Source: a virus
Taxonomy: Duplodnaviria; Caudoviricetes
DNA length: 64,000 nt
Direction: 5' to 3' (one strand)
IMG/VR virus record: IMGVR_UViG_3300035497_000258
Span: 32,001-96,000 of that record
Shown: positions 1 to 64,000 of the stretch, piece by piece
Position numbering within the stretch: position 1 is the stretch's first letter
Layout of the letters: each line of letters begins with the position of its first letter
Notes under the pieces: generated by a model
Database searches by the model: none
What the model was told of the DNA's origin: nothing
Seen by the model: the letters and a program-made list of their open reading frames with translations, nothing else
Made by a program: the position numbers and the translations under genes

Positions 1-3000
1 ACAAGTAATGCTACCACCAGTTAATCCATTACTATTAATTGAAAAATCACCTATTGTACCATTAGATTTTGCAATTAATTCATAACAAGTAATAGTACCA
101 CTAGAATCTAATATCGTACTACCACCAGATAGGGTGGTTTGGCCTATACTCCATCCGCCAATCGTTCCTGACTTATTAGCGGTTAGAGATTCTGCTTCTA
201 CGGTACCCTTAACATCAACATTCTAAGCATATAATTTACCAGTATAATCTACATAAAATATTTCTTCGCCCGTTGTATCATTGCCATCTTCATCCTAATA
301 TGTATCGCCTTTAATACTAATAGCTTTAGTCGTATTTTTTATATCTTTAGCACGCAAAGTCATAACCATGCTGTTAGATTGACCCTTTGTTACTCCACCA
401 TAAATAACTGCACTATTACCATCAATATTTATTCTACCAGCATCGCTAGAGCCAAAAAACGCAGTTCCATCCTCCATTAAAGCGAAAGTTGTAACACCGC
501 TGCTATATCCATATAAACCTACTTTTTTCTGCCCGGTATCTTCTCCCATTATAACACCAGTAAACTTGTTGTCTGTACCTTTAGTACCAGCGCCAATCTA
601 AGGAGCAAGAATATAATTATTCGCATTATCTCCATCAGTACTAATAGAGATAGAAGTACCATCCCACCCATTAATAGCTTCATTGCCATAAGTATCAAGG
701 TACATAAATACCGTATGAATTACATAATCTGTAGTAGCATCTACATTGGCTGGTGATTTCAACTAGCATTTAAGAGTGCCTACTGTCGAATCTTCATAAT
801 AAAATTTAGAGGAAGGCTTAATATAATATTCATATCCAATTACTTTCTTATTTTCATCTAACACTTCACTCTTTTTTACTGTAATTAAAGAATCGTTAAA
901 TGATTTTATATTTCCTGTAATATCTGTACTAGTAACAGTCCCATCTGCATTAGTAACATTTAAATAAGCTAAAATACTACTACTGTAATATGAAGGATTA
1001 GCACCCGAAGAACTATATTTAACATAACTAGGTATCGAAGAAATATCAATCTACTTAGCACTATAATTATCACTTACTAATACATCAATAGGATAATAGC
1101 AATAAACATCTGTAGTTTTAGAAAGACTTATATTACTATTTGTTTCTGCTTCTTTCTCTTTAACAGAAACAGTTAATTTAACATAATAAGCTGAATTAGT
1201 CTCTGAATTAGTAAGTTTTAATCCGGCGACAGTAAGTTTCTTTTCGAATATATAATTTCCTTCTTCATCTTTCTTAGCGTTAGGATACCACAGATTATCA
1301 GTGCTTTCCCAGTTATAAGAAATATCATAATCAGTATTAGAATCTAAGTTAATTCTTTCTCCATCTTTATAAACATAGGCCATTAAATCTAAATTACTCT
1401 AAAATTTATTATTCTTATAGTGTAATGGCTTATAATCACTTAACTTTTTACCATCACCATCGCAAGGCCGCACCATAGCTACATAAGTAGTACCATTAGT
1501 TCCCTAATCACCATCTTTAACAAAAAGAATTTCTTTCTAAAAAGTATATTCCTTTTCATCTAAAGTAATAATTTTTAAAGTAATAGTATTATTTACATAA
1601 TTAACTCTATACTTCTATCTAATAGTATAATGCAAAATATTAGAACTGTCAATTCGCATATCCGTCATCATAGAATTAGAAGGCGTATAAGCTTCATCGC
1701 CTGCAACTAACTATTTACCATCAGGTCCATACCACTATGCTTTATAAGAAGTACCGTACCCATCTTTCCAAGCTAAGAAAATCTATAAAGTTCGTTCCTT
1801 TTCCGGATCTTCTGCCGTTGTTATACCTTTATCACTCGTAGTATAAATCTCACAAACATCACCATTAGAATCATAGCGATACGTATCAGTACCAGTATAA
1901 GTAATAGTTAAATCTTCTTGAGTTTCACTATTATATATCGTATGATAAAGACAACCAATAATCTCGGTTCCATCATAGCTATAAACTGAGCAAAAGAAAT
2001 CTAAATAGCTATAAGTTAAATAGTCTTTAATAACAATAGAATTAACAGAAGAACCAACTACCGTAGTTTCGCCATCTTCATTAGTCTACTTATGTCTACC
2101 TTCAACTAGAGTGTAACTTCCATCTGGTTTCCGCATATACCAGTCACCGACTAAGGTTTCATCATTTTTATTATTAGCAATAGAAAGCTAAATGTCATCC
2201 TACAACGTAGTTTGTTCTATGTCACAATCATACTCACTTAGATAATTTTCAACAGTTAAACTAGCCTCTGCGGTAATAGTACTATTATAAACTACTATTA
2301 ACTTATAATCTTGCTTATAAGGTACCTTAGACTTAGATAATTTAAGGGTGTTAAAATCAACAGTATCATCGTCTACTAATATCCAGCCTACACCTGCATC
2401 TTTATCATAATGCTCATCGCCTATTAGAACCGATAAATCTCTTTTATACCAATAACATTTACAGCTATCTTCTGTAATTAAAGACTAACCGGAATATAAT
2501 AATTTTCCTTCAAAATTTAATTCCGATACTTTATCTGTGAATATAGTTCCTTTGGGAGCAGAAATTTTTAAATAATATAAAGAATCCTCGGCTGATTGGA
2601 CATCAACATACTAGATTTTAATATCAGTAACTCTAATATTAGGTACAGAAGTCTAGTCTTGTTCGACTAAATCTACGGATAAGACATTATCATTATCATC
2701 TTTATTAACGACACTGGTCTTAGTCCTATCGTATTCAAAATTCTCCTAAAAGAACTTAATTGACTTTAAACCTAATAAGAAATTCTTCTATATCTGAACA
2801 ACAGCAGACTAGGTGGAAAAGTTATTATAGCTATAGGGGTCGCCTATAAAAGAGCTAAAATCTAAACGATAAGTTACTGTAGGTGTTTTACTATCCTCTT
2901 TAATCTACTCAAGAATTTCTTTATATTCTTCTGAATCTTTATCTTCAATCTGCGCGAGCTCGAGGTATTCTTCCTCTAGTTTCTCAAGAAAAGTTCTTTC

Positions 3001-3780
3001 ATCAGCTACTAGATCCGCATATTTTTTCTTCTCGGCGTAACTCATTAATACACTGCTTGCATTATTATAAGTCTCTATATCTGAATCACCTTTAGTAAAA
3101 AATACTAACTCTAATCCATAATTACCTTTAGTATGTGTATTCTAAAAAGCTGTCTAAAAAGAACCAGAAATCTACATATATTCATAATTATTAGCATATT
3201 GCTAAAATAAATTATGAAACCAATCAGTAGAATAGTTATCAGAACCTTCATAGATATATTTCTCTATTTTATCTAAAGGATAAGCTGCTATTACCTCTGC
3301 TTTCTTTTTATCTTTATCATCAGAAGAAAGAGAATCATCAGCATCAATTTGCGCGAGCGCTTGGTCTCTAGCGGCCTCAGACCTATCGCTTCCCGCAATT
3401 AATTCGTAAGTATCATCTGCTTTATAACTATAATAAGCATCCATATTAGGCCCTACTTCAATTATCGTGTTAGATAAAGAAGCTGTTTCTTGTTCTGATA
3501 AAGATTTACTAGTTACGGTGTTTTCTATTGTTTTCTTATTAGAAAAATCTCCGCCTGGGACTTTGACAAAAACTTTAGTTCCTACTTTATACTAATAACT
3601 TAAATCATTGGCATAAGCAGAAAATATATTACCATTATATTTAACTTTATACTCGCCAGTATCAAGATCAACTACTTTAGTAATCTCAGCCTGAATAGTT
3701 TTATCATATTCAAGATTTTTAATTGCATTTTGAAAAAATACATTCATGCCATCTAAAAAAGACTCATTAATACTACTCAT
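1..3780 (-). CDS. Large tail/baseplate-type structural protein (>1260 aa, runs off window), TAG=Gln
   Basis: Track ORFs 3592-3780, 3202-3444, 1051-1383 and 295-549 are in one frame and the track pieces end at TAG; RBS upstream of 3780; directly follows the tape measure gene. Confidence 0.75.
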
Positions 3781-3799
3781 GCTATCTCCTTTCTCTCAT

Positions 3800-3828
3800 A
3801 AGGGGAGAGGAATAGCCTCTCCCCTTTT
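3800..3828 (-). terminator. Intrinsic terminator-like hairpin after the tape measure gene
   Basis: AAGGGGAGAGG-aatag-CCTCTCCCCTT inverted repeat. Confidence 0.55.
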
Positions 3829-3831
3829 AGT

Positions 3832-6800
3832 TTATCTATTAATATTAACATATTGTATTGCTTCGTTGGTAAGATTCTTAAGAGCTTCTTCAATTTCATT
3901 AGAACTAGTAACATTAGGGAATGTAGCCTCAATATGTACTTGCTACTCTAATGTATTACCGCTAGTAGAAACAGAAGAAGTAGAATTAACCCGTGCGGCC
4001 ATTAGACCTAACCCCGCACTAGCCGTACTATCCAATGCTTCAACTATACTTTGAAGGACATTTGCGCCTAGGGAGCGAACAGCGGAAACCGCAGATAAGA
4101 TGTTGCTAGTATCCTCGGCATTCAGCACTAATTCTTTCTAGTGTAGAAGTGCTAATTTACCACCTTCAAAATCGCCAGTATATCCACCTGTATCGAACTT
4201 TGCATATTCTTTTCTATCTGCATAAGTGAAATAAGCTTGACCGTCTAGTACTTTATCTATATAATCCGTGATTGCGTCATCTTTACCATATTGATTTAAC
4301 AAATCTGTAATTTCATTATTAGATAATTCTGTATCTTTCCAGCCTTTATCCATTCTCATGTCTGCCCATTGACTATAAAGTTCACTGCTAGTGCTATAAT
4401 TAGCATCCTACCACGCTTCTAACATTTTAGTCGAATAATCATCAAAGAAATCTTGCGTAGTAACATTTACTATAGCTCCAGATACTTGCTAATAAGCATT
4501 AACTACATCATATAAAGTTTCAGCTAATTCTTTATAATGGTCTGTCTAAGCCTGAATAGAATTTAAATTAGCGTCCATACTATCAGTAGCTTCTTCTCCT
4601 GCTTTTTCAACTTTCTCAGTAGCCGCAGTAGTATCGTCGATCTACTTAGTTAAATCATCATAAGAAGTACCAGTATCTTTATTAACGTCAGTTATAGTAT
4701 TCTCATAACTCTAAGAAGCTTTTTCCATTTCTTCTATAGCTTTATTAAAAGCTTCATCAAAAGTAGTAGTACTACTAGTCATAGAACCTAAAGCTGTGCC
4801 GTAACTATTATCAAAGTTCTATATGGTAGTAGTACCAGCTTTGGTCATATCATTTATAGCCTTTTGTTTTTCTTCTTCTAAGTCCTTGATCTTCTGCGCA
4901 TAGTATTCACGAATTTCCGCAATCTAAGCTTCACGTTCATCAACAGTAAGAGATTCATCGGTATAAACCTCTTTAATTTTATCTGTCATTTCCTACCAAG
5001 TATCGATTATCTCGCCACTGACGTCTTTAACCTAGTCTTTAGCGATATTATAGTAATTATTAGCGGCATCCAAATAATCTTGATTAGCCGAGTCTATTTC
5101 ACTCTAATCGGCCGTATATTTATAAGTCCAGTTACCCTAATCATCGCGCATTAAGGCAAGAGAAGATTTATTGTTCTATGCTTCTTCTAATGCAATCTGC
5201 TTTAAAGTCATTTCATACTCAGCGTTCATAATATCTATATCATATTGAGATAACTTGTTATTCTAAGCTCGTAATTCACATTCATCTTTTAAAGCCTAAA
5301 GCGTGGCGGCGGCAGCTTTAGAGTTCGACTCATCTATAGAACTTTGAATCTTATTAGTAAGAGTTGTAACTTCATAAAGCTTATTAACTTCATCGAGATA
5401 ACGCTCATCTGTATCAATGAAATTATCATACTACATCTGTAGCAGCGTAAAGCCTTTATTACTAGTTAAAGCTTGCTCTAATTTATAAGCAGCTCGCTCA
5501 ACCGCATTTTCAAAGATAGCTTGAGCAGTCTCCATAGTCTCCTATGTAGCTTCAAGCATAGCTTCCTAAGTATCTTGGTATTCAGTAAGTAAAGCATCAT
5601 ACTGATTTTTAAGCATATCATAACTAGCATCAGCCTCATCTACACCAGCTAGATTAGCTTCCGCAGTAGCCAACATACTCTCTAAATCATCTAGCCATTC
5701 TTTCTACAGCTTAGCTTTTGCCCATGAAGCTTGCATTTTACTATTATAGGTGCTTTGAATGGCATCAAAACCCTAAGCAGTCTTTAGCGATACACCTTGA
5801 AGTGTCATAATTTCTTTAATGGTATCACTAATTGCGGAATTGTGGTCAAGAGTGTCAGTGAACTGCGAGAACCGCTCCGACGCTGCATCTAGGGCATCCG
5901 CAAACCCATTCTCAAATTCTTCGATAGAATCTAATATACTCTCGCCAGATGAGATTATTTCATCGAGAAGGTCATTCATCTAAGACCTAATTTCATCTTT
6001 ATTAGTATCTGTAGTTGCATTATTCCAAGCATCTATTAATTCACTAGCTTGACTTTCAAAAGTCTTGGACATCTCTGCTTCTGTACGAGCATTATCTGCT
6101 GCATAAGCCATAGAAGATAGTCCATGAGTTAAACTATCACCATAAGATTCTGCTATTGTCTTTTGGAAATCGCTATAAGCCTAAAGATTCTCTTTAGCAT
6201 CAAGCTTAATCTAAAGTTTATAATTTAAAGAAGTTAATATGCTATCTAATTTCTTTCTTGTATCATCTCTTATGCCGTCTGTTGTTTCTTTAATAACATC
6301 TAAAGTATCTTCATAATTACCTAGATAATCCTACGCATTACTATACCACTTTTTCATTGCATCTAGCTATGTCTTCGCATTATCTTGCTAATCCGCAGTC
6401 ATAGCATTATAAGAAGTCATAAAATCATTATACGTCTTTTTAATGTATTCTTGCACTTCATCGTAGTTAGTAATCTCATTTGTTTCAGAATCATACTTGA
6501 CGTCTAAACCGAGACCGGCTATTAATTTTTTATCGCTATCTAGGTAACCCTAAGCTTGTTCTAATTTCTTGTTATATAGGTCAATTTCATCATCTAGCTC
6601 TTCTTGGTATTGTTTATAATAAGCTAGTCTATCAGTGCCATAAGCACGTTCCGCATTTTCATCTATTAAATCAAGAAGGTCAGCTTGCTTTTCTAACTAG
6701 CGATTAATATCGTGATAGCGTTCTCCCGCCTCTGTCTTTAAATCTTCAACATCGGGATCTTTAGAAGAACCACTACCCGATCCGGAACCATTTTTACCTG

Positions 6801-9800
6801 AGCCAGAGCCAGAAGTTGCATTTTTTTGAGCGTTATCTAAAGCAGATGAAACAGACTATAATGCCGCAATACTTCCTGCGATTGAACCAGCATTTGCTTT
6901 CATATCGCTTAAAGTAGATTCAAGGCCACTTAAAGCTGTATTAGCAGTATCAAGTTTAGACTAATTAAGCTTATCTTGATTTAATTTAGCGGCCTATCCG
7001 GCTGCAGTGGGAGAAATACCATAAGCTCTACCATCCTATACTCCGCCAGAACTTGTAGACCCAGAAGAAGTACCGCTAGTACCGCTATAGCTTGAACCAG
7101 ATGAACTTTTAGAAGCAGTTGAGCTAGGAACAGTATTCTACGAAACAGCAGAGTGATCTGTGTATCCATTTCCTTCTGCAGCTTCATATGCAGCAGCCCA
7201 AGCCTAACCAACACTATTAGCAGCAGCGACAGCATCTACAGCATGAGCACCTGCAGCATTACTAGCAGAACTAAAAGCACTAGAAGCTGTATTACTTATA
7301 TCTATATAGTTATCAGAAACAGAATCAGTTAAACTACTCGAATTAGAATCAATATCAGAATTAGATTCATCATTAGCAGTAACAGAATCAATCCAAGCCT
7401 ATTTAGCATTTGCTAAAACACTCTATTGCTAAACGATTTGTGCGGCCGCCGAGTCTTCTGCATTTGTGCCAATGGCAGCTATATAAGCTTTATAGAGACT
7501 AATCATTACCTCTAATTCTGTTATATAAGCATTAAGTTTTTCTTGCTCGATTGTTAATTCGTTTATAGCTTCTTGTTTAGAAGCTTCTAGTTTAGACTGC
7601 TAACTATCTATAAAAGCATTAGCAACATTTGCATCACATTGAATCATACCATCTGTTGTAGCTTTGGCATTTTCAAACATTGCGCCATAGCCCTAATCGA
7701 TAAGATTTTCCATCTCATCTATGGTATATTTCCAATCTTCTTGAATTATATCTGTTAAACTCTCAAATTCTTTAGCTAGTCCTAAAGCATTACTTATATC
7801 AGTATCAAAATCTAGCTAGACCTAAGCTTCAATCTATATTTTAGTCTTTTCTAATTCTTTAATCTTTTTATCTAATTCATCAGTATTAGCTGTTAATGTT
7901 ACTTCTAATTCTTCTTTTTTATCTCTTAATTCTTTAGCTCTGTCAGTATCTCCTTCTTTTTCAGCCGCTTTAGCCTGAACTTCAAGAGTTTGTATCTCAC
8001 TCTATAAAGTCTAATTTTTAGCCCGAAGTTTTTCTCCTTCTTTTTCTATCTACTCTTGTTGATTCATTAAAGCTTTATAAGCATTAGCTTCTTCTTGCTC
8101 GGCAATGTCTCTTAAAGCCTAAAGATACTCATGAGAATTTTTATCCTAAATATCTCCAAGCTAAGTATATTTTTCAGCTATTAAATCAAGATTAGCAATT
8201 TGCTCACTATCTAAATCTTCATAACTATCGCCTTCCGCAAAACTACTTAATGCACTCTAAATATTAGAAGCATTTTGACTTGCTGTATCATAATCATAAG
8301 AAATAGAATTACTACCATATTTAACCGAGCTCAACTTATTTAGAACTTCATCTAAAGAATCCATTCCTTCGACATCAATAGTAGCTAAAATTTCCCAATC
8401 TTCAGCAGATAAAAATCTTAATTTACCTTCTAAGCCATTTTCACCGAAAGCATCAATTAACTTTTCTTTAACGCCCTGTACTGTATTTTGAGCGTTCTAT
8501 TCAAACTCTTCTAAACTTATACCAGCAGCTTCTAAATAATTAGTTAAATCTTCTGTAATATACTAAGAATAACCAACGCCTTGACCAATAGCATTATATA
8601 TATTAGCAGTGGTAGCTTTTAAAGAATCCTATTCAACAACAGGTTTTACATAAACTTCTAAATATTCTTCTTCATCATTATCTACCATCGCCATTCTAGC
8701 TTGCTTTAGAGTATCCTAAGCACTAGCTATATCTTCTGCATTATAGGCAAGAGGATTATCAGCATAATACTGCAAAAGGGCAGTATAATTTTCTTCGAGC
8801 TATTCATAATCCTCTTGATTTGCAGAAACGAAATCGGCTTGAGCCTATTCCGCCTAATTTAAAAGAGCTTCATAAGTTTTATAAATCTATTTAGCTTTTT
8901 TGTCGTCCTCGTCAACGCTGTCTAAATAAGCCTAATTTCTAGCTAAATAATTCTCAGCATCTTCTTTCGTATTACCATAAGTAGTTCTGTCTCTACCTTC
9001 GGTTAAATTTTTATAAGCTTTATCCTTTTGAGCTAAGAATGTCTCTGCTTGTGTTTTTTGCTTTTCAGCAGTTAATCTTTCCTATAAGGCTATTTGTCTT
9101 TCAAGAGAAGCTTCTTCAAGCTATAAAGTTCTTAATTCTTCAGCGTCAGTAAGAGAAATAGTATCTTGAGAATTAATTTCTTCAATCCTACTTTTAGTTT
9201 CTTCTAAGCTAGAATTTAAATCATCTAATTTAGATTTTTCTTCATCATATGCAGAATTAGCATCACTAATAGCATCTGCTGCTTCTTCTTGCGTTGTTGT
9301 AAGCGCATCAACGAGCTTTACTGCCCCATATATAGCTGCTACAACAGTACCTATTATAGCGAGTTCTAAAAGTAAAGTCTTTACTAAAGATTTAGAAGCA
9401 GTATCAAGCAATTTTGTAGCTACAGTTCCTAATCCTTTAGCTATAACATTTTTAGATTGAGCCATTGTATCAAGCTCAACAAAAGCGGCAACAAGTTTCT
9501 CACTCTAAAGCAACCCTGCATTTGCAGCCTAAAGCGTAGTATAACCTGTAACAAGAGTAGGAATTACCATACCTAAAGCAGCTAATCCCTAAGTCAATCG
9601 TTCTGTAAATGTTAAATCTTTATCTGTAAAAACATTAACGAGTGTTTTCATACTCTAAATAGCCATGCCTAATGACATAAGCTAATTAGCAACAGAAACA
9701 GTCCTAGCAGCCCAATCTTTCTAACGATTTATGATGCCTTCTAACGTAGCACCAAAACCTTCATATTTTCTAGTGGCTTCATCTGTAACGATAGCAGCAT

Positions 9801-12800
9801 TATTCTAAGCTGTTATATAATTCTAAGTAGAATCTGCTAAAGCATCAAGAGAAGCTCTTAACTGTTGAACTACTTCACTATCATTGCCCAATTTTTCTGC
9901 TAATTGATTAACAATAGAATTAAGATTATTTATATTTCTTTCTGTATCGACAGTAGCCTGTGAAAGCTAATTAAGAACCTGACTAGAATCCTTTAAACTA
10001 ACATTAACTCTATTTAAGCCTACATTATTTAACTATTCTTGTAAATATTTTAATGTATTCTAATATTGTTCAGTTTTCTATTCAGCTTCTGTGGTATTTT
10101 CAGTTAATTCTTTATATATAGCAGTTACAGATTTTAGTTGTGCGGCTTGAGTATAAACATTCTAGTAAGCAGCAGCCAATTTCTACGAACCAGTTGCAGC
10201 TTCGCTAAGATTAGCACTCTTAGAATAATAATTTGTTACTATTGTCTAAGCTTTTTCTAAAGTTAAATTCAACTACCCAATATCCTAGACTTGTTGATTT
10301 ATTGCGGTCTAAGACTCATTAGCAGTAGTTGTAAGCTACTCTCCTAAAGAAATTAAATTTAAAACAGCATTTTTTTCATTAGTAGCAGCTTTAACCTAAG
10401 ATTCATCCATTTGTTTAGATAATTCATATATCTAATTTTCCATCTGGACTTTCTTAGCCAATGTTTGTATTTCAGCATCATTAGTAGTTGCTGCCATAGT
10501 AGCTGCCATATCCGCGGCTAGTGATCTAAACTGCTTATCTTCTTCAGCAGCTAAACCAGTTAATTGCTTAATATTATACTGCGCATCCCGCAGACCTTGT
10601 GCGATTTGATCCTTAAAGAGTGTAGTGGCAGCATATCCGAGTGTTATCATTACTCCCTTTAACCCGCCCATAGCATCAGCTACATCAGCTATGCGATTTA
10701 AAACAGGAGTGACAACATTATCCAATCCGATAAATGTATCAGCATTAATTAAGCTATCATAAATATTTTCTGCGGCCGCCCGTACTCTGTCGCGCGCAGC
10801 CTCCCAGGATTCCGCATAAATGTCTGCTTGCTCTTGAAGCGTTCCTTCTGACCCATAAGCAGTATCAAGGTTTTCTTTAAAAGTGTCATAGTTGTTCATC
10901 AACGCCATGAACTGAGTGTACTATCTAACCATTTAACCCTCTTTATTTCTAAAGAGGATAGACTATATCTTCTTTTCTTTTATAAGAAAAGTCTCCCATT
11001 TCGCTCCGGTAAAAGAGCTACGTCTTTCGACTAGTCGTTGAACTTTATTCTTTATTCATACTTCCAAATATACCCATGATGGGTTTTTTTCTTTCCATTG
11101 CATACATTAGATATTAAATTTGGCAAACAACCCTCATTTTGTCTAGCTGCTTCTGCACAGCTAGGATATATATCTATTAATTCTCCTTGCAAGGTATATT
11201 TACCAACTTTTTTAGCACTTTTATTTAATCCAGTTTGATAGGCATGAACAGAATTCTCTCCGTTCGTTATTTGTTCTAAATTTTCAACCTGATTGTTAGT
11301 TTTATTCCCATCTTTATGGTTAATTACCAAATCTTCTTCTAAAGTACCATTAAATAAACTATAAACAATTCTATGAGCTAATCTACTTATTTTTCTTCCC
11401 TCAATAGAAAAACACCATTCAACGTATCCATCTTTAGTTATTTTTCCCTTTAAAAGATTATTAGTTTTATTACTTTTTGCCCTACCTTTGTTTGAAATCA
11501 TATAAACTGTATCTTTATAAGGTAACCAGATTTCGCCTTCTAAATCACCAGTATATTTAACTCTAGCTTTAACACCATTTGAGCGTTCCTTTAAACCAAT
11601 ATTATAAGCATGATAATTATTTTCACTAATTGTTACCCATTCAAGATTATCAATATTATTATTTAATTTATTTCCATCTTTATGATTCACCACAGGTAAT
11701 TTTTTAGGATTAGGAATAAAATATTCTGCCACTAATCTATGTGCTAAAAATTCATATCTTTTATTTTTATGCCGTAGGCTATATTTCAAATATCCCCCTG
11801 AAATACTTCCCTTTAGCCAATTATTTGTTTTTTGATTAAATAATTTACCATTGTCAGTAATAAAGTATGTAGTTAATTCGTCATTAATTAAAATTTGTTT
11901 CATATATCTCTCCTTTTATTAAATATATATGAATAAAGAATCTTAGCTGCGGATTGTCCATATACCTTTAATCTTTTTACCATACCTTCTACATTACTAG
12001 TCGCCACTAATCAAGTTATTTATTCCTTATTAATTTGGTAATTAAAGCTTTAGGAGTTCCCCGCAATTAGAGAGATTTTAAGCGAGCATTAATAGTCTAC
12101 CCGCTACAGCTTCGGAGAGGGCAATTTGCTCGTCTTGCGCAAGTGTACCCCACTTTTCGCCTATTTCATCTAGGATAGTATCCATCTACTTGAGTTCGCC
12201 ATTACTATCCTTGATATTTACTCCAACAGCCTAGAGTGCTTGTGAATATGAACCTAAAGTAGTTCCATCGTCGAGCGTTTCCCCGAGTTCAAGATCTTGA
12301 ATTCTCGCAAAGAGTGTCTTAACTTAAATATTCTAATAAGTGCGCAACTACTTATTACGTTCTTTTATGAACTGCTTGTAGTTTCCTACAAGAATAGACC
12401 ATATCTTAACCTATTTGGCATATTTAGGTAAAAATCATTTCTTCCGCCATTAGCTTGCGGCTTTACTCCCCTTAGCGGAGATGGTCGTTGAACTTAAAAA
12501 GGTAATATGTCTAAATTAAGGAATTTTCCTTTTCTATAAATTAACTCATATAAAGGAATGTTATATTCTTTACAATAAGCTCTTTTTCTTTCGTCTCTTT
12601 CTTGTATTATCTCTAAAGAGTCTCTAAATATTTCTCGCTCTTCAAAGTGCTATTCACCCTATACTTCTATATAGCATCTTAGCTTACCATCCTCGTATAC
12701 ACCGAAGTCGAATTTCTAAGTACCTAGTTCTGGGACTTTGACTTGCTCTTGAAATTCAATATTTCTATCCTTAAGATAATGAGCAATAAAAGTCTCACCC

Positions 12801-14543
12801 TTCGACTTCCATCTATCACAACTAGGACAGCCCCTAGAAGCCATGAGACTAATCTAATCTGCTTTAAAGATTAAACCGCACTTTAAACATTTATAAGTAT
12901 TTTTCTTTAACTAACCATTATATGTTAATAACTAAATAGTTCCATAAAACTCATTATCTATTCTTTCTTGGACTTCTTTTAAAGAAAGCATATTAGCTTG
13001 TTTTGAAGTATCACAATACTTACAAGCAAATGGACTCTATAAGCAAGCTTGAATATTTCTTTCTATATCATTCCCGCAGGCTTTATGATGAACTATCACG
13101 TTATCTTTATCTATCTTTCTTACTAGTTCAAAATCATTATTATTCTCATATATTCTTTGTATCCTTTGAAGCTTAGTAAGACCTTCTTCTCTGCAACATT
13201 TATAATTCTTTAAAAAATTATTTGCAGATTTTTTATAATGTTCTTTCCCACAATAACAACACTTTAAAGTTGCTGGTCTAGTAATAGCAGTATATTCTAG
13301 TACTTCAATTTTCTATTCTGGAAAAGAATCATAAAATCTCTTTAAAAATTCCTCTTTATCTACTCGTTTAGACATTTTTCTTTCTCCTTATTAAGTGCTG
13401 GTTGTCCATTCTCGGCCACTTAGGTTTATGCCGAACCATATGGTCATCCGCTTACTTATTTCTGCTTTCGCTCTTTAACTTAATTATAAGAAAGAAGATA
13501 AATTAAGTCAAGCTAAGCGGCTTTAGGAGTTTCCAGCTTTTAGATTTTCTTTATGCCCTTAAAATCAAGGCAGTACCGACAACATCCGCGCTCTATCTTG
13601 TTTCAGCGACAACAGTAGCTAAAGCAGAAGTAGCATATTCATAACTCAATCCAACTGTTGTAGCGACAGATGCAAATTTACTTAAACCTTCTGAAATTTC
13701 TGCGGAACTCGATGCTGTAGAGGCACCTAAGGCCGTGATAACATCCGCATAGTATTCTAGGTTGTCAGAGCCTTCCGCAAAGTTATTCCAAATAGCAGTT
13801 AATTGCTCTGAAACGGTTTCCGCAGATTGACTGGTCACATTAGCAAGTTTGACAGTTGCTTCAGTACGAGCCTGCACGGCCTCGTCGTCGAGACCTTGCT
13901 GGTAATAGATCAAGCTCGCGTCGGTATAATTCGTGGTTGTTGTGTTCAATGCAGCTGCCGCTTTATTCGCCGCAGAAGCATAAGCTTCCATTTCTTCTGT
14001 AGACTTGCTTGTAACTATTCTTATATTTGTTAAAGACTCATTTAAGTCTTGTGCATATCCATATGCAGTAGAAAGTGCACTCATAAAACCATGCAGAGCG
14101 CTAGAAGTTAACTGCCAACGCGCAGTATTCTTCATAGTTACCCACATCTCAGAAAGTAGAGCGTTAGAGCGCTTCATGGGTAACTCAGCTTGGGAAATCG
14201 CACTAGCTACTTGTAAGAAAGCCTTCTTACCTTCCGGGCCTACAGCACTTAATTTAGTAGCATAACTTTCAAGAGCAGTTTTACTATCTCCTAAAGACTC
14301 CCTAAATTTAGATAAATCTAGCTAGCCAGTTTTAACATTAGTGGCTTCAACTAATTTTAGCTATAGCTCCTAAGCCGCTGTTGCAGCTTCTTCTATGTCT
14401 TTGGTAAAGGCGTCCCCAAATTTGGCTTTAGAAAAATCATAAGTAGCAATCTTCTCTAAAGAGGTTTGTACTTCTTTTAATTTAGCATTTAGCTAAGCAG
14501 TATCTGCACTAAATGCAATTTCATAATTTAATCTTTTAGCCAT
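3832..14543 (-). CDS. Tape measure protein, spliced (exons 14543-13568, 12322-12099, 10929-3832; 2765 aa), TAG=Gln
   Basis: TMP-like N-terminal motifs (AYGYAQDLNESLTNIRIVT; splicing restores VGTAFKTLFARI and AVAGVRQYTQFMALM); long Ala/Gln/Glu-rich helical body; C-terminal FDTGGYTG motif; exon total 8298 nt is a multiple of 3. Confidence 0.9.
10930..12098 (-). ncRNA. Group I intron in tape measure gene (carries HNH ORF)
   Basis: Exon ends in U (GCGGGT), intron ends in G; core elements on minus strand: Q ACAATCCGCAGC, R TTCAACGACTA, S AAGATATAGTC. Confidence 0.92.
11052..11903 (-). CDS. Intron-encoded HNH homing endonuclease (two HNH domains plus C-terminal NUMOD1-like domain)
   Basis: AHRLVA...VNHKDGNKLNN..NLEW and AHRIV...INHKDGNKTNN..NLE motifs; C-terminal YPSCAEAAR...ISNVCNGK..THHGYIWKY; lies between the Q and R elements of the intron. 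Confidence 0.92.
   Translation of the reverse strand: MKQILINDELTTYFITDNGKLFNQKTNNWLKGSISGGYLKYSLRHKNKRYEFLAHRLVAEYFIPNPKKLPVVNHKDGNKLNNNIDNLEWVTISENNYHAYNIGLKERSNGVKARVKYTGDLEGEIWLPYKDTVYMISNKGRAKSNKTNNLLKGKITKDGYVEWCFSIEGRKISRLAHRIVYSLFNGTLEEDLVINHKDGNKTNNQVENLEQITNGENSVHAYQTGLNKSAKKVGKYTLQGELIDIYPSCAEAARQNEGCLPNLISNVCNGKKKTHHGYIWKYE
12323..13567 (-). ncRNA. Group I intron in tape measure gene (carries PD-(D/E)XK/Vsr-like endonuclease ORF)
   Basis: Splicing joins GCC T to TT AAG, giving A-F-K; R TTCAACGACCA and S AAGATATGGTC covary in P7; terminal G. Confidence 0.9.
12494..13375 (-). CDS. Intron-encoded Zn-ribbon plus PD-(D/E)XK (Vsr/DUF559-like) putative homing endonuclease, 293 aa, TAG=Gln
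   Basis: Missing from the ORF track; with TAG=Q it reads MSKRVDKEEFLKRF...CLKCG...GCPSC..SKGETFIAHYL...KFDFGV...YIEVQGEQHF...RDERKRAYCKENNIPLYEL; AGGAG RBS. Confidence 0.85.
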
Positions 14544-14573
14544 ATTTTCTCCTTTCTCTCCTATATAAAAATA

Positions 14574-14607
14574 AAAAGCCTTTGAGAACTTAATCTCAAA
14601 GGCTTTA
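14574..14607 (-). terminator. Terminator-like hairpin
   Basis: AAAGCCTTTGAGA-n-TCTCAAAGGCTTT followed by a T-run on the minus strand. Confidence 0.55.
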
Positions 14608-14646
14608 ATTCTCTATTATTATTAAATTTTTTTTTGATATAATGAA

Positions 14647-15162
14647 TTAATCACGACCAGCAATATCTTTAATTGCGGAAAGCTGCTCAAGGCCTTCACC
14701 ATTCTTGATATTTTCTAAAATAGCCTTGATTTGCTCGCTCATAGAGCCAGTGTCCTCGCTCAGATTACCCATCATTCCCGCAAAAGACTGGTTATAACGT
14801 GTAATATCACTAGCTGTAGTATACACGCAGTCCCGCAGAAATGCAAGTTCTTCACCCGGGATACCAATATAAATCTTCTCGATGATATGATTACTAGCTA
14901 ACTTATCATAAATATCATAAATCTTTAGACTATCATCGATCTCGATATCAGTATACCACTTAGCAAGCGCCACGTCAAAGAAAGACTTTAGAACCACAGG
15001 ACTAAAATTAAATGTATTCTCATCCATAGAGTTTTGAATAACATAGTTAATAAATTCAATCTTACTTTGCAGCGGCACATATCTCTTAATTTCAAAATCA
15101 CCATAATCCGAGGTCATAGGATTGGTATTATTAGTTACAGGAAGGTCAGAAAGCTTAATCAT
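14647..15162 (-). CDS. Probable tail assembly chaperone
   Basis: 171-aa acidic ORF immediately upstream of the tape measure; assigned by position. Confidence 0.5.
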   Translation of the reverse strand: MIKLSDLPVTNNTNPMTSDYGDFEIKRYVPLQSKIEFINYVIQNSMDENTFNFSPVVLKSFFDVALAKWYTDIEIDDSLKIYDIYDKLASNHIIEKIYIGIPGEELAFLRDCVYTTASDITRYNQSFAGMMGNLSEDTGSMSEQIKAILENIKNGEGLEQLSAIKDIAGRD

Positions 15163-15211
15163 TTTACATTCTCCTTTTTCTCTTTTGTTTTATTATAACA
15201 AATTTTTATAG

Positions 15212-16603
15212 TTAATTCAAAAAAATATTTATACCATCAGATTTTTTTACAAATTTTTCTAGGTTGTCAATATTTAGTTTTCCATATGATTTAATTGCGT
15301 ATATAGCTGCTTTAACTTCTCTAATTCTTTTTAGCTTGGCATAATTATTATTATCATACCCACCATACCATTTATTCTATACACGCTCTATAACTATAGT
15401 AAATCCATCTCTATTACCATACTCTCGTTTTCCGGCACTTTGAACTTGATTAATCTATTCTACTATAGCACTAATGATGCCTAGCATAGAATAAGCTTTA
15501 AAATCATGTATTAAAATTCGCTATACTTCTTGCTAGTTTGTACCAACTATATATTTTTCTGCCATTTCATTAATTAAATCTCCACGGATAATTCTATAGT
15601 TCTAATCTAATGTAGCATTTGCTCCAGACCCAAAAGCTAAAGTATTATAAATCTAATAGTCTACTAAAGCACCATTTCCGTAGAGTGAGTGTAACAATGG
15701 CATGACTTGAGAATACTAGCCTGAATATGACACCATCTTTGTAGGACCGCTATTACGATAAGCTTTAACAGAAGCATAATTCTATACGTTCATATCTGTC
15801 ATAAATTCAAGTGTTTTATCATTTAATTTACTATAAGCAGAATAATTAAAACCTTCTCCACCAAAAGTAATATCAGCAGCCTTAGAAAATGTATTACCAT
15901 CATCTACTTGGCTGCCACTTGTGCCAGTTAGTCCTTTTGTTGTAGCGACAAAATTTCCTATCTAATTTAATGCCATACCCTAAGCAGAACTTGCTACAAC
16001 TAGAGCTAAAGCCTCAGAAGTAGGAGTTAAAGCATTAGATAGCCAACCTACATCATAGCTATCTTTACCCTTTTTCATAGAAGATTTAATTAATGCTAAA
16101 AAGTTCTTTAATCTTAGGACCTATTGTACGCTACTTTCTTGAATTTCATTAGGATTTTCAATCATGCCTAATAAAACAGAAGCAGAACTCTCATTAGCCT
16201 AAAATACACTTAATAAATCATTTAAAGCTTCCGCTGCAGCCTGGGTATCTGTCCCTTTCAAGGCATCCTCAAGAGAACCTACAGCCGAGTTATAATTACC
16301 TATTAAACTACTAGCCTACTCTGCTGCTTCATTATATTTTTTAACTACAGCTACTTCTATGGCTTTTTCCATGCGCTCAAACTTCGCCAAATCCATAGCT
16401 TGAATATATTCCTATTTAGTGGTTCCTGCGTTCTAACTAGCTAGCTACGCCCGCAAAGCCTGAAGATATCTAGTTTTTATTTTCTTAAAAGAACTACCTG
16501 CGGACTGGCCGTATGCACGTAGCGTACCACCTTGGTAATTTTCTGCATGACCGTGAATATTAATTACTTTTTCCTCGCCATACTAAAATACATATTTAGC
16601 CAT
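15212..16603 (-). CDS. Hypothetical tail-region protein (463 aa), TAG=Gln
   Basis: ATG with GGAGG RBS at 16603, in frame with TAA at 15212; absent from the track because of TAG codons. Confidence 0.65.
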
Positions 16604-16625
16604 AATTTCCTCCAAAAACGAAGAA

Positions 16626-16650
16626 AAGGGAGGGTATAAACCCTCCCTTA
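16626..16650 (-). terminator. Terminator after major tail gene
   Basis: AAGGGAGGG-tataaa-CCCTCCCTT plus T-run on the minus strand. Confidence 0.6.
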
Positions 16651-16734
16651 ATTAATCATCTTCATATTCGTCAACATTATCTTGACTATTGATTTCTTCT
16701 TCTTTTTGCTCGTCAGAAATCATAGACCGAGCGT

Positions 16735-17954
16735 TTAACCCCCCGATGTCTCGGAGTCCGCAGGCTTTTCAACAATGCCCTTCTCGCAATCACGTATTAA
16801 ATCAACATCAAGTTCATCTTCATCAATCACCTGAATCAGAGCCAAAACTTTATTATCGCTAAATTTCGTATAAGCGGGGAAAGCATCAACCACAAAGTTA
16901 AAAGTAGAAGGATCACCGCTAGAAGCCATACTAAATGTAAAGTTAGACTGGACTTTACCATTAGGAATAATAAACTCAGCAGGCATATCTCTACCATCGC
17001 TCTCGCGTCTAAACAAGGTATCGCCTTCAATGTAGAAGTTGCCAGAGAAACTATCAGCAGTAATTTCCATCTACAGCGCACCACTCTTTTTTGCAACATA
17101 ATAATCAACTAAAATAATCTTATTAGCTTTAATCTTAGAACAAGTAATTGTAGTATTACCATTACTATAAGTTACTGCTGTAGGTACACAAGGTTCATCA
17201 GTAATATAACCATTATCATCAAGAACCATAATATACATATCCGCATTTTCATTATAATTATCACCAGCAGTTAAATTATTACAAGCGGTAATATGTTCAA
17301 GAGTAATAGTACCATCAACACTTGCTTTAATTTGAGAAGTAGAATGAACATAAACGGGAGCCTCATCTTTAGCAGAAATTAGTCTTGCACCAGATAAAAT
17401 GGAAAATCCTTCAGGAGTTAGTAAAGCATCTTCCATATTAAAAGTAAGAGTTTTCTCGCCGTCCCAAGCAATTAAGCGCGTGTTACCTCGACCCATTATT
17501 ATTCCAATAAGCTCGCTACAGCTTATTGCGTTCTCTTATGAACTGCTATATCTTTATATATACATATAGATTAGACTATATCTTTTTCTCTTATAGAGAA
17601 ATCTTCCATTTCGACCGCCAATCACTTGCGGCCTACGTCTTTCGACTAGTCGTTGAACCTTACTTGAATTCTATATCTTTAGTAAGATATTCAAGCCTTG
17701 GCTGCTGATTGCCTAGTGAGGATTTTTACTAGGTTTTCCAGCAATTAGAAAGATTTGCTAATTCTTATCACTAAGAATAGGGGCAATCATTTACCCTGGG
17801 CATAAACTGTGGTAACAGCACCTTCTAAGCTAGAAGTTTTTAAAGAATCAAAATAAATAACAGGCTCATTCTTTAAGAATTCTCTTGAACCAAGTCTCAT
17901 TCTGCTACGCGCACGGAAAACAACATTGCAAATCTCGCGCGATCCAAACCGCAT
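16735..17954 (-). CDS. Major tail (tube) protein, spliced (17954-17793 plus 17493-16735; 306 aa), one TAG=Gln
   Basis: Splicing restores TVYAQG-GRGNTRLIAWDGEK; C-terminal FTFSMASSGDPSTFNF motif; TAG at 17071-17073 joins the two track ORFs. Confidence 0.82.
17494..17792 (-). ncRNA. ORF-less group I intron (299 nt) in major tail gene
   Basis: Exon ends CAGGGT, intron ends in G; Q AATCAGCAGC, R TTCAACGACTA, S AAGATATAGTC. Confidence 0.92.
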
Positions 17955-17968
17955 AATTAATTTCCTCC

Positions 17969-18706
17969 TTAATGAATATTTTTCATCCAATTTTCTACTT
18001 GTTCTTCAGGTTTGCCACCCGCAAGTCGTGACTTCAAATCTACGTCCCAGCTTACTTGTAGCATATATCTATCAACCAGATCAAACAACTAAAAAACCGT
18101 TAAATTTAAACAATCCTATAGTGTCATAGAATTTAATCCTACTACCAAAATAGAAATGTATCTCGTTAAAACACTGCCCTAATCAGCAGATTTTATTTGT
18201 GCTATTTTGCGGCGAGAAGCTTCTAATTTATCAGCTATCTTCTTAGCTGCCGCATTAGCCGGATTATATACTATATCGTTATCTCCCTTAAATATCTACT
18301 TTGTACAAGAAACCTAATTTAATACATTCTAAAAAACTGAAAAGTTTGATTCATCTATTATGCTAGATTCTTTTTCTTTATTCATTAAAATAATGCTATT
18401 TGGAGTGACTAAAGTTTTACGATCCGGAAACAATAGCTACAAAGCAGTCAGAATAATTTGCTTTTTATCTTTAAACTCTGGCTGCATTAGTATTTTCATT
18501 AATACCTAAAAATTCGTAACAGTCTCTAAAAGAGACTCGTCCTAAATGAACTAACGTTTCTCTAAACATAAATACTATATAGCCTAAAAATAATCCTCCT
18601 CACCCATGAAGGCTATATCCTATAGAGTGGGAGGATGTAGTGTAAGCTATAATTCTGGAATAGGAATGTCAATTCCAGCCATTAAAGATAAAGTTAAATC
18701 TTTCAT
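17969..18706 (-). CDS. Hypothetical virion morphogenesis protein (245 aa), TAG=Gln
   Basis: ATG overlaps the upstream TGA; in frame with TAA at 17969 when TAG is read through. Confidence 0.65.
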
Positions 18707-19239
18707 TCAAGAGGATTAACTTCATCTTCATGTCCTCTAACTGCTAAATATCTTAATGTGATTCCGCCAAATTCATCATCATAAACATCCTAATCAGCAC
18801 CCATAAAATTTAATACTCCAATACCGGTTAAATGCTAACTATCTAACATAGAATCAATTTCACCAGCTATTCGGTACGGCCGCAGTTCATAATCTCCTAA
18901 ATCCCAATTAGCGAAATGACATATAATCTTAATTTCAACTACATGGTCTCGGTAGTAAGGATTTGAGGCATTAGGGGTAAAACTATCATAAGTAATACGT
19001 ATATAATTCAATTTATCTGAATTTACTACTATCTTAGGAATATTAGAAATATTTTTCTACTCAAATAATGATTTAATTTGTTCAGAAGTAAGATTTGGTT
19101 TTTTCTGCCAATCTTTTACATTATAATAAAGCAATTTAAGAACATCTTGATTACCGAGTATTTTATCCATGATAAGAGAAGTGTCCTTCGACATTCCTAA
19201 AAAACTGGACTTAGGATACTCGTAAAAATTCCTTTTCAT
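18703..19239 (-). CDS. Putative tail terminator/neck protein (178 aa), TAG=Gln
   Basis: Extends track ORF 19057-19239 through TAG; assigned by position. Confidence 0.6.
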
Positions 19240-19260
19240 TTCTCCTGTTTCTCCTATCTA

Positions 19261-20250
19261 TTAAAACAAAGATTCAACTACGATTACTTTCTCTCGTAAT
19301 ATATCATCTTTGGACCATTGTAAAGTAAACTATCCACTTACAGACTTTAACCAAGTTAAAGAAATAGTTTTATCATCAACTGGTATAATTTCTACTGGAG
19401 CTTTTTCTTTAACACACCAAACACCACCTTCATCCGAGCTATATTGTTCTGCGATTTTGGGTTTGATGAATGTTAAACCTTCAATTCCACTATTAGGCAT
19501 AGAATCAACAGGTTCAATAATAAGACCATTCTTCATTTCATTTGTTTTATCATCTGTATCTCTATCTATATAGTACTCTTCTGCGTTAATTTCAATTATA
19601 TTTTTCATACTAATTGAATCAACCGCTTGTACCTACCAACATTTTCCAGCAAACAGAAATTCAGAATAACGGTCAAAAGCCTAGATAGTTTTATCATTCT
19701 ACGGGAGTAAAATATTCAAACTCCAGTTAGGTCTATCAACTCGTATTTGATTCTTCTGGATAGATTCAATCTACGTTTCAACAGGACCTCTTATAGCTGC
19801 CCAAGTAGAATACCAGTTACCAGAAGCATCTTTAAATTTTAATTTATATTTGCATTGTCTAATTTCCCCTCTGAAATAAGCATCCTCAGTCAACTACTAA
19901 AGATAAATAATCCAGAAGGTCTAAGTACCAACCCAACAAAATACATCACCGAGTTGATAATTATATTTATAATCAATAGAGAGAATCTTATCATCATAAT
20001 CTTGTTTAACTTTATCAGGATTAATCAAAGCTCTATAGACTTCGTTAATTTGCATATCCTAATCAAGAGAAGAATCATCTTCGCTTAAGCACTCGCTATA
20101 AGGTTGTACTAAAGTGACATCACAACCTTGATAAGAATATAACAAACTCTTTAGAAAAGTATTATACTTATCTTGAATCATGCGGGCTTCCTGCTAAATG
20201 CCGCCTTGATACTCGAGGCGTTTCCGCATCATATCATAATTAGTAGTCAC
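19261..20250 (-). CDS. Putative head-closure/neck protein (329 aa), TAG=Gln
   Basis: GTG start; includes track ORF 19330-19608; needs TAG read-through. Confidence 0.6.
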
Positions 20251-20551
20251 TACTTTTCACCGCCTTCGCCATAATATCTATACAGCGAAAAACTGTTTTG
20301 CGATAAATCATGAAATCATCGCAAATCTCGCTTTTTAATCCCTCTAGCTTAGATAGCAAAATCAAAAAATCTAGCTCACTAGAAAATACTTCCTGGAGTC
20401 CCGCAATTTCTTCAATAATAGTATTGAGATGATTCTCCCAATTTTCACTATTTTCTCGCATTGGAATTAGCTTCCAAATCTAATTAATAAGCCTGCGGGA
20501 ATCGACAGAAACGGTACTGTCATTAATCTCAAAGTTATACTTAGTTATCAT
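20240..20551 (-). CDS. Hypothetical head-tail connector region protein (103 aa), TAG=Gln
   Basis: Extends track ORF 20240-20461 upstream through one TAG to an ATG overlapping the previous gene. Confidence 0.6.
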
Positions 20552-21044
20552 CTAAAGCACTCGTTTCTATTAAAGTAGACCAATTAGACTTTACTGATCC
20601 ATTAGAATCAATATATTTGCGACGTTTGTATAAACGCTGCATATGTCTATCTTGTCGTTCAGCCTCTTGTTTAAGTTTCATAAGCTTGTCCAGATGATTC
20701 GCCTAGCTCGTCATCTTATAGTCCGCTCCCGAGTATTTCATCCGCACGTTTTCTATAGATGCTATCTATCTTTGTAACCAGGTATTATACATAAGATGAG
20801 CGAGGATATTAACTTCCTCGCTCGTTAAATGACAATTAAATTCTAAATTCTCTGTATTGTAATCATATAATGGGAATCGAGGAAATTCAAAGCCAGGAAT
20901 GGCGTCAAGTAGAATATTAAGAAGATCCTTCTCAGTATCTTCTTTAGTCCAAATGAAATACATATCATCTGTTATTTTACCAAAGAACCGGTCATAAATT
21001 TCCTAGAAAGAGGTATTGGTTCCAGTAATTGGATATTCTGCCAT
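20541..21044 (-). CDS. Putative head-tail adaptor (167 aa), TAG=Gln
   Basis: GGAGG RBS; includes track ORF 20766-20963; located downstream of the MCP. Confidence 0.6.
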
Positions 21045-21058
21045 TTTTTGGCACCTCC

Positions 21059-21610
21059 TCATTCTCCGTCTTTAGGAATCACCAAAGCTTCCTTTTTAGC
21101 ATAACTAGGCGTAGCGACACGTCTCTTAGAAGTTTCGACTTCTTCAACCTTATCTTCTTTTGATGCCTCATTCAAAGCAATAGCAGAAGTAACATTAAAT
21201 CCAAGAAAATCTAAAACTGCCTGCCGTTTATTCACATCATTCAAAGGAACTGAAACTGAATACTTCTTAATTAAATCTTTAACTCCAACAGGAGCGAACT
21301 GTAAAGCATCCTTAAACTCATCTAAAGAACATTCATTAATCCAGGTAGGAATAATATCTTCGGTAAGCCAATATTCAGGCTCTTCTGTCAGATTAAGCCC
21401 TTCATGGATAGCTTCCTTGTTCTGAATCAAAAGGAAGTTATACAGCAGTTCTCTTCCGCCAGGTTGTGCGGCGACCGCAGTTATCTCACCGTATTCGACC
21501 TACTTGGTCTCCTTCGGATAGAATTCTCTGCGGATTCCCCGTTCAGGAATGATATAAACCACTGAACCTTCGCTACGATTAGTTATCTTAATCATATCTG
21601 TACTCTTCAT
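21059..21610 (-). CDS. Hypothetical protein downstream of MCP (183 aa), TAG=Gln
   Basis: AGGAG RBS and ATG at 21610; joins track ORF 21059-21430 through TAG. Confidence 0.7.
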
Positions 21611-21632
21611 TTTTTATCTCCTTTTACTCAGC

Positions 21633-21666
21633 GGTTAGGAGGGGATTAACCCCTCCTACCTTTTTA
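21633..21666 (-). terminator. Hairpin after MCP
   Basis: TAGGAGGGG-attaa-CCCCTCCTA inverted repeat. Confidence 0.5.
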
Positions 21667-21669
21667 TAA

Positions 21670-22701
21670 TCAAGCTCCGATAGTATCCAGCTTACCAGCC
21701 AGAGTAGTATCCACGTAGGAGCAAATATTGTTAGTCAGCATCACACCAACGCCCACCTTACGATAGACCTGGATATCACGAGACCAATCCTCATTCTCGC
21801 GCTCGCGCACATTGGTATTACCCTCAAAGGCAATCTTCACGGGCTTCATATTAGCGCCAGCGGGAATAACCCAAGCATAACCGGGGTCAATAACTTTACG
21901 GCTGTTGGTTTCATCCTCATAAGACTGGGGCAGAACGATAACCTGACAACCCTTATAATTGCCCAGATAACCCTGATTCCAACGGGTATCACGCATATTA
22001 TCAGAAACCCAGCCGGTCTCAGGCACCATCTTCACTGCAAATTCATAAGTGCAGTAAATAGTAGGCTGACCATAGGCAGAAGCAACCTGAATCAGACGGT
22101 CCATAGAAGCCTCATCAAAACGGTTGGTAGAAACTTTATTAGCTGCAGGGAGCTGGTTAATAGAACTCATAAGAGCACGGGCAATCTCACGATAGATTAA
22201 ATCATCCATGCCTTCCATGATAATATTTGTGACTTCTGCGAAATCGGCACGACCATCGAGAAATTCCTCAAAACCAATTTGAGCAGCGCCGCCAATAGCA
22301 TTGGTCTGCACTTCAAAGCTCTCCCCGCCCAGCTTAAAGACTTCATACACGCCAGCCAGACCAACATGGGTCACGAACTGCTTAGCACGCATATGGCCCA
22401 TACGGCGAGTAAACACAGGACGATCGCCCTGAGCAAAAGTCTTAGTCTCAGCGAACTGACCATAACGCTCAAGAACACGAGTAGGAAGAATATCATTCAT
22501 AGTCTCCTCAATCAGAGAGAAAATAGTATTCTTATTCTCACGGTACAGAGCATTAGTACCAGCGAGCTCATTCAGCTCATTCCGCAAAGTCTCATTTAGT
22601 GCCCCGTAGGTCATAGAAACACCATTCACGCTATAAGTGCCGGAGGGATTAGCCTTCGCCACAGTTTTCATTAAAGATAAAAGGTCATTATACTGTAACA
22701 T
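21670..22701 (-). CDS. Major capsid protein (343 aa), no in-frame TAG
   Basis: Size and position after the scaffold and decoration genes; strongly biased codon usage; downstream hairpin. Confidence 0.85.
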   Translation of the reverse strand: MLQYNDLLSLMKTVAKANPSGTYSVNGVSMTYGALNETLRNELNELAGTNALYRENKNTIFSLIEETMNDILPTRVLERYGQFAETKTFAQGDRPVFTRRMGHMRAKQFVTHVGLAGVYEVFKLGGESFEVQTNAIGGAAQIGFEEFLDGRADFAEVTNIIMEGMDDLIYREIARALMSSINQLPAANKVSTNRFDEASMDRLIQVASAYGQPTIYCTYEFAVKMVPETGWVSDNMRDTRWNQGYLGNYKGCQVIVLPQSYEDETNSRKVIDPGYAWVIPAGANMKPVKIAFEGNTNVRERENEDWSRDIQVYRKVGVGVMLTNNICSYVDTTLAGKLDTIGA

Positions 22702-22718
22702 TATCTATCTCTCCTTTC

Positions 22719-23369
22719 TCAAGCAATGCGCTGAAGCTTAACGGCGGGCTGGTTATCAGCCAGAGTATAAACCTTAACAACCTGGAAGGTAGGACCTTCC
22801 TCGTCACCAGACTTACAAAGGAAGCCATCAGAACCGACAGTCAGCTTATCACCTTTATCCAGAGAAGCCTCATTCACGCCATTGGTAGTAAAAATATCAC
22901 CCACATTGGTCTTAATAACACGGGGGAACATCTTCTGACCATCGTCAAGATACTGAGGATAATCATAAGCAGGAATCTGAATAGTAGCACCTTCATCAGA
23001 ATTCTCTCTGACAGCCTCCTCACTGTGGTCAAGCACGGTCAGAAGATCAGAGCTACTCTAACCAACAGGGCTATAAACACGAGCATTGTAATTCTGCTTA
23101 ATCATAGCAAAATCCTCGTACTGCTGACGATCCTCATAAAGCTTAACCTCATTAAAGACCATCATCCACTCGCCATCACCAGTGAAATTAACCTCGCCAT
23201 TAGCATAATCATACTTCACAAACTGGCCATTCTCTAAAATATTAATATCAGCGGCAGCAGGTAACTGGGCATAGATTTGACCAGTGCGCTGTGCAGACAG
23301 GTGGTTAGGCTCAACTTGAGAATAACCACGCTTAACAAAGCTAGCGCCGCTTAAACGTGTAATTGCCAT
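22719..23369 (-). CDS. Capsid decoration/auxiliary head protein (216 aa), one TAG=Gln
   Basis: Track ORFs 23058-23369 and 22719-23036 are in frame across GGT TAG AGT; YSQVEPNHLSAQRTGQIYAQLPA...LENGQFVKYD motif. Confidence 0.75.
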
Positions 23370-23389
23370 TATTACATTTCCTCCTTATT

Positions 23390-24700
23390 TTAATTCATTT
23401 TTGATTCAGTATCTTTAACAGCCTGAATCCAAGCAGGGATAACAGAATCCTGCTCAACTTCTGATAAACTAAATGTCACACCAGGCTTTTCCTCTTCTTC
23501 TTGAGAGAAATTAACTCTATTGCGTACGCAAGCAATAGATAGTTTAGCCTCAATGTCATCTAAAGAATAATTATCAATATTAGCTTGAACATCTGCTTTA
23601 TCTTCATCAGAAAGCATATAGAAGCTATTAATCATATTCTGCTTATCTTCATGCTCTTTAGCAAGTTTAAACTCCTTGAGAGGAGAAATCTCAGCTTGAA
23701 GTGCGGAAACGGTAGCTTCGAGCTGCGCGTATTCTGAAGTTAAAGCGTCGAACTTTTCCTTCAGCTCCGCATACTCAGTAACTTCGTCAAGATTATACTT
23801 CTTTTCGTCCTTACATTCATGCTTAGTTTCATTCTTCTTCTCTTTCTCATCCTCCGCAGGTTCAGACTTAGGGTCCTCTTCCTTCTCTTCGGGCTCAGAG
23901 TTCTTCTTATCTTCAGGCTTCTTATCATCTTCGGCCTTAGCATAAGAATCTGTATCAATCGTATTGACTAAAGACTCACTCGACTCAACAACATTAATAG
24001 CTGCTGTTGTATTAATTTGTTCCATCTTGTATTCTGTACCTCCTTTACTTAAAGCTTCTTGTAATTCTTGTACCATCGAGTACATTTCAGCTTTAAAATC
24101 TTGTAGAGAAAATTCAGATTTAATCTACGCACCTTCGAAACAAGGTTCGACATTCTCTCCAAGAATACATAGTTTTTCAATCAATGCTTCACTATAAATA
24201 AAAAATCTACTACCTAAATTTATATTTTCTGCCCAAGTTCCTTTTTGAGTTTTACTATTAATTTCCATAGACTGATTATTACCTTGCTCTATAATTCGCT
24301 TAGAGTCAGGATAAGCCTCAGTCCATAAATAGCCTTCTGTCACTAGATATTCTCTTTCAATACCTTCATCAGAAAATTTCTGAAACCAAACTTGAGCATT
24401 AGTAGGAACAAATCCATAGGGACGTGTAACATCAATGATAGACCACTTACCGTCCTTGATCTCCACTTCCCGCTCATGGGCTTCAAAATCCTTAGTATCT
24501 TGATTATAATAACCAACGATCGGACTTCCCGGCAGATTTCTTCCCATTTCAGTAGCAACTTCTTTTGTTATAACTGTATGGTTCCTATTAGGTTGTTGAC
24601 CAACATAACAGACTTTAATCTAACAATGACTAATTAAAGGACTAATCTTTGTCATTTCAATAAATTCCATTGTTGAATCAACAGGAATACTAATATGCAA
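23390..24700 (-). CDS. Prohead protease/scaffold protein (436 aa), TAG=Gln
   Basis: TTG start with RBS; N-terminal protease-like part (PIVGYY, YLWT, QSMEI, LCILGENVEPCFEGA) fused through TAG 24125-24127 to an acidic coiled-coil scaffold. Confidence 0.8.
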
Positions 24701-24719
24701 CGTCAATCCCTCCTTTCAA

Positions 24720-26306
24720 TTAGCTCATTGCTTCACGATTCTGCAATGTTTTATCAGACTTCTCGTCGTCAGCTTTCTCCGGCCGCCCCACTTCATTCTC
24801 ACTACTATTGTTTTTAGAGGTTGAAGAAGAATGTGCTGCTTGCTACTATTGCTGTAACACATTACTATTCATAGTATTACTAGACATAGGCGGCAGCATG
24901 ATTTCAGACAGATGGAGAATTTCATTCTCAAAATGAGCAGTAGCGATAATACTAGATTGAGAGTGACCTAAAGCTATCTGCGGCAACATCTTAGAATAAC
25001 CAATCTAGGTTTGCTCTTTATACATTTTAGCTATATCTTTATAATTATAAATCGTAGTTTCAAGAATCTCGATTCTAAAATTATATTGAGTTTTATCAAA
25101 ACGCTTAATAATTGTATTTAAAAGCATCTCAAATTGATATACTAAATCTCGCATAGTAGCTTCATCGTTTAAGATAGATTTTTCAAGAGCTGTATTACCT
25201 TCGGTATTAAACAAATTCTGTGAAACACCTAAATTATTATACACTGTTCTTTCTACTCTTTGCAAATCATCGCTGGTTGCAGTCGAGTTATCATCCTGCA
25301 TATCAGCTACTTCTGTATCAGCAAAAGTAGTAAGAACATCAACACCTACTGCTCTCTTCAACATAGTAACTGCATTATTGTGCAGATCTCGAGCTTCATC
25401 GAGGTCAAAGACCAAGTCTCCATTTTTGTCAATCGGCAGCTTTTGGATAACTATTTTCAAGAGCTACTGCATGGTCTTTTTACGGTCGAGTTCTTGTGCT
25501 TCGTCTAAGTCAATGATAGAAGGAATAGCTTGAATGAGAGGCGGAAAATCACTATCATTCAAGTTAAATTTAACTCCAACACCAGGATCAAGCATAAACC
25601 AGCCATAATCATCACCGACATCTTGCTTTAGTTTTCCCTCTTTAAACTTTATATAAGCTTTTTGTAATTCTTTGGGGAAAAGAGACAAGACTTTTAGACG
25701 ATACTAAACATTAGAGAAACAGGAGTCAAAGAATTGGAGATTAACCTCTACGATATCCTATCCATTTTTCTTAAATCTACTTCTACAATAACGTGCGGGA
25801 AGCTGCTAAACCTAGAAGCTACTGCCCTCGTCAACTAGATATCCGTAATAAACACCATCTTTTACTACTGCTAAAGCTATATCGCCAAGAACCTTCTTGA
25901 CGTTAGAATCATCAAAGTAAAATAAAACTTTAGTATAATCTTTAAGTAATTTACTATCATTAGCTTTATCTTTTGCAAATGGCGTTACGTGCCAATCGTA
26001 TCTATAAAGAAAAGCAAGATATTTACAAATTCGTTGATATATTCCGCTAGATTCATAATAGTAATTTGATATTTCTCTTAGAGTATTAATATCTTTGCGC
26101 TTGATAGTATTAAGGATAAAATTTTTATCACCATACTAGCGGTGTGCTTTCTTGAAGCTTCCAATATTTACAACCGCGTCTTCAAGCTTCTTCACACCTA
26201 TACGAACCGCATTATTCTCGGTAGGCACTTCATCTTCTAAAGAATATTGTACTCTACCAAACATATCAAATCCTTTATCATGGATCTCTTCTTGTCTACT
26301 TGCCAA
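24720..26306 (-). CDS. Portal protein (528 aa), TAG=Gln
   Basis: TTG start with AGGAGGTG RBS; track ORFs 25464-25688 and 25005-25460 are in frame; lies between TerL and the protease. Confidence 0.8.
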
Positions 26307-26318
26307 TATCTCACCTCC

Positions 26319-26679
26319 TTAATATCCAGCTTTTTTGAATATATAATCGTAGTTTACTCGTTCTTCTTCCCAATAAGGAATTTCAATTAGTTTTATATTA
26401 TGTTCAGCGCAATAAAGGCGTTTCTTTTCATCATTATACTTTTGTTGATATAAACCTTTAGTGCCGCCAAATTTACTAACTGCTTGATAATGTTGTTTAC
26501 CTTGATATTCAATTAGAAAATCAATACGTCCATCATCATCGAAAATGGCGAAGTCAAAGCTATCGAAGAGGATTACCATTAGTACTCAATAAATCAGGAA
26601 ATTCATATTCTTCTTGAAAGTTAATTTCATTAGCTTCTAAAATACGATAGATTCTAATTTCACCTCTGCTAGCCCTCAA
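26319..26679 (-). CDS. PD-(D/E)XK-like small nuclease with an internal +1 frameshift (programmed frameshift, pseudogene or sequence error)
   Basis: TTG start with GAGGAGGTG RBS: MRASRGEIRIYRIL...NGNPLR(TAG)L-TGA; the +1 frame continues FDFAIF...LIEYQGKQHY...DEKKRLYC..HNIKLIEIPYW. Confidence 0.65.
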
Positions 26680-27582
26680 TTACACCACCTCCTCATAAAA
26701 ACACCACTTTAATTTTTCTCCAGTTTCTGGGTGAATACCAGCTGTTTCTTTTTTACCTAAGCAACAAGCTTTAATGCTTTTTCCAGTATCGAATAGACTA
26801 GACCATTTAGCAGCAGAAAGCATAGAATTAAAGATCTAATTAGTATTTATACAAATAACCTTTATACTACGTTTATCTTTATACTATCTTGTGTCTATAT
26901 TTTCTACATCGTTAATATAAATCCAATGTAACGGTATCCCAGATTCAGGATGTTTGCCAGAGCTTTTTCGCTCACCCCTGCAGCATTGCCCTATTCCAGA
27001 AACACTTTTAAGACCGCACCAATTAGCGGCCTCTTTTATTGTTGTAAAAATTTTTCCAGTCTCTAAATTTTTAACAATTTTACTATTTGGATTTTTATCT
27101 CCTTGACATTCTTTAATGCGTTTCTCTCTTTTAATAGGATCATTCCAGAAATTTTTTACTCCTCGCTATAAATTTTCTTCAGCTTTTTGAGCGAATTCTT
27201 TATTAGACCAAGATTTCTTTCTAGCCTCAGAGAAGCTTTTACTCATTTTCGCTTTATATTCTGGATTTTTCCACATCTATTCCATATAATTATTTCCACC
27301 AGGAGTTAAATTATATCCTTTATCAGAGTTAAAACTATCATAATAAGCAATCCAATAAACTTCTCGTTCGTTGGCTTCTTGAAAAGTTAAATTATCTTCA
27401 ATAATTTCATGCGAAAAATTTTCCCATCCATACTTCTAAATTGCTTTCCAAAATAAAGTGCATCCTTTATAATAAATACCATTACAGCTAAATCGCTATT
27501 TAATATTTTGTGTCTAGCCTATATAGATTTTCCCGTTAGTTAAATTAGTATGTTTATATATACAATATTTCTTTTCTTCCAT
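26680..27582 (-). CDS. Free-standing GIY-YIG homing endonuclease with NUMOD-type C-terminal repeats (300 aa), TAG=Gln
   Basis: Missing from the track; reads YCIYKHTNLTNGKIYIGQT...R...AIQKYGWENF...EREVYWI...GYN, then two IFxxxxxAA.W...CC.G...G.HPE.G..L.W repeats. Confidence 0.88.
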
Positions 27583-27669
27583 AAGGATTTATACCTCTAT
27601 TTTCTTATAAAGTTCTCTTTATTAGTTATAAAAAATCAACTAATTGTATTAAATAAATCTGTCCTAGTC

Positions 27670-30319
27670 TTAGTTAAAGAACATCCAATCTTTAGCGTTA
27701 AATCTCTTTTTTCTTTTGACGTTATCTTCTTCTTGTCTAATATAATATAATCCATAACATAAAGCAGAAAATTTATCTTTTTTAATTGATTTACTTGATT
27801 GTTTTAATATAATATTTATACCTTCACGCTCTTCATAAAGATTAAGTAATTCTTCCTTTAATGTAGAGGTTAAAGTAAATGGCATAAGGTATTCCTCACG
27901 CTTTTCAGGAGTCATATTCTAGCCAACCTTAGTACCCATTAGTTTGTTTTTAGCCAATCTAGGTTCAATAAGGAATTTTAATCTACCACTATTAAGCGCA
28001 GACTAGACTGTAGAATATGCTTCTGTATTGATAGGAGCATTAGCTTTAATAATATAAATTGCTCCATCTTCCGTGTCGTTAGTTCTGAACTTTTTATAAA
28101 AACCTTCTTTATCATTATAGATACCAAAAGGAGGTAAAACCTCACCTTCATGTGTTAGCTAGGCCTTTACCATATAATCTAGAAGTCCAATGCCTACATT
28201 ACATTCTATATAAAACGCTACTCTTATATACGTTCTCTCATGAACTGCTTGCGGTTTCCCGCAAGATTAGACCATATCATCTTCTCATTGAGAAGCTTTC
28301 CGCTTCCACTATCAATAGCTTATAGTGTACTCTCTTTCGAGATGGTCGTTGAACTTTTTCCTTTAAAAAGGAACTTAGCTGCTGATTAGCATATCTTTCG
28401 ACTTAGCTTTCCAGCAATTCAAAAAGTTTGCTTATGCTGTCGCCAACATAAGGGGCTAAACATTTAACCCGTTGCCATCTATCACAACACGTCTAGCATT
28501 ATATTTATAAAAAGTCTCCTTGATTTTAATTGCCTAATCTTCGAAGTGTCCATCTTCTATAGTGTAAATATTAACTAAAGATTTAACAGATTCTCCTTGC
28601 GCGTGCGGCGTTACCTTGAAGACCAAGATCTCGCTATTACACCCCTTACGACCTACATCGACCGCAAGTATATAATATTGACCTTTTGTTGACTTAATAG
28701 TTGCTTCATATTCAGGTTTTTGTAATGTACGGTTAGCGTCAAAGCGCTCACCATCGAAGAAAGCACCCTCCGCAGTTCCAGTCCACTAGCTGCCCAATTA
28801 TCTTAAATACTAGTCGAATTATTCTAGTATCCATATACTGCTTTATCTTTCGATAAAGTTGAGACTATATCATTATTTAAATATATTTAAATATTTTGCA
28901 CTTCGATTTAAGGGGTTTTCACCCACGCCATTATATTCTTGCGCCCTACTCCTATTGTCTTTATGACCTATGGGATAGTCGTTGAACTTTTCTCTATTCG
29001 AGACTTAGCTGCTGATTACCCAATTTGCTTAATTTTCAAACATTCGCACTTAAGTTTATTTCATCTTTATGCTGTAGTTTAAGCAACTCTAAGGGCCTTC
29101 CAGCAATTCACAAAATTTATAGAGTACAGTCTTTTATACTCTCGGTCGAAGGAAGCTTCATCGAAAGTTCCCTCTCTCTTTAAATCACTGACGAAATCCT
29201 TATTAAGCATCCCTGCAAGCACAGGAACTCTATAAGTACCACCTAATATGAAAGCTTTTTCAGGTTCTACTATCATCTAAACAAGAGTAGTGATAAGTTT
29301 TTGGTAAGCGAAACTACCCTTATAACCTGCGGTCGTTATATATAACTAAGCCTAGTTTAAAACTTCATCCTAGTCCTATGAGCCATCTGCCCGCAATCGC
29401 GCAACGTTCATTGTAGGAATTAGAACTTCTTGTAGAATTTTACCATCCATACTAGCACATTCCTCTAATACCCCAGCGTTACGACGTTTACCTCTTGTCC
29501 GCTCATTTGCCGCAAGGTTATCTATAAATGATTTATTTTTAAACCTGTATATACAGTAGTCTTTACTCTCTTTTGTTTTACCTGGTCGTCTATCAATCTC
29601 GTTATCAAATGCAGGAATCATTCGACATATTTCATCCATTTTTTCTTGCAGGATTCCAGCGCTCTGTTGTTTGCCTCCTGCGGAAGTAAATAGTTTAGCA
29701 TTTGGATACAATATAGCTCGTATTATAAGGATTAAAACCGAGAGGAATGATTTACTATCATTGTATTCTAATAAGTGCGCAACTACTTATTACGTTCTCT
29801 TATGAACTGCTTACGGTTTCCCGCAAGATTAGACTATATCTTCATCTCATTTAAATAAATGAGAGTTCCCTATTTCGATTTAAGGGATTTTCACCCACCC
29901 CGTTAGCTTGGGCCCTACTCCTATTGCTCCTATTTCCGCGGGAGCTAAAGGATAGTCGTTGAAGCTTATTTCGTTGCCTGCGGATTCCCATGCTTAGAAG
30001 CGCACAAAATCTAAGTTTAGGGTTCCCGCAATTAAAGGAATTAGGGCAATATCATTCACCCACGCGGATAGACGCAATACACATAGCGATATCGCATTGC
30101 GACTCTTAAAAATACTCTCTAATAAAACTAGAGTTCAAGTTCTTTCTTTCTTGTATCATCTCTACCAGTTTGCATGAAATCCACAAATATATCTGGATAC
30201 ATCCTCCACTAAGCTACATACTATCCAGCAATAGGAAGAATAGCTTTAACTCGCTCTTCTGATAGACCAATTTTATTTCCTCTAGCTTGAGAAAGATTTA
30301 ATAAGTCTTGGAGTGCCAT
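27670..30319 (-). CDS. terL: Terminase large subunit, spliced (30319-30058, 29758-29136, 28794-28467, 28196-27670; 579 aa), TAG=Gln
   Basis: Splicing restores Walker A PRGYSKS, FDREYGSQWTG and the nuclease motif DGNGLGIGL; also RGKRR..GVLEE (Walker B), ITTAG, AVDVGR and KDKFSAL; exon total 1740 nt. Confidence 0.93.
28197..28466 (-). ncRNA. ORF-less group I intron 3 of terL (270 nt)
   Basis: GGG T joined to TA GGC gives G-L-G; Q AATCAGCAGC, R TTCAACGACCA, S ATGATATGGTC; terminal G. Confidence 0.9.
28795..29135 (-). ncRNA. ORF-less group I intron 2 of terL (341 nt)
   Basis: GAG TAT joined to GGC AGC; Q AATCAGCAGC, R TTCAACGACTA, S ATGATATAGTC; terminal G. Confidence 0.9.
29759..30057 (-). ncRNA. 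ORF-less group I intron 1 of terL (299 nt), inside the Walker A codons
   Basis: GGG T joined to AT AGT AAA gives G-Y-S-K; Q AATCCGCAGG, R TTCAACGACTA, S AAGATATAGTC; terminal G. Confidence 0.9.
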
Positions 30320-31578
30320 TAAATCTCCCCCTTTATAGCTAATTCGTGAAGATACTCCATATCTTCTTCGCTCATTTTCTCTTCTTCTTCATAGAACTCT
30401 TGGAAATCTTCTGTGCGGAGCTCATGGTAAGAATCCTTGTAATCAAACAAATGTTCTTCCGCCATAACTTCATCATTCTCGTCATAACCTAATTCGCCAG
30501 CCTCTTTAATAGTTTGCCGCTCATCTTCAAGCTGTCGAATTGCATTTTCGATAAGATTACCAAGTCCCATTTCCTCAGTAACAAGAGTATGAACGTAGTG
30601 TTGTGTATCTTCTATAACTCTATCTACTTTATCTTTAGGTTTATCGACATAGTATTTAGGAATGTAGCCATCTTGTTCACAAAGAACAACTAACTCGCCT
30701 ACTGCATCAATAAACTCGCCCTATTCCGCTTTATTCTAGACGGCGGTAAATTTCCCGCTTTTCATAAGGGTGTCATAGGCCTTGAGCATTTTCTGAAAGT
30801 TATCTATGTCTCCCGCATCTAAAAGCTAATTGGCTTTAAGGGAAGTCTTGCAGAGTTTAATTAAAGTATCTTTATGGCCGGCAGTTTGAATATCATAAGA
30901 AGCCATCATATCATTGTAGAATTGCTCTAATTGAACCCACTCGCTGGGCCGATAGCTAGTTCCCCATTTAATGCGGAGATAAGTTGTATCTTCTTCTGTT
31001 AGCCCAAGATTTTTTTCTTCTTCCAGTATTTCCTAAACAGAAGGAAAGAGTGATGATGTGCCGGAGTCGGAGCTATTAGGATCCTCTTTTCCGGAGATCG
31101 GCAGTTGGGCACTTTCTTCTTCAACTAAACTTATCCACCCAGGTGCCTTTATTAGCTCCTTGTCCTATGCGAGTTCAACCTAGATCTCATCCTCCGATAA
31201 GCCGGAATCCCGCATTGTCTATATGCGCTTTTCCTCTATTTCAGCTTCTATCCGCTCAGTATCGGCCCATCGCGCGGTCTTCCACTGCGACAGCCGCATT
31301 TTAGAGAGATATTTACCTAAGATTGTTTTTCCTGTTAGTGCCTCTAAGTCATTTTCATATTTCTTTAGAAGGCTATCCCATTGTGTTTTGATGTATGGGA
31401 CATCTATTTCTTTGAGTAGAGGCTTAAAAGTCTCTGGGTCAAAGTTATCCACAAGCATCGTCGCGCATTTTTTACACTCGTTAAGCTTGCCATTGGGATA
31501 TTTTTCTAAATTATAAGAAGAGTAAAACTCAGAAGCGTTCATTGTTTGTCTGCAAGTTTTACAATAACATTGTTCCAT
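30319..31578 (-). CDS. Zn-finger protein upstream of terL (419 aa), candidate terminase small subunit, TAG=Gln
   Basis: CxxC...CxxC N-terminus; track ORFs 31219-31599 and 30319-30570 are in frame via TAG; stop overlaps the terL ATG (TAATG). Confidence 0.6.
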
Positions 31579-31580
31579 TG

Positions 31581-32615
31581 TCAGCCCTTCTTTCTGCAAC
31601 TTCTACAGGACTTGCAAATACTGTAGAAAGTATCTTTACTTGCATTATTTCTTGAAAAAAAGATACTGTGGCTTGGCTTTTTTTGCCCACAACGAGAACA
31701 TTTCTTAAAAGGAAGGTCTCTGTAGTGATAATACCAGATTAGATACTCCTCTATAGCGGCGTGCGCAATTAGTTTTGGGATTTTAGTAACCCAGAGATTT
31801 GAGATGTACTCGATAGAGTATGTGGAATCGAATATTTCGCTAAGTCCTTGCTATATTTCAAGATTAGAAGCGCCATCGATCTTGCGCTCGCACACATATT
31901 TTAGTTTAGGCTCGTCCGCAAGAGCTTTGTCGCAAACTCGGTCGAAAGATTCTAAGAGATACCACATATCACCCTCGAATTTACCGTAGGCGTCTTGCCG
32001 CAACTTGGAGTAATTTTGGAGGATTGCACTTACTACTTCGGTACGTAGTAGAGATACTCCTTCTGCTGATATTTCGTAATTGGAGGGTACGGTGACGTGT
32101 TCATCAAGAGAAGGAAAAATGGACTGCGGGCGCGTCAGCTTTTTGGGGATTACAGGCTAGGTATAAGATTGCTTTATGACATACTAGTCTTTCCGCATAT
32201 CTATTATTGCTTTTTTCATTATAAAAGCATCTCTGCCGCTAGCTTTCTTGATAGCGCTCTACCATTGATCTAGCGACTCCCGCAGTTGAGAGAGAAAGGG
32301 AATTGTATCTAAATCGGTTTGTGTAATTGAAATTTTAGGGGTTAGAGGTGTTTGAATATCAGAAACTAGATTGTAAATTCCATCTTCGCCATTTTCGAGA
32401 GAGGAAACTAGGCCTTCGAAGGAAGTTTCTCGTTTATTGATGGTAGCAAGACGGTTTTCAGTAAGTAGTTTACGTTGTTTCTTTTCAAAGCCGAGTATAA
32501 GATAGTCAGCAAGCTTTTCAAGATATTGAGAAGGAGGATTAGGAGTTTCTTGAAGGATTTGGTCTACTAAAGCTTTGCGCTAGTCTAAATCGGTTATTGT
32601 ATAATCTAATTTTAT
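31581..32615 (-). CDS. Hypothetical protein (about 344 aa) with C-terminal Zn finger, TAG=Gln, apparent ATA start
   Basis: Reads IKLDYTITDLDQRK...KKCSRCGQKK...SICKSCR; GAGGTG RBS 8 nt before ATA. Confidence 0.6.
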
Positions 32616-33344
32616 TGGGTTTCACCTCTTTTTATTTTAGTATAACAAATTGTAAAGGGAATGTAAAAGTAAGTCGCTTCGCTTCTTACTTTTTGGGGCT
32701 TAGAAGCCGGAGCTTTGCTTTTTGAAAATTTTTTTGATAAGATTTAATGGAAGGAAAGGAATAGGAGTTAAAAATTATTTTAAAATTAAATATTGTATTT
32801 ATTAATACTGTGTTTTGAATTTAAAATTGAATATCGTGTTTTGAAATTGAAAATTGCTTTGGGAGATTGTTTGGAGCAGGGCGGAGCCGAATTAAAAAAA
32901 TAAAAAATTTTCTCCCGAATTACACCCCCGGGTACTTCGATACTTCAACCTCAAAAAAATTAGCGAGTACTACCTAACCCTCCGCTTTCAATTTTCATCT
33001 AGTTCAAAACAACCCGCCTAAATGAGACTTCATTTTTAAAATCAATTAACATTCAAAATCGTTCAAGTCTACGCTCAAATAATAAAAGTCTTACAAAAAG
33101 TAACAAAACAATTAAAATTTAACAATAAAATACTTTGTAAGAGAAACAAAAGAAAAAATACAAAGATACTTAAAGGTACTGAGTAGCCGCTCGACTCCAC
33201 GAGGATGTACCTTCCAGAGTCTGCAGGATTGCGAGAAAAGAGGTAGAATGTTTTCTAGTTTAAATTCAAAGCTGGACTGCTACTGGAAAATTTTACAAGT
33301 AGAACCAGGTTTTGGTAAACGGCGAGCAGCTATCTTGTCCTTTT

Positions 33345-33671
33345 GCTTTAGCGCACTAAAGTTCTACAGTTTAATACGTTAAAGTCCGAATTTCTGGAAA
33401 ATACTACCAATAGTGTAATTTTTTACCAATAAGCAGCCGCTCGCACTTTAGCACACTAAAGAGCTAAAGCATTGAAGTGGCAACCACTTTAGCGCACTAA
33501 AGTGTAACAGTGTAATACACTAAAGTGCTAACGCTTTAGCGCACTAAAGCGCTAAAGAGAACTAACATACTTTGTTAATAGGTTTAGTACTTTACTACGC
33601 TAAAGATTTAAAGTGATGAAGTACGTTCAGTTTCGCACGCTAAAGTGTTACAGTGCAGTGCGCTAAAGTGC
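33345..33671. repeat. Cluster of CTTTAG-N4-CTAAAG palindromes and TAAAG repeats
   Basis: CTTTAGCGCACTAAAG x3, CTTTAGCACACTAAAG and degenerate copies. Confidence 0.8.
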
Positions 33672-33896
33672 AGACCTTGTACTAAGTCGTGACTCACTTC
33701 CAACATTTTACAATTCTGGAGATTCGTCGAATTGCACAAAACAGAAGAAGAAACTTTGGCTCTTGTGAGATTCTACGAAATTAAGTTGATTCGATAGGTG
33801 GTATTGACGAAGGATCCAGAACTTGGTAAACCTACCAAGCGCTGGTACGTAGATTGTGCAGGATGCACAAGAAAGACGTTGTAAACTCTTTGTTCT

Positions 33897-33950
33897 TTGT
33901 GCATTTTACCACTTGCGGAAACGGTAGAATGATGGTATACTTTAGTCAAG
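33897..33950 (+). promoter_or_regulatory. Early promoter, near-identical copy at about 34792-34845
   Basis: TTGTGCATTTTACCACTTGCGGAAACGGTAGAATGATGGTATACTTTAGTCAAG (TTGCGG -35; extended -10 TGGTATACT). Confidence 0.7.
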
Positions 33951-33996
33951 CTCAAAGGAAAGAGCAAAACAATTTACTTTGAAAGGATTGAACGAC

Positions 33997-34284
33997 ATGA
34001 AAAAGGCAACGATGATTCTGGTAGCAGGTGCTATCATCGCAATGATGGTTCTTGCAGGATGCAACGCAACGGCTTGCGACTACCACGAAGGTAACTACGG
34101 TGAAACCTACGGCTTAGATGCTTGGGTTGTTGATGAAAACCTGTGGGGTACTGAGGACGGAAACCTCTGGGGCTACGATACAGAGGGATTTAAGGAAGGC
34201 ACCACCTACGTGATGATCCTGGCAGACAGCGATACACCACTAGACCAAACAGATGATGTAGTGTTTGGAGTGTATGAAGAGTAA
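33997..34284 (+). CDS. Small acidic lipoprotein
   Basis: MKK, hydrophobic stretch, then LAGC lipobox; AAAGGA RBS. Confidence 0.75.
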   Translation: MKKATMILVAGAIIAMMVLAGCNATACDYHEGNYGETYGLDAWVVDENLWGTEDGNLWGYDTEGFKEGTTYVMILADSDTPLDQTDDVVFGVYEE

Positions 34285-34536
34285 GCAAACAAGAGAAGGA
34301 AGAACAAAAGTTCTTCCTTTTTCTTTTGTAGTAATAGGTTACACAAGTACACGTAACTAGGTAACGTGGAAATCCAGTATTTTCCAAAACTGGTAAGATC
34401 TGGATTCAGCGCTTTGCACAATTCGACCGTGCGCATTTTGTCTATTTTGCCGCTTGTATTTCTGCTGTTTTCTGGTATAATGGAACCAAGATAAGGGAAG
34501 CGGATAACCCACTGAAACCGCAGAAAGGGATGCACT

Positions 34537-34737
34537 ATGACTAGATACAACAAAAGACTGAACGTGACATTCAATGTCATTGAAACAGAAGCGGAATACA
34601 AGGCAGAAGGTTTTGAGAACCATGAAATTTCCCTTGTCATGGAACACGATAGATTGTACAACCTTGACGTGATGGGATGCACCACGCCGGGTGAAAGAGA
34701 AAGAATGTTTGAACTGGTGGAAATACTTGGATTGTAA
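34537..34737 (+). CDS. Hypothetical early protein
   Basis: Own promoter (TGGTATAAT), RBS and terminator hairpin. Confidence 0.65.
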   Translation: MTRYNKRLNVTFNVIETEAEYKAEGFENHEISLVMEHDRLYNLDVMGCTTPGERERMFELVEILGL

Positions 34738-34867
34738 GGGCGAAAGCCCTTACTTTCTTTTGTAGAAATACACAATTCTAGCCTTCTGTTTTTGTGTATT
34801 TTACTACTTGCGGAAACGGTAGATTCATGGTATACTTTAGTCAAGATAAAGAAAGGAAGTGCTCCTA

Positions 34868-35011
34868 ATGTATGAATTTACTTTTCGTGATACCCTGACC
34901 AGTGAGATTATCATCCTCTTTGGCTATGATACCAAAGACGCATTTGAAAGAACGACTTTGGATAACAGTAACTGGAGATACAAATTTATAAGGATGGATG
35001 AAGCAGACTGA
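34868..35011 (+). CDS. Hypothetical 47-aa early protein
   Basis: Promoter, AAAGGAAG RBS and hairpin. Confidence 0.5.
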   Translation: MYEFTFRDTLTSEIIILFGYDTKDAFERTTLDNSNWRYKFIRMDEAD

Positions 35012-35187
35012 GGGGCAATGCCCCTCTTTCTTTTGGACAAACTGGCTACATGGTTACGCGTATCTAGGTAACCAGAGTTTGGCACTTTGCACAAATACAG
35101 CTTCAATTCTTTGGTTATTCTGCCTCTTGCTTTCTTTGAGAATTATGGTATAATAAATACAGAAATTAAGAAAAGGAAGTGCTCCAA

Positions 35188-35355
35188 ATGAAAATGACGA
35201 TTGAAGAATTGAGAACCGAATGGGCCGCATGGTGGGACGTTCATCCTGAAGCTGATGATATCGGCGCTATGATTTGCGGGTTTGCGGATGCTCACTCTAG
35301 TAACTTCGAAGAGTACAAGGAACTTGTCGAAGATATCTATGAGGTGTTCTACTAA
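35188..35355 (+). CDS. Hypothetical 55-aa early protein
   Basis: Promoter TGGTATAAT, RBS and AGAGGGCGAAAGCCCTCT terminator. Confidence 0.55.
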   Translation: MKMTIEELRTEWAAWWDVHPEADDIGAMICGFADAHSSNFEEYKELVEDIYEVFY

Positions 35356-35687
35356 GAGGGCGAAAGCCCTCTTTCGTCATTCTGCACAAAAATAATTTTC
35401 GTCAAATTGCACAAAAAATAAATTTGTTAGATTACACAAACTTTGAACGAGATTTTTGTGCACTTTGACCAATTACCAAAATTGGAAATTTTTGGCGACG
35501 GCGGCGCGCTTTCGACTGCTAAAGAGGAAGCGCGCCGTTTTTCCAATTATTTACATTTATACCGGAATTTTGATTGGTAAAAGCTGGAAATAAACCATTT
35601 TCTTCCATTCCCAAAATCTTCCAAAACTGGAATTGTAACTTCCAGAAATTGGTAAGGAAAAAATTTCCAAATCTGGAAGTAGCGCCT

Positions 35688-35915
35688 GCTTTCGCACGCT
35701 AAAGTGCTAAATACCTATTACCTAGTAGGTAAATGGGTAATCCGCTCGAGCGGCCGGGCAACCACTTTAGCACGCTAAAGTTCTAAAGTTTAGTGTGTTA
35801 AACCTACTAACCTAGTAGGGAAGTAGCTTTTGGGTTACACAGTTACGCGTATCTAGGTAACTAAACCTACTAACCCGGTAGGTAAGTCCGCTTTAGCAGT
35901 GTAAAGCGTAAAAGT
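35688..35915. repeat. Second CTTTAG/CTAAAG cluster with CCTACTAACCTAGTAGG repeats
   Basis: CTTTAGCACGCTAAAG, TTTCGCACGCTAAAG, and three CCTA(T/C)T(T/A)ACC(T/C)(A/G)GTAGG copies. Confidence 0.75.
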
Positions 35916-36490
35916 CCGAATTTGCGCACCCCATTCCATTATACCAGATTTTTTACCCGCTGTCCATTGACAAACTAGACAAAAAATTGATCCCGAATTT
36001 GTACACTTCGACGAATCGTGATTTTGCACAAATTTTGATCCCGGTTTTTGTGCAGGTTTACTAATTATGCAGATTGCACAAAGCAGGAGGTGAAAATTCG
36101 TGTACTTTGACGGATCCGGAAATTTGCACAAAGTTTGCGGGCGCCGATTGTGCAGGATGACGGCAACAGTTTGTCTACTGGGATCGGCTGGTAAACCTGG
36201 AAGCTAGATCCAGATTTTTTGTGCAGGCTGCACAATTTTGAGATCAAAATTTTGCTGTTATTTGTGCATTTAGGCTCTGGACAAACCAGGGGCGGCGGGT
36301 GTATAATGGGGGCACAGTTAAGGAAGGGACCCAAATCTTTGAAGGGAGAGCGGGCACGCGCACAAGGGGCCTCTTCCGGGCGGGCATAGGTCAGAATGCC
36401 CCGTGTACCTTGAAAACTGAATACCGGCATTTTCCAAAAACTACCAACACATATGGCTTTATGGCCTGATTCAAGAAAGGATTGTTTTAC

Positions 36491-36817
36491 ATGAAAACAA
36501 GAGAACGTGTAACACTGAAGGAATATATGCGTGTTGTGGAAAACCGCCCTGATTACTGGAATATCGACAGCATTGAGGTTGTTGTCCATACTCACTACGA
36601 TTGGTGGAAAAGAAAAACCCATAGATATTCCCCTTGGGAAATTCCTGCTGATTCCCACCTGTGGAATATGGAGATTCAAGCCGCCTATGTTCACCGGTTC
36701 GATGCCCCATATCTCCACTATAGGGACCTGTGCATCTACATTCTGGATGATGTTGACCCATTCTTTCCGAACGGTAGAGGTCTGGATCTAACCATGCTCC
36801 CCATCGAATTCATCTAA
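36491..36817 (+). CDS. Hypothetical early protein
   Basis: AAAGGATTG RBS and downstream hairpin. Confidence 0.65.
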   Translation: MKTRERVTLKEYMRVVENRPDYWNIDSIEVVVHTHYDWWKRKTHRYSPWEIPADSHLWNMEIQAAYVHRFDAPYLHYRDLCIYILDDVDPFFPNGRGLDLTMLPIEFI

Positions 36818-36891
36818 CCCCATAGGGCGCCGGGGTTTATACCCCGGCTTGCCCTGGCACCTTATCCGCTCGCTGATTCAAGAAAGAAGGT

Positions 36892-37119
36892 ATGTATATG
36901 GAATACAAATACTTCCTCTGCCAGGTGTGTGACCCTAACCCTGAATTCCTTAAGGACGGTGACAAGTTCATAAGGGCTTATATGGTTCATCATATGCCTT
37001 ATGGCGAACGACTTGAACCTAACGTTGAACTTTGGTTCATCCGCTACGAAAGAATCCGGGAAATCACAGAAGAAGAAGCAGAAAGACTCATGGTAAAAGA
37101 AGGTCTTTACTTCCTGTAA
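36892..37119 (+). CDS. Hypothetical early protein
   Basis: RBS and downstream hairpin. Confidence 0.6.
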   Translation: MYMEYKYFLCQVCDPNPEFLKDGDKFIRAYMVHHMPYGERLEPNVELWFIRYERIREITEEEAERLMVKEGLYFL

Positions 37120-37175
37120 TAACAAACATATCGGCCGGGGTGAAATTCCCCGGCCCACAAGAAAGGACGATACAC

Positions 37176-37499
37176 ATGACACTGAATGAGTACTATTCCA
37201 AGCTCTGGAACACTGAACACTACATCTCCGACATTGGCGAAACTTACCTCGAGCTTGGCAAGTCCACTATCCCGCTGTCTATGCTTGACAGTGATGACTG
37301 CCTCTGGAACTTCCGTGTTCTGTCTGCCCGGCAGAGCGATATCTGCTCTTGCCCCGACCTGTACGTCGAAATTGCCTATGACCCCAATGAAGATATCTGG
37401 GAAGCCTTCGGTATCTGCTTCATTGATAAGCCCTACGAATATGAGGAATGGGTTGACCTCGATGAAGAATGGGTCCTCTGCGAGGAATATGCAAAGTAA
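37176..37499 (+). CDS. Hypothetical acidic early protein
   Basis: AAAGGA RBS before ATG 37176; downstream hairpin. Confidence 0.65.
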   Translation: MTLNEYYSKLWNTEHYISDIGETYLELGKSTIPLSMLDSDDCLWNFRVLSARQSDICSCPDLYVEIAYDPNEDIWEAFGICFIDKPYEYEEWVDLDEEWVLCEEYAK

Positions 37500-37559
37500 G
37501 ACACAACAACAAAAGCCGGGGCTTATTGCCCCGGCGCAACAAAAGAAAGGATGATACAT

Positions 37560-37766
37560 ATGACACTGAGAATTTTCTTCCAGATCCCCGACCTTAGCGA
37601 TTATGACGAAACAAGGATTCATTACACAACTGAAAGCGGCAAGGCTGTTGCACGCCTTATTGAAGAAATTCCTCCCGACTCCCCCGTTTGGGACTACCAG
37701 GTTACCGACGCCGCCCCAATCAAATGGAAATCTACAACTGAATATGAAATATTCACCATACACTAA
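37560..37766 (+). CDS. Hypothetical early protein
   Basis: RBS and terminator GGGGCC-tatat-GGCCCC-T run. Confidence 0.6.
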   Translation: MTLRIFFQIPDLSDYDETRIHYTTESGKAVARLIEEIPPDSPVWDYQVTDAAPIKWKSTTEYEIFTIH

Positions 37767-37985
37767 GGGGCCTATATGGCCCCTTTTCTTTTGAAAATCG
37801 CATATGTTCCTTACTCCAGCAGCGCCCCGTTGGAAAATTCTACCAATTTGTATATGAAATTTTTCATTTCAATCCTATATGAATTTTGTACAGGTCTCTA
37901 GCCCCAAATTTGTGCACTTTGCCTCTTGCGGGGACCCCTGATTTGTGGTAAAATAGACTCAAGATAAAGAAAGGAAGTGCTTCAA

Positions 37986-38234
37986 ATGACAGCTACTTAC
38001 AAAATCGAAACCACCCGCGGAACTTTCGCCTATGACCTGGATTGCGCTGATTTTCCGGCGAATATCAGAACCATTCTCCAAGCAACAGCCGGACTGGTTC
38101 CCACAGATGATACCTGGGCATATGAACTCCTGCATATGGGTATCGCAAGCTTTCAAGGTGAAAATGGATATACCCCGGTCATTTTGGAAACAGAAGAAAA
38201 CAGAATTTGGACCTACCTGCCAGCTTTGGAATGA
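37986..38234 (+). CDS. Hypothetical early protein
   Basis: Promoter, RBS and hairpin. Confidence 0.6.
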   Translation: MTATYKIETTRGTFAYDLDCADFPANIRTILQATAGLVPTDDTWAYELLHMGIASFQGENGYTPVILETEENRIWTYLPALE

Positions 38235-38806
38235 GGGCCTATATGGCCCTCTTCCTACTTTGAAAGCAAAAGGAAAGAAATTGCGGACTCCCCTGCTACG
38301 TAGCTTTCATATGACTCGTTTCATATCACTATAGGGCAGGGACTCCCGCATTTCTTTTCTTACCAGTTTCCTTCTATTGTTTTATTTATTTCAAATAATT
38401 TTTTATAATAATTATAAAGAAACGGATAAGACTTCATTTTTAAAATAAGATACCCCTTAAAATAAAAAATTACTTAGAATTTGAAATAAAAATATTTACT
38501 TTTATCCCAAAATTTGTAATTAAAGATTTGGCGGCGCGCCTTCGGGCGTCCAGGAGAAGGCGCGCCGAGTTTCCAAATAATTACAATTATACCACATTTT
38601 TCGCTCGAAATCTATATGCAGGTTGCATAAAGTTCTAGTCCCAGAATTGTACAATTCGCCGAATCGTCAAATTATACAAAAATTTTTATTTTTCTCGCCC
38701 CGTTTTTGTAGAAGCTCACACTTGAAATTCTCCTTGTCCTCTGGTATAATGTAATCAAGATAAGGGAAGAGGAAAACCCACTGAACCTCAGAAAGGATTG
38801 ATAACT

Positions 38807-39145
38807 ATGAAAAACCTGTATCTCGCTTATCCCGGCACCTGCTTTGAAATCCCCAACTCCGCATATGAGTATATGGTCACCACTGGCGATAATGTGGTGA
38901 ATCTCTGGACCGGTGAGCTGATGCCCACTTACAAGTTCATCGAACGATATGGCCTCTCCGATGGATACCGGGAACACCACTATTTGGTTGAAGATATGGA
39001 AACTGGTGAAGTCATCCTCGTCTGCGCCTATATCCCCAAAGATGCCCTGAAGATTGCCTTTGAGCAACTTCGCTGGATGAACGCTCGTATCGTGGATGAA
39101 TACACTGAACTCGAGGCCGAGCTTTCCGGTCTGGATGAACTTTAA
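38807..39145 (+). CDS. Hypothetical early protein (YxVED motif shared with 40296-40709)
   Basis: TTGAAA-17-TATAAT promoter; AAAGGATTG RBS. Confidence 0.65.
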   Translation: MKNLYLAYPGTCFEIPNSAYEYMVTTGDNVVNLWTGELMPTYKFIERYGLSDGYREHHYLVEDMETGEVILVCAYIPKDALKIAFEQLRWMNARIVDEYTELEAELSGLDEL

Positions 39146-39162
39146 GAAAGGGGCTGGTACAT

Positions 39163-39615
39163 ATGATTCTTTGCTTTGACCTTGACGGCACCGTGGCTGA
39201 CCTTTATGGGGCCTCTGATTGGCTTTCTAGCCTAGAGGGAGAAAGAGCTGGGACATTTTCCCAGCTCAATCCCCTGGTCGATATGACCCGGCTTTCTGAA
39301 ATCTGCTACGCCCTAAAAGACGCCGGATGGAAAATTTTGGTAATCACCTGGTTGCCAAAAAATGCCTCTCCCGACTATGAGGCCACCTGCACTGAGGAAA
39401 AGGAAGATTGGGTATGGAATTATATGCCATACGTTGATTCCTTCCATGCTCTCCGGTATGGCACCCCTAAGCAGTCCGTGATTCCATATCGAAACAAGGC
39501 AGTACTTGTGGATGATAGCTTAGAAGTGCGGGCAAGCTGGAACTCCCCCAAAAAGCGGACTAGCATTGACCCTGCAAATAATCTCCTCCAAAATCTGGAA
39601 AGGCTCCTGGGTTAA
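39163..39615 (+). CDS. HAD-superfamily phosphatase (5'(3')-deoxyribonucleotidase-like)
   Basis: FDLDGTVAD motif I, IT motif II, K motif III, LVDDS motif IV. Confidence 0.8.
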   Translation: MILCFDLDGTVADLYGASDWLSSLEGERAGTFSQLNPLVDMTRLSEICYALKDAGWKILVITWLPKNASPDYEATCTEEKEDWVWNYMPYVDSFHALRYGTPKQSVIPYRNKAVLVDDSLEVRASWNSPKKRTSIDPANNLLQNLERLLG

Positions 39616-40295
39616 ATCCCAGGGGCCAGGAAAAAGGGGGTTGACAAATCTCAAAAAATATGGTATAATTTCAGTATCAAAAGAAAGGAATGAAAGATAT
39701 GCGGTTTCTCAAGGTATGTGGGGTTATGTTTCTCGCCTGGTTCTTGCTTAGCTTCATCGAAATCACGCTCTTCAATTCTCACCCCGGCGCAACATACTCC
39801 ACCTTCAACTTCTTCAATATGCTGTTCTGAGAGGGTTGATACCCATGAAAAAATTCTACGTTGATTTCACCGGCTGGTGCGAAATCACAGCCAAAGATGA
39901 GAAAGAGGCACGGTATAAGTTTGAATCTTATATCGCAGAAAACAAGCCTTTGCCTTGCAACATCTACGAGGTACAAAACGTCAAAGAAAAAGACGTAATA
40001 GATTGGAATGATTAAAGTTTAGTTCCAATTCGGCATTTTGCACAAATAAAAATTTTGTGCATTTTGCCTATTGACGGGCCGCCCATTATACCAAAAGCGG
40101 GCGGCCCGCAATCCAGCGCTGCGGGCCGAATTTTGCCATAAACTTCCATTATAGCAGATTTTTTACAGCTTGTCAACCAGCAATCTGCACAATTTTATCT
40201 TCCCGAATTTGTGCAACTTTCCATCTTGCAATCCCGCACACCCTGTGCTATACTATAATTGTTCCAAGGAAAGGAACAGAAAGGATTGATACATT

Positions 40296-40709
40296 ATGTT
40301 CAAACTGAAAGATGACCCTCGCTTCCTTATCCGCTCTGAGCGAGATATCCGCGCGCTTGACCTGGGCACTCATTTTGTACCCCTGGATGAAGAAAACTGC
40401 GAGTGTATTGTCACTCGTGGGCAGTGCGGGGATGACAAGGCCATTATTATGGTATGGAACGATGATTTCTTCATCTTCCCCATATGGCAATTTGCCGACT
40501 TCTGGCATGATGACCTCTACGGCGAATACCTGTTCTATGAGGTAGAAGATACCATGTCAGGAAAACGGTTCCAACTTCGGGCTTTCTCCGCCAAGAGCGC
40601 AGAAGAAAAAGCATATGATATTCTCAACTGGCGAGTGAAAGTCAACCGTATCGTGGTAGACCCAGAAGCGAACGGGCAGGTTCCGGCTCTCTGGTTCGAT
40701 GGTGACTAA
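40296..40709 (+). CDS. Hypothetical early protein
   Basis: Promoter, AAAGGATTG RBS and hairpin. Confidence 0.65.
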   Translation: MFKLKDDPRFLIRSERDIRALDLGTHFVPLDEENCECIVTRGQCGDDKAIIMVWNDDFFIFPIWQFADFWHDDLYGEYLFYEVEDTMSGKRFQLRAFSAKSAEEKAYDILNWRVKVNRIVVDPEANGQVPALWFDGD

Positions 40710-40754
40710 AGGAACGGGGCTATATGCCCCGTCCTTGAAACAAAAGGAGGTAAT

Positions 40755-41234
40755 ATGGATTACAAGCTGTTGGCACTTTTTATCGTGCTAAATATCATCA
40801 ATGTGATTATTTCCACCATAAAGTCCATCGCCACGGTAAAGTGCGGGAAGGGTGGCGCAGCGGTGGCGAATGCCCTCGGTTATGGTTTTTATACCATCGT
40901 TGTGGTTTATATGGTGAGTGACCTGCCCTTGTGGGCAAAGGTCTTGGTAGTCGGTGGATGTAACCTTGTAGGGGTGTATATCGTTAAGGCTATCGAAGAA
41001 AAAATTCAGAAAGAAAAGCTATGGAAAATCGAATTGACAGTGAAGAACTCTCAGGCAGAGAAACTGCACAAGGAACTTTCTGGATTCAAAATCCCGCACA
41101 ACTACATTGAAAACGTGGGCAAGTGGACTATTTTTAATGTCTACTGCGCTACTAAGAAAGAAAGTGCTTTCGTTAAGGAAGTAGCAGTGAGAAACAATGC
41201 AAAGTTTTTCGCAAATGAAACAAAGATTCTCTAG
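40755..41234 (+). CDS. Small membrane protein (DUF5698/DUF2179-like), ends at TAG
   Basis: Three hydrophobic N-terminal segments plus a soluble C-domain; AGGAGG RBS. Confidence 0.65.
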   Translation: MDYKLLALFIVLNIINVIISTIKSIATVKCGKGGAAVANALGYGFYTIVVVYMVSDLPLWAKVLVVGGCNLVGVYIVKAIEEKIQKEKLWKIELTVKNSQAEKLHKELSGFKIPHNYIENVGKWTIFNVYCATKKESAFVKEVAVRNNAKFFANETKIL

Positions 41235-41247
41235 GGAGGGATTTGGT

Positions 41248-41511
41248 ATGATAAAACGTATCTATTACAAGGAGATGAGCAAACTCGCCGCAGGGCTACA
41301 AAGACGTGGCACTAGGTTCGTTATCCGCACTTACCAAGGCGGGTTACAGATTCTCTGCAAGGGAAGAGGGTGGGACGCAATTTGTCACGACTATTCTTAC
41401 GGACATGAAGATGGGTTACTTGAAGTCATGGGGCTTCCGCAATGCAACGGTGACGTTATCGGTTACTTAACCGCAGAAGAAATTCTGAAAATGGTGGATG
41501 AAAACTCTTGA
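41248..41511 (+). CDS. Hypothetical protein (DAICHDYSYGHEDGLLEVMG motif)
   Basis: GGAGG RBS directly after the previous TAG. Confidence 0.65.
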   Translation: MIKRIYYKEMSKLAAGLQRRGTRFVIRTYQGGLQILCKGRGWDAICHDYSYGHEDGLLEVMGLPQCNGDVIGYLTAEEILKMVDENS

Positions 41512-42244
41512 CAACTCTTAGGTTTGGTGCTATAATAAGACTATCAAGAACAGAAAGGATTGATTAAACGACATGAAATGTAAAGACTGTCCCTACGCCT
41601 GGGAAGAAGATGACAGCGGTATCTTGGTATGCCACTGCGAAGAAGCAACAGCCCCGTGTGAGGAAGGAGAAGATGATGAAGTTCCAACTTAACTTTGAAG
41701 GTTGGTATGAAACCGAAGCAAATCTCGAAGAAGAAGCGATAGAAGAACTCGAAGCGTTTTTTGAATCGCTTCCCGGACTTAAAGACCTGGATATCTGGGC
41801 CGAAGAACAGGAGGATGATTAACCGGGAGAAATCCCGGTTAATTTTTGTGCAATTTGACTATTGACAAACAGCTTCGAGTGTGCTATAATTGGCGGGCCG
41901 CCAACGCCCAAGCGGCCCGAATTTTCCATAAATTTCCATTATACCACATTTTTTCTCCGCTGTCAATAGGCAAAATAACCAAACCTGGGATCCCGAAATT
42001 GTGCAAGTTGACGAAGGCGCGAATTTCCAAAATTTGGAAGGCCGCGGACCCTCCCCCTTCATTATACCACGGGTGCACGCCGCTTGTCAATAGGCAAACC
42101 GCACAAATTTGATCCCCGGATTTTGTGCAATATTCCATGTTGTGTTTTCGCTATTTTTCTGGTATACTAATAGTGTTCCAAGGGGAACGCAATCCGGTAG
42201 GGGACACGATGGTAAACCCCTATCTAGTGAAAGGACTTGATATT

Positions 42245-43225
42245 TTGGGAAAACGCAACTACTACCTAGTTCTGGACACCGAAACCGCTACTTTACCTTT
42301 TGTCAACCAGTACGGCAAAAGCGAAGCAATCCGCAAGAAAATTGCGATTGCAAAACCGCTGGTTTATGACATTGGGTGGCAAGTTATTGACACTCAAGGT
42401 AAAGTATACAAACAACGGAATTTCCTTATTCAGGAAACCTTCTTTGTTCCTTCTGTTTTCGATACCGCTTACTATCGAGACAAACGCCCCAAATACATTG
42501 AAATGATGGAAAAAGGCGAAATCGAGGTAGCGTGTTGGTATCAGGCAATCAATCAACTTCTGTGCGATTGTGAGAACGTCAAGGCGGTCTGTGCTTATAA
42601 TGCCGCTTTTGATTTCAAGAAGGCTATTCCGTTCACTGAGGCGTATATCTATGCGCTATACCATAACTACCAAGCTTTTGAGGACAAACAGAAGGAAAGT
42701 ATACAAAGGATTCTTTCCGGCCCGTCCAAAGACACAAACCCTGAATTTCTGAGCCCTGTTTTCAAGTTACGAGGTGAAGAATTTCCCATCATCGACTTGT
42801 GGGAAATTGCTTGCGATAGGCTTTTAAACAACAGAGCGTACAAGAAATACTGTCTTTCCCATGGTCTTTGGACTAACAGCGTTCAGTATTTCAAGTCAAG
42901 CGCAGAATCTTCCTATCAATACTTGATGAAAAACCACGCTTTTGAGGAATCACACACGGCGTTGGATGATGCAAGGATTGAAAGTGAAATTCTTGTAAAG
43001 GCTCTTAAGAAGGGCAAGGTTGAACCCTGTATGGGCTGTTTCCCCTTCCGCAACTTAGGAAACACCTTTGAGTTTGCGGAAAAGCACGCTAAGAAGCAAC
43101 TTGAACCTCTCGCAGATGCTTTGAGCGAGTACATCGAAACACTCGATGAAACAAGCGTATACTGCAAGAAAATGTTAAACCAGCTCCGCAAGCTGGAAGC
43201 GAAAATTCTTTACGAAAACGCTTGA
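42245..43225 (+). CDS. DEDDh 3'-5' exonuclease
   Basis: LVLDTETA (ExoI), AYNAAFD (ExoII), HTALDDA (ExoIII); TTG start after AAAGGA. Confidence 0.85.
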   Translation: MGKRNYYLVLDTETATLPFVNQYGKSEAIRKKIAIAKPLVYDIGWQVIDTQGKVYKQRNFLIQETFFVPSVFDTAYYRDKRPKYIEMMEKGEIEVACWYQAINQLLCDCENVKAVCAYNAAFDFKKAIPFTEAYIYALYHNYQAFEDKQKESIQRILSGPSKDTNPEFLSPVFKLRGEEFPIIDLWEIACDRLLNNRAYKKYCLSHGLWTNSVQYFKSSAESSYQYLMKNHAFEESHTALDDARIESEILVKALKKGKVEPCMGCFPFRNLGNTFEFAEKHAKKQLEPLADALSEYIETLDETSVYCKKMLNQLRKLEAKILYENA

Positions 43226-43337
43226 CGGATACCAAGATTTATGGTATAATAACTACGTTGTCAAGGGAAGGGCAAAACCTTCTTGACAAATACATCAAAG
43301 ACAAGGACAGTCTCAAAAACCAGAAAGGATTGATACT

Positions 43338-43700
43338 ATGAAGAAGATTACTAAGGCTCAGAGAAACGCTGACATCATCGCCATTCTGACCGGCAAAACC
43401 CCCGAACACGGTACCACCATTCAGGAAGCCGTGGCCCACCTGGAGAACGAGAACCGCCTTCTTGCCAATCGCAAGTCTAGTAAGAAGGTCTCCCCCGAGA
43501 ACGTGGAACGCACCGAGAAGCTGTACGAGCTGATTTCCGCAAGCGACAAGCCCGTTCTCCTGTGCGAGGTCACCAAGGGCAACCCCGACTTCTATGATAT
43601 TTCCTCTCAGCAGGTGACTGCGTTTGCAAACCGCCTGTGCGCTGATAACCGCATCGTGAAGGAAGTCATCAAGGGCCGTACTCACTTTGTCGCAGTGTAA
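43338..43700 (+). CDS. Putative winged-helix DNA-binding protein (similar to 50312-50704)
   Basis: MKKITK N-terminus, basic helix, C-terminal wHTH-like segment. Confidence 0.55.
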   Translation: MKKITKAQRNADIIAILTGKTPEHGTTIQEAVAHLENENRLLANRKSSKKVSPENVERTEKLYELISASDKPVLLCEVTKGNPDFYDISSQQVTAFANRLCADNRIVKEVIKGRTHFVAV

Positions 43701-43749
43701 ACCTTATCGGGGAAGGGGTAAAACCCTTCCCCCTTGAAAGGGGGATTCA

Positions 43750-44151
43750 ATGAGTAACACCGAGAAAGAAACCCAAATCCAGCGCATTATGAAAGGCATC
43801 CCGTGCGGACGTGCGGAAGCAGAAGAAATTTACGCCTATGACCTAAAAGTCAACTCCATGACCACCCGGCAGGAAATTCAATCGGACTTGACACCAGAAC
43901 AACAAGCAGTAGTAAAGAAGATGAAGCAAGCCGAACGCAAGAAAACGGTTTACAAGTTTTCCACAAGAGAAAAGAAGAAGGATACCGCAAAGGAAGATAT
44001 CATTTCTGCGCTTGTGCGGTTTGTGGAGAATGAAATCTGCGAAGGCTCCTGCATCGTGGAAAATCCATCCAGGAAATTCCAATTTGAGTTAGGCGGTGAT
44101 ACATACGACATTACATTGACACGCAAGAACAAGAAAAAGGGAGCGGGGTAA
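43750..44151 (+). CDS. Hypothetical protein
   Basis: RBS; operonic arrangement. Confidence 0.65.
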   Translation: MSNTEKETQIQRIMKGIPCGRAEAEEIYAYDLKVNSMTTRQEIQSDLTPEQQAVVKKMKQAERKKTVYKFSTREKKKDTAKEDIISALVRFVENEICEGSCIVENPSRKFQFELGGDTYDITLTRKNKKKGAG

Positions 44152-44181
44152 CACCCGCTCCCGCACGGAGAAAGGAATACC

Positions 44182-44421
44182 ATGTTAATCTACGTCAATC
44201 GCAACGAGGGCTTGATTTTTAATGAGGCAGGCTATGAAGGTACTCTTGAACGGCAGGCAAACGACGCTATGATTCATCTGACAGAGGACTTCCTGGAATT
44301 TATTGACAAAACCTGCACTCCGAGGAAGGCCTACATGGAAAGCGGAAGTGATGAAATTTTTGGTGCATACGTTGACTACTTGAAGGAAAATTCCCAGAAT
44401 TGGGAGAAAATGGAAATCTGA
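44182..44421 (+). CDS. Hypothetical protein
   Basis: AAAGGA RBS. Confidence 0.55.
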   Translation: MLIYVNRNEGLIFNEAGYEGTLERQANDAMIHLTEDFLEFIDKTCTPRKAYMESGSDEIFGAYVDYLKENSQNWEKMEI

Positions 44422-44699
44422 TGATTCTACGTTTTGCACAAATCTTGGCAACGAGATTTGTGCAAAATTTTTTCGCCAAAAGGCTTGACAGCTGGCGGAA
44501 AATGTGATATAATGGACGGCTCGATAACTGGCGCATCGAGCCGAGTTTCCGCAATCTTTTTATTATACCAGATTTTTTGCCCAAAGTCTATAGGCATTTT
44601 ATACAAACTTTGGATCCTGATTTTGTGCAATATTCCATCTTGTAATTCTGCGGAATTATGGTATAATAAATACAGAAATTAAGAAAGAGGTTGATAACT

Positions 44700-44936
44700 A
44701 TGGAAATTTATCTTGTGAGGTTTTCTGATGACTGTGGTGACTTAAATTCCTGCTGGACTTCTTACAGAAAAGCCTGGGAATATATCGAAGGTGAAGCTAA
44801 AAGATGTGGCTGGACCAGGATTTCTGAATATCGCAATTTCGATGCCAGTTATGGGGAGTACAAATTTTCTTTCAATGGTAATATTTTTACCGCTGAAATT
44901 GAAGGTTTTACTCTTGATGAAAGGCCCTATTTCTAA
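44700..44936 (+). CDS. Hypothetical protein
   Basis: Promoter TGGTATAAT and GAGGT RBS. Confidence 0.6.
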   Translation: MEIYLVRFSDDCGDLNSCWTSYRKAWEYIEGEAKRCGWTRISEYRNFDASYGEYKFSFNGNIFTAEIEGFTLDERPYF

Positions 44937-44955
44937 TAGAAAGGATTGATAGCAA

Positions 44956-45147
44956 ATGGAACTAAATGAAACTCGGTTGAAAGAGGTGATAACCGCCTTT
45001 GTTGATTACAACGGCTCTGATTGCTCTTGCTGTCCTGCCATGGAAGAATGTCCATTTAACCCGAGACTGGTGGAACCAGACTGCGAAAAAGAAATACTGA
45101 AATACGTCACTAAACAGGAGGAAAGAAATGAAGATAGAAGTAAGTGA
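44956..45147 (+). CDS. Small Cys-rich protein
   Basis: CSCCP..CP..C; AAAGGATTG RBS. Confidence 0.55.
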   Translation: MELNETRLKEVITAFVDYNGSDCSCCPAMEECPFNPRLVEPDCEKEILKYVTKQEERNEDRSK

Positions 45148-45787
45148 TTACCGCTTACGGGAAATCATCAACGGTTTTCTTGCTCTTGATGAAAACTGTG
45201 ACTTCTGCCCAGGTAAAAACCGTTGTCCCTTTGAATCGGAAGAAGAAGCAAACTGTGAGAAAGTGATACTTGACTTTCTTACTGGCCAGGATTGACAAAA
45301 TCCTGGCTTCTTTTTTGTGCATTTTGCCTATTGACAACAGGAGGAAAGTATGATAAAATTGGCGGACTGCGAGCGGGAGTGGCAGTCCGAATTCGCGCAT
45401 TATCTCGTTCATTGGAGATTTTTATCTGCGGTTGCCGCGCCCGCTTTCTATTTCTCTGCTTCCCAAAATTTTAAAATCGAGTAAGACTTCATGATTTCAA
45501 TAAACTATTAAAATCAAACTATAAAACAATTAAAAATTTCAATAAAAATTTTTTGCCTTTTCCGCAAATTTAGAGTAAAATAAACTTAGAAAATTAAAGA
45601 AAGGAGAAAGATTATGCTAGAGCTTTGGAAAGCGCTTATCCTTATCGTTGAATTTTGTACCGAGCAAGATTCCTGTGAGTCTTGCCCTATTCGCTCTATG
45701 TGCGGCAAGATTCCTTCTGAATGGTGATAAGCCAGGGCCCGTAATAGGGTCGTTTTTCCAGCCCACTCTAGCGTTAGGTGATTTTTC

Positions 45788-46015
45788 ATGCAAGAAACAG
45801 AGTTCACTAGAAAAGTAGATTCCATGGGAAGAATTATTATCCCCTCGAAGTTGCGGGAACGTCTAGGTATTAAAGCCGGAATCCCGTATAAGTTTTACGT
45901 CCATTCCGCAGGTGGAGAAGTATTTGTAGGCATTAAGTGTAAAGATACTCAAACCGTGAGAGATTATATTTTCGCTCTTGAAAGAGCTGGCTATGAAGTT
46001 ACAAAAAAGACTTGA
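45788..46015 (+). CDS. AbrB/MazE/SpoVT-family DNA-binding protein
   Basis: FTRKVDSMGRIIIPSKLRERLGI matches the AbrB N-terminal signature. Confidence 0.85.
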   Translation: MQETEFTRKVDSMGRIIIPSKLRERLGIKAGIPYKFYVHSAGGEVFVGIKCKDTQTVRDYIFALERAGYEVTKKT

Positions 46016-46221
46016 CAAATCTTCCGGAGTATGGTATACTATAAAGGGAGCTGCGGCGGGCTGCTAACGGAGTAAGCACCCGAATTTTGTCAAATCACAC
46101 TCCCATATGCAATTTTTCATATCAATCCAGCTCATATGCAAATTTTCCGCTCGATCCTGAAAATCTTTATTCCTTTCTTTTTTTAGAAGAGGCTGACCTT
46201 TAGAGTCAACCTCTTTTTATT

Positions 46222-46911
46222 TTATGCACAGCCTTCTTCATCAACTAACAACGTCTTTTTAATCGGCATGAAACCTAGCTTTTTCTTCACTAAATAAACA
46301 AAAGTAGGAAGAGCTTTAGGTTCACTTTCTCCAATCGCCACATCTCTTTCCTCTTGTTTTATTCTTCCTCTGCGATAATCGTCATCAATCGCCGCAGCTT
46401 TTAGTCCTTTTCCTCTATATACCATCTTAGCGCATTTCCGCATAACTTGTAATTTTTCCTTAGGCAAAGGAGTTTTCCCATCTTGGTCCATCCACACATA
46501 TTCACTGCGGCCGCGCGTTCCGTAGTCTTCATCCAGGTGATTTCTACCATAACGCTCAACTTTAACTTTACAAGTATAGTTTATAGCAGTTTCTTCTGTT
46601 ATTCTAGCAGCTAATTCTGGATGTTTCTGGTGGATTGCTTTTCCAACTCTAACGCAAGTATCTATCCCGCTCGAGTTCCACTCTTTAGAAAATTCAGCTT
46701 CTACTATTTCATGCGTCTTACTGAACTCAGGTATATAGATGCGATCTATGTAGAGTTTATTTGATCGGCCCTCAAGATGATAATCAGCATAATGCTTTAA
46801 GATTTCAAGCTTCTTCTCTCTTCTACCTTTTCCTTTATTTAGTGTATCTTCATTAAGACCAAACCATCTTGATAATTCTCTCCATGTCATCTTACCCAAA
46901 TGTAACTCCAT
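46222..46911 (-). CDS. Hypothetical DNA-binding protein (229 aa), paralog of 47736-48431
   Basis: HTH-like N-terminus; AGGAG RBS; no TAG. Confidence 0.65.
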   Translation of the reverse strand: MELHLGKMTWRELSRWFGLNEDTLNKGKGRREKKLEILKHYADYHLEGRSNKLYIDRIYIPEFSKTHEIVEAEFSKEWNSSGIDTCVRVGKAIHQKHPELAARITEETAINYTCKVKVERYGRNHLDEDYGTRGRSEYVWMDQDGKTPLPKEKLQVMRKCAKMVYRGKGLKAAAIDDDYRRGRIKQEERDVAIGESEPKALPTFVYLVKKKLGFMPIKKTLLVDEEGCA

Positions 46912-47735
46912 ATTTGCTCTCCTGTTCTGTATTATAATTTTATTTATTTTGAAATATAGTATATAATTATCTTGTAAAAAAAAGAAAAATAGAATATGAT
47001 TTTTAGATTTTTAAAGCAAAAGAAGAAAAGTAGAAGAACCGATTCAAAATATAAACCACAATAAATTCTAAATTTTTTTTAATACTTTTTATTTTCTATG
47101 AGTTCTTGTACGATAAAAGAATAAAACTATTAAATTACATAAATAATTTATTATTAAAAATAATAAAATTTTAAAAGTCTAAAGCAAAAGGAAAAAAGAA
47201 AGATTGCGGGTTCCGCTGCTCCATAGTGGTATTATATCTAGCTTTAACGCATTATACCTTGTTCCTATCTTTAGACGAAAGCATTTTATATTTAGGTTTG
47301 TGAAATAATATATTAAGAATATATATTTCTATTATACTAGGTTCTAAATACTGGATTCTTAACATAGAATTTTACTACGATAAAGTAAGTATACATATGC
47401 GCGAGTCCTAGGTTTAAAGCGCTTTATAGCTACCGATTCCGCTTCCGCTATTTCTTTCTCTTGTTATCTACGGCTTATAGTCTCTTTTGAATAGTTGCTC
47501 TATTTTCAGTTCAATTTTCAAAATCTAACTCGATTTCTATTTTCATTTCAACTTTCTAAAAAGTACTCCTCTGGCCGATGAGCGCGAAGGCGAGAAGTGC
47601 GAAGCACGAACGCCGAGTGTGAATCGATGTTCCAGAGAAGTACTTTTTCCTATTTTCCTTTAAAATAAAATTTATGCTAATGTGCTTGAGGGATGCGCTC
47701 ACGTTCGTTCGCGACCCTCAAGCTTTATTTTTTAA

Positions 47736-48431
47736 TTAGAAAGCACAACGCTAATATAAAGGAACTTTCATAGGTCTACAATTATTATTATTCTACATAT
47801 ATTTCTCTATACCTGCAATAAAGGCATTATACTTCAATTCGCCCACTGTATTATTAGCCTCTTCTTTGCTAATTAAACCTTCATTTCTTTTAGTCATTGC
47901 GTTTTCTTGTTCTTCGAGATTTTCTTTATCGCAATCTCTAAAGTAGCTGCGCAACTCTTTAACTTGAGCATCAGTCATTTCAATATACTAATTAGCTTGA
48001 TAATCTAAAAAACACCATTTATAATCAGTTAAAGTATAATAACCTGAGTTAATAAGTTCTTTTAAATTAGCTCTAGTATAATTAGTAATCGTACTTAATT
48101 GACAATTTAAAGCTTGAATTTCTTCTTCTACATAAATAATACGAGCTATATTAGAACCAGTCTGTCTGGGCTCGGTCTTAATAACTGCTTTTGCTTTATT
48201 TTGGATTAGTTTATTTTTTTTAGATTTACAATAATCTTTATATGGAATAAAATCTCCATATTGCTCGGTAAAAATATAAATTATACCTCGACCTTTAGGT
48301 TCTGTCATAAAATCATAGAATAATCTTAAATGATTTTCATATTTTTGCCTATTTTTCCTAAAGGTCTAATATCCTATGTCCATCTCCTTTGCAAGTTCTT
48401 TCGTAGTGTATATCTAGTTTAATTGTAACAT
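47736..48431 (-). CDS. Hypothetical DNA-binding protein (231 aa), TAG=Gln
   Basis: Joins track ORFs 47988-48308 and 47793-47978 through TAG; colinear similarity to 46222-46911. Confidence 0.65.
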
Positions 48432-49138
48432 GATATCATGCCCCCTAACGGTAATGTTGATTTTTTTGTGCGCCGTAATATAAGGGACCGCACAAAAAAA
48501 TCAACATTGCCACCACCAACCTAAGTTAATAGTGATATTGTGCGAAGTCCATGATAAAAGACGCAACTATTGTAGATAACCACATTATATTATAAAAATT
48601 TTATATTATCGCTAAATCAAATTTGTCCCTTAACAATACTAGAAAGCATGATATTATGTTTCTTTGTTTTTATCCAATCAGCTATTTCTTTAGTTGACAT
48701 TCGTCCTAATTTCAACTCACTCATGTTATTTCTCCTTAGATTTTTATTTTCTTACAACCGAAGTAACTGGCATTTGTGTCATTTTTTTATGTAAGTCTGG
48801 GTTCTTAATATTCAGACTTACATAAAATCATGACAAAGTTGACAAAACTATTATTATGCCATATCTCTCAATATATCTTGAAATTCTAAAGATAAGCTTA
48901 AATTTTTTTTGCCCAATAAACTGCATTAAAACGAAGTCTTAGAACTTCTATACCTAGAAATAGCTGCCCCATAGGGTATTAAAATTACCTAAAATTTTTG
49001 CGCTTTAAAGAGGTTTATGTCATAGTTATTATTTCCCTAGAACTAAAACAAAAGAGCGAAAGAACCAGAATTAAATCCCTATACTTTCGAGTGACGGAGG
49101 GGTGAGGGAGAGAAGAGGGGGTTGATTTTTTTTATTAA

Positions 49139-49561
49139 TTAAAGCCAGCTCCTCTAGCCCTTTTTCACCTTATAACTCGCAAACCGCGCCTATCGCAAAA
49201 TAAACATAATGTCAATAAAATTCCCAGCCCGCACACCAGTTTCTTCCACAGCTCTATCTAACAAAAACGTGTCTTTATCCTACAACCACAAAAAAACTTC
49301 TAAAGCTTCATCGCTCAATCCAACCTTCGCTCTCCGCAACATTTTACCATCAACCCCGAAATTCGGTACTTCATATCTTTTCTTCTCTTGATTCCACTAG
49401 ATTTCACTCCCAAGCGCTTTCCGCATCTTCTTAGAAATTGCGGCACCTGTATACCCTGTGTCTCTACCAATTCTAGCTGGAGAATATTCTTTACTACTAA
49501 GCCAAACAATATCCCCTTCTTTGCGGCCGTTCATATAAATCCATACAGTTAAAATATCCAT
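49139..49561 (-). CDS. Hypothetical protein (140 aa), TAG=Gln
   Basis: Open only with TAG read-through; preceded by the GGACAAA motif. Confidence 0.4.
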
Positions 49562-49859
49562 TTTAACATCTCACTTATCAAAAAATTTTTAAAACGAATT
49601 GTGCTTCGTCTTTAAGAACAACTCTTATTTTCTTTAAAAAAATATCTATATTCTGAAACAAAATTTGTCCAAATCTTTTTCTTTTAATGTAATAATTATA
49701 CTATAAATTTTATATAAATACAAGTATCTTCCAACCCAGTTCTCTCTTCTCTTACTAACAAAATTAAAATTTGCAAAAACGAAAAAATTTTGGTATTATA
49801 TCTACAGAAATAAAGAAGGGCATAAGCCCGACAATCTAAAGCAAAAGGAAGAATATAAA

Positions 49860-50192
49860 ATGGACTTCAACGAAATTATTAACTCTTACCTTGAGGAAGG
49901 TTACACCGAAGAGCAAATTCGAGAAGCTTTTTCCAACAACCTCGAATCCGCTACTTCCAAGAATTGGTACGCAGATACCACTCTTCCCTACACTGCAATC
50001 GAGTATCTCAAGAACTACATCGCAAAAATCTATCAAGAGGCAAAAACAATCGAGTTCTCCGAGAAAGACCTCAATGATTTCACAGACCTTGCGGATGAGG
50101 CTGTTCGTAGTACACTACTTACCTACCACAAACTCTCTAACTCCGACTTAGCTACTTCTTTGCGGGAGCTGGAGAATTTACTCTTCCACTAA
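49860..50192 (+). CDS. Hypothetical protein
   Basis: Promoter and RBS. Confidence 0.6.
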   Translation: MDFNEIINSYLEEGYTEEQIREAFSNNLESATSKNWYADTTLPYTAIEYLKNYIAKIYQEAKTIEFSEKDLNDFTDLADEAVRSTLLTYHKLSNSDLATSLRELENLLFH

Positions 50193-50311
50193 CCTCGATA
50201 CAAAGATACCAGTAAGCGGCGTTCCCGCTTGCGAAATTTCAAAAAATATTATAAAATAAAATAAAAACAAAACAACGAGGGTGTAAGCCCCGAGTAAAGG
50301 AGAAAATTAAA

Positions 50312-50704
50312 ATGGAAAAGATTACTAAGCGTGATATGTATAAGGCAATTATCGAATTCGTTGGCGGCGAGGATCTTGCCTATCCCGCAGATGATGTTGT
50401 TGCGTTCTGCGAAGCCGAAATCAATATCCTTGATAAGAAGGCCGAGGCAGCTAAGGCTCGCGCAGAAGCTAAGCGCGCAGAGGGTGATGCTCTTCAGGAG
50501 CGCATTTTCTCGGTTCTGTCTACTGAGGAGTTTATGACTGTTGAGGAGATTCTCGCTGCTCTTGATGACGAAGACCTCAGCTCTCAGAAGATTATTCCTC
50601 GACTGAACAATCTGTTCAAGTTCGACAAGATCGAGAAGGAAGATGTTACTACTCAGAATTCTCAGGGCAAGAATAAGAAGAAGGTTGGTTATAAGGCCAT
50701 CTGA
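50312..50704 (+). CDS. Putative winged-helix DNA-binding protein
   Basis: AAGGAG RBS, biased codons, terminator; resembles 43338-43700. Confidence 0.6.
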   Translation: MEKITKRDMYKAIIEFVGGEDLAYPADDVVAFCEAEINILDKKAEAAKARAEAKRAEGDALQERIFSVLSTEEFMTVEEILAALDDEDLSSQKIIPRLNNLFKFDKIEKEDVTTQNSQGKNKKKVGYKAI

Positions 50705-50804
50705 TTTTAAGGGAGGGCGAAAGCTCTCCCTTGTTTTTTAATTCTTTGTGTGTCACGAAATTACAATTATTTTATTACCTGTGCCCACATTTTTAAGGAG
50801 AAAT

Positions 50805-50996
50805 ATGAATCATAAAGACGAACCTAGAAATACATACGTCAAGTTTAGAGTTACAGAACGAGAAAAAAATAATCTTCGTGCGTTTTCAAGAATTACTGGA
50901 TTATCAATTTCAGAACTAATTAGAGAAAGATGTGAAGCTTTACTAAAAGGAGATGACTTATGGCTAGACGAGACTGTTACATCAGATGTAGAGTAA
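50805..50996 (+). CDS. Ribbon-helix-helix (MobC-like) protein
   Basis: YVKFRVTEREK...GLSISELIR. Confidence 0.65.
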   Translation: MNHKDEPRNTYVKFRVTEREKNNLRAFSRITGLSISELIRERCEALLKGDDLWLDETVTSDVE

Positions 50997-51157
50997 CAGG
51001 AGAAGAAAAGATGATTCTCGAAAACTACGCAAAACACTCAAACTTAAGCTTAAGCGATTTTATTCGCCATGGGTGTCAATTAGCTGTAACCGAGATTGAC
51101 GATAAACTCGACTTTCAAGAAAACTTTGAAAGATATTGTAAAGGAGTAAATAAATGA
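50960..51157 (+). CDS. Ribbon-helix-helix (MobC-like) protein
   Basis: YIRCRVTGEEK...NLSLSDFIR. Confidence 0.65.
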   Translation: MARRDCYIRCRVTGEEKMILENYAKHSNLSLSDFIRHGCQLAVTEIDDKLDFQENFERYCKGVNK

Positions 51158-51315
51158 AAGAGAAAGTCATTTATACTAAAAGAATTGCTTATGAACTTAG
51201 ACTACAAGGTTTTAAAATCCTTAGAACTGGCATAAACAAAAACTATCCTCAATTTACTACTTGGATTTTTGAAGATACAAAAGAACTAAATGACGCTCTC
51301 TCTAACTTAAAATAA
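51154..51315 (+). CDS. Hypothetical 53-aa protein
   Basis: AAGGAG RBS; operonic arrangement. Confidence 0.55.
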   Translation: MKEKVIYTKRIAYELRLQGFKILRTGINKNYPQFTTWIFEDTKELNDALSNLK

Positions 51316-51321
51316 AGGAGA

Positions 51322-51657
51322 ATGTCAAATATGCCAAATTATATACAAGCTCCTACCCTAGTTCAAAATGGAGTAAAACAAAAGGAAAATGATAAGAATT
51401 TCTACCTACTACCGCAAACCCTTATGGACAAAATATTTAATGAATTAGGCAATAGATCTGCGGAAGTGCGGTTAATGGTGATATTAGTCGGTACTAAACC
51501 TGGGTTTAAATTATCTGATGCTTGGGTACAAGAAAGAACCGGTCTAAGTCATGCATCTTATAATCGAGCTAGAAATTCTCTAATAGAAAGAGAATGGTTA
51601 AGTTATAATAAAATCTCAAATGAACTTATTATAAACTATGATAATATCTATAAATGA
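51322..51657 (+). CDS. Winged-helix protein, replication-initiator-like
   Basis: LSDAWVQERTGLSHASYNRARNSLIEREWL HTH-like pattern; followed by direct repeats. Confidence 0.55.
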   Translation: MSNMPNYIQAPTLVQNGVKQKENDKNFYLLPQTLMDKIFNELGNRSAEVRLMVILVGTKPGFKLSDAWVQERTGLSHASYNRARNSLIEREWLSYNKISNELIINYDNIYK

Positions 51658-51727
51658 TGTAATACCATAATACACCATATGATGTAATATCATAATACAC
51701 CATAGAGGTAATACCATGATACACATA
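51655..51727 (+). repeat. Three tandem ~25-bp iteron-like direct repeats
   Basis: TGATGTAATACCATAATACACCATA / TGATGTAATATCATAATACACCATA / GAGGTAATACCATGATACACATA. Confidence 0.75.
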
Positions 51728-51809
51728 ATATATAAAGGGGTAAATAGATAAAAAGAACAAATAAATAAGCGGCTTCGCCGCCTGTTTGGCGCACTTCAGT
51801 TTTATTTTA

Positions 51810-51846
<37 letters not shown>

Positions 51847-51971
51847 TATATTACCTTTAAGCAATGTGTACACATTTACAGAAACAATTAAAAATTCCCA
51901 TCAAGGCGTATAAAACAACTAACACTAACTCATACAACAAACTCTAATTTATTAAAACAGGAGGACGTAGA

Positions 51972-52742
51972 ATGAAATATTCTCTAACTGTAGGAAATAA
52001 ATACCTAGAATCCGCAGATGAAGTAACGTGCGGATGGAACAGGCTAGGAGACGTATATGATCTCGTTAAAAAGAACCCTAACCGCAGATATAGAATCCTA
52101 TTTCCAGAATCTAGTGAAACAGACTATAACAAACTCCTACAACAAGTAACTCTAATTAAAGCATTAACTCCAAACTATACAATAGCAACGAAGGATTTCC
52201 ATATTCTGCAAAAACTAGTAAATTCTGGAAACAACGCCTACCTCAATCTCCCCGTCACAGACTGGGATACTTTTTCCCAGCTGGAATCCGCAGGTGTATC
52301 TGACGTTCTAGTAGCAGGACCCCTAGGTTTTCAAATGAATACCATCGCCCGCCGCAAATCTCAATCCAGTATTGTCATCAGAGCCCGTCCCGCGCACCCT
52401 TCCACACTTCTTCCTACTGTTTCAATCTCTGACTTTTACATCCGTCCAGAAGATCTTCAATACTACACTGCAATCGACTACCTAGAATTTGATGTCATCT
52501 ATCGTGATGAAGAAGAATCTTTCTATTCTCTTTACCAAAAGACTTCATTTCCCTTCAATCTCTCTCTCCTGATTCATGACCTAGAACCTTCGGTACCAAG
52601 TATCTACATTCCCGCAGAATTTGGAGAACAAAGAGCAAACTGCGGGCAGCGGTGCCGTGAAGCGCCTCAAAGCTGTAGATTCTGTACTACTTGTGCGCGG
52701 TCCGCGGCTATGATGGAACTTTATTCTAAGTCGCAATCTTAA
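51972..52742 (+). CDS. Hypothetical protein with C-terminal CxxxC...CxxC cluster
   Basis: 256-aa ORF; AGGAGG RBS. Confidence 0.7.
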   Translation: MKYSLTVGNKYLESADEVTCGWNRLGDVYDLVKKNPNRRYRILFPESSETDYNKLLQQVTLIKALTPNYTIATKDFHILQKLVNSGNNAYLNLPVTDWDTFSQLESAGVSDVLVAGPLGFQMNTIARRKSQSSIVIRARPAHPSTLLPTVSISDFYIRPEDLQYYTAIDYLEFDVIYRDEEESFYSLYQKTSFPFNLSLLIHDLEPSVPSIYIPAEFGEQRANCGQRCREAPQSCRFCTTCARSAAMMELYSKSQS

Positions 52743-52795
52743 TTTATTTATAATAAAAAATATAATATTATATTTATATAAAGAAGGAGGGCCTT

Positions 52796-54172
52796 ATGGA
52801 TATTAACGAAATTACAAATCAGATAGAAGCAGTTATCTCCAACGTTGAAGATTTTGGGGAGCGGGAACCAGATTTTGGTAAAATTGTAAATTTATGGAAA
52901 ATCCGCAAGGCCCGTTTCATCGAACTCTTCGGCGGAGAACCCATCTATGAAATTCCTAACTCTATTACTATTGAATTAAATGAAGAACAAAAGACTCAAA
53001 TGTTTAGTAAACTACTGAGCCAGATGTCTCACGAAGGCGCCGATGAAAAATTTATCGAGTTCCTTGAAAAAAATGAATCTAGCTTTTACGAGAATCGAGT
53101 CTCCTATCCGGCCGAAGGAACTGATATGAAGGAAGGGGCTAAATTGCTAAAGTCCTTCAAATACGTTCTTCCTCCTGATTCTTTACGGAAGTGCCAGGAC
53201 ATTGCGTCGCGAGTAATCCAACAGAACAAAGTAACAGGAAAACTTTGTTTCTCAGTGCATCCGCTAGATTATATTACGATTTCCCAGAATAATTGCGGAT
53301 GGAGTAGTTGCCACTACATTGAGGGAGACTATCGTGCGGGTAATTTCTCCTATATGCTAGATTCTTCTACTGTTGTTGTATATCTTAAAACAGAAGAAGA
53401 TACTCATCTTAAGTATTTTCCCGAAGAACTTGAGTGGAATAACAAAATTTGGCGTATGCTAATCCACATTACTAAATCTGGGAAAATAATCCATTACAAT
53501 AAGCAGTACCCATTCTTTTCTTCTGTTTTAATGGATGAAGTTAGACGCAATTATCCTGGACCGCAGCAAGACGATCTTGAATGTACCGGTTTCAGCAAGA
53601 TTGATAACGACTCAGGAACGCACTTTCCGCAAGTACCCGGATTTATTTTAAATGGTTTTATCACTTCTTATGACGATATTGTAGAGGATAAAAGCGATAC
53701 TTTAGCTTATAACGACATCTTAGCTTGTAACAATTTTAATCCTTATCTTTCTCACGCAAGAAGTATTACTCTTTTAAACTACTCACGCGAGGACCGCAAA
53801 GCTACTAAAGAAAAATTGCGAGTAAAAGTAGGCTCTTTAGTACCTTGTCCTTGCTGTGATAAAACTCTCGATGATTCTGAACATTATATCTGTACTTCTT
53901 GCGCAGAAGCTGCTCAAAGATTTGAACTTGGTCTTGACCTGTGTGATAATTGTAAAGATGAATTTTATAAAGAAGAATTGATAGAATTTAAAGGTAAAAA
54001 ATATTGCGCCGAATGTTTCTTTGAAATGGAAGAACTTGATCGAGAAGAAAGAGGCGTACAACTTTGTTATTGGTGTGGAGAAGAATACGATATTGAAGAT
54101 ATGAAGATGCTGGATGATGAACCCCACTGTCCGCACTGCTATGAAGAAAGGATGGCGAAATTAAATGATTGA
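52796..54172 (+). CDS. Phage protein with SVHPLDY...WSSCH motif and C-terminal Zn-finger repeats
   Basis: 458-aa ORF; multiple CxxC pairs. Confidence 0.75.
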   Translation: MDINEITNQIEAVISNVEDFGEREPDFGKIVNLWKIRKARFIELFGGEPIYEIPNSITIELNEEQKTQMFSKLLSQMSHEGADEKFIEFLEKNESSFYENRVSYPAEGTDMKEGAKLLKSFKYVLPPDSLRKCQDIASRVIQQNKVTGKLCFSVHPLDYITISQNNCGWSSCHYIEGDYRAGNFSYMLDSSTVVVYLKTEEDTHLKYFPEELEWNNKIWRMLIHITKSGKIIHYNKQYPFFSSVLMDEVRRNYPGPQQDDLECTGFSKIDNDSGTHFPQVPGFILNGFITSYDDIVEDKSDTLAYNDILACNNFNPYLSHARSITLLNYSREDRKATKEKLRVKVGSLVPCPCCDKTLDDSEHYICTSCAEAAQRFELGLDLCDNCKDEFYKEELIEFKGKKYCAECFFEMEELDREERGVQLCYWCGEEYDIEDMKMLDDEPHCPHCYEERMAKLND

Positions 54173-54319
54173 TGTAATTATGGGCATTGTATGGGCTTGC
54201 TTTGGTGGAGTAGATGTATATCTCTCTCTGAATGGCCGACCTGACTGTATAGTAGGAACAGTTCCCTGTTTCTTCCTGGCTATTCTACATTTTATGAGTA
54301 TTATCTAAGGAGGATATTT

Positions 54320-54625
54320 ATGGCACGTAGAGGCGATATTGCACGTGAGAAGGTTGTAAAGACTATTACGGAAGCTTTTGGAAACGCATATTTAGGAACA
54401 GAAGCGAAGAAGCTATACGTGGTAGCGGATGACGGAGATGAAAAGATTCAGTTTTCTATTAGCATCACAATGCCGAAAGCTGAATTTGATCCTGCGCGAG
54501 CCGAAGCTCCAAAGCCCACTAACCCTAACGATTGGACTACCGATGACCCTGCTCCGAAGAAAGTTGAACCTACTGCCGCAGACCAAGCGAAGGTTGATTC
54601 TCTTCTAAAGATGTTGGGCCTTTAA
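54320..54625 (+). CDS. Hypothetical protein
   Basis: AAGGAGG RBS and terminator. Confidence 0.65.
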   Translation: MARRGDIAREKVVKTITEAFGNAYLGTEAKKLYVVADDGDEKIQFSISITMPKAEFDPARAEAPKPTNPNDWTTDDPAPKKVEPTAADQAKVDSLLKMLGL

Positions 54626-54725
54626 CTCTTCTTTTGATTTTAAAGCTCTGCGGATGCAGAGCTTTTTATTTTTTTAAAAAAATACATTATAATATTTATA
54701 GAAAGTTGAGAGAGGAGAAAAGTTC

Positions 54726-54962
54726 ATGGAGATTTCTAAAGAGGATGCAAAAATTTTGTTAAGCACTATTAAAGAACTTAAGCAGCAGAAGCAGCAACTC
54801 TTAGATGCTCTTCTTATCGCTGGAAAATATGCACGAGAGAATCTTCCTGCTGCTTTTCCTTCTGATTCTTATTATGCCAATATCTATGTTAATGGCACAA
54901 ACCGTGATCCCGAAGGTAGAGAGTTCGCAAATTATTGGTTCCATTTAGCTAGAAAGGATTGA
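54726..54962 (+). CDS. Hypothetical protein
   Basis: Promoter and RBS. Confidence 0.6.
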   Translation: MEISKEDAKILLSTIKELKQQKQQLLDALLIAGKYARENLPAAFPSDSYYANIYVNGTNRDPEGREFANYWFHLARKD

Positions 54963-54966
54963 TATT

Positions 54967-55440
54967 ATGTCAACAGCACCTTCTTTTGCAAACTACAAGC
55001 GTCTTTCTGACCCATACGAGAAAAATGGAAAGATGTACATAGATGTCGAGCATCCCAATACCAAGAATCGACGCGCCGTCCGCTGGTATACTGAGGGTGA
55101 GGTAGCTAAGAATTACGGGAAGAAAGTCAAGGAAGAAGAACCTAAAGATTTAAAGCGGGTGCGCGGGTTCTCTAAAGGTCCAATTCTCGTTATTCGTGGA
55201 ATCCGCACTAAAGCAGATGAAGAATGGTGTCAACTCTCTAATGCACGATATGCGGTAGGTATTGGGTGGCATATTGTCTCAGAAGAAACCCTCCCTGAGC
55301 AGTGGCCGCCGCATTTTAAATTCCTTCTGCTTGGATGGAATGAAGCTTCTTATGATGATAAGCATCTTAAATCCGCGAGCGACATTGCGAATATCCTTAC
55401 AGCTAAAGAAAAGAAAGGGGAGTATATCAACTTTGGGTGA
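54967..55440 (+). CDS. Hypothetical protein
   Basis: AAAGGATTG RBS; 157 aa. Confidence 0.65.
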   Translation: MSTAPSFANYKRLSDPYEKNGKMYIDVEHPNTKNRRAVRWYTEGEVAKNYGKKVKEEEPKDLKRVRGFSKGPILVIRGIRTKADEEWCQLSNARYAVGIGWHIVSEETLPEQWPPHFKFLLLGWNEASYDDKHLKSASDIANILTAKEKKGEYINFG

Positions 55441-55643
55441 TTTAACAGCAGTCTGTACTGTTCATTTCTTCGTAGATAACGAAGAACTAAAAGACAATAT
55501 TGTTATGACTAATGTAAGTTCTTTAGTAGAAGTTAGCGAAAGACTTTATGCTTACTACAAAGATGATTTATATAGCGTAACTATTTCGCTTATTGACTCT
55601 ACTTTCCTTGAGATTACTGATGAAGAAAAGGAGAAGATTCTAA

Positions 55644-56075
55644 ATGGAAAAGATTGAAATCTATAGAGCAGAAGATGGAACTGATTTTGAGGATGAAAAC
55701 TCCTGTATTGCATATGAAGTAGGTCTTAAATTGAAGGAAGTACAGGGAGAACTTTTCCTCTACGATTGCGATGGAGAAATTACTCCTAATGAAGATGTCG
55801 AACTTGAGGAAGTTGGTTTTATTCATTTTGCAACTCCGAGAGCCGTTGAAGCACTTATCCAAATTCATGACCTTCAGGACTATTGGATCCCTGAAGAATT
55901 GAGATACGCGGAAGCTCCTGCATATTTCTTCTATGACTATAGAGAGGGCGATTGGAAGAATCTGAAAGAAGAATACGAAAGACTGGATAGCTATGCTGAA
56001 GTTATGGGCGCAAGAAGATCTTCCTTTATTTTTGACGTTGATAATGATGGAGAGTGGACAAAACTGGAAGATTGA
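55644..56075 (+). CDS. Hypothetical protein (IYRAxDGTDF family)
   Basis: Similar to the adjacent 56108-56476. Confidence 0.65.
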   Translation: MEKIEIYRAEDGTDFEDENSCIAYEVGLKLKEVQGELFLYDCDGEITPNEDVELEEVGFIHFATPRAVEALIQIHDLQDYWIPEELRYAEAPAYFFYDYREGDWKNLKEEYERLDSYAEVMGARRSSFIFDVDNDGEWTKLED

Positions 56076-56107
56076 GCATTTCCAGATTTTGGTAGAGGAG
56101 GTAAAAT

Positions 56108-56476
56108 ATGGAAATCATCTATAGAGCTCCCGATGGCACTGATTTTACAAGTAGAGAAGCCTGTGAGAAATACGAACTCGAGAAATATAAAGATGAAATT
56201 CATCTTTATAGCAAAGATTTTGAACCTTTGGCATTAAACCACGATTATCTTGAATTTGTAGTTTATTGCTATTGCGAAACAGACGAAGCGGCTGTAGCTT
56301 TGCACGATTTCTATGAGGCTGACTTAACTTGGGTCTCGCCTTATCACGAATTTAAGCAGCCGACCGCGGGTATCTATTATTACAGTAATAATTGCAATAA
56401 ATTCCTTAAACTTGAAGATGAAATGACTCGTCTAAATAACATTAAAGAAAGAATGTGTGTTGGACAAAAACATTAA
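56108..56476 (+). CDS. Hypothetical protein (IYRAxDGTDF family)
   Basis: Similar to 55644-56075; GAGGAGG RBS. Confidence 0.65.
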   Translation: MEIIYRAPDGTDFTSREACEKYELEKYKDEIHLYSKDFEPLALNHDYLEFVVYCYCETDEAAVALHDFYEADLTWVSPYHEFKQPTAGIYYYSNNCNKFLKLEDEMTRLNNIKERMCVGQKH

Positions 56477-56694
56477 ATTCCTTAAATAAAATTTTTAAAA
56501 GGAGATATAGCTATGCTGATTAAAGTTGATATGCAGTCCCCTAAGACTTGTGCGCAGTCTATTTGCAACCTCGATATTAACCTCTCTAAACCTGCGGAAA
56601 CCGCCGATGCCATTAAGAACTCTGTTATCTTTCCTTTTGCTTATCGCAATGGAATTTCTGAAACAAAAGTAAAGTGGAACTGGGAGGTATGTTA

Positions 56695-57183
56695 ATGCAA
56701 GATATTATTGAAATTCAGGGCTATAAACTCCTTATCCTCGATGAAAATAGATTCTGCTATAAAGCTATGGTTTTAAACTCTGAACTGACTAGTACTTATA
56801 CTAATATTGTAGAGGAATGTGATTATTGGTTTAAAACATTTCCTCTTAAAAACATGGTAACCGAACTTAGAGAGGTAAATAATACTCCTCTATATGGTGG
56901 ATATAGGAGTGGAAGAGCTGGTTTGTGTTTGCCTCTATCTTTTGATGAATACCGCAAATATCAAGATATCATAGTGAAATATGATAAACGAATCCAAACT
57001 TTGTTATTTACGTCTTGGACGGATAAAGAAGGCGCGATAATGCTGAAAGGTGGAATTACTCATATAGGAAGGGACTCTGTTGTTCCTGTTGCTCCTATCA
57101 TTATGATTTCAAAGGATGCTTTACTGCTTTCTTCTGCTTCTACTGAGGCTTTAATTGAGGAACTACGTAAAAGAGTTCTTTGA
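56695..57183 (+). CDS. Hypothetical protein
   Basis: GGGAGG RBS; ATG overlaps the upstream TAA. Confidence 0.55.
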   Translation: MQDIIEIQGYKLLILDENRFCYKAMVLNSELTSTYTNIVEECDYWFKTFPLKNMVTELREVNNTPLYGGYRSGRAGLCLPLSFDEYRKYQDIIVKYDKRIQTLLFTSWTDKEGAIMLKGGITHIGRDSVVPVAPIIMISKDALLLSSASTEALIEELRKRVL

Positions 57184-57233
57184 AATTTTAAGAAATTTAT
57201 TATATAATGTATATAGAAAGTGAGGGAACCGAT

Positions 57234-57473
57234 ATGAGTTATTTCAGTTATGAAGTTAAGGTTTATTCTACGGAAGCTTGCACAACACTTGAATCTTATC
57301 AAGGTATCGTAACTGCTGAGGATTACCATAAAGCTATGGATCAAGTGATGGATTTTTATGGGGCTGAATATCTTAGTAGTATTCGTCTTGAGGACTGGGA
57401 AACTGAAGGTACGGTTCTTGAGCTTACTGAACAGGCAATTCGTGACTTGAGAGGAGACGAAGCAAATGGATAA
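57234..57473 (+). CDS. Hypothetical protein
   Basis: Promoter and RBS. Confidence 0.55.
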   Translation: MSYFSYEVKVYSTEACTTLESYQGIVTAEDYHKAMDQVMDFYGAEYLSSIRLEDWETEGTVLELTEQAIRDLRGDEANG

Positions 57474-57900
57474 GAATGTGCGGAAACTGCGGCTTGAAAA
57501 CCGCATTAACCTGCTGCAAAATAAGGGTGACTTTAATCAGCGAATTGTGAATAAGTTGAAGCGGGAACTGAGAAAATTCTAGGAACTAAAGTTTACTAGT
57601 ATTGAACTAGTAGATGGAAGCGGAAATGTAGCGATAAAAATTCTTTGATATAAAATAAAAAATATTATATAATATCTATAGAAAGTTGAGGGAAGGCAAT
57701 GTTTGAAATGATTCATTTCACTGGCAACGACCATGAAATTCATCGAGTGTATAATACCTACGATGAAGCGATTGATGAATATAATAGAATGAGGCTCCAT
57801 GGACTTATCTATGAGAATGTCGTTATTGTCGATCTCTCGACCGGAGAAGTCGCTTATGACCATTTAGATGGTTGACTGCTAGGAAAGACTAGCTCGATAA

Positions 57901-57986
57901 GGCGGTGTGATGGAACAGGTAGACATAACGGTCTTAAAAACCGTTGGTTTTATACCGTGAGGGTTCAAATCCCTTCACCGCCACCA
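57901..57986 (+). tRNA. tRNA-Leu(TAA)
   Basis: Cloverleaf with long variable arm, anticodon loop CTTAAAA, encoded CCA. Confidence 0.9.
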
Positions 57987-57990
57987 TTAT

Positions 57991-58063
57991 GCAGGATTGG
58001 CGTAAGATAGCGTATTTGCTCAAAAGGCAAAGAATAGAGGTTCAAATCCTCTATCCTGCACGA
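57991..58063 (+). tRNA. Atypical tRNA-like element (loop TCAAAAG, no U33, ends CGA)
   Basis: Intact acceptor stem GCAGGAT/ATCCTGC and T arm AGAGG-TTCAAAT-CCTCT. Confidence 0.6.
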
Positions 58064-58066
58064 TAT

Positions 58067-58140
58067 GCGGATGTAGTTCAACGATAGAACGCTAGCCTTC
58101 CAAGCTAGATATGAGGGTTTGATTCCCTTCGTTCGCTCCA
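58067..58140 (+). tRNA. tRNA-Gly(TCC)
   Basis: CTAGC-CTTCCAA-GCTAG anticodon arm; TCCA end. Confidence 0.9.
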
Positions 58141-58316
58141 TGGTAGTCTTTAATCTACCTAATTTTAGTTCTTTACTGATATAAACTCCTTTTTAGTATA
58201 GAGGTTTAAGCCGAGGGTTTCTCTATAATATAAACTTCGGCATCTTTTGAAATTTAATAAAAAATATTATATAATATTTATAGAAATTAAGGAGAGCGTA
58301 CTAAGGAGGAAGCAAA

Positions 58317-58430
58317 ATGTTTGACGATTTTGATACTCAGATTCAGAGTGATGAGATGGCATGGAAATATGAGCTTCTTGAGGAGTTAGCTACAGATGTT
58401 CCGGTAGTCCAATCGGCAGGAGACAAATGA
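58317..58430 (+). CDS. 37-aa acidic peptide (MFDDFDTQIQSDE...) overlapping tRNA-Leu(TAG)
   Basis: AAGGAGG RBS and upstream promoter. Confidence 0.5.
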   Translation: MFDDFDTQIQSDEMAWKYELLEELATDVPVVQSAGDK

Positions 58431-58475
58431 TTTAGGTTCATTTCAGTGAGAGTTCGAGTCTCTCTCGGAACACCA
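58398..58475 (+). tRNA. tRNA-Leu(TAG), short variable loop
   Basis: AATGA-TTTAGGT-TCATT anticodon arm; GAGAG-TTCGAGT-CTCTC T arm; ACCA. Confidence 0.85.
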
Positions 58476-58734
58476 GCGATCGCTGCACGTCGCTTAATTA
58501 TTAGATGCAGTAAAGATACGAGTATGGTATCCGGCGCTTCGATAGTCGTTAAAGGTGAGATAAAACTGAATCGAAAAGCGTTACATTGGTTTAATACTTA
58601 AGCTACCACCGGCTTTAGGAGATACGTGGCATTGTGAGAACGCTATATAAGAAGTAAAGTAAAGTATATTCAGGTTTAAGAGTACCTTGGGTTTTAGAAA
58701 CTTGTGAAGCCTAAAACATTGAACTCTTTTATAT

Positions 58735-58808
58735 AGCCGATTGGTGTAGTGATAGCATCCGAGAATTTGACTCTCGTGGTGGAGGTTTGATCCCTTCATC
58801 GGCTGCCA
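58735..58808 (+). tRNA. tRNA-Gln(TTG)
   Basis: CGAGA-ATTTGAC-TCTCG anticodon arm; GCCA end. Confidence 0.85.
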
Positions 58809-58943
58809 TAAAGACGCTTACAGCAACTTTTTAAAACAAGTAATTTGATTAATGTACTTTCAAAAAGTAGTGCCTTTCTTTGCGGAGATTGGATAACAAA
58901 ATTTAAAGCGTCTAGTTTTTATTTAAAAAGGAGCAAGAGAAAA

Positions 58944-59171
58944 ATGATTCATTTTAGTAATTGTGGAACTTGTAACTCTGCTTTTAATTTTAATGCGGTT
59001 TCTGCGGATGCGGCTGCGCGAGAGCTAGCTATGCATCCCGAGTGGGCTAGAGATGAAGTGGCGCAGGACCGGGTTTGCCGCAAGTATGGCATTTTCTTAG
59101 ATCAGATTACAGATGATGAAGCATCTTACATTTCTTCTCTTGTTATTGAATACGCGAGGGCAATGCGATGA
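58944..59171 (+). CDS. Hypothetical protein
   Basis: AGGAG RBS before ATG 58944. Confidence 0.55.
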   Translation: MIHFSNCGTCNSAFNFNAVSADAAARELAMHPEWARDEVAQDRVCRKYGIFLDQITDDEASYISSLVIEYARAMR

Positions 59172-59314
59172 AATTTAAAGATTTAGAAAGAGGTATGTTT
59201 CGCTGGAAAGGCTTAGTTTATACTAAGTTTTGTAGAACGGCAGCGGCTGTTATTACTTCTGGTAAAGTAGTTAGATTTGAAGCAGAAGAAGAGATAGAAG
59301 AAATGTGAAAATAT

Positions 59315-59390
59315 TCTAGTGTAGCTTAGTAGGTTAAAGCCTCCGACTTATAATCGGAAAACTAGGGTTCAAATCCCTACACTAGGACCA
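59315..59390 (+). tRNA. tRNA-Ile(TAT)
   Basis: TCCGA-CTTATAA-TCGGA anticodon arm; ACCA. Confidence 0.88.
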
Positions 59391-59462
59391 AGCGCTTAGC
59401 GCTACATATACCTTGCCTCCAAGTGTTTTTAGTCCTAAGTATGACTTAAAACTGCTTGATAC

Positions 59463-59539
59463 GCGTCAGTGGCCAAGTTGGTAAGGCTCCAAACTTTTAA
59501 TTTGGAAATGCGTGAGTTCAAGTCTCACCTGACGCACCA
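59463..59539 (+). tRNA. tRNA-Lys(TTT)
   Basis: CCAAA-CTTTTAA-TTTGG anticodon arm; ACCA. Confidence 0.9.
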
Positions 59540-59696
59540 TTTTAGACACTCACAGCAACCATTCTAAAGATTTAATGTTATAAAATTTTTGCCTGTGTCT
59601 AGTTATTTTAAATTTAGAAAGGAGAATATGAATGTACGATATTGATGATTTTATTTTTGGAAATGAGACTCCCACTATCAGCAATAGATGAATATG

Positions 59697-59753
59697 ATGT
59701 ATAATGCGGCCGATGATGGTGGTTCCAAGCCCACGCAAACGCAGAGGATACAT
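59697..59753 (+). ncRNA. Twister ribozyme (P1-type) abutting tRNA-Ser
   Basis: ATGT-a-TAA-TGCG-GC-n8-GTGG-TTCCAAGC-CCAC-n5-CGCA-GAG-gat-ACAT follows the twister layout (UAA cleavage loop, CAAGC loop, GAG, both pseudoknots possible). Confidence 0.8.
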
Positions 59754-59843
59754 AGAGGATTACCCAAGTTAGGTTATAAGGGGTCAGTTCGCTAAACTGA
59801 TAGGGCTACGGCCGCAAGAGTTCGAATCTCTTATCCTCTGCCA
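59754..59843 (+). tRNA. tRNA-Ser(GCT)
   Basis: TCAGT-TCGCTAA-ACTGA anticodon arm; long variable arm; GCCA. Confidence 0.88.
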
Positions 59844-60014
59844 TAGTAGATACCAACAGCAAACTTTCTGGTGATTGTAGTATCTAGTTTTAAGGCTTCC
59901 TTCTTACGAGGGAAGCCTTTCTTTTATGCTCAAAACCCTGGACAAAAATATATAATTCATAGTTTTAATTTTTTAGAATACTATGAGATAGTATTGAAAA
60001 GGGGAGACTTGCAT

Positions 60015-60317
60015 ATGATTACAGCTAGTACAAATAATATTCGCAAGACTTTCTATAATATGGCTGAGTTCTTATGCGATTATCAAAGTGATGTAGCTGA
60101 TTTGCCTACTGATTGTGGAGTTGGTTCTAAAGCTTTTGTGATTGAAAACTCTAATGTTTATATTTTAAATGGTTCAAAAATATGGATTTTGTAGAGTACG
60201 ACTGGAAATGAAAGTTCATCTTCAGGCGAAAATAATTCTTATGATGGCGGAGATTTAGATGATAACTTTTCTTCTTCAGGTGAAAACAATCTCTATGATG
60301 GTGGCGACTTAGACTAA
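60015..60317 (+). CDS. Small structural-operon protein (100 aa) with duplicated SSSGENNxYDGGDLD tail, TAG=Gln
   Basis: Read-through of TAG 60192-60194 adds two tandem repeats and ends at TAA. Confidence 0.65.
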
Positions 60318-60340
60318 AATTATAGAGGAGTGGAAAAGGT

Positions 60341-60685
60341 TTGGCTGAAACAACAATAATTAAATTTAAGCGTGGTTCTGCAAATACATGGATTCGATTA
60401 AATCCAATACTTGAATCTGGCGAGCCTGGATATGAAAAAGATACAGGCAAACTTAAAATTGGAGATGGCACTACTGCTTGGAATGATTTAAAATACTTCG
60501 AGGGAGAAGCATCCATTTCTATTGATAATAAAAGTTTGACTTTATACGGCGATGCCATAGAATTATACGGTTTTAGTGCAGCGACCGCCGGTCAAATCCC
60601 TTCTAAAGGGAGCGACGGAAATCTTGAATGGGTTGACAAGAATATTCCTTTAACTGAAAAGGAAATTCTTTCAATATTAAATTAA
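60341..60685 (+). CDS. Fibre-associated protein with hyaluronidase-N/Mtd-N-like domain
   Basis: KRGSANTW..LNPILESGEPGYEKDTGKLKIGDGTTAWNDLKY. Confidence 0.8.
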   Translation: MAETTIIKFKRGSANTWIRLNPILESGEPGYEKDTGKLKIGDGTTAWNDLKYFEGEASISIDNKSLTLYGDAIELYGFSAATAGQIPSKGSDGNLEWVDKNIPLTEKEILSILN

Positions 60686-60701
60686 AAGGGGAGGTTATCA
60701 A

Positions 60702-61454
60702 ATGGTAAAAGTTCTTGACCAAGCTGGTTTAGTTACATTATGGGCGCAAATTAAGGGCTATAATGCAGACGCTATTTCTGAAGCTTTAACTAACTATAAA
60801 ACTAGCTCTGAATTAGTTGAAATCTTAAGTGATTATGTCACAGAAGATAAACTTCAAGAAGCTATTGCAGAAGTTACTACAGACGTAACTAGAGTATTTA
60901 CTTATAAGGGTAGTATTGATAATTATTCTGAATTACCTGCTGATGCAGCTATTGGAGACGTTTATAATGTCATAAATGCAGACGCAGATAATGGTATTAA
61001 TCCTGGTGATAATGTTGTTTGGACTGGAGATTCTTGGGATAAACTTGCTGGCTCTATTGATCTGAGTAATTATGCTACTAAGTCTGATCTTGATAATAAA
61101 ACTACTTAGAGCATTAAAGACGTGAATGGCGAGTCGCTTGTTTGGAATGAAACTTCTGGCGGTGGCGCTAAATTTATTCATACTGATGGTACTGAATCTT
61201 TCGTTGGAGTAAATGATGGTGGCGCCAATGGCATGGTTGCTCAAATTTATGCTGATAAAGAGGTTAATGGCGACTGGATCGGTTCACGTTTAAACGTGTA
61301 TCAAAAAGGTATGTTCTATCACAATGCAGAAGATAAAGCTTCTGGTAATTATGTTGCTGATGATCCTGAGCATGAAGTAGCAGTTAAGAAAGATATCGAG
61401 GCTGTTATTCCTGAAGCCTTAACCGAGGATGAAATTAAAACTATTTGCGTATAA
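60702..61454 (+). CDS. Virion fibre/decoration-type protein (250 aa), one TAG=Gln
   Basis: YKGS....LP...GDVYNV...GDNVVWTG..WDKLAG.IDLSNY motif; two track ORFs joined across TAG 61107-61109. Confidence 0.75.
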
Positions 61455-61472
61455 GGGAAGGAGGACAATTAA

Positions 61473-61835
61473 GTGTCTAAATTCCTAGACCAATCAGGCG
61501 TAAGTATACTATGGACTCTTATGAAAGATAAGGGTTCAAAAAGAGATAATTATTTTAATTATGAAGATACCTATGTCCCTGATAATGGACAAATTTGTTT
61601 TGTAGATACCGCTAAAGATGGTCTACAAATAAAAATCGGTGATGGTATTACTCCATGGATCTAGCTTTCATACCTCTAGGCATCTGAGGATTCCGCGGGT
61701 ATTATGAAACTTTATCAAAGTTTAGGAACTAATACAGATGGAGCGATAAGTTAGAAAGTTATTACCGATGAATTAGAGAATAAATTTAGCGTAGAAGTGA
61801 ATAACTCTCAAGAGCTTATTCGTTTTTATAAATAA
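61473..61835 (+). CDS. Fibre-associated protein (120 aa), TAG=Gln
   Basis: KIGDG motif; GTNTDGAIS(TAG)KVIT resembles the common fibre motif DGxxxQKxxT. Confidence 0.7.
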
Positions 61836-61857
61836 AAAATAAGGAGATTTTTAATTT

Positions 61858-63057
61858 ATGTCAATTTTTGAATATACTGCTGGCTCTGTGCTAAGCCAAA
61901 TTGAGCTAGGCGGCGTTACTTATTTATTAAAAGACGCTGATGCACGTAGTATTTTAGACACTCTGGGTAATGCTTCTTTAAAGGATGTTTCTACTAGCGG
62001 TGTTGCTGAAGGCGAGAATGGTCTTGTCACAGGTGCTCAAGTTCAGTCTGCTATTGCTGGTTTAACAGGTGTTCTGCATTTTAAAGGCAAGCTTGATGAG
62101 TTGCCCACTGATGTTTCTACATATGAGAGTGGCGATGTCATCATTGTTGGTACTAAAGAGTATCTTTTTTATGATGGTGCATTTACTGAACTTGGTGATG
62201 AAGGCGCATATGTCCCTAAGACCCGTAAGATCGCTAATATCGCTCTCGACGCTGACATCAGCGTAGCTTCTTTACAATCTGCGCTTGGCTTAAAGGCTCT
62301 TGCTTATAAGGATTCAGCTTCTGGCACTGTTGAAGTTACTACTGGTATCAATGGCGCTTCTTATACTCCTGCTGGTACTGTTTCCACCACTCTTTCTACT
62401 GAATCTAGTACTGTGAGTTCTTCTGGTAAATTTACTCCTGAAGGTTCGGTATCTGGTAGCGTGACTCCTTCTGGTAAAGTGACACTCTCTGTTGATAATA
62501 CTAATGGCGTTACTCTTGGTGGCACTGTATCAGCTCCTACAATTACTGTGACTCCTTCTACTACTACCGTAAAGCATATTTCTTCTGTGGGTACTCTTCC
62601 TTCTTATACAGCGGCTTCTTATACCGCTCCTAGCGTATCTGAATCTACTAGTAATTTTGCTACTTCTGGCGTGACTGCTACTGTGAGTGGTGAAACTCTG
62701 ACTTTAGGTACTGCTTCTACTAGTGCCGCTGTGACTTCTACTGGCTTTAAAGCTGGTTCTTTCACTGATGGTACATTTTCTGCTGGTACTCTACCTTCTC
62801 TTGATAGCGGCATTACTGTGGTTACTGGTATTGAATCAGCTACTGCTACCGCTCCTACCTTTACCGGTAATAAATATTCTGCCACTTTCGCAGGGAATAC
62901 TAATACAATTTCTGCTACATTTAGTGGTTCTGAAGGTGACGTCAGTGTAAGTGGTAGTTATACTAAAGCTACTGATGTTTCTAGTACATTTAAGGGTACA
63001 GCAGATACTATTACTCCCACTCTGACAAAGAGTACAAAGACTGTTACTGTTTCCTAA
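61858..63057 (+). CDS. Ser/Thr-rich virion fibre-like protein (399 aa), no TAG
   Basis: YxLKDAxAR N-terminus; (Y/F)TPxG.V and P.FTG repeats. Confidence 0.75.
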   Translation: MSIFEYTAGSVLSQIELGGVTYLLKDADARSILDTLGNASLKDVSTSGVAEGENGLVTGAQVQSAIAGLTGVLHFKGKLDELPTDVSTYESGDVIIVGTKEYLFYDGAFTELGDEGAYVPKTRKIANIALDADISVASLQSALGLKALAYKDSASGTVEVTTGINGASYTPAGTVSTTLSTESSTVSSSGKFTPEGSVSGSVTPSGKVTLSVDNTNGVTLGGTVSAPTITVTPSTTTVKHISSVGTLPSYTAASYTAPSVSESTSNFATSGVTATVSGETLTLGTASTSAAVTSTGFKAGSFTDGTFSAGTLPSLDSGITVVTGIESATATAPTFTGNKYSATFAGNTNTISATFSGSEGDVSVSGSYTKATDVSSTFKGTADTITPTLTKSTKTVTVS

Positions 63058-63079
63058 TTAAAAGGACGGTGTGAAGTAA

Positions 63080-64000
63080 GTGGCAGATTTAGCTAATATT
63101 AAAGTAGGCAGCACCACTTACACTCTAAAAGATACTGCTGCGAGGGATCGTCTTGACATTATTGAGACGACCCTCGCATCAGGACTTATCTTTAAGGGTA
63201 CAGTCTCAAGTGCTGCCGATATTACAGGATTAACGGATTATAAAGTTGGTTGGACTTACAAAGCCTCTGCCTCTTTTAGTATAACAAATATAGGAAGTAT
63301 AGAATCAGGAGACATGATTATTTGTGTTTCTGCGTATAGTTCTTCCTATAAAGCAACAGACTGGACTGTGGTTTAGAATAATGTTGATACATTTACTGGC
63401 GCAAGTGCGAGCACGGCAGGTACAAGGGGTTTAGTGCCCTAGCCTTCCGCAGGTAGCCAATCTAAGTTCTTACGTGGAGACGCGACTTGGGCTTCTATAG
63501 ACTCAGTACCTAAATTAACCACTGCCCGCACAATAACTGTGGACGGCGATGAGTCGGGCTCTGCTTCTTTTGATGGTTCTTCTAATGTTACTATCAATCT
63601 AACTGATAATCGCTTTGTAATGGGCACTCAGACAGCTTCTACCGCAGATTGGACTGGTAATTTACATGGTGTCAAAGCATTATATGATGGACTTTGTATT
63701 AATTATTGGCTTCCTTATGCTTCTGTGAGTAGTACTAATGTTACTTTAAATTTAACTCTCGACGATGGTACTACTACAGGCGCTATTGATTGTTATAGAT
63801 GGGCAACTTCAAGATTAACTACGCATTATGGGGCCAATTATCTTGTTACATTAACCTATCGTTCTGGAGTAAATATTAATGGAACTACTTATACTGGTTG
63901 GTGGGCTACTGGTGATGCAAATTCTACTTACTCTAATGCTTCACTGGGATAGGGATATGTAACGTGCTCAACAGCGGCAGCTACTACTGCCAAAACAGCT
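63080..64000 (+). CDS. Tail fibre-type protein (partial), TAG=Gln
   Basis: YTLKDTAAR; DWTVV(TAG)NNVD; GLVP..AG...FLRGDATW; KLTTARTITVDGD.SGSASFDGSSNV; track ORFs 63080 and 63539 are in frame. Confidence 0.8.

Follow-up and report, generated by a model that had tools for sequence, protein, structure and literature searches.

Sequence evidence for six group I introns in TAG-recoded virion genes of a large gut phage

We find six group I introns in a 64,000-nucleotide window (the whole stretch of viral DNA that was analysed): three in the terminase gene terL, one in a tail-tube-like gene and two in the tape measure gene. The introns, and all genes and exons of the window described below, lie on the minus strand. 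Judged by sequence, these introns are genuine, and they are very probably best explained as mobile, spliced group I introns in three late virion genes that read TAG as glutamine. The source of the window is a large gut siphophage, kin of phAss-1, of the Enterococcus phage H1-like phages and of Geobacillus E3.

Six matches to the group I intron model

A preliminary description had placed six group I introns in these genes and proposed a covariance-model scan. The scan was run with the Rfam group I model RF00028 (Intron_gpI; gathering score 50 bits), a general model used for all six, and every one of the six intervals gave a match. Four of the six introns score above the gathering score in the window (75-108 bits; E about 1e-17 to 1e-27), namely terL intron 3 (match at 28248-28475, 108.2 bits, E 4e-27), the tail gene intron (17552-17802, 94.8 bits), terL intron 2 (28841-29175, 87.4 bits) and terL intron 1 (29810-30134, 75.3 bits). 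The two tape measure introns fall below it, with 35.2 bits for intron 2 (10939-11168, E 1e-5) and 30.4 bits for intron 1 (12375-12559, E 2.6e-4, 3' half only); they score low because endonuclease ORFs split the model. The alignments cover model positions 1-253 in four introns. There were no other RF00028 matches at E<=1 elsewhere in the 64 kb, so the window's intron count is exactly six.

The claimed exon-terminal U, terminal G and conserved core elements are all present. The 5' exon ends in T (U) and the intron in G (omega-G) at 6/6 junctions, the J6/7-P7 and P7'-J7/9 strings are common to all six introns, and P7 carries a compensatory U-A to C-G change in two of them. In local minimum-free-energy folds of 34-nt segments, which include no tertiary model, the exon-terminal U pairs with an intron G in P1 in all six cases. 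The 3' ends given by Rfam stop 9-58 nt before the true 3' splice sites, since most introns continue past the model's end with an extra 3' module of two hairpins (seen in 4-5 of 6), and P1 of terL intron 1 was misplaced by Rfam; the intron coordinates of the preliminary description are better. Independent support for the boundaries comes from G001, an IMG/VR relative from an independent assembly with 93-97% nucleotide identity to the window, whose intron-less alleles fix the ends of the tail intron and of terL intron 2.

Splicing in silico restores three virion proteins

Removing the six intervals leaves exon totals of 1740 nt for terL, 957 nt for the tail gene and 8298 nt for the tape measure, each divisible by 3, and there is no internal TAA or TGA in the three spliced frames. 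The products are a TerL of 579 aa, a tail protein of 306 aa (ATG at 17954) and a tape measure of 2765 aa, with 14, 1 and 90 in-frame TAG codons in their exons, respectively. At all six junctions the spliced proteins align without gaps to uninterrupted homologues: TerL to Enterococcus phage H1 and Geobacillus virus E3, the tail protein to gut contig MT835936, and both tape-measure junctions to MT835936 and phage H1. The PF10145 and phrog_2729 matches also run on from one exon into the next. Restoration of frame and of conserved motifs in the three genes, as previously claimed, is thereby borne out. The further claim, that assembly needs both splicing and recoding, follows from the sequence, which has TAA or TGA past the 5' splice sites and TAG in the exons.

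The same data bear on whether the insertions could be inteins, insertion sequences or assembly chimeras, which we consider hardly credible. Chimeras are possible in metagenome assemblies, and inteins are known in TerL of recoded crAss-like phages (excerpts of PMC7886860). Against this, the unspliced host frames reach TAA or TGA 1-19 codons past each 5' splice site, so that the inserts are not translatable through; four inserts have no ORF yet match the ribozyme model at E about 1e-17 to 1e-27; and the same inserts are seen in G001 and in other IMG/VR contigs. Tested against these stops, ribozyme matches and recurrences in independent assemblies, none of the three alternatives was supported.

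The terL gene opens with exon 1 (30058..30319; 87 codons + 1 nt), an ATG ORF under TAG=Q that matches phrog_15503 positions 20-95 and aligns to the N-termini of the phage H1 and E3 TerL proteins. Intron 1 (29759..30057; 299 nt, ORF-less) lies within a conserved P-loop-like motif (PRG|YSKS). Exon 2 (29136..29758) matches TerL segments of phage H1 (49% identity), E3 (45%) and Phass-1 (43-44%), and is followed by intron 2 (28795..29135; 341 nt, ORF-less), whose site is at amino acid 295. Exon 3 (28467..28794) aligns without gaps to H1 and E3 TerL, intron 3 (28197..28466; 270 nt, ORF-less) falls within the invariant D-x-N-G|L-G-x-G motif, and exon 4 with the stop codon (27670..28196) matches phrog_24618 positions 70-230 and again aligns to H1/E3 TerL. 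The insertion points are at invariant TerL columns. The protein has no match in Pfam or NCBIfam, is 56-65% identical to IMG/VR relatives once spliced, and aligns over its full length to the annotated TerL of H1 and E3. A structural model was used for the TerL of an intron-less relative, and large terminases were found in every Foldseek match listed down to rank 35. The best among the matches listed was T4 gp17 (E 3e-11), and the T4 gp17, D6E, HK97 and Sf6 terminases were matched at E 3e-11 to 1e-7 by this model of moderate quality (mean pLDDT 65.7; whole-chain TM-scores 0.22-0.30). Homology and the relative's model together identify the terL product as a large terminase subunit.

In the tail-tube-like gene, exon 1 (17793..17954; 54 codons from the ATG) covers phrog_2729 positions 3-46, and its N-terminus matches the uninterrupted MT835936 homologue. 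After the intron (17494..17792; 299 nt, ORF-less), exon 2 (16735..17493) covers phrog_2729 positions 47-240, directly continuing the match of exon 1. The protein matches phrog_2729, 'virion structural protein', at E 2e-41, annotations of its homologues read virion structural or tail tube protein, and there was no match among PDB sequences. For the corresponding gene of phAss-1, the match fell into two parts separated by about 500 nt.

The tape measure gene begins with exon 1 (13568..14543), which matches PF10145 positions 5-138 at 57.4 bits (cut-off 33.2) as well as tape-measure PHROGs. Intron 1 (12323..13567; 1245 nt) holds an endonuclease ORF that is flanked on both sides by core elements. 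Exon 2 (12099..12322; 224 nt) aligns without gaps and covers PF10145 positions 151-201, and intron 2 (10930..12098; 1169 nt) has an HNH ORF in its P6 loop. Exon 3 (3832..10929; 2365 codons + stop, 83 TAG) is open only under TAG=Q, and its start aligns to the MT835936 and phage H1 tape-measure proteins. With PF10145, tape-measure PHROGs and a length of 2765 aa, the product is the tail tape measure protein.

It might be argued that some of the introns, the ORF-bearing tape-measure ones being the likeliest, are decayed relics that no longer splice, leaving the tape measure as separate polypeptides or the genome defective. Both tape-measure introns are indeed under the Rfam cut-off in the window, the P3-P6 half of intron 1 was recognised by eye and in a MAFFT alignment and has no model score, and the viability of the genome is not given by a metagenomic assembly. 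However, the ORF insertions account for the low scores, as the ORF-less copy of intron 2 in G001 reaches 86.2 bits. Both introns retain the U/G termini, P1, and the P7, P8 and P9 strings; the exon frames are intact, with a middle exon that lacks a start codon of its own; and G001 keeps both introns at 94% identity. We therefore judge decay to be very improbable, and continue to favour mobile, spliced introns at all six sites.

Endonuclease genes and variation among relatives

The ORF in tape measure intron 1 (12494..13375; 293 aa, 8 in-frame TAG) matches phrog_559 at E 4e-40 and phrog_9084, 'homing endonuclease', at E 1e-19, while Pfam gives only DUF723 and zinc ribbons. In excerpts of PMC11878797, phrog_559 is described as an endonuclease with a Vsr domain that occurs in TerL introns, and by that assignment the ORF would be Vsr-like. 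The HNH/NUMOD4 ORF in intron 2 (11052..11903; 283 aa) matches phrog_59 (E 7e-72), PF13392 (HNH_3; 96.5 bits, cut-off 24.8) and PF07463 (29.8 bits, cut-off 23.4), and its HNH_3 and NUMOD matches mark it as an I-HmuI-like HNH homing endonuclease. A free-standing GIY-YIG homing-endonuclease gene (26680..27582) lies just downstream of terL, outside any intron; its PF01541 match, at 24.3 bits, is marginally above the cut-off of 22.6. This gene is part of the same mobile-element load as the introns, and a 950-nt block containing it (26668-27617) is absent from G001.

Comparison with G001 shows which elements differ between close relatives. G001 lacks exactly 17494-17792, the tail intron (G001 junction 31265/31267), and exactly 28795-29135, terL intron 2, the flanks of which join directly at 42626|42627. 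The two genomes share terL intron 3, and in terL intron 1 of G001 a 927-nt insert that encodes an HNH-like ORF replaces 41 nt of the window. Tape measure intron 2 of G001 lacks an 876-nt ORF block (window 11056-11931) and is identical in the 30-nt flanks on either side of it, so that G001 and the window differ in which introns hold an endonuclease ORF. At tape measure site 1, another relative has an ORF-less 297-nt intron scoring 82 bits against RF00028. Since G001 has further introns in two other genes, one gyrB-like and one AAA_24, the introns are not specific to the morphogenesis module.

We also surveyed 80 more distant IMG/VR relatives per gene. The terL sites 1, 2 and 3 are occupied in 4/80, 4/80 and 5/80 relatives, and the short terL inserts of relatives gave 9 RF00028 matches above the cut-off, in 7 of 10 loci scanned. 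The tail site is uninterrupted in 77/80 and has an 831-nt insert at the same codon in 3/80; tape-measure site 1 is occupied in 3/80 and site 2 in 2/80, with a third locus ambiguous. Intron presence in terL requires at least 7 changes on the TerL tree. Because each of these insertion sites is also occupied in a few distant relatives, we conclude that the introns are mobile.

Recoding and a proposed route of splicing and homing

The late genes evidently read TAG as glutamine. One 2366-aa ORF, in the tape measure, contains 83 TAG codons, and in the cells aligned to the TerL TAG positions Q makes up 53/126 against a background of 4.2%. No suppressor tRNA was found within the window; in G001, a tRNA with anticodon CUA lies about 760 nt past the point matching the window end. 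TAG writes 8/16 Gln codons in the phrog_559 ORF, 7/12 in the GIY-YIG gene and 0/7 in the HNH ORF.

From these features we infer that the introns splice and home, and when each process takes place. Each transcribed intron would fold into a P1-P9 ribozyme in which the exon-terminal U is paired with G in P1. An external guanosine would attack the phosphate that follows this U, and the exon released in this way would in turn attack behind the final G of the intron, which ligates the exons in frame. Complete TerL, tail protein and tape measure would be made only from spliced mRNA and with an amber-suppressor tRNA. Two introns have homing-endonuclease genes in the P6 loop, of the HNH/NUMOD4 and Vsr-like phrog_559 types, and the GIY-YIG gene stands beside terL; in a mixed infection, the enzymes from all three would cut intron-less alleles at conserved target motifs, into which the introns are copied. 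We propose that homing in mixed infections is the reason for the patchy distribution among relatives. According to portions of PMC11878797, certain phage group I introns fail to splice in vitro but do so in infected cells, and a terL with three introns undergoes exon skipping; hence more than one spliced form may exist here, and factors of the host may be required for 'self-splicing'.

Alternatively, splicing and recoding could together work as a regulatory double gate on the timing of virion assembly, in which case the elements would not be parasites that the phage tolerates. Each of the six introns interrupts a late gene rich in TAG, TAG usage in two of the three endonuclease ORFs equals that of late genes, and terL insertions are found in 10/30 TAG-recoded relatives versus 1/50 others (raw counts); introns as 'molecular on-switches' are also raised in excerpts of PMC11878797. 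On the TerL tree, however, the association is gone (6-7 independent pairs, sign test median p = 1), and the close relative both lacks two of the six introns and carries others in its gyrB-like and AAA_24 genes. Moreover, phAss-1 is recoded yet gave 0 RF00028 matches, and an intron-rich relative with 4 terL inserts has no in-frame TAG. Overall, such a gate seems unlikely, and mobile introns in recoded genes remain our preferred reading.

Discussion

The element class found here is familiar and mobile, and its density in this window is unusually high. Group I introns have published precedent for each of the three host gene types. In 1999, Landthaler and Shub reportedly found three group I introns in orf142 of Staphylococcus phage Twort, against one in the tail-tube-like gene here. 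The Twort introns are self-splicing, and the protein families are unrelated (here phrog_2729). That Twort gene encodes a tail tube protein (PMC11878797, in part).

For terL, excerpts of PMC11878797 and PMC4299906 describe group I introns in Bacillus phages (Bastillevirinae, e.g. SIOphi, Moonbeam) and in Lactobacillus phage LL-H, where, as here, TerL is interrupted by as many as two or three of them; for SIOphi, splicing was demonstrated in vivo or in vitro (same sources). Some of those TerL introns have HNH or Vsr-like (phrog_559) endonuclease ORFs. Those phages are standard-code myoviruses, whereas the present TerL, known from sequence, belongs to another family (no Pfam match) and has 14 TAG=Gln exon codons. 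Group I introns IVS1-3 occur at several tape measure positions in Bacillus cereus-group prophages (passages of PMC2504315), which are of another lineage; the present tape measure has two introns, each close to the PF10145 domain and each containing an endonuclease ORF. Cluster J mycobacteriophages likewise have introns in virion structural genes (capsid and tail), found via intron-less relatives and U/G termini and confirmed as spliced by RT-PCR, but as one per genome and of uncertain class (excerpts of PMC3706429), compared with six clear RF00028 matches here.

The combination of recoding and many introns is already described for crAss-like phages. Delta and Zeta crAss-like phages have up to 14 introns per genome, with intron ORFs that themselves contain recoded stops (excerpts of PMC7886860), and share with our phage suppressor-tRNA late-gene recoding and dense group I introns in core genes. 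They are podovirus-like Crassvirales of Bacteroidota, whereas the present phage is a siphophage with a tape measure and has cultured relatives that infect Firmicutes; the introns of the crAss-like phages were inferred from endonuclease domains, by the same excerpts, whereas ours were found by a ribozyme model.

Also comparable is phAss-1, of the 'Caudoviricetes code 15 clade' of ~136 kb gut phages with tRNA-Sup(CTA) genes, which, like the present phage, read TAG as Gln in virion genes that include TerL and the tape measure (PMC10607447, in part). The terms 'intron', 'homing', 'splic' and 'HNH' do not occur in that paper. The present phage adds a case of a familiar kind to a lineage whose single published description leaves introns unmentioned.

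Gene restoration and identity of the host genes

Six group I introns had been proposed from the sequence, three in terL, one in the major tail gene (the tail intron) and two in the tape-measure gene, and splicing them out was said to restore the reading frames. It does so: the exon totals for the three genes are 1740, 957 and 8298 nt, respectively, all multiples of three, with no internal TAA or TGA. Once spliced, TerL (579 aa) can be aligned over its full length to the uninterrupted proteins of Enterococcus phage H1 and Geobacillus E3, with every junction gapless. The tail junction sequence is an exact match to the uninterrupted gene of the gut contig MT835936, and the phrog_2729 profile runs across it, with positions 3–46 in exon 1 and 47–240 in exon 2. 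Similarly, PF10145 on the tape measure is divided between exon 1 (positions 5–138) and exon 2 (151–201), and both tape-measure junctions are gapless against MT835936 and phage H1. In the unspliced frames a stop lies 1–19 codons after each 5′ splice site, so that only N-terminal stubs would be made without splicing. The proposed intron coordinates are right to the nucleotide, far beyond what chance would give. Readings of the inserts as inteins, insertion sequences or assembly chimeras were rejected. From the sequence we infer that the six introns are spliced, and the further claim of the preliminary description, that assembly needs both splicing and recoding, is sound as sequence logic.

The tape-measure assignment is firm (PF10145, PHROGs and a length of 2765 aa), and the ‘major tail’ label for the tail gene rests on phrog_2729, depositors’ annotations and gene order. 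Neither the TerL exons nor the full-length TerL annotated in phages H1 and E3 had a Pfam or NCBIfam match, and a phmmer search of PDB sequences with terL exon 2 and tail exon 2 yielded nothing meaningful. For this reason, TerL was confirmed by a fold search on L034, an intron-less, standard-code IMG/VR relative (63% identical) folded from a 20-row alignment with a mean pLDDT of 65.7. All Foldseek matches listed, down to rank 35, are to large terminases, including T4 gp17 (E 3e-11); TM-scores are only 0.22–0.30 over the whole chain, and 0.45–0.52 on normalisation to the ATPase or nuclease domain in isolation.

Ribozyme features of the six introns

An Rfam scan of the whole 64 kb, with matches taken to E ≤ 1, placed RF00028 (gathering score 50 bits) on the minus strand at all six of the claimed intervals and nowhere else in the window. 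Four introns score above the gathering score, namely terL intron 3 (28248–28475, 108.2 bits), the tail intron (17552–17802, 94.8 bits), terL intron 2 (28841–29175, 87.4 bits) and terL intron 1 (29810–30134, 75.3 bits). Tape-measure introns 2 (10939–11168, 35.2 bits) and 1 (12375–12559, 30.4 bits) fall below it, with partial matches only. The true 3′ splice sites lie 9–58 nt beyond the Rfam 3′ ends.

The exon-terminal U and intron-terminal G first described are present at the proposed junctions of every intron, and in local minimum-energy folds the U pairs in each case with a G lying a few nucleotides inside the intron, giving the P1 U-G wobble. A J6/7–P7 string and its P7′ partner are common to all six; in two of them, terL intron 3 and tape-measure intron 1, a P7 U-A pair has become C-G, with both sides changed. 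After P9, an extra module of ~50 nt with two hairpins is found in tape-measure intron 1, the tail intron and terL introns 1 and 3. It is very similar across these four introns, diverged in terL intron 2 and absent from tape-measure intron 2. Pairwise identity among the introns is 48–64%, and the similarity of their cores and 3′ modules indicates that the six form a paralogue family within one genome. A MAFFT/RNAalifold consensus, computed with ORFs removed, recovered only P7, P8 and P9, the 5′ halves being poorly aligned.

Presence and absence in a near-identical genome

The closest record found, the IMG/VR contig G001, is 93–97% identical to most of the window, and the two were compared by blastn. 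Two introns are missing from G001: the tail intron (299 nt), where the flanks meet with a single exon base between them, and terL intron 2 (341 nt), where identical flanks are directly joined. Tape-measure intron 2 is kept, without the 876-nt block that carries an HNH ORF in the window (11056–11931). This ORF-less copy scores 86.2 bits, so the weak score of the intron in the window can be attributed to the HNH-ORF block. Within terL intron 1, G001 has 927 nt in place of 41 nt in the window; the longer sequence encodes a 285-aa HNH-like ORF and includes a 160-nt stretch 72% identical to the HNH ORF of the window. Common to both genomes are terL intron 3 and tape-measure intron 1, including its ORF. 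The P6 loop houses both ORF blocks, with the P4/P6 strand on one side and the J6/7–P7 string on the other. Tape-measure intron 1 is confirmed by a more distant IMG/VR locus (L251, tape-measure protein 41% identical), where an insert of 297 nt, lacking an ORF, interrupts the same codon and scores 82 bits.

A separate 1284-nt insert is seen in G001 (34200–35483), at a point matching position ~20727 of the window, within an uninterrupted virion-module ORF (20541–21062, minus strand). Its 347-aa ORF has LAGLIDADG-like motifs, and RF00028 does not match the insert, which may represent a seventh intron in a structural gene, of a different type, or else a split model.

Homing endonucleases

The ORF in tape-measure intron 2 (11052–11903, minus strand) matches HNH_3 and NUMOD4 endonucleases, while that in tape-measure intron 1 (12494–13375) matches the endonuclease families phrog_559 and phrog_9084 and has zinc ribbons. 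Downstream of terL is a free-standing GIY-YIG endonuclease gene (26680–27582) that is missing from G001. The G+C content of the endonuclease ORFs is 28–31%, compared to 36% for the exons. A source on Bacillus phages describes phrog_559 as a Vsr-domain endonuclease found in their TerL introns (PMC11878797).

TAG accounts for 8 of 16 Gln codons in the intron 1 ORF and for 7 of 12 in the GIY-YIG gene. The HNH ORF has none in seven, compared to about half of Gln codons in neighbouring late genes; if half of Gln codons were TAG, the chance of none in seven would be ~1%. One TAG is present in the homologue in G001. This would fit a recent acquisition from a source using the standard code, or expression independent of the code, seven Gln codons being too few to choose between them.

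Distribution among relatives

A single-protein IMG/VR scan gave only two close loci, and alignment queries were then used to sample 80 loci per gene. For terL, 69 of the 80 have no insert longer than 120 nt and 11 have at least one; four loci are truncated. The sites used in the window are occupied in four loci (site 1, aa 87/88), four loci (site 2, aa 295) and five loci (site 3, aa 404/405), and three more sites, at about aa 68, 350 and 521–532, are used in others. One standard-code relative (L060) has four terL inserts. An Rfam scan of 10 of the 11 insert-bearing loci (G001 was scanned separately) gave nine matches above cut-off in seven loci, all of them to short, ORF-less inserts; the long terL inserts of these relatives have no RF00028 match at cut-off. 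The tail gene is uninterrupted in 77 loci, the other three having an 831-nt insert at the same codon as in the window. Tape-measure site 1 is occupied in 3/80 loci and site 2 in 2/80, plus one ambiguous case, and one other site is used in a single locus. On a TerL tree (FastTree, 77 rows, omitting the truncated loci L027, L076, L082 and L084) at least seven changes of intron state are required. The insertion points are invariant columns of a 20-sequence TerL alignment, as expected of homing-endonuclease targets.

Whole records of four intron-bearing relatives have 6, 4, 2 and 2 RF00028 matches. G001 has seven, which correspond to six introns, two of them lying inside a gyrB-like gene (99219–99503, equivalent to 3220–3504 of locus L017; 32.5 bits) and just upstream of an AAA_24 ORF (107582–107914, L017 11583–11915; 53.3 bits). 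Judged by these two matches, introns of this lineage are also found in replication genes beyond the window, and their location extends outside the morphogenesis genes. Geobacillus E3 has one RF00028 match (48.7 bits), and there is none in phAss-1, Enterococcus phage H1 or MT835936. The six introns of the window are at the top of the sampled range, yet not out of scale.

We also see two matched pieces ~500 nt apart in the tail-gene homologue of the recoded gut phage phAss-1 (OQ749652, 42982–44163), with no RF00028 candidate, and likewise in the terL homologues of Enterococcus phage EF1 (MF001358, 77012–78110) and of EF5. The gaps may reflect a different kind of intervening sequence that is not annotated, or insertions within the protein.

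Recoding and its possible relation to intron load

Translation with table 11 shatters the minus-strand genes from 1 to ~32 kb of the window, and reading TAG as sense gives long frames, such as 3832–10932 (2366 aa, 83 TAG) and 1–3780 (27 TAG). From 42 kb on, TAG codons are few or absent in most genes of the plus strand. In nine standard-code homologues of TerL, 53 of the 126 cells aligned with its 14 TAG codons are Gln, where the background frequency of Gln is 4.2%, and six of the 14 positions are Gln in at least seven homologues. Of the 27 Gln codons of TerL, 14 are TAG; for the tape measure the figure is 90 of 188. None of the eight tRNA genes in the window has the anticodon CUA. G001 has a tRNA(CUA) at 80207–80281 (labelled ‘Pyl’ by ARAGORN), ~760 nt past the point matching the end of the window, and the window’s own suppressor tRNA probably lies just outside it.

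Relatives found by tblastn include the gut contigs MT836163 and MT835936, Enterococcus phages H1, VRE9 and EF1, Geobacillus virus E3, SPbeta-like Bacillus phages, and phAss-1 of the ‘Caudoviricetes code 15 clade’. A nine-locus TerL clade (L028–L033, L040–L042) has one to three in-frame TGA and no TAG in terL, which points to TGA recoding within one branch of the TerL family to which the TAG-recoded relatives belong.

Two further observations concern tRNA genes. G001 has ~760 extra nt at or after tRNA-Gln(UUG) (73994–74829, compared with 58735–58811 in the window), and ARAGORN gives this tRNA 89 nt in G001 and 74 nt in the window; the extra sequence may be an insertion in or beside the tRNA gene. 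A local scan found a twister-P1-like ribozyme match in the window (59698–59752, plus strand; 50.9 bits, E 1e-10, below the gathering score of 67.2), with the conserved core retained and the P2 extension deleted, that ends one base ahead of tRNA-Ser(GCU) (59754–59843). HDV-like ‘theta’ ribozymes are reported to adjoin tRNAs in recoded gut phages (PMC10879173), and by analogy a twister beside a tRNA may achieve the same tRNA processing by another route.

One could imagine that intron load and the alternative code are functionally linked. The endonuclease ORFs with eight and seven in-frame TAG would be translatable only with an active suppressor tRNA, a dependence that would confine homing to late co-infection, and splicing atop recoding would make the packaging and tail module unreadable to a host acquiring the DNA or to a competing standard-code phage. 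Introns should then accumulate more readily in recoded phages than in their standard-code relatives. Loci with two or more in-frame TAG in terL have a terL insert in 10 of 30 cases, compared with 1 of 50 for the others (raw Fisher p = 1.5e-4). However, these loci are close kin and the Fisher result is discounted for that reason: in tree-based independent pairs the sign test has a median p of 1, with only 6–7 pairs and so little power to rule out a link, and the raw association was rejected as evidence. Taken as a whole, we consider the functional link a long shot.

Discussion

Each type of host gene seen here (TerL, tail tube, tape measure) is already precedented for group I introns. Three introns are said to interrupt orf142 of phage Twort. 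This is a tail-tube gene with group I introns, according to a paper that also describes two or three such introns in Bastillevirinae TerL, with in vivo splicing and exon skipping (PMC11878797). Terminase introns are reported in phages Moonbeam (two) and LL-H (one) (PMC4299906), three intron positions in tape-measure genes of B. cereus-group prophages (PMC2504315), and introns in capsid and tail genes of Cluster J mycobacteriophages (PMC3706429). Late-gene recoding together with very high intron density, with recoded stops inside intron ORFs, is reported for Delta and Zeta crAss-like phages (PMC7886860), and a recoded intron endonuclease for Agate phages (bioRxiv 10.1101/2021.08.26.457843). In a term search of the one paper found on the phAss-1 group (PMC10607447), ‘intron’, ‘homing’, ‘splic’ and ‘HNH’ were absent, and in main texts of the open literature we found no description of introns in this lineage.

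The locus is a new, well-documented case of a known phenomenon, of moderate interest, and knowledge of the group I intron mechanism is unchanged by it. Its interest lies in the intron density, the clean presence/absence contrast with G001, and what it implies for the annotation of recoded gut phages. In this phage group, gene callers and published annotations fault TAG alone for the broken TerL and tape-measure genes, but code-15 translation of the window still leaves three essential genes in nine pieces. Intron-aware models are needed for annotation, TerL-based phylogeny and protein clustering of these phages. In this one locus there is also a compact natural collection of six related ribozymes and three endonuclease types, and a near-isogenic relative, G001, lacks two of the introns and has endonuclease ORFs swapped between introns; together these form a ready system in which to study how introns home and turn over in recoded phages.

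Follow-up and report, generated by a model that had tools for sequence, protein, structure and literature searches.

The stretch of DNA analysed here very probably belongs to a phage with genetic code 15, whose early genes are free of in-frame TAG and can be read either way, whose late genes depend on a suppressor, and whose lone TAG stop in an early gene is a difference between strains. The window (the whole stretch analysed) comprises 64,000 nt, positions 32,001-96,000 of the record IMGVR_UViG_3300035497_000258, and all coordinates below are those of the window unless another genome is named. Its source appears to be a tailed phage reading TAG as Gln; the size of its relative G002 (~94% identical; 136,132 bp, a record 79% complete by CheckV) points to a genome of at least ~136 kb, and a long tail is suggested by the long tape-measure gene. 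Gene calls come from a simple program of our own, unvalidated as a gene finder, that applies dynamic programming to codon usage. We use "late block" for the minus-strand calls of 1-32219 and "early block" for the plus-strand calls within 33997-57473. An initial annotation had proposed that TAG has a dual use in this DNA, as a stop in an early gene translated in the host code and as sense in late genes.

The late block (1-32219, minus strand) encodes structural and packaging functions, and TAG is a sense codon there. Its 26 genes (9,749 codons) contain 217 in-frame TAGs, distributed over 22 of them, and 511 off-frame TAGs. When TAG is read as sense, long fused ORFs result whose full-length products match PHROG families of tail, portal, and virion proteins, for example the portal gene (24720-26306, minus strand, nine TAGs; PHROG portal, E = 5e-85) and the tape-measure gene (3832-10932, minus strand, 83 TAGs), which becomes an ORF of 2,366 aa. 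Terminase-like pieces and homing endonucleases lie on the same strand within the block, and its first gene (31581-32219, three in-frame TAGs) matches a PHROG family labelled "sigma factor." The initial annotation held that the late genes need TAG as Gln: the sense reading is indeed required, and Gln is the most likely residue given the pattern of exchange between strains. The window and G002 share 148 TAG codons, while 54 positions pair TAG with another codon: CAA/CAG in 24 cases, AAA/AAG in 10, AAT in three, GAT and GAA in two each, and 13 further codons once each. Since TAG exchanges mainly with CAA/CAG, the pattern points to Gln. The tRNA-CUA of G002 has a D-arm similar to that of the phage tRNA-Gln(UUG) and shares its discriminator G. 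The partition of TAG is not strictly early versus late, because the late block also holds TAG-free genes (e.g. capsid-like, 21670-22701; HNH endonuclease, 11052-11903) and in G002 TAGs also occur in some genes of the replication type (six in a RecJ-like and eight in a RuvC-like gene).

A divergent region with no confident gene call (32220-33996), within which the sign of the GC skew flips, separates the late minus-strand block from the early plus-strand genes. The latter begin with a first TAG-free block (33997-46015, plus strand) of small ORFs, mostly of unassigned function, with a GC content of 0.41-0.46 and strong sigma-70-like promoters. A second TAG-free block (49860-57473, plus strand) encodes ribbon-helix-helix-like (NikA-like/DUF6290) small proteins and others without an assigned function. 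Plus-strand calls cover 63% of the first block and 89% of the second, and repeated promoter/operator elements occupy the call-free gaps of the first. Between the two, a three-gene island on the minus strand (46222-49561) breaks the uniformity of 33997-57473, with TAGs in two of its three genes (46222-46911, none; 47736-48431, five; 49139-49561, four). Seven 12/12 TTGACA-17/18-TGnTATAAT sites were found in the window, all of them at 39.6-44.5 kb, a region also provided with repeated promoter/operator modules, and scans of 11.7-31.6 kb and 49.5-64 kb gave no perfect extended -10 sigma-70-type promoter. We take 33997-46015 as the early region; the early status of the plus-strand block is assigned solely from such promoter-like consensus sites. 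Downstream, an array of eight tRNAs (57901-59843, plus strand; Leu-taa, Phe-aaa, Gly-tcc, Leu-tag, Gln-ttg, Ile-tat, Lys-ttt, and Ser-gct by ARAGORN, with seven Rfam tRNA matches) is followed on its 3' side by tail-fibre-like genes (60015-64000, plus strand; Mtd_N domain, tail-fibre PHROGs) with zero to three in-frame TAGs each.

The observation in the initial annotation that early and middle plus-strand ORFs lack internal TAG holds on a systematic count. A single in-frame TAG occurs in the 4,809 codons of the 47 early calls, and it lies in a doubtful, low-score call of 40 aa (34274-34396). Internal TAGs are thus far from equally frequent in the two blocks (1/4,809 vs. 217/9,749 codons): at the late-block rate ~107 would be expected (Poisson P ~3.5e-45). 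The same early calls contain 120 off-frame TAGs (73 + 47 in the two other frames), and the in-frame and off-frame counts differ between early and late genes (Fisher P = 7e-16). With calls restricted to at least 50 aa and a score of at least 9, 34 calls with 4,092 codons remain, with no in-frame and 65 + 42 off-frame TAGs. The depletion is not circular, because 45 of the 47 calls end in TAA (27) or TGA (18), the other two in TAG, and so are the same ORFs under both codes. For 38 of the 47 a match is present in G002, with 132, 101, and 528 differences at codon positions 1, 2, and 3, and 402 synonymous against 151 non-synonymous codon changes; on this pattern, the called frames are real coding frames under purifying selection. 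Being TAG-free, the early genes give the same proteins whether TAG is stop or Gln. They form a contiguous set readable either way, in keeping with the proposal that they are translatable in the host code, and the early block is better termed TAG-free or "dual-coded" than described as using TAG for stop.

Could the early block be TAG-free simply as a mosaic of standard-code imports, or through its composition, with no selection and no timing function? The early region is indeed mosaic, since G002 lacks a counterpart for nine of the 47 early calls. Homologues of the gene at 40755 are scattered over many metagenome bins, and the GC content at 34-46 kb exceeds the 0.32-0.36 of most of the late block. 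Yet composition alone does not remove TAG, because the same genes contain many TAGs out of frame. The second TAG-free block has a GC content of only ~0.35-0.40. In G002, a block of 14 kb with 23 genes (4,547 codons) is likewise without in-frame TAG. Recent imports would moreover predict a TAG-stop rate near that of a donor, such as the 7/73 annotated CDS ending in TAG in the standard-code relative Enterococcus phage EF1, whereas only three of 167 calls in G002 end in TAG, all three doubtful. We therefore regard an origin of the pattern by import or composition as unlikely.

The latter figures suggest that TAG is avoided as a stop too, nearly everywhere (G002 vs. EF1, Fisher P = 0.01); the early block of the window alone, compared with EF1, gives a difference that is not significant (1/46 vs. 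7/73, P = 0.15). One of the two TAG-ended early calls, at 39641-39751 (36 aa), was treated as spurious, because its start coincides with a 12/12 TTGACA-17-TATAAT promoter. The other, a gene for a small membrane protein of 159 aa (40755-41234, plus strand), is the only well-supported TAG-ended gene in the window. Its end is as first described: the sequence reads AAG ATT CTC TAG GGAGGG ATTTGGT ATG, with the TAG at 41232-41234, the ribosome-binding site GGAGGG at 41235-41240, and the ATG of the next gene, which ends in TGA (41235-41511 with its ribosome-binding site, plus strand), at 41248. Among 884 candidates, 854 are homologues of the protein at E <= 1e-3; most of the 120 listed are 157-159 aa long, and in 17 of 18 aligned homologues the C-terminus falls at the TAG column. 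The TAG is the natural C-terminus of the gene family. For the family itself, no Pfam model scored above cut-off (best, Phage_holin_3_6, E = 0.034, 14.6 bits against a cut-off of 28.4), and a link to UPF0316/YebE comes from the name "YebE (UPF0316 family)" that one source gives to one 69%-identical relative.

The stop codon itself is not shared. In the two closest relatives, G002 and G004 (~94% identical), the protein is 100% identical and TAA stands in place of TAG; pattern scans for further copies of the stop site returned only these two TAA copies, and the 37 informative related genes end in TAA (30) or TGA (seven), never in TAG. The "dual use" of TAG is not supported in the form first proposed, since it comes down to one strain-specific codon. 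The TAG is probably a recent, derived or polymorphic third-position change from TAA. As the lone well-supported case is TAA in the relatives, early genes do not use TAG as stop, and given the near-general avoidance of TAG stops, the lone TAG is not evidence for two codes. One might instead ask whether the true codon is TAA, with the G at 41234 introduced in sequencing or assembly or representing a minor variant. Only one transition separates it from the two relatives, and the scans found no further TAG copy; the window, however, differs from G002 at ~6% of positions there, mostly third codon positions, and shows no sign of low sequence quality. Given two, zero, and 18 differences at codon positions 1, 2, and 3 within the gene, one more at a third position is unremarkable, and we consider an error very improbable.

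The same codon raises the question of whether early proteins, too, could be subject to the code switch, the gene giving a product of 159 aa at first and, as tRNA-CUA accumulates, a read-through product of 217 aa. We hold this to be very unlikely; if true, a single TAA-to-TAG change would have created a time-dependent isoform switch or switched off an early function. That such a dual use has actually evolved, so that the code switch alters or disables an early protein, is extremely doubtful. In its favor, the TAG sits exactly at the family C-terminus and the frame beyond stays open for 58 more codons. A homologue cluster, P0062 (191 aa), continues with Q past the family C-terminus, P0065 has the same length, and the idea of "isoforms" is raised in general terms in the Mgcod preprint (bioRxiv 10.1101/2022.06.29.495998). 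The extension, to 41408, nevertheless runs out of frame with the next gene, contains a second TAG and aligns to nothing except, loosely, the tail of P0062. Just downstream of the TAG, the strains differ by a 1-nt indel, so that even relatives at 94% identity do not share the extension; the TAA of the two closest relatives and the lack of TAG in all 37 related genes speak against it as well. A related and likewise very unlikely reading sets the switch upstream of late transcription: the sigma-factor-like gene 31581-32219, first in the late block, and the TAG-bearing island genes would need read-through of their TAGs before late transcription begins.

Returning to the preferred model, a code-15 phage with code-neutral early genes and suppressor-dependent late genes, a suppressor is expected, and the search for one gave a mixed outcome. 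None of the eight tRNAs of the window is a tRNA-CUA (ARAGORN, Rfam), but one is present in G002 (80207-80277 of that genome), beside tRNA-Thr and tRNA-Ser, and another in the distant relative G003. Window position 63985 maps to 79445 of G002, which places the tRNA-CUA ~0.8 kb past the equivalent of the window end; it follows the tail-fibre-like gene group and precedes the TAG-free 14-kb block. Release-factor (PF00472) and GlnRS/GluRS catalytic (PF00749) domains were detected neither in G002 nor in the complete, more distant G003. With none in the window, the suppressor of this phage is inferred from the ~94% relative. Early and middle plus-strand genes would be made straight after infection, whether host RF1 stops at TAG or Gln is inserted, whereas late genes (virion, packaging, homing endonucleases) would be completed only once the phage tRNA-CUA is present and charged, presumably by host enzymes. 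In G002, the late-type genes with many in-frame TAGs also include holin, endolysin, and RuvC. The TAG of 40755-41234 would act as a stop while RF1 dominates and, once suppression is efficient, would be read through into the non-conserved 58-residue tail. This order of expression and its gating effect are what we infer from the sequence, and temporal gating of late genes is already the published model.

Recoding has also been proposed, in the discussion of Yutin et al. 2021 (PMC7886860), to act mainly by damaging host translation, host TAG read-through serving as shut-off or anti-defence; early TAG avoidance would then be a by-product. Because phage genes avoid TAG as stop, our data fit this proposal equally well. 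What it leaves unexplained is the concentration of TAG in virion, lysis, and homing-endonuclease genes and its absence from the 4,809 + 4,547 early/middle-type codons of the window and G002, and as the main role of recoding here we find it improbable. Host damage and timing are mutually compatible ideas.

A timed code switch has been modelled by Yutin et al. 2021, by Borges et al. 2021 (bioRxiv 10.1101/2021.08.26.457843) and in the Mgcod preprint. Borges et al. describe a code change during infection in crAss-like, Garnet, Topaz, Jade, and other gut phages. As described there, structural and lysis genes read TAG as Gln, a portion of the genome is readable in the standard code, a suppressor tRNA is phage-encoded (here in the relative), TAG is rare as a true stop, and an intron/homing endonuclease carries recoded stops. 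Our phage belongs to another lineage, the "code change module" of release factor and aminoacyl-tRNA synthetase reported there was not found in its relatives, and the suppressor of G002 lies after tail-fibre-like genes rather than immediately before a lysis cassette. The Mgcod preprint reports a "dual-coded" early block and a "soft switch" in crAss-like phages. As in that pattern, early proteins are near-identical under codes 11 and 15 and late genes need code 15; unlike it, one early gene here, because its stop is TAG, differs between the codes by a 58-residue tail. Four group I introns occur in the window, and group I introns are also a feature of the crAss-like late-gene recoders of Yutin et al.; our window is not crAss-like, the best named matches of its portal being Enterococcus, Bacillus, and Lactococcus phages.

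A closer comparison is with Phass-1 (OQ749652; 135,976 bp), of the proposed genus Phassvirus (Babkin et al. 2023, PMC10607447). By that account, Phass-1 and our phage (or its relative G002) share a size of ~136 kb, a gut metagenome source, TAG suppression in TerL, tape-measure, portal, and tail-fibre genes, and a tRNA-CUA with no dedicated synthetase found; Phass-1 is reported to have three tRNA-CUA and 36 tRNAs, against one and 12 in G002. The portals are 40.6% identical over 89% of their length, and megablast of 36000-46000 and 18000-26400 against a phage collection gave no match, in a search that may leave out near-identical records. Phassvirus has been delimited by ~80-86% nucleotide identity and synteny with Phass-1, BK046881, and BK025033 (PMC10607447). 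Given the lack of megablast similarity, the portal identity and the different tRNA sets, we reject membership in Phassvirus or in the Phass-1 species; the phage is a distant relative of Phass-1 and may belong to a wider monophyletic group.

Overall, TAG-bearing late genes and TAG-free early genes make up an arrangement known from other gut phages, and the questions of how TAG is read against host RF1 and whether recoding times late expression have been posed before; none is new here. Outside the crAss-like phages, our findings add a clean case of block-wise amber recoding in long-tailed phages of ~136 kb, a lineage with a distant relationship to Phass-1 that has received little study. In annotation, table 15 has to be used for the late block, whereas the choice of code makes no difference to the early block.

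When the minus strand of 1-32219 is read with table 11 only short ORFs appear, yet these fuse to long ORFs once TAG is taken as a residue, for example at 3832-10932 (−; 2,366 aa, 83 TAGs) and 24720-26306 (−; 528 aa, 9 TAGs). The fused late ORFs match the PHROG families of tape-measure protein, portal, virion proteins, terminase-like pieces, and homing endonucleases; thus, the window is part of a tailed phage that uses TAG as a sense codon in its late genes. Its portal is 40.6% identical to that of Phage Phass-1 (89% of length) and about 32% identical to the portals of ~140-kb Enterococcus phages, and megablast of 36000-46000 and 18000-26400 against the phage collection, a search from which very close records may be masked, returned no nucleotide match. 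The nearest IMG/VR record, G002 (136,132 bp; 79% complete, CheckV), aligns to window 299-63985 at 83-98% identity, mostly 92-97% and ~94% over the aligned stretches, with several segments replaced; it serves here as a stand-in for the whole genome of the window strain. Two further relatives were compared: G004, also ~94% identical, and the distant, complete G003.

The early plus-strand ORFs had been described as lacking internal TAG, and the counts bear this out. We used a custom and simple gene caller, combining codon-usage log-odds trained on long ORFs with a ribosome-binding-site bonus, whose dynamic programme chooses among ORFs of both codes. At 33997-57473 it placed 47 plus-strand calls (4,809 codons), in which the only in-frame TAG, a doubtful one, falls within a low-score call of 40 aa; the other two frames hold 73 and 47. 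The late block, on the other hand, carries 217 in-frame TAGs in 22 of its 26 genes (9,749 codons), alongside 205 CAA and 83 CAG. Had the early genes the TAG density of the late ones, ~107 would be expected (Poisson P about 3.5e-45). Circularity is not an issue: TAA (27) or TGA (18) closes 45 early calls, which are therefore identical ORFs in both codes, and the other two of the 47 end in TAG. The early frames are also real coding frames: G002 matches 38 of these calls, and the differences number 132, 101, and 528 at codon positions 1, 2, and 3, respectively. Five TAG-bearing plus-strand ORFs (33823-34284, 38032-38448, 39506-40015, 40312-40638, and 45648-45959) were rejected, each of which either extends upstream into promoter or intergenic DNA or lies in an alternative frame over a better-supported gene. 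The stretch is not entirely plus-strand: an island of three minus-strand genes (46222-49561) lies inside the TAG-free region, two of them with TAGs (5 and 4). The proteins of 46222-46911 and 47736-48431 have no significant similarity to each other; the former gene (0 TAG) has no match at nucleotide level in G002, its place there being taken by another gene, which carries 3 TAGs. Within the late block, TAG use is lowest in the capsid-like gene and two neighbouring head genes (21670-24700, −), with 0/13, 1/15, and 2/21 of the Gln-type codons, and reaches about half in tape-measure and tail genes. The same 21670-24700 segment has the highest GC of the late block (0.39-0.43). GC is 0.41-0.46 at 34-46 kb versus 0.32-0.36 in most of the late block, and the GC skew changes sign near 32 kb.

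From its promoters, the TAG-free block is probably the early region. Perfect (12/12) matches to the consensus TTGACA-17/18-TGnTATAAT number seven, all at 39.6-44.5 kb (plus strand, four; minus strand, three), whereas 11.7-31.6 kb and 49.5-64 kb contain none. Those on the minus strand (first hexamers at 40176, 41966, and 42090) run against gene direction. Intergenic DNA at 34-46 kb is built of modules (up to 82 nt long and repeated 5-8 times), with TGCACAA...TTGTGCA palindromes beside the consensus promoters. The modules of 34000-46200 look like an operator/promoter regulon, perhaps one producing antisense transcripts. The GGAGG sites and extended -10 promoters would fit a host among Gram-positive bacteria, perhaps, judging from relatives, in the Clostridia.

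The claim that TAG serves as stop in an early gene came from 40755-41234 (+), which encodes a small membrane protein of 159 aa. The sequence detail is exact: ATT CTC TAG at 41226-41234, GGAGGG at 41235-41240, and ATG at 41248. Among 884 candidates, 854 are homologues at E <= 1e-3, and most of the 120 matches listed are 157-159 aa long. When homologues were aligned together with a read-through version of the protein, 17 of 18 ended at the TAG column, which is therefore the end of the functional protein. The exception, P0062 (191 aa), runs on past the normal family C-terminus, the very next residue being Q and the tail unrelated; this would fit a TAG stop that a gene caller read as Gln in another recoded phage. 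There are two clusters of 191-aa homologues, P0062 and P0065, the former being the one aligned. Read-through of the TAG at 41232-41234 would add 58 residues in a frame unlike that of the next gene and with a second TAG inside, and a 1-nt indel just downstream of the stop means that this tail is not common to the window and G002. Yet the codon itself is not shared. Both G002 and G004 encode a protein 100% identical to the product of 40755-41234 and have TAA at the stop codon. Across 40 related loci, 37 have a readable C-terminus (of the others, two are cut by the contig end and one is out of register), with 30 TAA, 7 TGA, and 0 TAG stops. Pattern scans for the stop-codon neighbourhood recovered only the two known TAA copies from viral contigs and, with two patterns, no copy from metagenome contigs. 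Thus, the window TAG is a single third-position difference in one strain, and the proposed "dual use" of TAG comes down to this strain-specific codon. The only other early call ending in TAG, 39641-39751, starts on a perfect TTGACA-17-TATAAT and is most likely a promoter rather than a gene.

As a stop, TAG is likewise avoided. In G002, 3 of 167 calls end in TAG and all are doubtful: two are ORFs of 50-58 aa, and the third is the upstream half of a gene that is read through. The comparable figure for a standard-code relative, Enterococcus phage EF1 (first 50 kb), is 7 of 73 annotated CDS (Fisher P = 0.01). For the early block of the window alone (1/46) the difference from EF1 is not significant (P = 0.15). 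It is fairer to call the early genes TAG-free and code-neutral than to say that they use TAG as stop.

What, then, does TAG mean in the late genes? Sense TAG restores the long ORFs, and CAA/CAG are its main exchange partners with G002. The window and G002 share 148 TAG codons, and 54 TAG/non-TAG pairs comprise CAA/CAG (24), AAA/AAG (10), AAT (3), GAT (2), GAA (2), and 13 singletons. Although two changes separate CAA from TAG, no partner is commoner, and this favours Gln. The tRNA-CUA of G002 and the phage tRNA-Gln(UUG) have similar D-arms and a discriminator G in common. Against the proteins of G003, too divergent to decide, 35 window TAG positions align to E (5), K (4), Q (4), gaps (4), and otherwise scattered residues. 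Gln is the most likely meaning of TAG in the late genes.

The window itself has no tRNA-CUA, with eight tRNAs detected by ARAGORN and seven by Rfam; its array includes tRNA-Phe(AAA) and tRNA-Ile(UAU), both uncommon anticodons (57991-58061 and 59315-59390). Among the 12 tRNAs of G002, one is a tRNA-CUA (80207-80277) adjoining tRNA-Thr and tRNA-Ser. Since window position 63985 corresponds to G002:79445, the gene would lie ~0.8 kb past the window end. The same trio occurs in G004, and G003 also has a tRNA-CUA. Of the suppressor genes that the initial annotation proposed to look for elsewhere in the genome, the tRNA was recovered in relatives, but not the enzymes: no release-factor or class Ic (GlnRS/GluRS-type) synthetase domain was found in G002 (79% complete) or G003. 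In G003 the tRNA-CUA has 90 nt, the length of a long-variable-arm tRNA, so that TAG may have a meaning other than Gln in that phage; among its tRNAs ARAGORN also lists one whose anticodon has four bases, caat (L051:15354-15443; L052:1409-1485).

The gene content of the two sets can be followed in G002. PHROG assignments of its TAG-bearing genes include a holin (3 TAGs), an amidase endolysin (2), a RuvC-like resolvase (8), a RecJ-like nuclease (6), several GIY-YIG homing endonucleases, and a reverse transcriptase (phrog_1423; 133628-134827, 19 TAGs). Together with a Mtd_N (major tropism determinant) domain protein found among tail-fibre-like genes of the window (60341-60685), the latter suggests a diversity-generating retroelement. 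The 23 genes after the tRNA-CUA have 0 TAG in 4,547 codons. The TAG-free stretch G002:80436-94679 (L039) encodes radical SAM and Ro-like RNA-binding proteins, RNA ligase, polynucleotide kinase, and phosphatases, and looks like an RNA/tRNA repair set. Four group I introns in the window (17552-17802, 28248-28475, 28841-29175, and 29810-30134, all −) score above the Rfam gathering threshold, and three of them break up the terminase-like gene into 27670-28173, 28432-28797, 29079-29711, and 30056-30319. The tape-measure gene, too, seems to be in two parts (13551-14543 and 3832-10932), separated by HNH and other homing-endonuclease genes (11052-11903, 0 TAG; 12494-13375, 8 TAG). The first gene of the late block, 31581-32219 (−; 3 in-frame TAGs), matches the C-terminal half of the PHROG "sigma factor" profile (E = 3e-24) and nothing in Pfam. 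Should its product act in late transcription, that product could itself be made only with suppression.

Similar systems have been described. Babkin et al. (PMC10607447) report ~136-kb TAG-suppressing phages with a tRNA-CUA and no synthetase, and describe Phass-1 as likewise without release factor or synthetase. In the present lineage the 83 TAGs of the tape-measure ORF would have to be decoded efficiently against host RF1, with neither a phage release factor nor a synthetase found in searches of G002 and G003. For crAss-like phages, code 15 is reported to be backed by peptides (Peters et al. 2022). The Mgcod preprint (bioRxiv 10.1101/2022.06.29.495998) shows that a "code 11" block is in most cases dual-coded, and favours a soft switch. 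Borges et al. (bioRxiv 10.1101/2021.08.26.457843) report depleted TAG stops and a strongly recoded intron endonuclease, and propose that early genes are expressed in the host code before suppressor tRNAs permit the structural and lysis genes. Overall, the initial observation is confirmed and its interpretation finds partial support: block structure and natural C-terminus both hold up, and a suppressor is present in a close relative. The putative temporal switch has already been proposed in print; early genes in host code and late genes under suppression are the published model, here applied to a further lineage.

Follow-up and report, generated by a model that had tools for sequence, protein, structure and literature searches.

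Promoter-flanked GC-rich hairpins between the early gene clusters of a large TAG-recoding gut phage and its relatives

The window analysed here, a stretch of 64,000 nucleotides (64 kb), is the early region, in the standard genetic code, of a ~130-kb gut phage that reads TAG as Gln. A preliminary description of its sequence had singled out at least seven GC-rich hairpins, several adjoined by near-consensus promoters, as a dispersed family of ORF-less units. This raises the question of whether these hairpins form a structurally selected family and, if so, whether they are small-RNA genes, terminators, sites of cassette exchange or some other element of early gene organization.

A hairpin family at the ends of early gene clusters

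We built a covariance model, R1, from five hairpins of the window together with 15 hairpins from four other genomes, and searched both strands of the 64-kb window with filters off. Only seven significant matches were returned, all on the plus strand (E-values 1.8e-11 to 8.8e-5), and the best match beyond them, the eighth, had E = 0.87. These are the same seven hairpins that had been noticed by inspection, all correctly placed, and those at 35494 and 38524 were recovered despite being outside the training set:

35502-35537, plus strand: hairpin H1, 8-bp stem and 20-nt loop, long class (36 nt); R1 match 35494-35549, E 8.8e-5
38532-38567, plus strand: hairpin H2, 12-bp stem, long class; R1 match 38524-38579, E 7.6e-10
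40102-40128, plus strand: hairpin H3; R1 match
41894-41919, plus strand: hairpin H4, between two convergent 12/12 promoters; R1 match
44517-44543, plus strand: hairpin H5, between convergent promoters; R1 match
45363-45389, plus strand: hairpin H6, inside a possible 44-aa frame (45350-45484); R1 match
46057-46083, plus strand: hairpin H7, one bulge in the stem, last in the early region; R1 match

An alternative upstream hairpin at 40075-40108 (GGGCCGCCC/GGGCGGCCC) competes for the 5' arm of H3, and downstream of H7 come CATATGCAATTTTT repeats and, at about 46188-46215, a shared terminator. The window contains five occurrences of the joint motif CCGARTTT-N13/14-ATTATANCA, as against none in each of 100 shuffles.

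The covariance-model search of related phages that had been suggested at the outset found the element in 16 of 20 records, with 1-12 copies each and 72 matches in total, including all eight records that are at least 90% complete; within each genome the copies share one strand and cluster together. Altogether there are 84 R1 matches across 19 retrieved sequence stretches. The published phage Phass-1 has two copies, and Enterococcus phage EF1 (142 kb) gave zero R1 matches. An Rfam scan of the hairpin region gave nothing at gathering score; at an E-value cut-off of 1 there were four chance-level matches far below that score, none of them on a hairpin, and the earlier impression that this is not a described family thus agrees with the search. 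The promoter-flanked GC hairpin appears to be an undescribed kind of boundary element between phage early gene clusters, and it is carried by large phages in which TAG stands for Gln and the promoter style is of Firmicute type.

The hairpins are co-oriented with the early genes and stand a short way past the stop codon that closes a gene cluster: 76 of 84 are outside crude same-strand ORFs, 68 of 82 have a same-strand stop codon at most 150 nt upstream (median 67 nt), and the median distance to the next start codon is 203 nt. This placement at the 3' ends of co-directional gene clusters had been missed in the preliminary description. For 12 of the 14 hairpins in genomes G002 and G003, the distance from the stop is 18-31 nt, and no T-run terminator is seen by eye in front of them; the hairpins of G005 and G010 stand 2-4 nt behind the T-run of a canonical terminator. 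The window has such terminators as well:

41821-41840, plus strand: ordinary terminator of the upstream cluster (short-loop hairpin and T-run), preceding the H4 unit
35355-35372, 38233-38251, 40039-40061, 44431-44468 and 45285-45307: equivalents of this terminator

Stem pairing, flanks and quantised length

The hairpins are framed by fixed flanks, 5'-TTKGG before the stem and AATTTYC-3' after it, and their loops are mostly of 5-20 nt. Across 72 distinct hairpins the 647 stem positions comprise 638 Watson-Crick pairs, 4 G-U, 1 A-C and 4 others, and the stems vary from copy to copy yet stay paired, as had been claimed. A flank-only search pattern with just 4 bp fixed gave 21 distinct matches, of which 14 have at least four further consecutive Watson-Crick pairs. 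Between the window and its 93% relative G001, none of 124 stem positions has changed, against 64 of 847 other intergenic positions (Fisher p = 2.8e-4); loops changed at 10 of 80 positions. Among more distant relatives, down to ~40% portal identity, structure rather than sequence is kept. Folding z-scores of single hairpins are modest (-0.8 to -3.9), so that significance comes from the family as a whole and not from any individual fold. Judged from these sequence comparisons, the structure of the hairpins is under selection.

One candidate for such a structure is an ordinary terminator of the neighbouring genes, the promoters being incidental copies of abundant early promoters. Like intrinsic (Rho-independent) terminators, which include the NusA/NusG-assisted weak terminators of Bacillus, the hairpins are GC-rich, lie soon past stop codons in the orientation of the genes and are T-rich downstream to some degree (mean of 3.7 T in the first 8 bases), and promoter-like sites are dense in the region. 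However, 62 of 72 distinct copies have a non-canonical U-tract, with no more than one T at the first three positions 3' of the stem; A occupies position +1 in 55 of 72, most copies have purines at the first two positions, and the loops are long. Many hairpins also stand directly behind a canonical terminator, and the fixed 4-nt flanks are kept down to 40% portal identity. We therefore consider it quite improbable that these are ordinary terminators.

Total hairpin length is quantised, with 25-28 nt in 56 of 72 hairpins, 36-38 nt in 15, 48 nt in one and none between; the three classes are about one helical turn apart regardless of how the length is split between stem and loop. This would fit a model in which selection acts on the palindrome as DNA, within a helically phased duplex, either as a structure-prone site for recombination or replication, or as a GC clamp that retains RNA polymerase next to very strong promoters (roadblock or sink). 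The near-perfect Watson-Crick pairing lacks strand asymmetry, the flanks are AT-rich, the promoter offsets described below are likewise quantised (6-8 or 17-19 nt), and the G001 ortholog of H1 has a loop 9 nt shorter, which moves it from the long to the short class. Moreover, G002 and G003 differ by one whole-cassette indel, which joins within the module's promoter part (26-115 nt 3' of the hairpin), so that a junction lies inside the repeated module, as in the PeSL shuffling of T4-type phages (see below). Against this, the orientation relative to genes is invariant, the flanks are asymmetric, and the length classes could be mere inheritance from two ancestral copies since substitutions leave length unchanged. 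A set of 90 ordinary T-run terminators taken from these regions has 14 G-U against 2 A-C in 779 pairs, and the G-U share of the hairpins (4/647) is not significantly lower. Breakpoints between close relatives are mostly away from hairpins: of the seven block junctions between the window and G001, one is the indel in the H1 loop, one is at a module edge and five are at gene boundaries, which also speaks against the attC-like cassette exchange at hairpins that had been suggested. A DNA-level role thus appears unlikely.

Promoters aimed at the hairpins

Promoters were scored out of 12 against TTGACA-N17-TATAAT. The four rightward promoters of the preliminary description all scored 11 or 12, and each has a TG extension:

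41862-41890, plus strand: promoter abutting H4, -10 ending 3 nt before the stem (12/12)
44485-44513, plus strand: promoter abutting H5, -10 ending 3 nt before the stem (12/12)
45331-45359, plus strand: promoter abutting H6, -10 ending 3 nt before the stem (11/12)
46012-46040, plus strand: promoter 16 nt before H7 (11/12)
35938-35966, minus strand: leftward promoter facing CCGAATTT at 35916-35923 (11/12)
40148-40176, minus strand: leftward promoter facing H3 (12/12)
41938-41966, minus strand: leftward promoter facing H4, -10 17 nt from the hairpin (12/12)
42061-42090, minus strand: leftward promoter facing a decayed hairpin remnant, GGCGCGAATTTCC, at 42014-42026 (12/12)
44562-44590, minus strand: leftward promoter facing H5 (10/12)
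42098-42136, no strand: operator-like palindrome (T)GCACAAA-N-TTTGTGCA, one of eight (family D2)

Of the leftward promoters claimed earlier, those at 41938, 42061, 40148 and 44562 were borne out by the scan; at 38586 there is only a -10-like ATTATA, the sequence 3' of H2 (ATTATACCA) being a minus-strand -10-like element without a -35. The one at 35966-35938 had been overlooked; beyond it a ~250-nt structured, palindrome-rich stretch replaces the short hairpin. The eight palindromes of family D2 sit between a leftward promoter and the next gene promoter. The description of the units as free of RBS and ORF applies to three of the four; in the 45331 unit, AGGAGG-N5-ATG in the promoter spacer, with AGGAGG as Shine-Dalgarno sequence, opens the 44-aa frame that runs through H6, and G001 retains this frame with a GTG start.

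Across the family, 41 of 84 hairpins have a consensus promoter pointing into them at fixed distances. A leftward promoter (at least 10/12) lies within 45 nt of 30 of the 84 (2.0 expected), at 6-8 nt in 23 cases and 17-19 nt in seven, and a rightward promoter ends within 25 nt of 18 (3.3 expected), 12 of them at 2-3 nt; seven hairpins have both. Relative to the background of 286 forward and 96 reverse promoter-like sites in 184 kb, this adjacency is 15-fold enriched leftward and 5-fold rightward. Comparison of the window with G001 shows no change at the 48 hexamer positions of the rightward promoters, against changes at 9 of the 68 positions of their spacers. This excess at fixed distances and the conserved hexamers argue further against ordinary terminators with incidental promoters. 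Left and right promoters share spacer sequence (the arms 41935-41966 and 44485-44516 are 81% complementary), and the -10 boxes of facing promoters are just 36-48 bp apart. Promoters point into hairpins in 10 of 14 genomes and in Phass-1; in G002, G003, G009 and G013 (25 hairpins) no promoter adjoins a hairpin, a point likewise missed in the preliminary description.

Could the promoter-hairpin units then be genes for short RNAs that act as RNA? Two forms are conceivable: tiny 5'-triphosphate GC hairpins of ~30-45 nt, or leftward RNAs of ~70-130 nt comprising the hairpin and the reversed terminator hairpin, which, as antisense transcripts of the preceding early operon's 3' end, might time early-gene shut-off or act as decoys. 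Consensus promoters at fixed distances in so many genomes, with conserved hexamers and drifting spacers, speak for such genes. The 6-8-nt offset puts the leftward start at the hairpin base, giving a 5'-terminal stem-loop, a feature that stabilises RNA in Firmicutes, and the equal pairing quality of the two strands fits the use of both. In some G010 and G005 modules a U-rich run follows the reversed terminator, e.g. UGUUUUAG, which would end a ~75-nt RNA. Three hairpins inside plus-strand operons (44162-44139, 37535-37515 and 37155-37133) have a T-run on the minus strand only, as if stopping antisense transcripts. However, most reversed terminators have no U-run, and the rightward promoters that end 2-3 nt before the stem would, by the usual -10-to-start spacing, start inside the 5' arm, which with the poor U-tract makes a discrete rightward RNA doubtful and goes against the earlier notion of promoter-to-terminator small-RNA genes. 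The 25 promoterless hairpins of four genomes imply a core function independent of short RNAs, the different stem in every copy implies no common target or binding partner, and a search of the window for loop complements gave only 8-10-nt matches at chance level. On balance, a short-RNA function seems doubtful, though with an appreciable chance of being right.

A unit made up of a hairpin and a fixed ~8-nt tail with its own promoter also recalls mimics of host CRISPR repeats (RNA anti-CRISPRs), and the position of the hairpins, which not only follow one operon but also precede the next, recalls the N4-type DNA-hairpin promoters of a phage-borne RNA polymerase. Both ideas are highly improbable: repeat mimics must match one repeat, yet the stem differs in every copy; the stems of N4 hairpins are 5-7 bp long and their loops 3 nt; sigma-A promoters already serve each operon; and no Pfam RNA-polymerase domain was found in the two giant ORFs (2366 and 1260 aa). 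Tape-measure matches (PHROGs) fall not in these two but in a separate 330-aa ORF (13554-14543).

A predicted operon-boundary module and its counterparts

Our preferred, though tentative, reading of the sequence is that the hairpin is the core of a composite operon-boundary module with a predicted barrier or 3'-end role, like the PeSL (promoter-early stem-loop) cassettes of T4-type phages. For the rightward coding transcript, the hairpin would act as a barrier or 3'-end structure insulating one operon from the next, with a canonical terminator in front of it or, in some lineages, by itself; given the weak and displaced U-tract, it might be termed a non-canonical terminator or attenuator. Just downstream, most lineages have a consensus sigma-A promoter that would fire leftward from a start at or 11 nt before the hairpin, so that its RNA would open with the complementary hairpin and run antisense into the upstream operon's end. 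Several lineages have another promoter of this class directly to the left of the hairpin, with its start probably within the 5' arm; its own transcripts would thus include the hairpin only in truncated form and could get past it. This would be the same logic as in the T4 PeSL, with its terminator embedded in the promoter. The "ORF-less units" would then be parts of one bidirectional insulator/promoter cassette rather than free-standing genes. Several points count against the boundary module: the defining feature of intrinsic terminators, a good U-tract, is absent; a second barrier right behind a canonical terminator looks redundant; promoters with facing -10 boxes so close together must exclude each other, an odd way to drive a downstream operon; the scarcity of G-U pairs, in contrast to the ordinary T-run terminators, and a folding energy that is the same on both strands give no sign of the plus-strand RNA in particular being selected; and an RNA-hairpin model does not predict quantised length.

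PeSLs are repeated intergenic cassettes of a sigma-70-type promoter and a stem-loop, located in early hyperplastic regions and with experimentally demonstrated terminator activity (Arbiol et al. 2010, PMC2839356; Comeau et al. 2014, PMC4122927, for the cassette). As described there, they share with the present modules the ~100-bp repeated intergenic format in a plastic, ORFan-rich early region, a near-consensus promoter joined to a GC stem-loop of variable stem sequence, a stem-loop thought to stop upstream transcription with a promoter to restart it, and cassette-sized indels of close relatives with junctions inside the repeat. Thus, of the three guesses made earlier, PeSL-like was the closest in kind. 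The phage lineage and host type are unrelated, and the PeSL stem-loop lies between -35 and -10 or over the -10, whereas here it closely follows the -10 or has the promoter pointing at it. Unlike the PeSLs described there, the modules here have fixed flanks of about 4-5 nt on either side, often a second, opposite-strand promoter aimed back at the hairpin, many copies without an adjoining promoter, and window/G001 indels mostly away from the cassettes.

Other systems resemble the modules in part. The lambda OOP RNA, antisense to cII, and similar cis-antisense RNAs likewise come from a constitutive promoter downstream of a cluster that fires back into its 3' end, and the RNA would be similarly highly structured; unlike OOP, there are many copies per genome here, each with a different 5' hairpin, and no defined terminator was found for most of them. 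Integron attC sites and REP/BIME elements likewise conserve structure over sequence, with fixed outer bases and positions at gene 3' ends. However, the stems here are perfect, without extrahelical bases, and the exchange points are not at the hairpins; and the stems here differ between copies, whereas those of REP elements show sequence conservation within a family.

Genetic code, relatives and probable early region of the phage

The source of the window is an uncultivated ~130-kb phage. Translated with table 11, the minus strand of window 1-32 kb contains few long frames; reading TAG as Gln yields frames of up to 2366 aa, the largest with 83 in-frame TAG codons. Structural families matched by these frames include portal (E 5e-85) and tape-measure. 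The late structural genes (1-32219, minus strand) open only with TAG read as an amino acid, and none of the eight tRNAs within the window has a CTA anticodon. The standard code applies to the early plus-strand genes at 33.9-46 kb.

The portal protein, translated with TAG as Gln, served as the query for relatives. This recovered 45 related IMG/VR loci (43-98% identity). In GenBank it matched large Enterococcus siphophages (32%) and, at 41%, Phass-1, which the database places in the 'Caudoviricetes code 15 clade'. The nearest record, G001, is collinear with the window at ~93% identity, and Phass-1 is the sole named relative found. The group is one of large Firmicutes gut phages that read TAG as Gln and have scarcely been studied.

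The segment at 33.2-46.2 kb comprises small plus-strand genes that use the standard code and have strong Shine-Dalgarno sites, is rich in TTGACA-N17-TATAAT promoters and has a GC content of 40-48% versus ~30-37% in most of the flanking sequence; we infer that it is the early region. A Pfam family is absent for nine of ten of its proteins, a 338-aa early protein used as query found only two near-identical contigs, and in DNA searches of GenBank phages with the early region the near mode matched nothing and the distant mode gave a single 206-bp match. The last early gene (45788-46015) encodes a 75-aa protein with an AbrB/MazE-type (SpoVT) DNA-binding domain (Pfam E 1.3e-5; PHROG 'antitoxin' E 4.5e-9), a candidate regulator of early promoters. 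Between the late and early genes lies an AT-rich divergent region (32640-33200) with two copies of the iteron-like repeat GTGTTTTGAA-TT-AAAATTG, which may be a replication origin or near a genome terminus. The late region also carries, on the minus strand, four group I introns above the Rfam gathering score (17552-17802, 28248-28475, 28841-29175 and 29810-30134) and a nearby GIY-YIG endonuclease-like ORF (26683-27582).

A conserved hairpin family

The hairpin reported here is genuine, and it is a conserved regulatory element not previously described. All seven of the GC-rich hairpins with fixed flanks reported in the preliminary description are present in the early region.

Hairpins of the early region, numbered left to right
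H1: 35502-35537, plus strand, GC-rich hairpin
H2: 38532-38567, plus strand, GC-rich hairpin
H3: 40102-40128, plus strand, GC-rich hairpin
H4: 41894-41919, plus strand, GC-rich hairpin
H5: 44517-44543, plus strand, GC-rich hairpin
H6: 45363-45389, plus strand, GC-rich hairpin
H7: 46057-46083, plus strand, GC-rich hairpin

R1, a covariance model of the hairpin trained on 20 hairpins from five lineages and run over the window with filters off, recovers exactly these seven, all on the plus strand (E <= 8.8e-5), the next match having E = 0.87. The joint motif CCGARTTT-N13/14-ATTATANCA occurs five times in the window and in none of 100 shuffles. Among the related phages, 16 of 20 records have R1 matches and the remaining four are fragments (10-57% complete); each genome has 1-12 matches, always on a single strand and in a cluster spanning 10-15 kb. 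Over 19 stretches (363,935 bases) R1 gave 84 matches, 72 of them distinct, with two in Phass-1 and none in Enterococcus phage EF1. CDS are the only annotation in the hairpin stretch of the Phass-1 record, and the words 'promoter', 'hairpin', 'terminator' and 'repeat' are absent from the main text of the Phass-1 paper (PMC10607447). In line with the preliminary description, which recognised no described family here, Rfam gives no match at gathering score in the early region, and at E <= 1 only four matches there, far below that score and none on a hairpin. A search of IMG/VR with the pattern of the module (the hairpin with any adjoining promoters) found several matches in only two contigs, and each of the other listed loci has a single match of chance-like character.

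The stem of the window hairpins opens with CGG and closes with CCG, the loop is 9-20 nt and A(A/G)TTT follows the stem; they are distinct from the short-loop, T-run terminators found after many stop codons of the early region. Across the family, stems of 8-14 bp, mostly GC, stand between a T-T-K-G-G 5' flank and an A-A-T-T-T-Y-C 3' flank; in the latter, +4 is T in 71 of 72 copies and +1 is A in 55. Stem base to stem base, the hairpins measure 25-28 nt (56 copies), 36-38 nt (15) or 48 nt (1), with none in between whatever the split between stem and loop. By eye, GGAG is seen in four of the seven window loops and not in other lineages. As potential antisense seeds, the loops have complements within the window of only 8-10 nt, which is at chance level.

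The suggestion that selection acts on structure is borne out. A flank pattern fixing just 4 bp of the stem matched 7 of 19 related records; its 22 matches lie on one strand per genome, a reversed-pattern control gave one match, and 14 of 21 distinct matches have at least four further consecutive Watson-Crick pairs. Between the window and G001, with modules paired by fixed anchors, none of 124 positions in the seven stems changed versus 64 of 847 other intergenic positions (p = 2.8e-4); in the loops 10 of 80 changed, nine of them in one indel in H1. A covariation count on alignment A1 (89.4% paired versus 67.6% in shuffles, with 0 of 500 shuffles as high) is partly circular because its sequences had been picked with the hairpin scan. 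The argument is carried by the flank-only test and the ortholog comparison, not by this count. The 72 distinct hairpins have 638 Watson-Crick pairs, 4 G-U, 1 A-C and 4 other mismatches over 647 stem positions, and their folding energy is equal on both strands; as a test for the functional strand, 4 G-U versus 1 A-C is too few (14 versus 2 in an ordinary-terminator control).

Module layout, adjoining promoters and possible cassette exchange

The hairpins are largely intergenic, with 76 of 84 outside crude same-strand ORFs. A same-strand stop codon lies a median of 67 nt upstream (within 150 nt in 68 of 82) and the next start codon a median of 203 nt downstream. The hairpin's role is linked to where rightward early operons end. 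A GC-rich hairpin shortly downstream of a co-oriented stop codon is a trait of intrinsic terminators; this one would be a non-canonical terminator because it lacks a U-tract directly 3' of the stem, at most one T being present in the first three bases of 62 of 72 distinct copies.

All four plus-strand promoters previously named beside hairpins were confirmed, as were four of five named minus-strand promoters; the fifth was not, and an additional one lies at 35966-35938. The claim that these units have neither RBS nor ORF breaks down at the 45331 unit, where AGGAGG-N5-ATG opens a 44-aa frame through the hairpin. This possible ORF (45350-45484), whose start is inside the spacer of promoter 45331, would make H6 coding sequence; in G001 the frame is preserved with GTG as its start codon, and the single downstream difference seen is synonymous.

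The 84 hairpins include near-identical orthologs and are not 84 independent events. With that proviso, a minus promoter (at least 10/12) lies within 45 nt of the hairpin 3' side in 30 of 84 cases versus 2.0 expected from local density, at offsets of 6-8 nt (23 cases) or 17-19 nt (7). A plus promoter ends within 25 nt of the 5' side in 18 of 84 versus 3.3 expected, and in 12 of these 18 its -10 ends 2-3 nt before the stem. Both promoters adjoin seven hairpins and neither adjoins 43; the coupling is found in 10 of 14 genomes and is absent from G002, G003, G009 and G013. Relative to G001, the abutting plus promoters changed at 0 of 48 hexamer and 9 of 68 spacer positions, and the minus promoters at 1 of 42 and 0 of 51, respectively; the two kinds are similar, spacers included.

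Module layout by lineage
G005, G010: gene, canonical terminator, 2-4 nt, hairpin, 6-8 nt, consensus minus-strand promoter
G005, G010, beyond the minus promoter: AT-rich spacer with TGCACAAA...TTTGTGCA palindromes, then the next gene promoter
G002, G003: without canonical terminator and without minus promoter
G002, G003: second hairpin (CCGCCC...GGGCGG) abutting or overlapping the 5' arm, as in the window at 40075-40108
Window, G001, G008, G014, G020, Phass-1: extra promoter ending 2-3 nt before the stem

In the last of these layouts two promoters therefore face each other across the hairpin. Operator-like palindromes, TGCACAAA-N14-TTTGTGCA, adjoin the upstream side of the -35 in early promoters of either orientation.

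Operator-like palindromes of the window
35431-35469, operator-like palindrome
36023-36061, operator-like palindrome
36123-36161, operator-like palindrome
37885-37923, operator-like palindrome
40184-40222, operator-like palindrome
42098-42136, operator-like palindrome
44433-44471, operator-like palindrome
44598-44636, operator-like palindrome

The half-site TTTGTGCA-N-TTGCC-TATTGACA is kept in G005, G006, G014, G020 and Phass-1. Long ORF-less stretches (33340-33670 and 35680-35915) hold arrays of another palindrome, the 16-bp CTTTAGCRCACTAAAG, and of its CCTACTAACCTAGTAGG relatives, which look like a binding-site array; half-sites of these (GCTAAAG) recur in the H1 loop, in the loops of several G010 hairpins and next to one G008 hairpin.

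Site-specific exchange at the hairpins, another early proposal, is not supported by the positions of the junctions: five of seven window/G001 block junctions are at gene boundaries, one of them (41553-41565) in a ribosome-binding-site stretch, GAACAGAAAGGATTGAT, that is repeated five times. The other two are the H1 loop indel and a junction at 45308, the left-hand boundary of the H6 module. G002 has one extra 2.1-kb cassette relative to G003; its junction is a shared ~65-nt stretch located 26-115 nt 3' of the hairpin, within the part of the module that holds the promoter. Taken together, the G002/G003 and window/G001 junctions make recombination between repeated modules appear plausible. An integron attC identity was rejected, as the junctions are not at hairpins and the stems are 638/647 Watson-Crick, in contrast to imperfect stems with extrahelical bases.

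Comparison with known systems and possible roles

The element is nearest in kind to the promoter-early stem-loop (PeSL) cassettes of T4-type phages, with a different architecture. Like them, it is a conserved intergenic repeat in which a sigma-70-type promoter is joined to a stem-loop, and it lies in an early region rich in ORFans. For indels bounded by cassettes, a PeSL trait, the picture is mixed: the G002/G003 junction lies inside a module, but of the seven window/G001 junctions one is in a hairpin loop, one at a module edge and five are elsewhere. The PeSL stem-loop sits between -35 and -10 or over -10 (PMC2839356), whereas here the -10 ends 2-3 nt before the stem (12 cases) and a promoter may sit on the other strand, 6-19 nt beyond it. 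The module is a second, independent composite promoter/stem-loop cassette organising a plastic early region, with three features beyond those reported for PeSLs: its flanks are fixed, its promoters point at the hairpin from one side or from both, and the hairpin lengths are quantised. Two other identities were rejected: a CRISPR-repeat mimic (RNA anti-CRISPR), as the 84 matches have 72 distinct sequences with differing stems, and an N4-type hairpin promoter, as no Pfam RNA-polymerase domain was found in the two giant ORFs.

The hairpin may well be a barrier or 3'-end element of a composite operon-boundary module, the reading we favour, though tentatively. Its core role would be independent of the adjoining promoters because its place and flanks are kept in lineages without a promoter. 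We infer the mechanism of the boundary module from sequence features as follows. The leftward promoter would yield an RNA carrying the complementary hairpin at its start and reading antisense into the operon upstream; only some modules have a U-rich stop following the reversed terminator. OOP-type cis-antisense RNAs, short and discrete, would each carry a terminator and overlap the 3' end of their target; here 30 leftward promoters were found, and the U-rich run occurs in only part of the modules. Transcription usually starts 7 nt from the -10, so a rightward promoter abutting the stem would start inside the 5' arm and give transcripts with a truncated hairpin. This truncated-hairpin logic resembles that of PeSLs, which has been demonstrated by experiment in T4-type phages.

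Four facts fit the boundary reading badly: a hairpin behind a canonical terminator looks redundant, facing promoters must exclude each other, the stems have no strand signal and the hairpin lengths are quantised. Because of these we keep two alternatives alive. That the promoter-hairpin units are RNA genes encoding short RNAs seems unlikely to us; that the selected object is the palindrome in the DNA, a DNA-level role, we consider distinctly improbable. A more radical reading, which we rate a long shot, is that each phage carries 4-12 dedicated mini transcription units whose sole product is a GC hairpin RNA from either strand of the perfect palindrome; the way RNA polymerase fits on the DNA duplex would then fix both the length classes, one helical turn apart, and the promoter offsets. 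These would be a new phage small RNA class (decoys or early shut-off timers) or polymerase-trapping insulators, in either case a mechanism without a described counterpart. Returning to the boundary module, the element offers a sequence-level marker of the early region and a map of operon boundaries in this phage group and, if the hairpin-facing promoters are active, a compact layout, found in nature, for insulating in both directions or for antisense control.

Several further motifs were observed. Three hairpins between genes in plus-strand operons (44139-44162, 37515-37535 and 37133-37155) have a T-run on the minus strand only and would pass rightward transcripts while stopping leftward ones. 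At 36278-36450, a promoter (11/12) is followed by a ~130-nt ORF-less leader, whose 3' part (GGTCAGA...CGTGTACCTTGAMAASTGAATA) is kept in G001 and, across 38 nt, shares 82-84% identity with distant G002 and G003; the leader has no match in Rfam, and its 137 nt at 36314-36450 fold no better than shuffles (z = +0.95). Repeats of CATATGCAATTTTTCATATCAATCC lie at 46105-46157, after the last hairpin of the window, and at 37852-37875, and similar CCATATG...ATTTTTT motifs follow the last hairpin of G006, G008, G009 and G014. In non-early regions of G005, G010 and G007, another conserved promoter-like motif, TTTTTATAAAAAATT-ATGATATAAT-ATTTATAG, occurs after terminators and probably serves these phages as their middle or late promoter.

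Follow-up and report, generated by a model that had tools for sequence, protein, structure and literature searches.

A twister ribozyme without P3 lies between a conserved micro-ORF and tRNA-Ser(GCU) in the tRNA array of a TAG-recoded gut phage

Introduction

What role could a self-cleaving ribozyme have when it is placed directly against the 5' end of a tRNA gene? The question is raised by a 64,000-nucleotide stretch of a Caudoviricetes virus record, referred to throughout as the window, in which a short pseudoknotted element abuts a tRNA-Ser gene at the end of a tRNA array. Although twister ribozymes are numerous and act fast, their natural roles are described as largely speculative in two reviews (PMC5408937; PMC6765202). 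The latter, published in 2019, puts forward the processing of polycistronic transcripts as a task of ribozymes in bacteria and phages. A fixed and conserved genomic context gives the twister class a concrete, testable natural job. The present analysis considers what the element is, how well it is conserved, which genes accompany it, and which of several functions best accounts for this arrangement.

The phage and its tRNA operon

From its reading frames, the window is assigned to a TAG-recoded gut phage related to phAss-1. Genes on the minus strand between 1 and 32 kb open up when TAG is taken as a sense codon. Among these, the tape-measure gene (2,366 codons) contains 83 in-frame TAGs and the portal gene (phrog_2739, E 5e-85) contains nine. 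The portal protein and its counterpart in phAss-1 (OQ749652.1, 'Caudoviricetes code 15 clade') share 40.6% identity. The closest relative record, a 136-kb IMG/VR phage contig (G001) that has 31% of the window's words in common, encodes a suppressor tRNA(CUA) approximately 4 kb beyond its tRNA-Ser(GCU); no ribozyme match was found beside this suppressor tRNA. A preliminary description of the locus had referred to the ribozymes of gut phages that are often recoded, and the window phage is indeed recoded, by its in-frame TAGs and the suppressor tRNA of G001.

The features of the locus are collected in Table 1. The upstream tRNA array is probably co-transcribed with the module formed by the micro-ORF, the twister and tRNA-Ser, as judged from predicted signals. 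Strong sigma-70-like sites occur at 57645 and 58247 only, with none found between tRNA-Lys and the micro-ORF, and the module is the last unit of the tRNA operon in the window. Besides the twister, no ribozyme family gave a match in the array (Rfam; 59540-59960 at E up to 10 and 57400-59700 at E up to 1). A possible 46-codon ORF precedes the tRNA-Ile gene at 59315 by 6 nt, without a ribozyme.

Table 1. Features of the tRNA operon and of the twister module (positions in the window)
Feature	Position	Strand	Basis
Upstream tRNA array: Leu-UAA, Phe-AAA, Gly-UCC, Leu-UAG, Gln-UUG, Ile-UAU, Lys-UUU, with interspersed short ORFs	57901..59539	+	ARAGORN and Rfam tRNA
Shine-Dalgarno-like sequence GAAAGGAG, 7 nt before the micro-ORF start	59617..59624	+	read from sequence
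19-codon micro-ORF, MYDIDDFIFGNETPTISNR, stop TGA	59632..59691	+	homologues and codon-position changes
Type-P1 twister ribozyme without P3 (P1, L1, P2, L2, 7-nt linker, P4/L4, T1, T2)	59697..59753	+	RF03160 match, pattern and alignment
Twister P1, 5 bp	A59697-A59701 with U59749-U59753	+	read from sequence
Predicted scissile step	U59702/A59703, followed by A59704	+	alignment to RF03160 consensus UAA
Twister P2, 4 bp	U59705-G59708 with C59740-A59743	+	read from sequence
Twister L2, GCC	G59709-C59711	+	read from sequence
7-nt linker in place of the optional P3	59712-59718	+	read from sequence
Twister P4, 4 bp	G59719-G59722 with C59731-C59734	+	read from sequence
L4 loop, GUUCCAAGCC	within P4 of the twister at 59697-59753	+	read from sequence
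Pseudoknot T1, UCC/GGA, 3 pairs	U59724-C59726 with G59746-A59748	+	read from sequence
Pseudoknot T2, GC/GC	G59709-C59710 with G59729-C59730	+	read from sequence
tRNA-Ser(GCU), class II, 90 nt, encoded CCA	59754..59843	+	ARAGORN and Rfam tRNA (47.0 bits)
Intrinsic terminator, 12-bp stem with 6 GC pairs and U-rich tail, closing the tRNA operon	59892..59929	+	sequence prediction

Architecture of the twister element

The twister class was reportedly described by Roth et al. in 2014. According to the available text of PMC5408937, its members consist of helices P1, P2 and P4, with P0, P3 and P5 optional, and of two pseudoknots, T1 and T2. Approximately ten nucleotides of L1 and L4 are highly conserved and the scissile step carries a conserved A. 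Cleavage takes place at P1/L1 and leaves 2',3'-cyclic phosphate and 5'-OH ends.

The element at 59697-59753 contains each of these parts. Helices P1, P2 and P4 are present both in the sequence and in the full-model alignment, T1 joins L4 to L1, and T2 joins L4 to L2. The conserved nucleotides of L1, L2 and L4 are complete, as seen from the sequence and its alignment to the Rfam twister-P1 model (RF03160), and an N-A scissile step lies beside P1 as in the rest of the class. This model matches 59698-59752 over its full length (positions 1-68) with 50.9 bits (E 1.4e-10; Rfam cmscan, 421-nt search), and the aligned consensus is matched at U|AA, GCC, GGU-CCAAGCCC, AAA and GAGG. The element differs from the RF03160 consensus in having no P3, which is optional in the class, and in having U-A in T1 where the consensus has C-G. 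A strict twister pattern gives one match in the window against 0.00 expected (no match in 100 dinucleotide-preserving shuffles). On these grounds the element is identified as a genuine P3-less type-P1 twister ribozyme, and it is predicted to be probably active. The twister identity put forward in the preliminary description thus stands, and the cleavage site that it predicted, between U59702 and A59703, agrees with the placement of the RF03160 consensus UAA. The same description was troubled by a pseudoknot with only three clear pairs. T1 does have three pairs, but in the solved twisters covered by the available text of PMC5408937 T1 also consists of three Watson-Crick pairs, which makes the concern moot.

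Two properties of the element could be taken to indicate an inactive relic, a chance look-alike or a mere structured spacer. Firstly, 50.9 bits falls under the RF03160 gathering score of 67.2 bits, so that the element is not a member by threshold; an Rfam scan of the window at gathering thresholds returns tRNAs and four group I introns only, and the twister is absent from it. Secondly, minimum-free-energy folding of the ribozyme alone gives a z of 0.11, a stability equal to that of shuffled sequences. The alignment attributes the shortfall in score to deletion of the optional P3 stem. The unremarkable z is expected for a pseudoknotted fold, since nearest-neighbour folding cannot represent pseudoknots. 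Against all three forms of this reading stand the absence of any expected chance match to the pattern, a catalytic core in which every nucleotide is intact, and the compensatory changes that relatives show in P1, P4, T1 and T2.

Conservation and covariation among phage twisters

In G001 the same module is found with 98% identity, an RF03160 score of 50 bits and a linker 3 nt shorter. Relative to G001, the window linker therefore carries a 3-nt duplication, which could again suggest decay of the ribozyme; however, this linker, which takes the place of the optional P3, is variable. When the module was searched by blastn, none of 50,697 phage records matched, and relatives were obtained by pattern and model searches only. 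Because loci were gathered by pattern scans, the proportions given here are proportions among the matches listed and not population frequencies. A generic twister pattern is found in at least 108 stretches of IMG/VR, and a pattern with the U-A pair in T1 in 89 (complete scan).

The matches listed include 102 unique twister cores from viral records. Of these, 97 have a fully paired P2, with many different sequences, and 98 a fully paired P4. The variable pair of T1 is C-G in 31 cores, U-A in 69 and U-G in 2, and is never mismatched. Pairing was followed more closely in an alignment (A1) of 17 members of the twister subfamily that share P2 UGCG/CGCA. Standard pairs occupy 95.4% of the cells of A1; shifting the 3' partners by 1-3 columns lowers this to 25.7-46.5%. 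Changes to both partners occur in six pairs (P1, four; P4, two), and the covariation score was reached by none of 500 shuffles. T1 and T2 are 100% paired in all 17 sequences.

More distant relatives show compensatory changes in the pseudoknots as well. T2 is AC/GU instead of GC/GC in two records (L197 and L217), and in L217 the middle pair of T1 is A-U instead of C-G. Their RF03160 scores are 48.5 bits (L197) and 31.3 bits (L217); our own model (R1) did not detect the latter twister. A pistol ribozyme was considered for the spacer of L217 and set aside: RF02679 gives only 12-bit matches, located elsewhere in those records, and the spacer is a diverged twister at the score just given. No ribozyme family other than twister was found in six sister tRNA arrays (Rfam, E up to 0.001).

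Scores of 31-58 bits are obtained for every twister encountered here in a phage tRNA array, those with P3 included, and the gathering score is therefore simply strict for this subfamily, the whole of which it misses. The low score of the window element is thus no particular sign of decay. Taken together, the conservation and covariation identify the window element as a conserved ribozyme and exclude chance; that it is a relic, a look-alike or a spacer is given very little probability.

Linkage to tRNA-Ser

The boundary between ribozyme and tRNA is exact. U59753, the final nucleotide of P1 as read from the sequence, is position -1 of the tRNA as placed by ARAGORN and matched by the Rfam tRNA model, and the preliminary description had placed the end of the fold and the start of the tRNA at these same nucleotides. 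The tRNA has the features of class II, with a 13-nt variable insertion in the Rfam tRNA alignment. Its anticodon loop, UCGCUAA, is unusual in having C at position 33.

The choice of tRNA partner is narrow. An isotype-neutral scan, in which the 3' half of the twister is followed 55-85 nt on by a GTTCGA T-loop, yields 14 stretches from viral records, 28 from metagenomes and 2 from the genome collection. The twister 3' half gives 181 matches; among those listed, a tRNA starts within 20 nt in 32 (13 unique modules), and in all 32 it is tRNA-Ser(gct). Viewed from the tRNA side, a twister lies at the 5' edge of 13 of the 16 unique tRNA-Ser(gct) genes in the pattern-gathered loci, the other three being without one, and of none of the 371 unique tRNA genes in the same loci that fall into 40 other anticodon classes.

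Four sequence-distinct twister lineages abut a Ser tRNA, and in all of them P1 is separated from the tRNA by 0-4 nt. The gap is 0 nt in the lineage of the window and G001, 1 nt in the L113/L147 lineage and 3-4 nt in the L041 lineage, which has several variants with differing tRNA bodies; the partner in each case is tRNA-Ser(GCU). In the fourth lineage (L182) the twister has P3, P5 and C-G in T1, the gap is 2 nt and the tRNA is Ser(ACU), likewise a reader of AGY codons. A twister 40-55 nt upstream of tRNA-Ser(gct), with hairpins between, is present in L197 and L217. The window, L041, L113 and L182 types all have U immediately before the tRNA, at position -1. RNase P favours U at this position, and the four lineages fit that preference. 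The twister link is thus identified, from these gene arrangements, as specific to Ser tRNAs that read AGY and as extending across several diverged phage lineages. No prior report of a twister adjoining tRNA-Ser, or tRNA genes in general, was found in the literature searched; such cases could be listed in supplements to the twister and theta papers.

A conserved micro-ORF before the ribozyme

The micro-ORF has a strong ribosome-binding site and ends 10 nt upstream of the predicted cut site and 5 nt upstream of P1. In relatives a ribosome-binding site, either AAGGAGG or AAAGGAGG, is located at the matching place. Homologous micro-ORFs precede twisters in diverged phages (for example MMDIDDFIFAETEVIHSDR, MFHDVDDLIFSAEEDKKYHSTK and ...NHQDIDDFIFGDEEPIISQK), with the motif D[IVL]DD[FLM]IF ... 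S-x-[KR]-stop. Among the matches listed in a first census, 11 of 125 unique twister contexts have this motif on their 5' side, and it occurs in at least 45 unique contexts in a dedicated scan, the pattern of which required AGY and fixed some positions.

Six core variants were recovered by scans that did not seek an ORF. They differ by six third-position and two first-position codon changes with none at the second position, and the frame is never broken. The wider set agrees with this pattern, having been selected in part by a pattern that fixes some positions. From this distribution of changes the micro-ORF is evidently a conserved gene that is translated. The peptide matches no Pfam or PHROGs family. 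A conserved micro-protein family, previously unannotated, is in this way brought to light in phage tRNA arrays.

The at least 45 contexts differ in what lies downstream of the micro-ORF. A strict-pattern twister follows and leads to tRNA-Ser(gct) in 11 and to something else in 13. Contexts with no pattern twister have tRNA-Ser(gct) in four, tRNA-Ser(act) in one, tRNA-Gln in five, tRNA-Trp in two and no tRNA within 120 nt in nine. At least four of the contexts with no pattern twister (L197, L182, L217 and L228) do have one by covariance model. In L260, with the micro-ORF 17 nt before tRNA-Ser(gct), the twister is absent both by pattern and by covariance model. Among the contexts listed, the 13 non-Ser cases with a twister continue with a structured RNA and then tRNA-Pro, or with a protein gene as in phAss-1.

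As the partner is not a Ser tRNA in 13 of the 24 listed contexts with a strict-pattern twister, the constant partner of the ribozyme may be the micro-ORF and not the tRNA. The ribozyme would then serve the micro-ORF, by defining or destabilizing the 3' end of the small message or by insulating it from downstream sequence, and tRNA-Ser would be its commonest neighbour by descent. The protein gene that comes after the twister in the published phAss-1 genome is in keeping with this view, as are three records (L018, L070 and L072) in which the sequence diverges just past the ribozyme core while ORF and twister remain constant, and the many other phage twisters that lie 10-40 nt after an ORF stop. 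However, in L113 and L147 the twister abuts tRNA-Ser(gct) behind an unrelated 28-codon ORF. Also against this view stand the tRNA partner, always a Ser tRNA reading AGY, with no case among 371 other unique tRNA genes, and the spacing of 0-4 nt kept across four diverged lineages. A ribozyme dedicated to the micro-ORF is judged unlikely, though it is given more weight than the other alternatives.

When L018, L070 and L072 are compared with L043 and L114, the same divergence just past the core marks an abrupt recombination breakpoint where the ribozyme ends on its 3' side. This, together with the occurrence of the micro-ORF-twister unit before different downstream partners, could mean that the ribozyme marks a cassette that moves or recombines among phage tRNA arrays, and that it benefits this cassette and not tRNA maturation. 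No integrase, homing endonuclease or repeats were found beside the unit in the window, though, and a mobile cassette leaves the Ser-specific partner unaccounted for; we consider it highly improbable.

The position and content of the micro-ORF suggest a third possibility, in which a ribosome pausing or terminating on the micro-ORF, with its AGY Ser codon that the downstream tRNA reads, would gate the folding of P1 and so time or meter the release of pre-tRNA-Ser, as feedback on the supply of tRNA-Ser(GCU). A ribosome terminating on the micro-ORF would cover P1, by typical ribosome footprints, given how close the stop codon lies to P1 and to the cut site. The sole Ser codon of the micro-ORF, AGC at 59680-59682, is three codons before the stop, and an AGY codon occupies this place in all micro-ORF variants from scans that did not require the ORF; hits of the dedicated scan are no evidence on this point because its pattern required AGY. 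A Ser tRNA reading AGY lies downstream of the micro-ORF in 16 of the at least 45 contexts. On the other hand, the AGY codon is kept where, among the contexts listed, the next tRNA is Gln (five) or Trp (two) or a protein gene follows. The distance from stop to cut varies (8, 10, 14, 15, 16, 18, 21 and 44 nt), which weakens strict steric coupling, and a single codon is a weak sensor. Gating by translation is regarded as highly improbable. Were it true, the device would be a natural translation-sensing ribozyme switch by which a recoded phage tunes its own tRNA supply.

A leader-peptide attenuator was also considered and rejected. The micro-ORF has a single AGY codon, there are no alternative hairpins in the 5 nt between stop and P1, and AGY is retained even before tRNA-Gln or tRNA-Trp.

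Proposed mechanism

The reading that we favour, to which we give slightly more than even weight, is that the twister severs pre-tRNA-Ser from the translated RNA upstream of it. The transcript would fold P1, P2 and P4, locked by T1 and T2, and would be cut at U59702|A59703. The upstream RNA, comprising the tRNA array and the micro-ORF, would be left ending 10 nt past the stop codon with a 2',3'-cyclic phosphate. The downstream RNA would begin with a 5'-OH and consist of the 51-nt ribozyme body (59703-59753) fused directly to pre-tRNA-Ser. The 5-bp, AU-rich P1 could then come apart as its 5' strand departs with the upstream fragment, and its loss would expose the leader end UACAU, with U at -1. 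Host RNase P would subsequently make the mature 5' end at 59753|59754. Between them, twister and RNase P would remove a spacer of 51 nt, and either cut might come first. On balance a ribosome-loaded message would be uncoupled from a tRNA precursor, with a putative benefit to the phage.

Because cleavage falls at the 5' border of the twister, the ribozyme itself is unable to produce the mature 5' end of the tRNA, for which RNase P remains necessary. Once cleaved, the compact ribozyme might be an obstacle to that enzyme instead of an aid. The preliminary description had proposed that a twister on the 5' side would assist in cutting up a tRNA polycistron. The link to tRNA-Ser on which this rested is real and isoacceptor-specific, but no mature tRNA end would be made and the upstream neighbour is the micro-ORF, not a tRNA. 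Since this neighbour is translated, the predicted cut would part an mRNA from a pre-tRNA and not two tRNAs from each other.

The lack of a strong promoter before the module and the presence of a terminator after it are in favour of severing. Several observations weaken the case for a dedicated tRNA function. There is no ribozyme at other tRNAs of the array, such as tRNA-Ile at 59315, and the twister is likewise missing from L260 and from the three unique tRNA-Ser(gct) genes noted above; the non-Ser partners in 13 of 24 micro-ORF contexts point the same way.

Comparison with theta and other phage ribozymes

The closest parallel is provided by the theta ribozymes, as described in the available text of PMC10879173. 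These are similarly a self-cleaving class joined to phage tRNA genes in TAG-reassigning Caudoviricetes of the mammalian gut, and a role in tRNA processing has been proposed for them. However, theta ribozymes lie in the 3' trailer of a tRNA, whereas the window twister occupies a 5' leader and belongs to a different ribozyme class; the partner is a suppressor tRNA for theta and tRNA-Ser(GCU) for the twister. The consequences of cleavage also differ. For a theta or HDV-like ribozyme, which follows the tRNA, a cut at the ribozyme's 5' edge directly trims the tRNA 3' end, whereas a cut at the 5' edge of the window twister leaves the ribozyme on the tRNA.

A theta or HDV-like identity was itself considered for the window element and rejected, as no HDV-like fold lies 3' of the tRNA and the fold that is present is a twister 5' of it. 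HDV-like families gave no match in 59540-59960 at E up to 10 or in 57400-59700 at E up to 1, in searches of Rfam, which may lack a theta model. The words twister and hammerhead do not occur in the available text of the theta paper (PMC10879173). If the present reading is correct, ribozyme-assisted handling of tRNAs in phages would involve two ribozyme classes and both ends of the tRNA.

For the phage ribozymes treated in the available part of PMC6765202 the common logic is that one transcript is cut into parts with different fates. In comparison with that proposal, the two parts in the window are known and unlike, namely a translated micro-ORF and a tRNA precursor, and their pairing is conserved. 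The window element similarly stands out within the twister class in having a defined conserved context, made up of a phage tRNA array, a 5' micro-ORF and a 3' tRNA-Ser.

Finally, phAss-1 (OQ749652.1) offers a published genome for comparison. As far as the available text of PMC10607447 describes it, this gut phage of approximately 136 kb resembles the window phage in using TAG as a sense codon, in its suppressor tRNA(CUA) genes and in its large tRNA arrays; TAG is read as Gln and the host is likely to belong to the Eubacteriales. Ribozymes, twister and introns have no occurrences in that text. In phAss-1 the micro-ORF homologue is a 29-aa hypothetical protein (WIC39700.1) that is followed by a twister of 56.2 bits (RF03160) and then by a protein gene. 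This twister is unannotated, and it precedes a protein gene where that of the window precedes tRNA-Ser.

Pairing and variation in the tRNA-Ser

The twister segment GCAGAGGAUA (59741–59750) is the perfect complement of UAUCCUCUGC, the 3′ end of the tRNA-Ser (59832–59841). This complementarity arises because the motif AGAGGAU is present twice, once in the ribozyme and once as the 5′ acceptor strand of the tRNA. In nearest-neighbour folding of both the uncleaved and the cleaved precursor, the resulting 10-bp mispairing of twister with tRNA is favoured over the native acceptor stem. The complementarity is absent from the L041 and L113 types, which are diverged lineages with a twister abutting tRNA-Ser(gct), and it is therefore probably incidental. 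Given the mispairing, quick removal of the ribozyme could be useful in the lineage of the window.

The anticodon loop of the tRNA-Ser (59786–59792) reads UCGCUAA, placing a C at position 33, where U is near-universal in tRNAs. An identical loop is found in G001, the nearest relative record, and the tRNA-Ser genes of L041 and L113 have UUGCUAA. The window and G001 also have in common a tRNA-Phe(AAA) and a tRNA-Ile(UAU) (see table).

The 3′ edge of the ribozyme

The contigs L018, L070 and L072 have the same micro-ORF and twister core as L043 and L114, with complete divergence immediately past GAGGA, the end of the core. The break at this 3′ edge of the ribozyme is a recombination junction. The divergence reduces the stem P1 to 3 bp in L018, L070 and L072. 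In L043 the twister is followed directly by an RNA element of about 90 nt (approximately 9382–9470) that is structured and conserved, lies between the ribozyme and a tRNA-Pro, and recurs in L003, L081 and L114. Its long stem is formed by GCUAGGU...ACCUAGC in L043 and by the covarying GCUGGGU...ACCCAGC in L003. The RNA contains two T-loop-like motifs and has no Rfam match at E values up to 1. Other RNAs in the tRNA arrays of sister phages are ROOL RNAs and a tmRNA (see table).

The micro-ORF family and the nearest described phage

Members of the micro-ORF family without any twister occur in L111, L260 and L200. As these precede tRNA-Gln, tRNA-Ser(gct) and tRNA-Trp, respectively, the family appears to be a small gene that belongs to phage tRNA arrays in general. 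The closest described phage to that of the window is phAss-1 (OQ749652.1), from the code 15 clade. Its genome contains a twister ribozyme (109029–109085, − strand; 56.2 bits) that is unannotated in the published record, flanked by the micro-ORF homologue WIC39700.1 (a 29-aa ‘hypothetical protein’) and the next CDS.

TAG is a sense codon in the window phage, across 1–32219 on the − strand and 60702–61454 and 63080–64000 on the + strand. There are 83 in-frame TAGs in the tape-measure ORF (3832–10932, −) and nine in the portal gene (24720–26306, −). In G001 a gene for a suppressor tRNA(CUA) lies about 4 kb beyond tRNA-Ser(GCU); the equivalent point is just outside the end of the window. The recoded late-gene block holds all four group I introns of the window; three are clustered within 2 kb and flanked by ORFs 27670–28173 and 30319–31617.

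Features of the window and of related phage contigs
Feature	Sequence	Position	Strand	Score (bits)	Remark
tRNA-Phe(AAA)	window	57991–58061			anticodon unusual for bacteria-type decoding
tRNA-Ile(UAU)	window	59315–59390			anticodon unusual for bacteria-type decoding
micro-ORF	L111	4393–4452			directly 5′ of tRNA-Gln, hairpin in between; no twister
micro-ORF	L260				17 nt 5′ of tRNA-Ser(gct); no twister
micro-ORF	L200				36 nt 5′ of tRNA-Trp; no twister
ROOL RNA	L142	5384–5984		299	sister phage tRNA array
ROOL RNA	L043	11801–12394		287	sister phage tRNA array
tmRNA	L113	6163–6447		75.5	sister phage tRNA array
group I intron	window	17552–17802	−	75–108 (set of four)	
group I intron	window	28248–28475	−	75–108 (set of four)	
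group I intron	window	28841–29175	−	75–108 (set of four)	
group I intron	window	29810–30134	−	75–108 (set of four)
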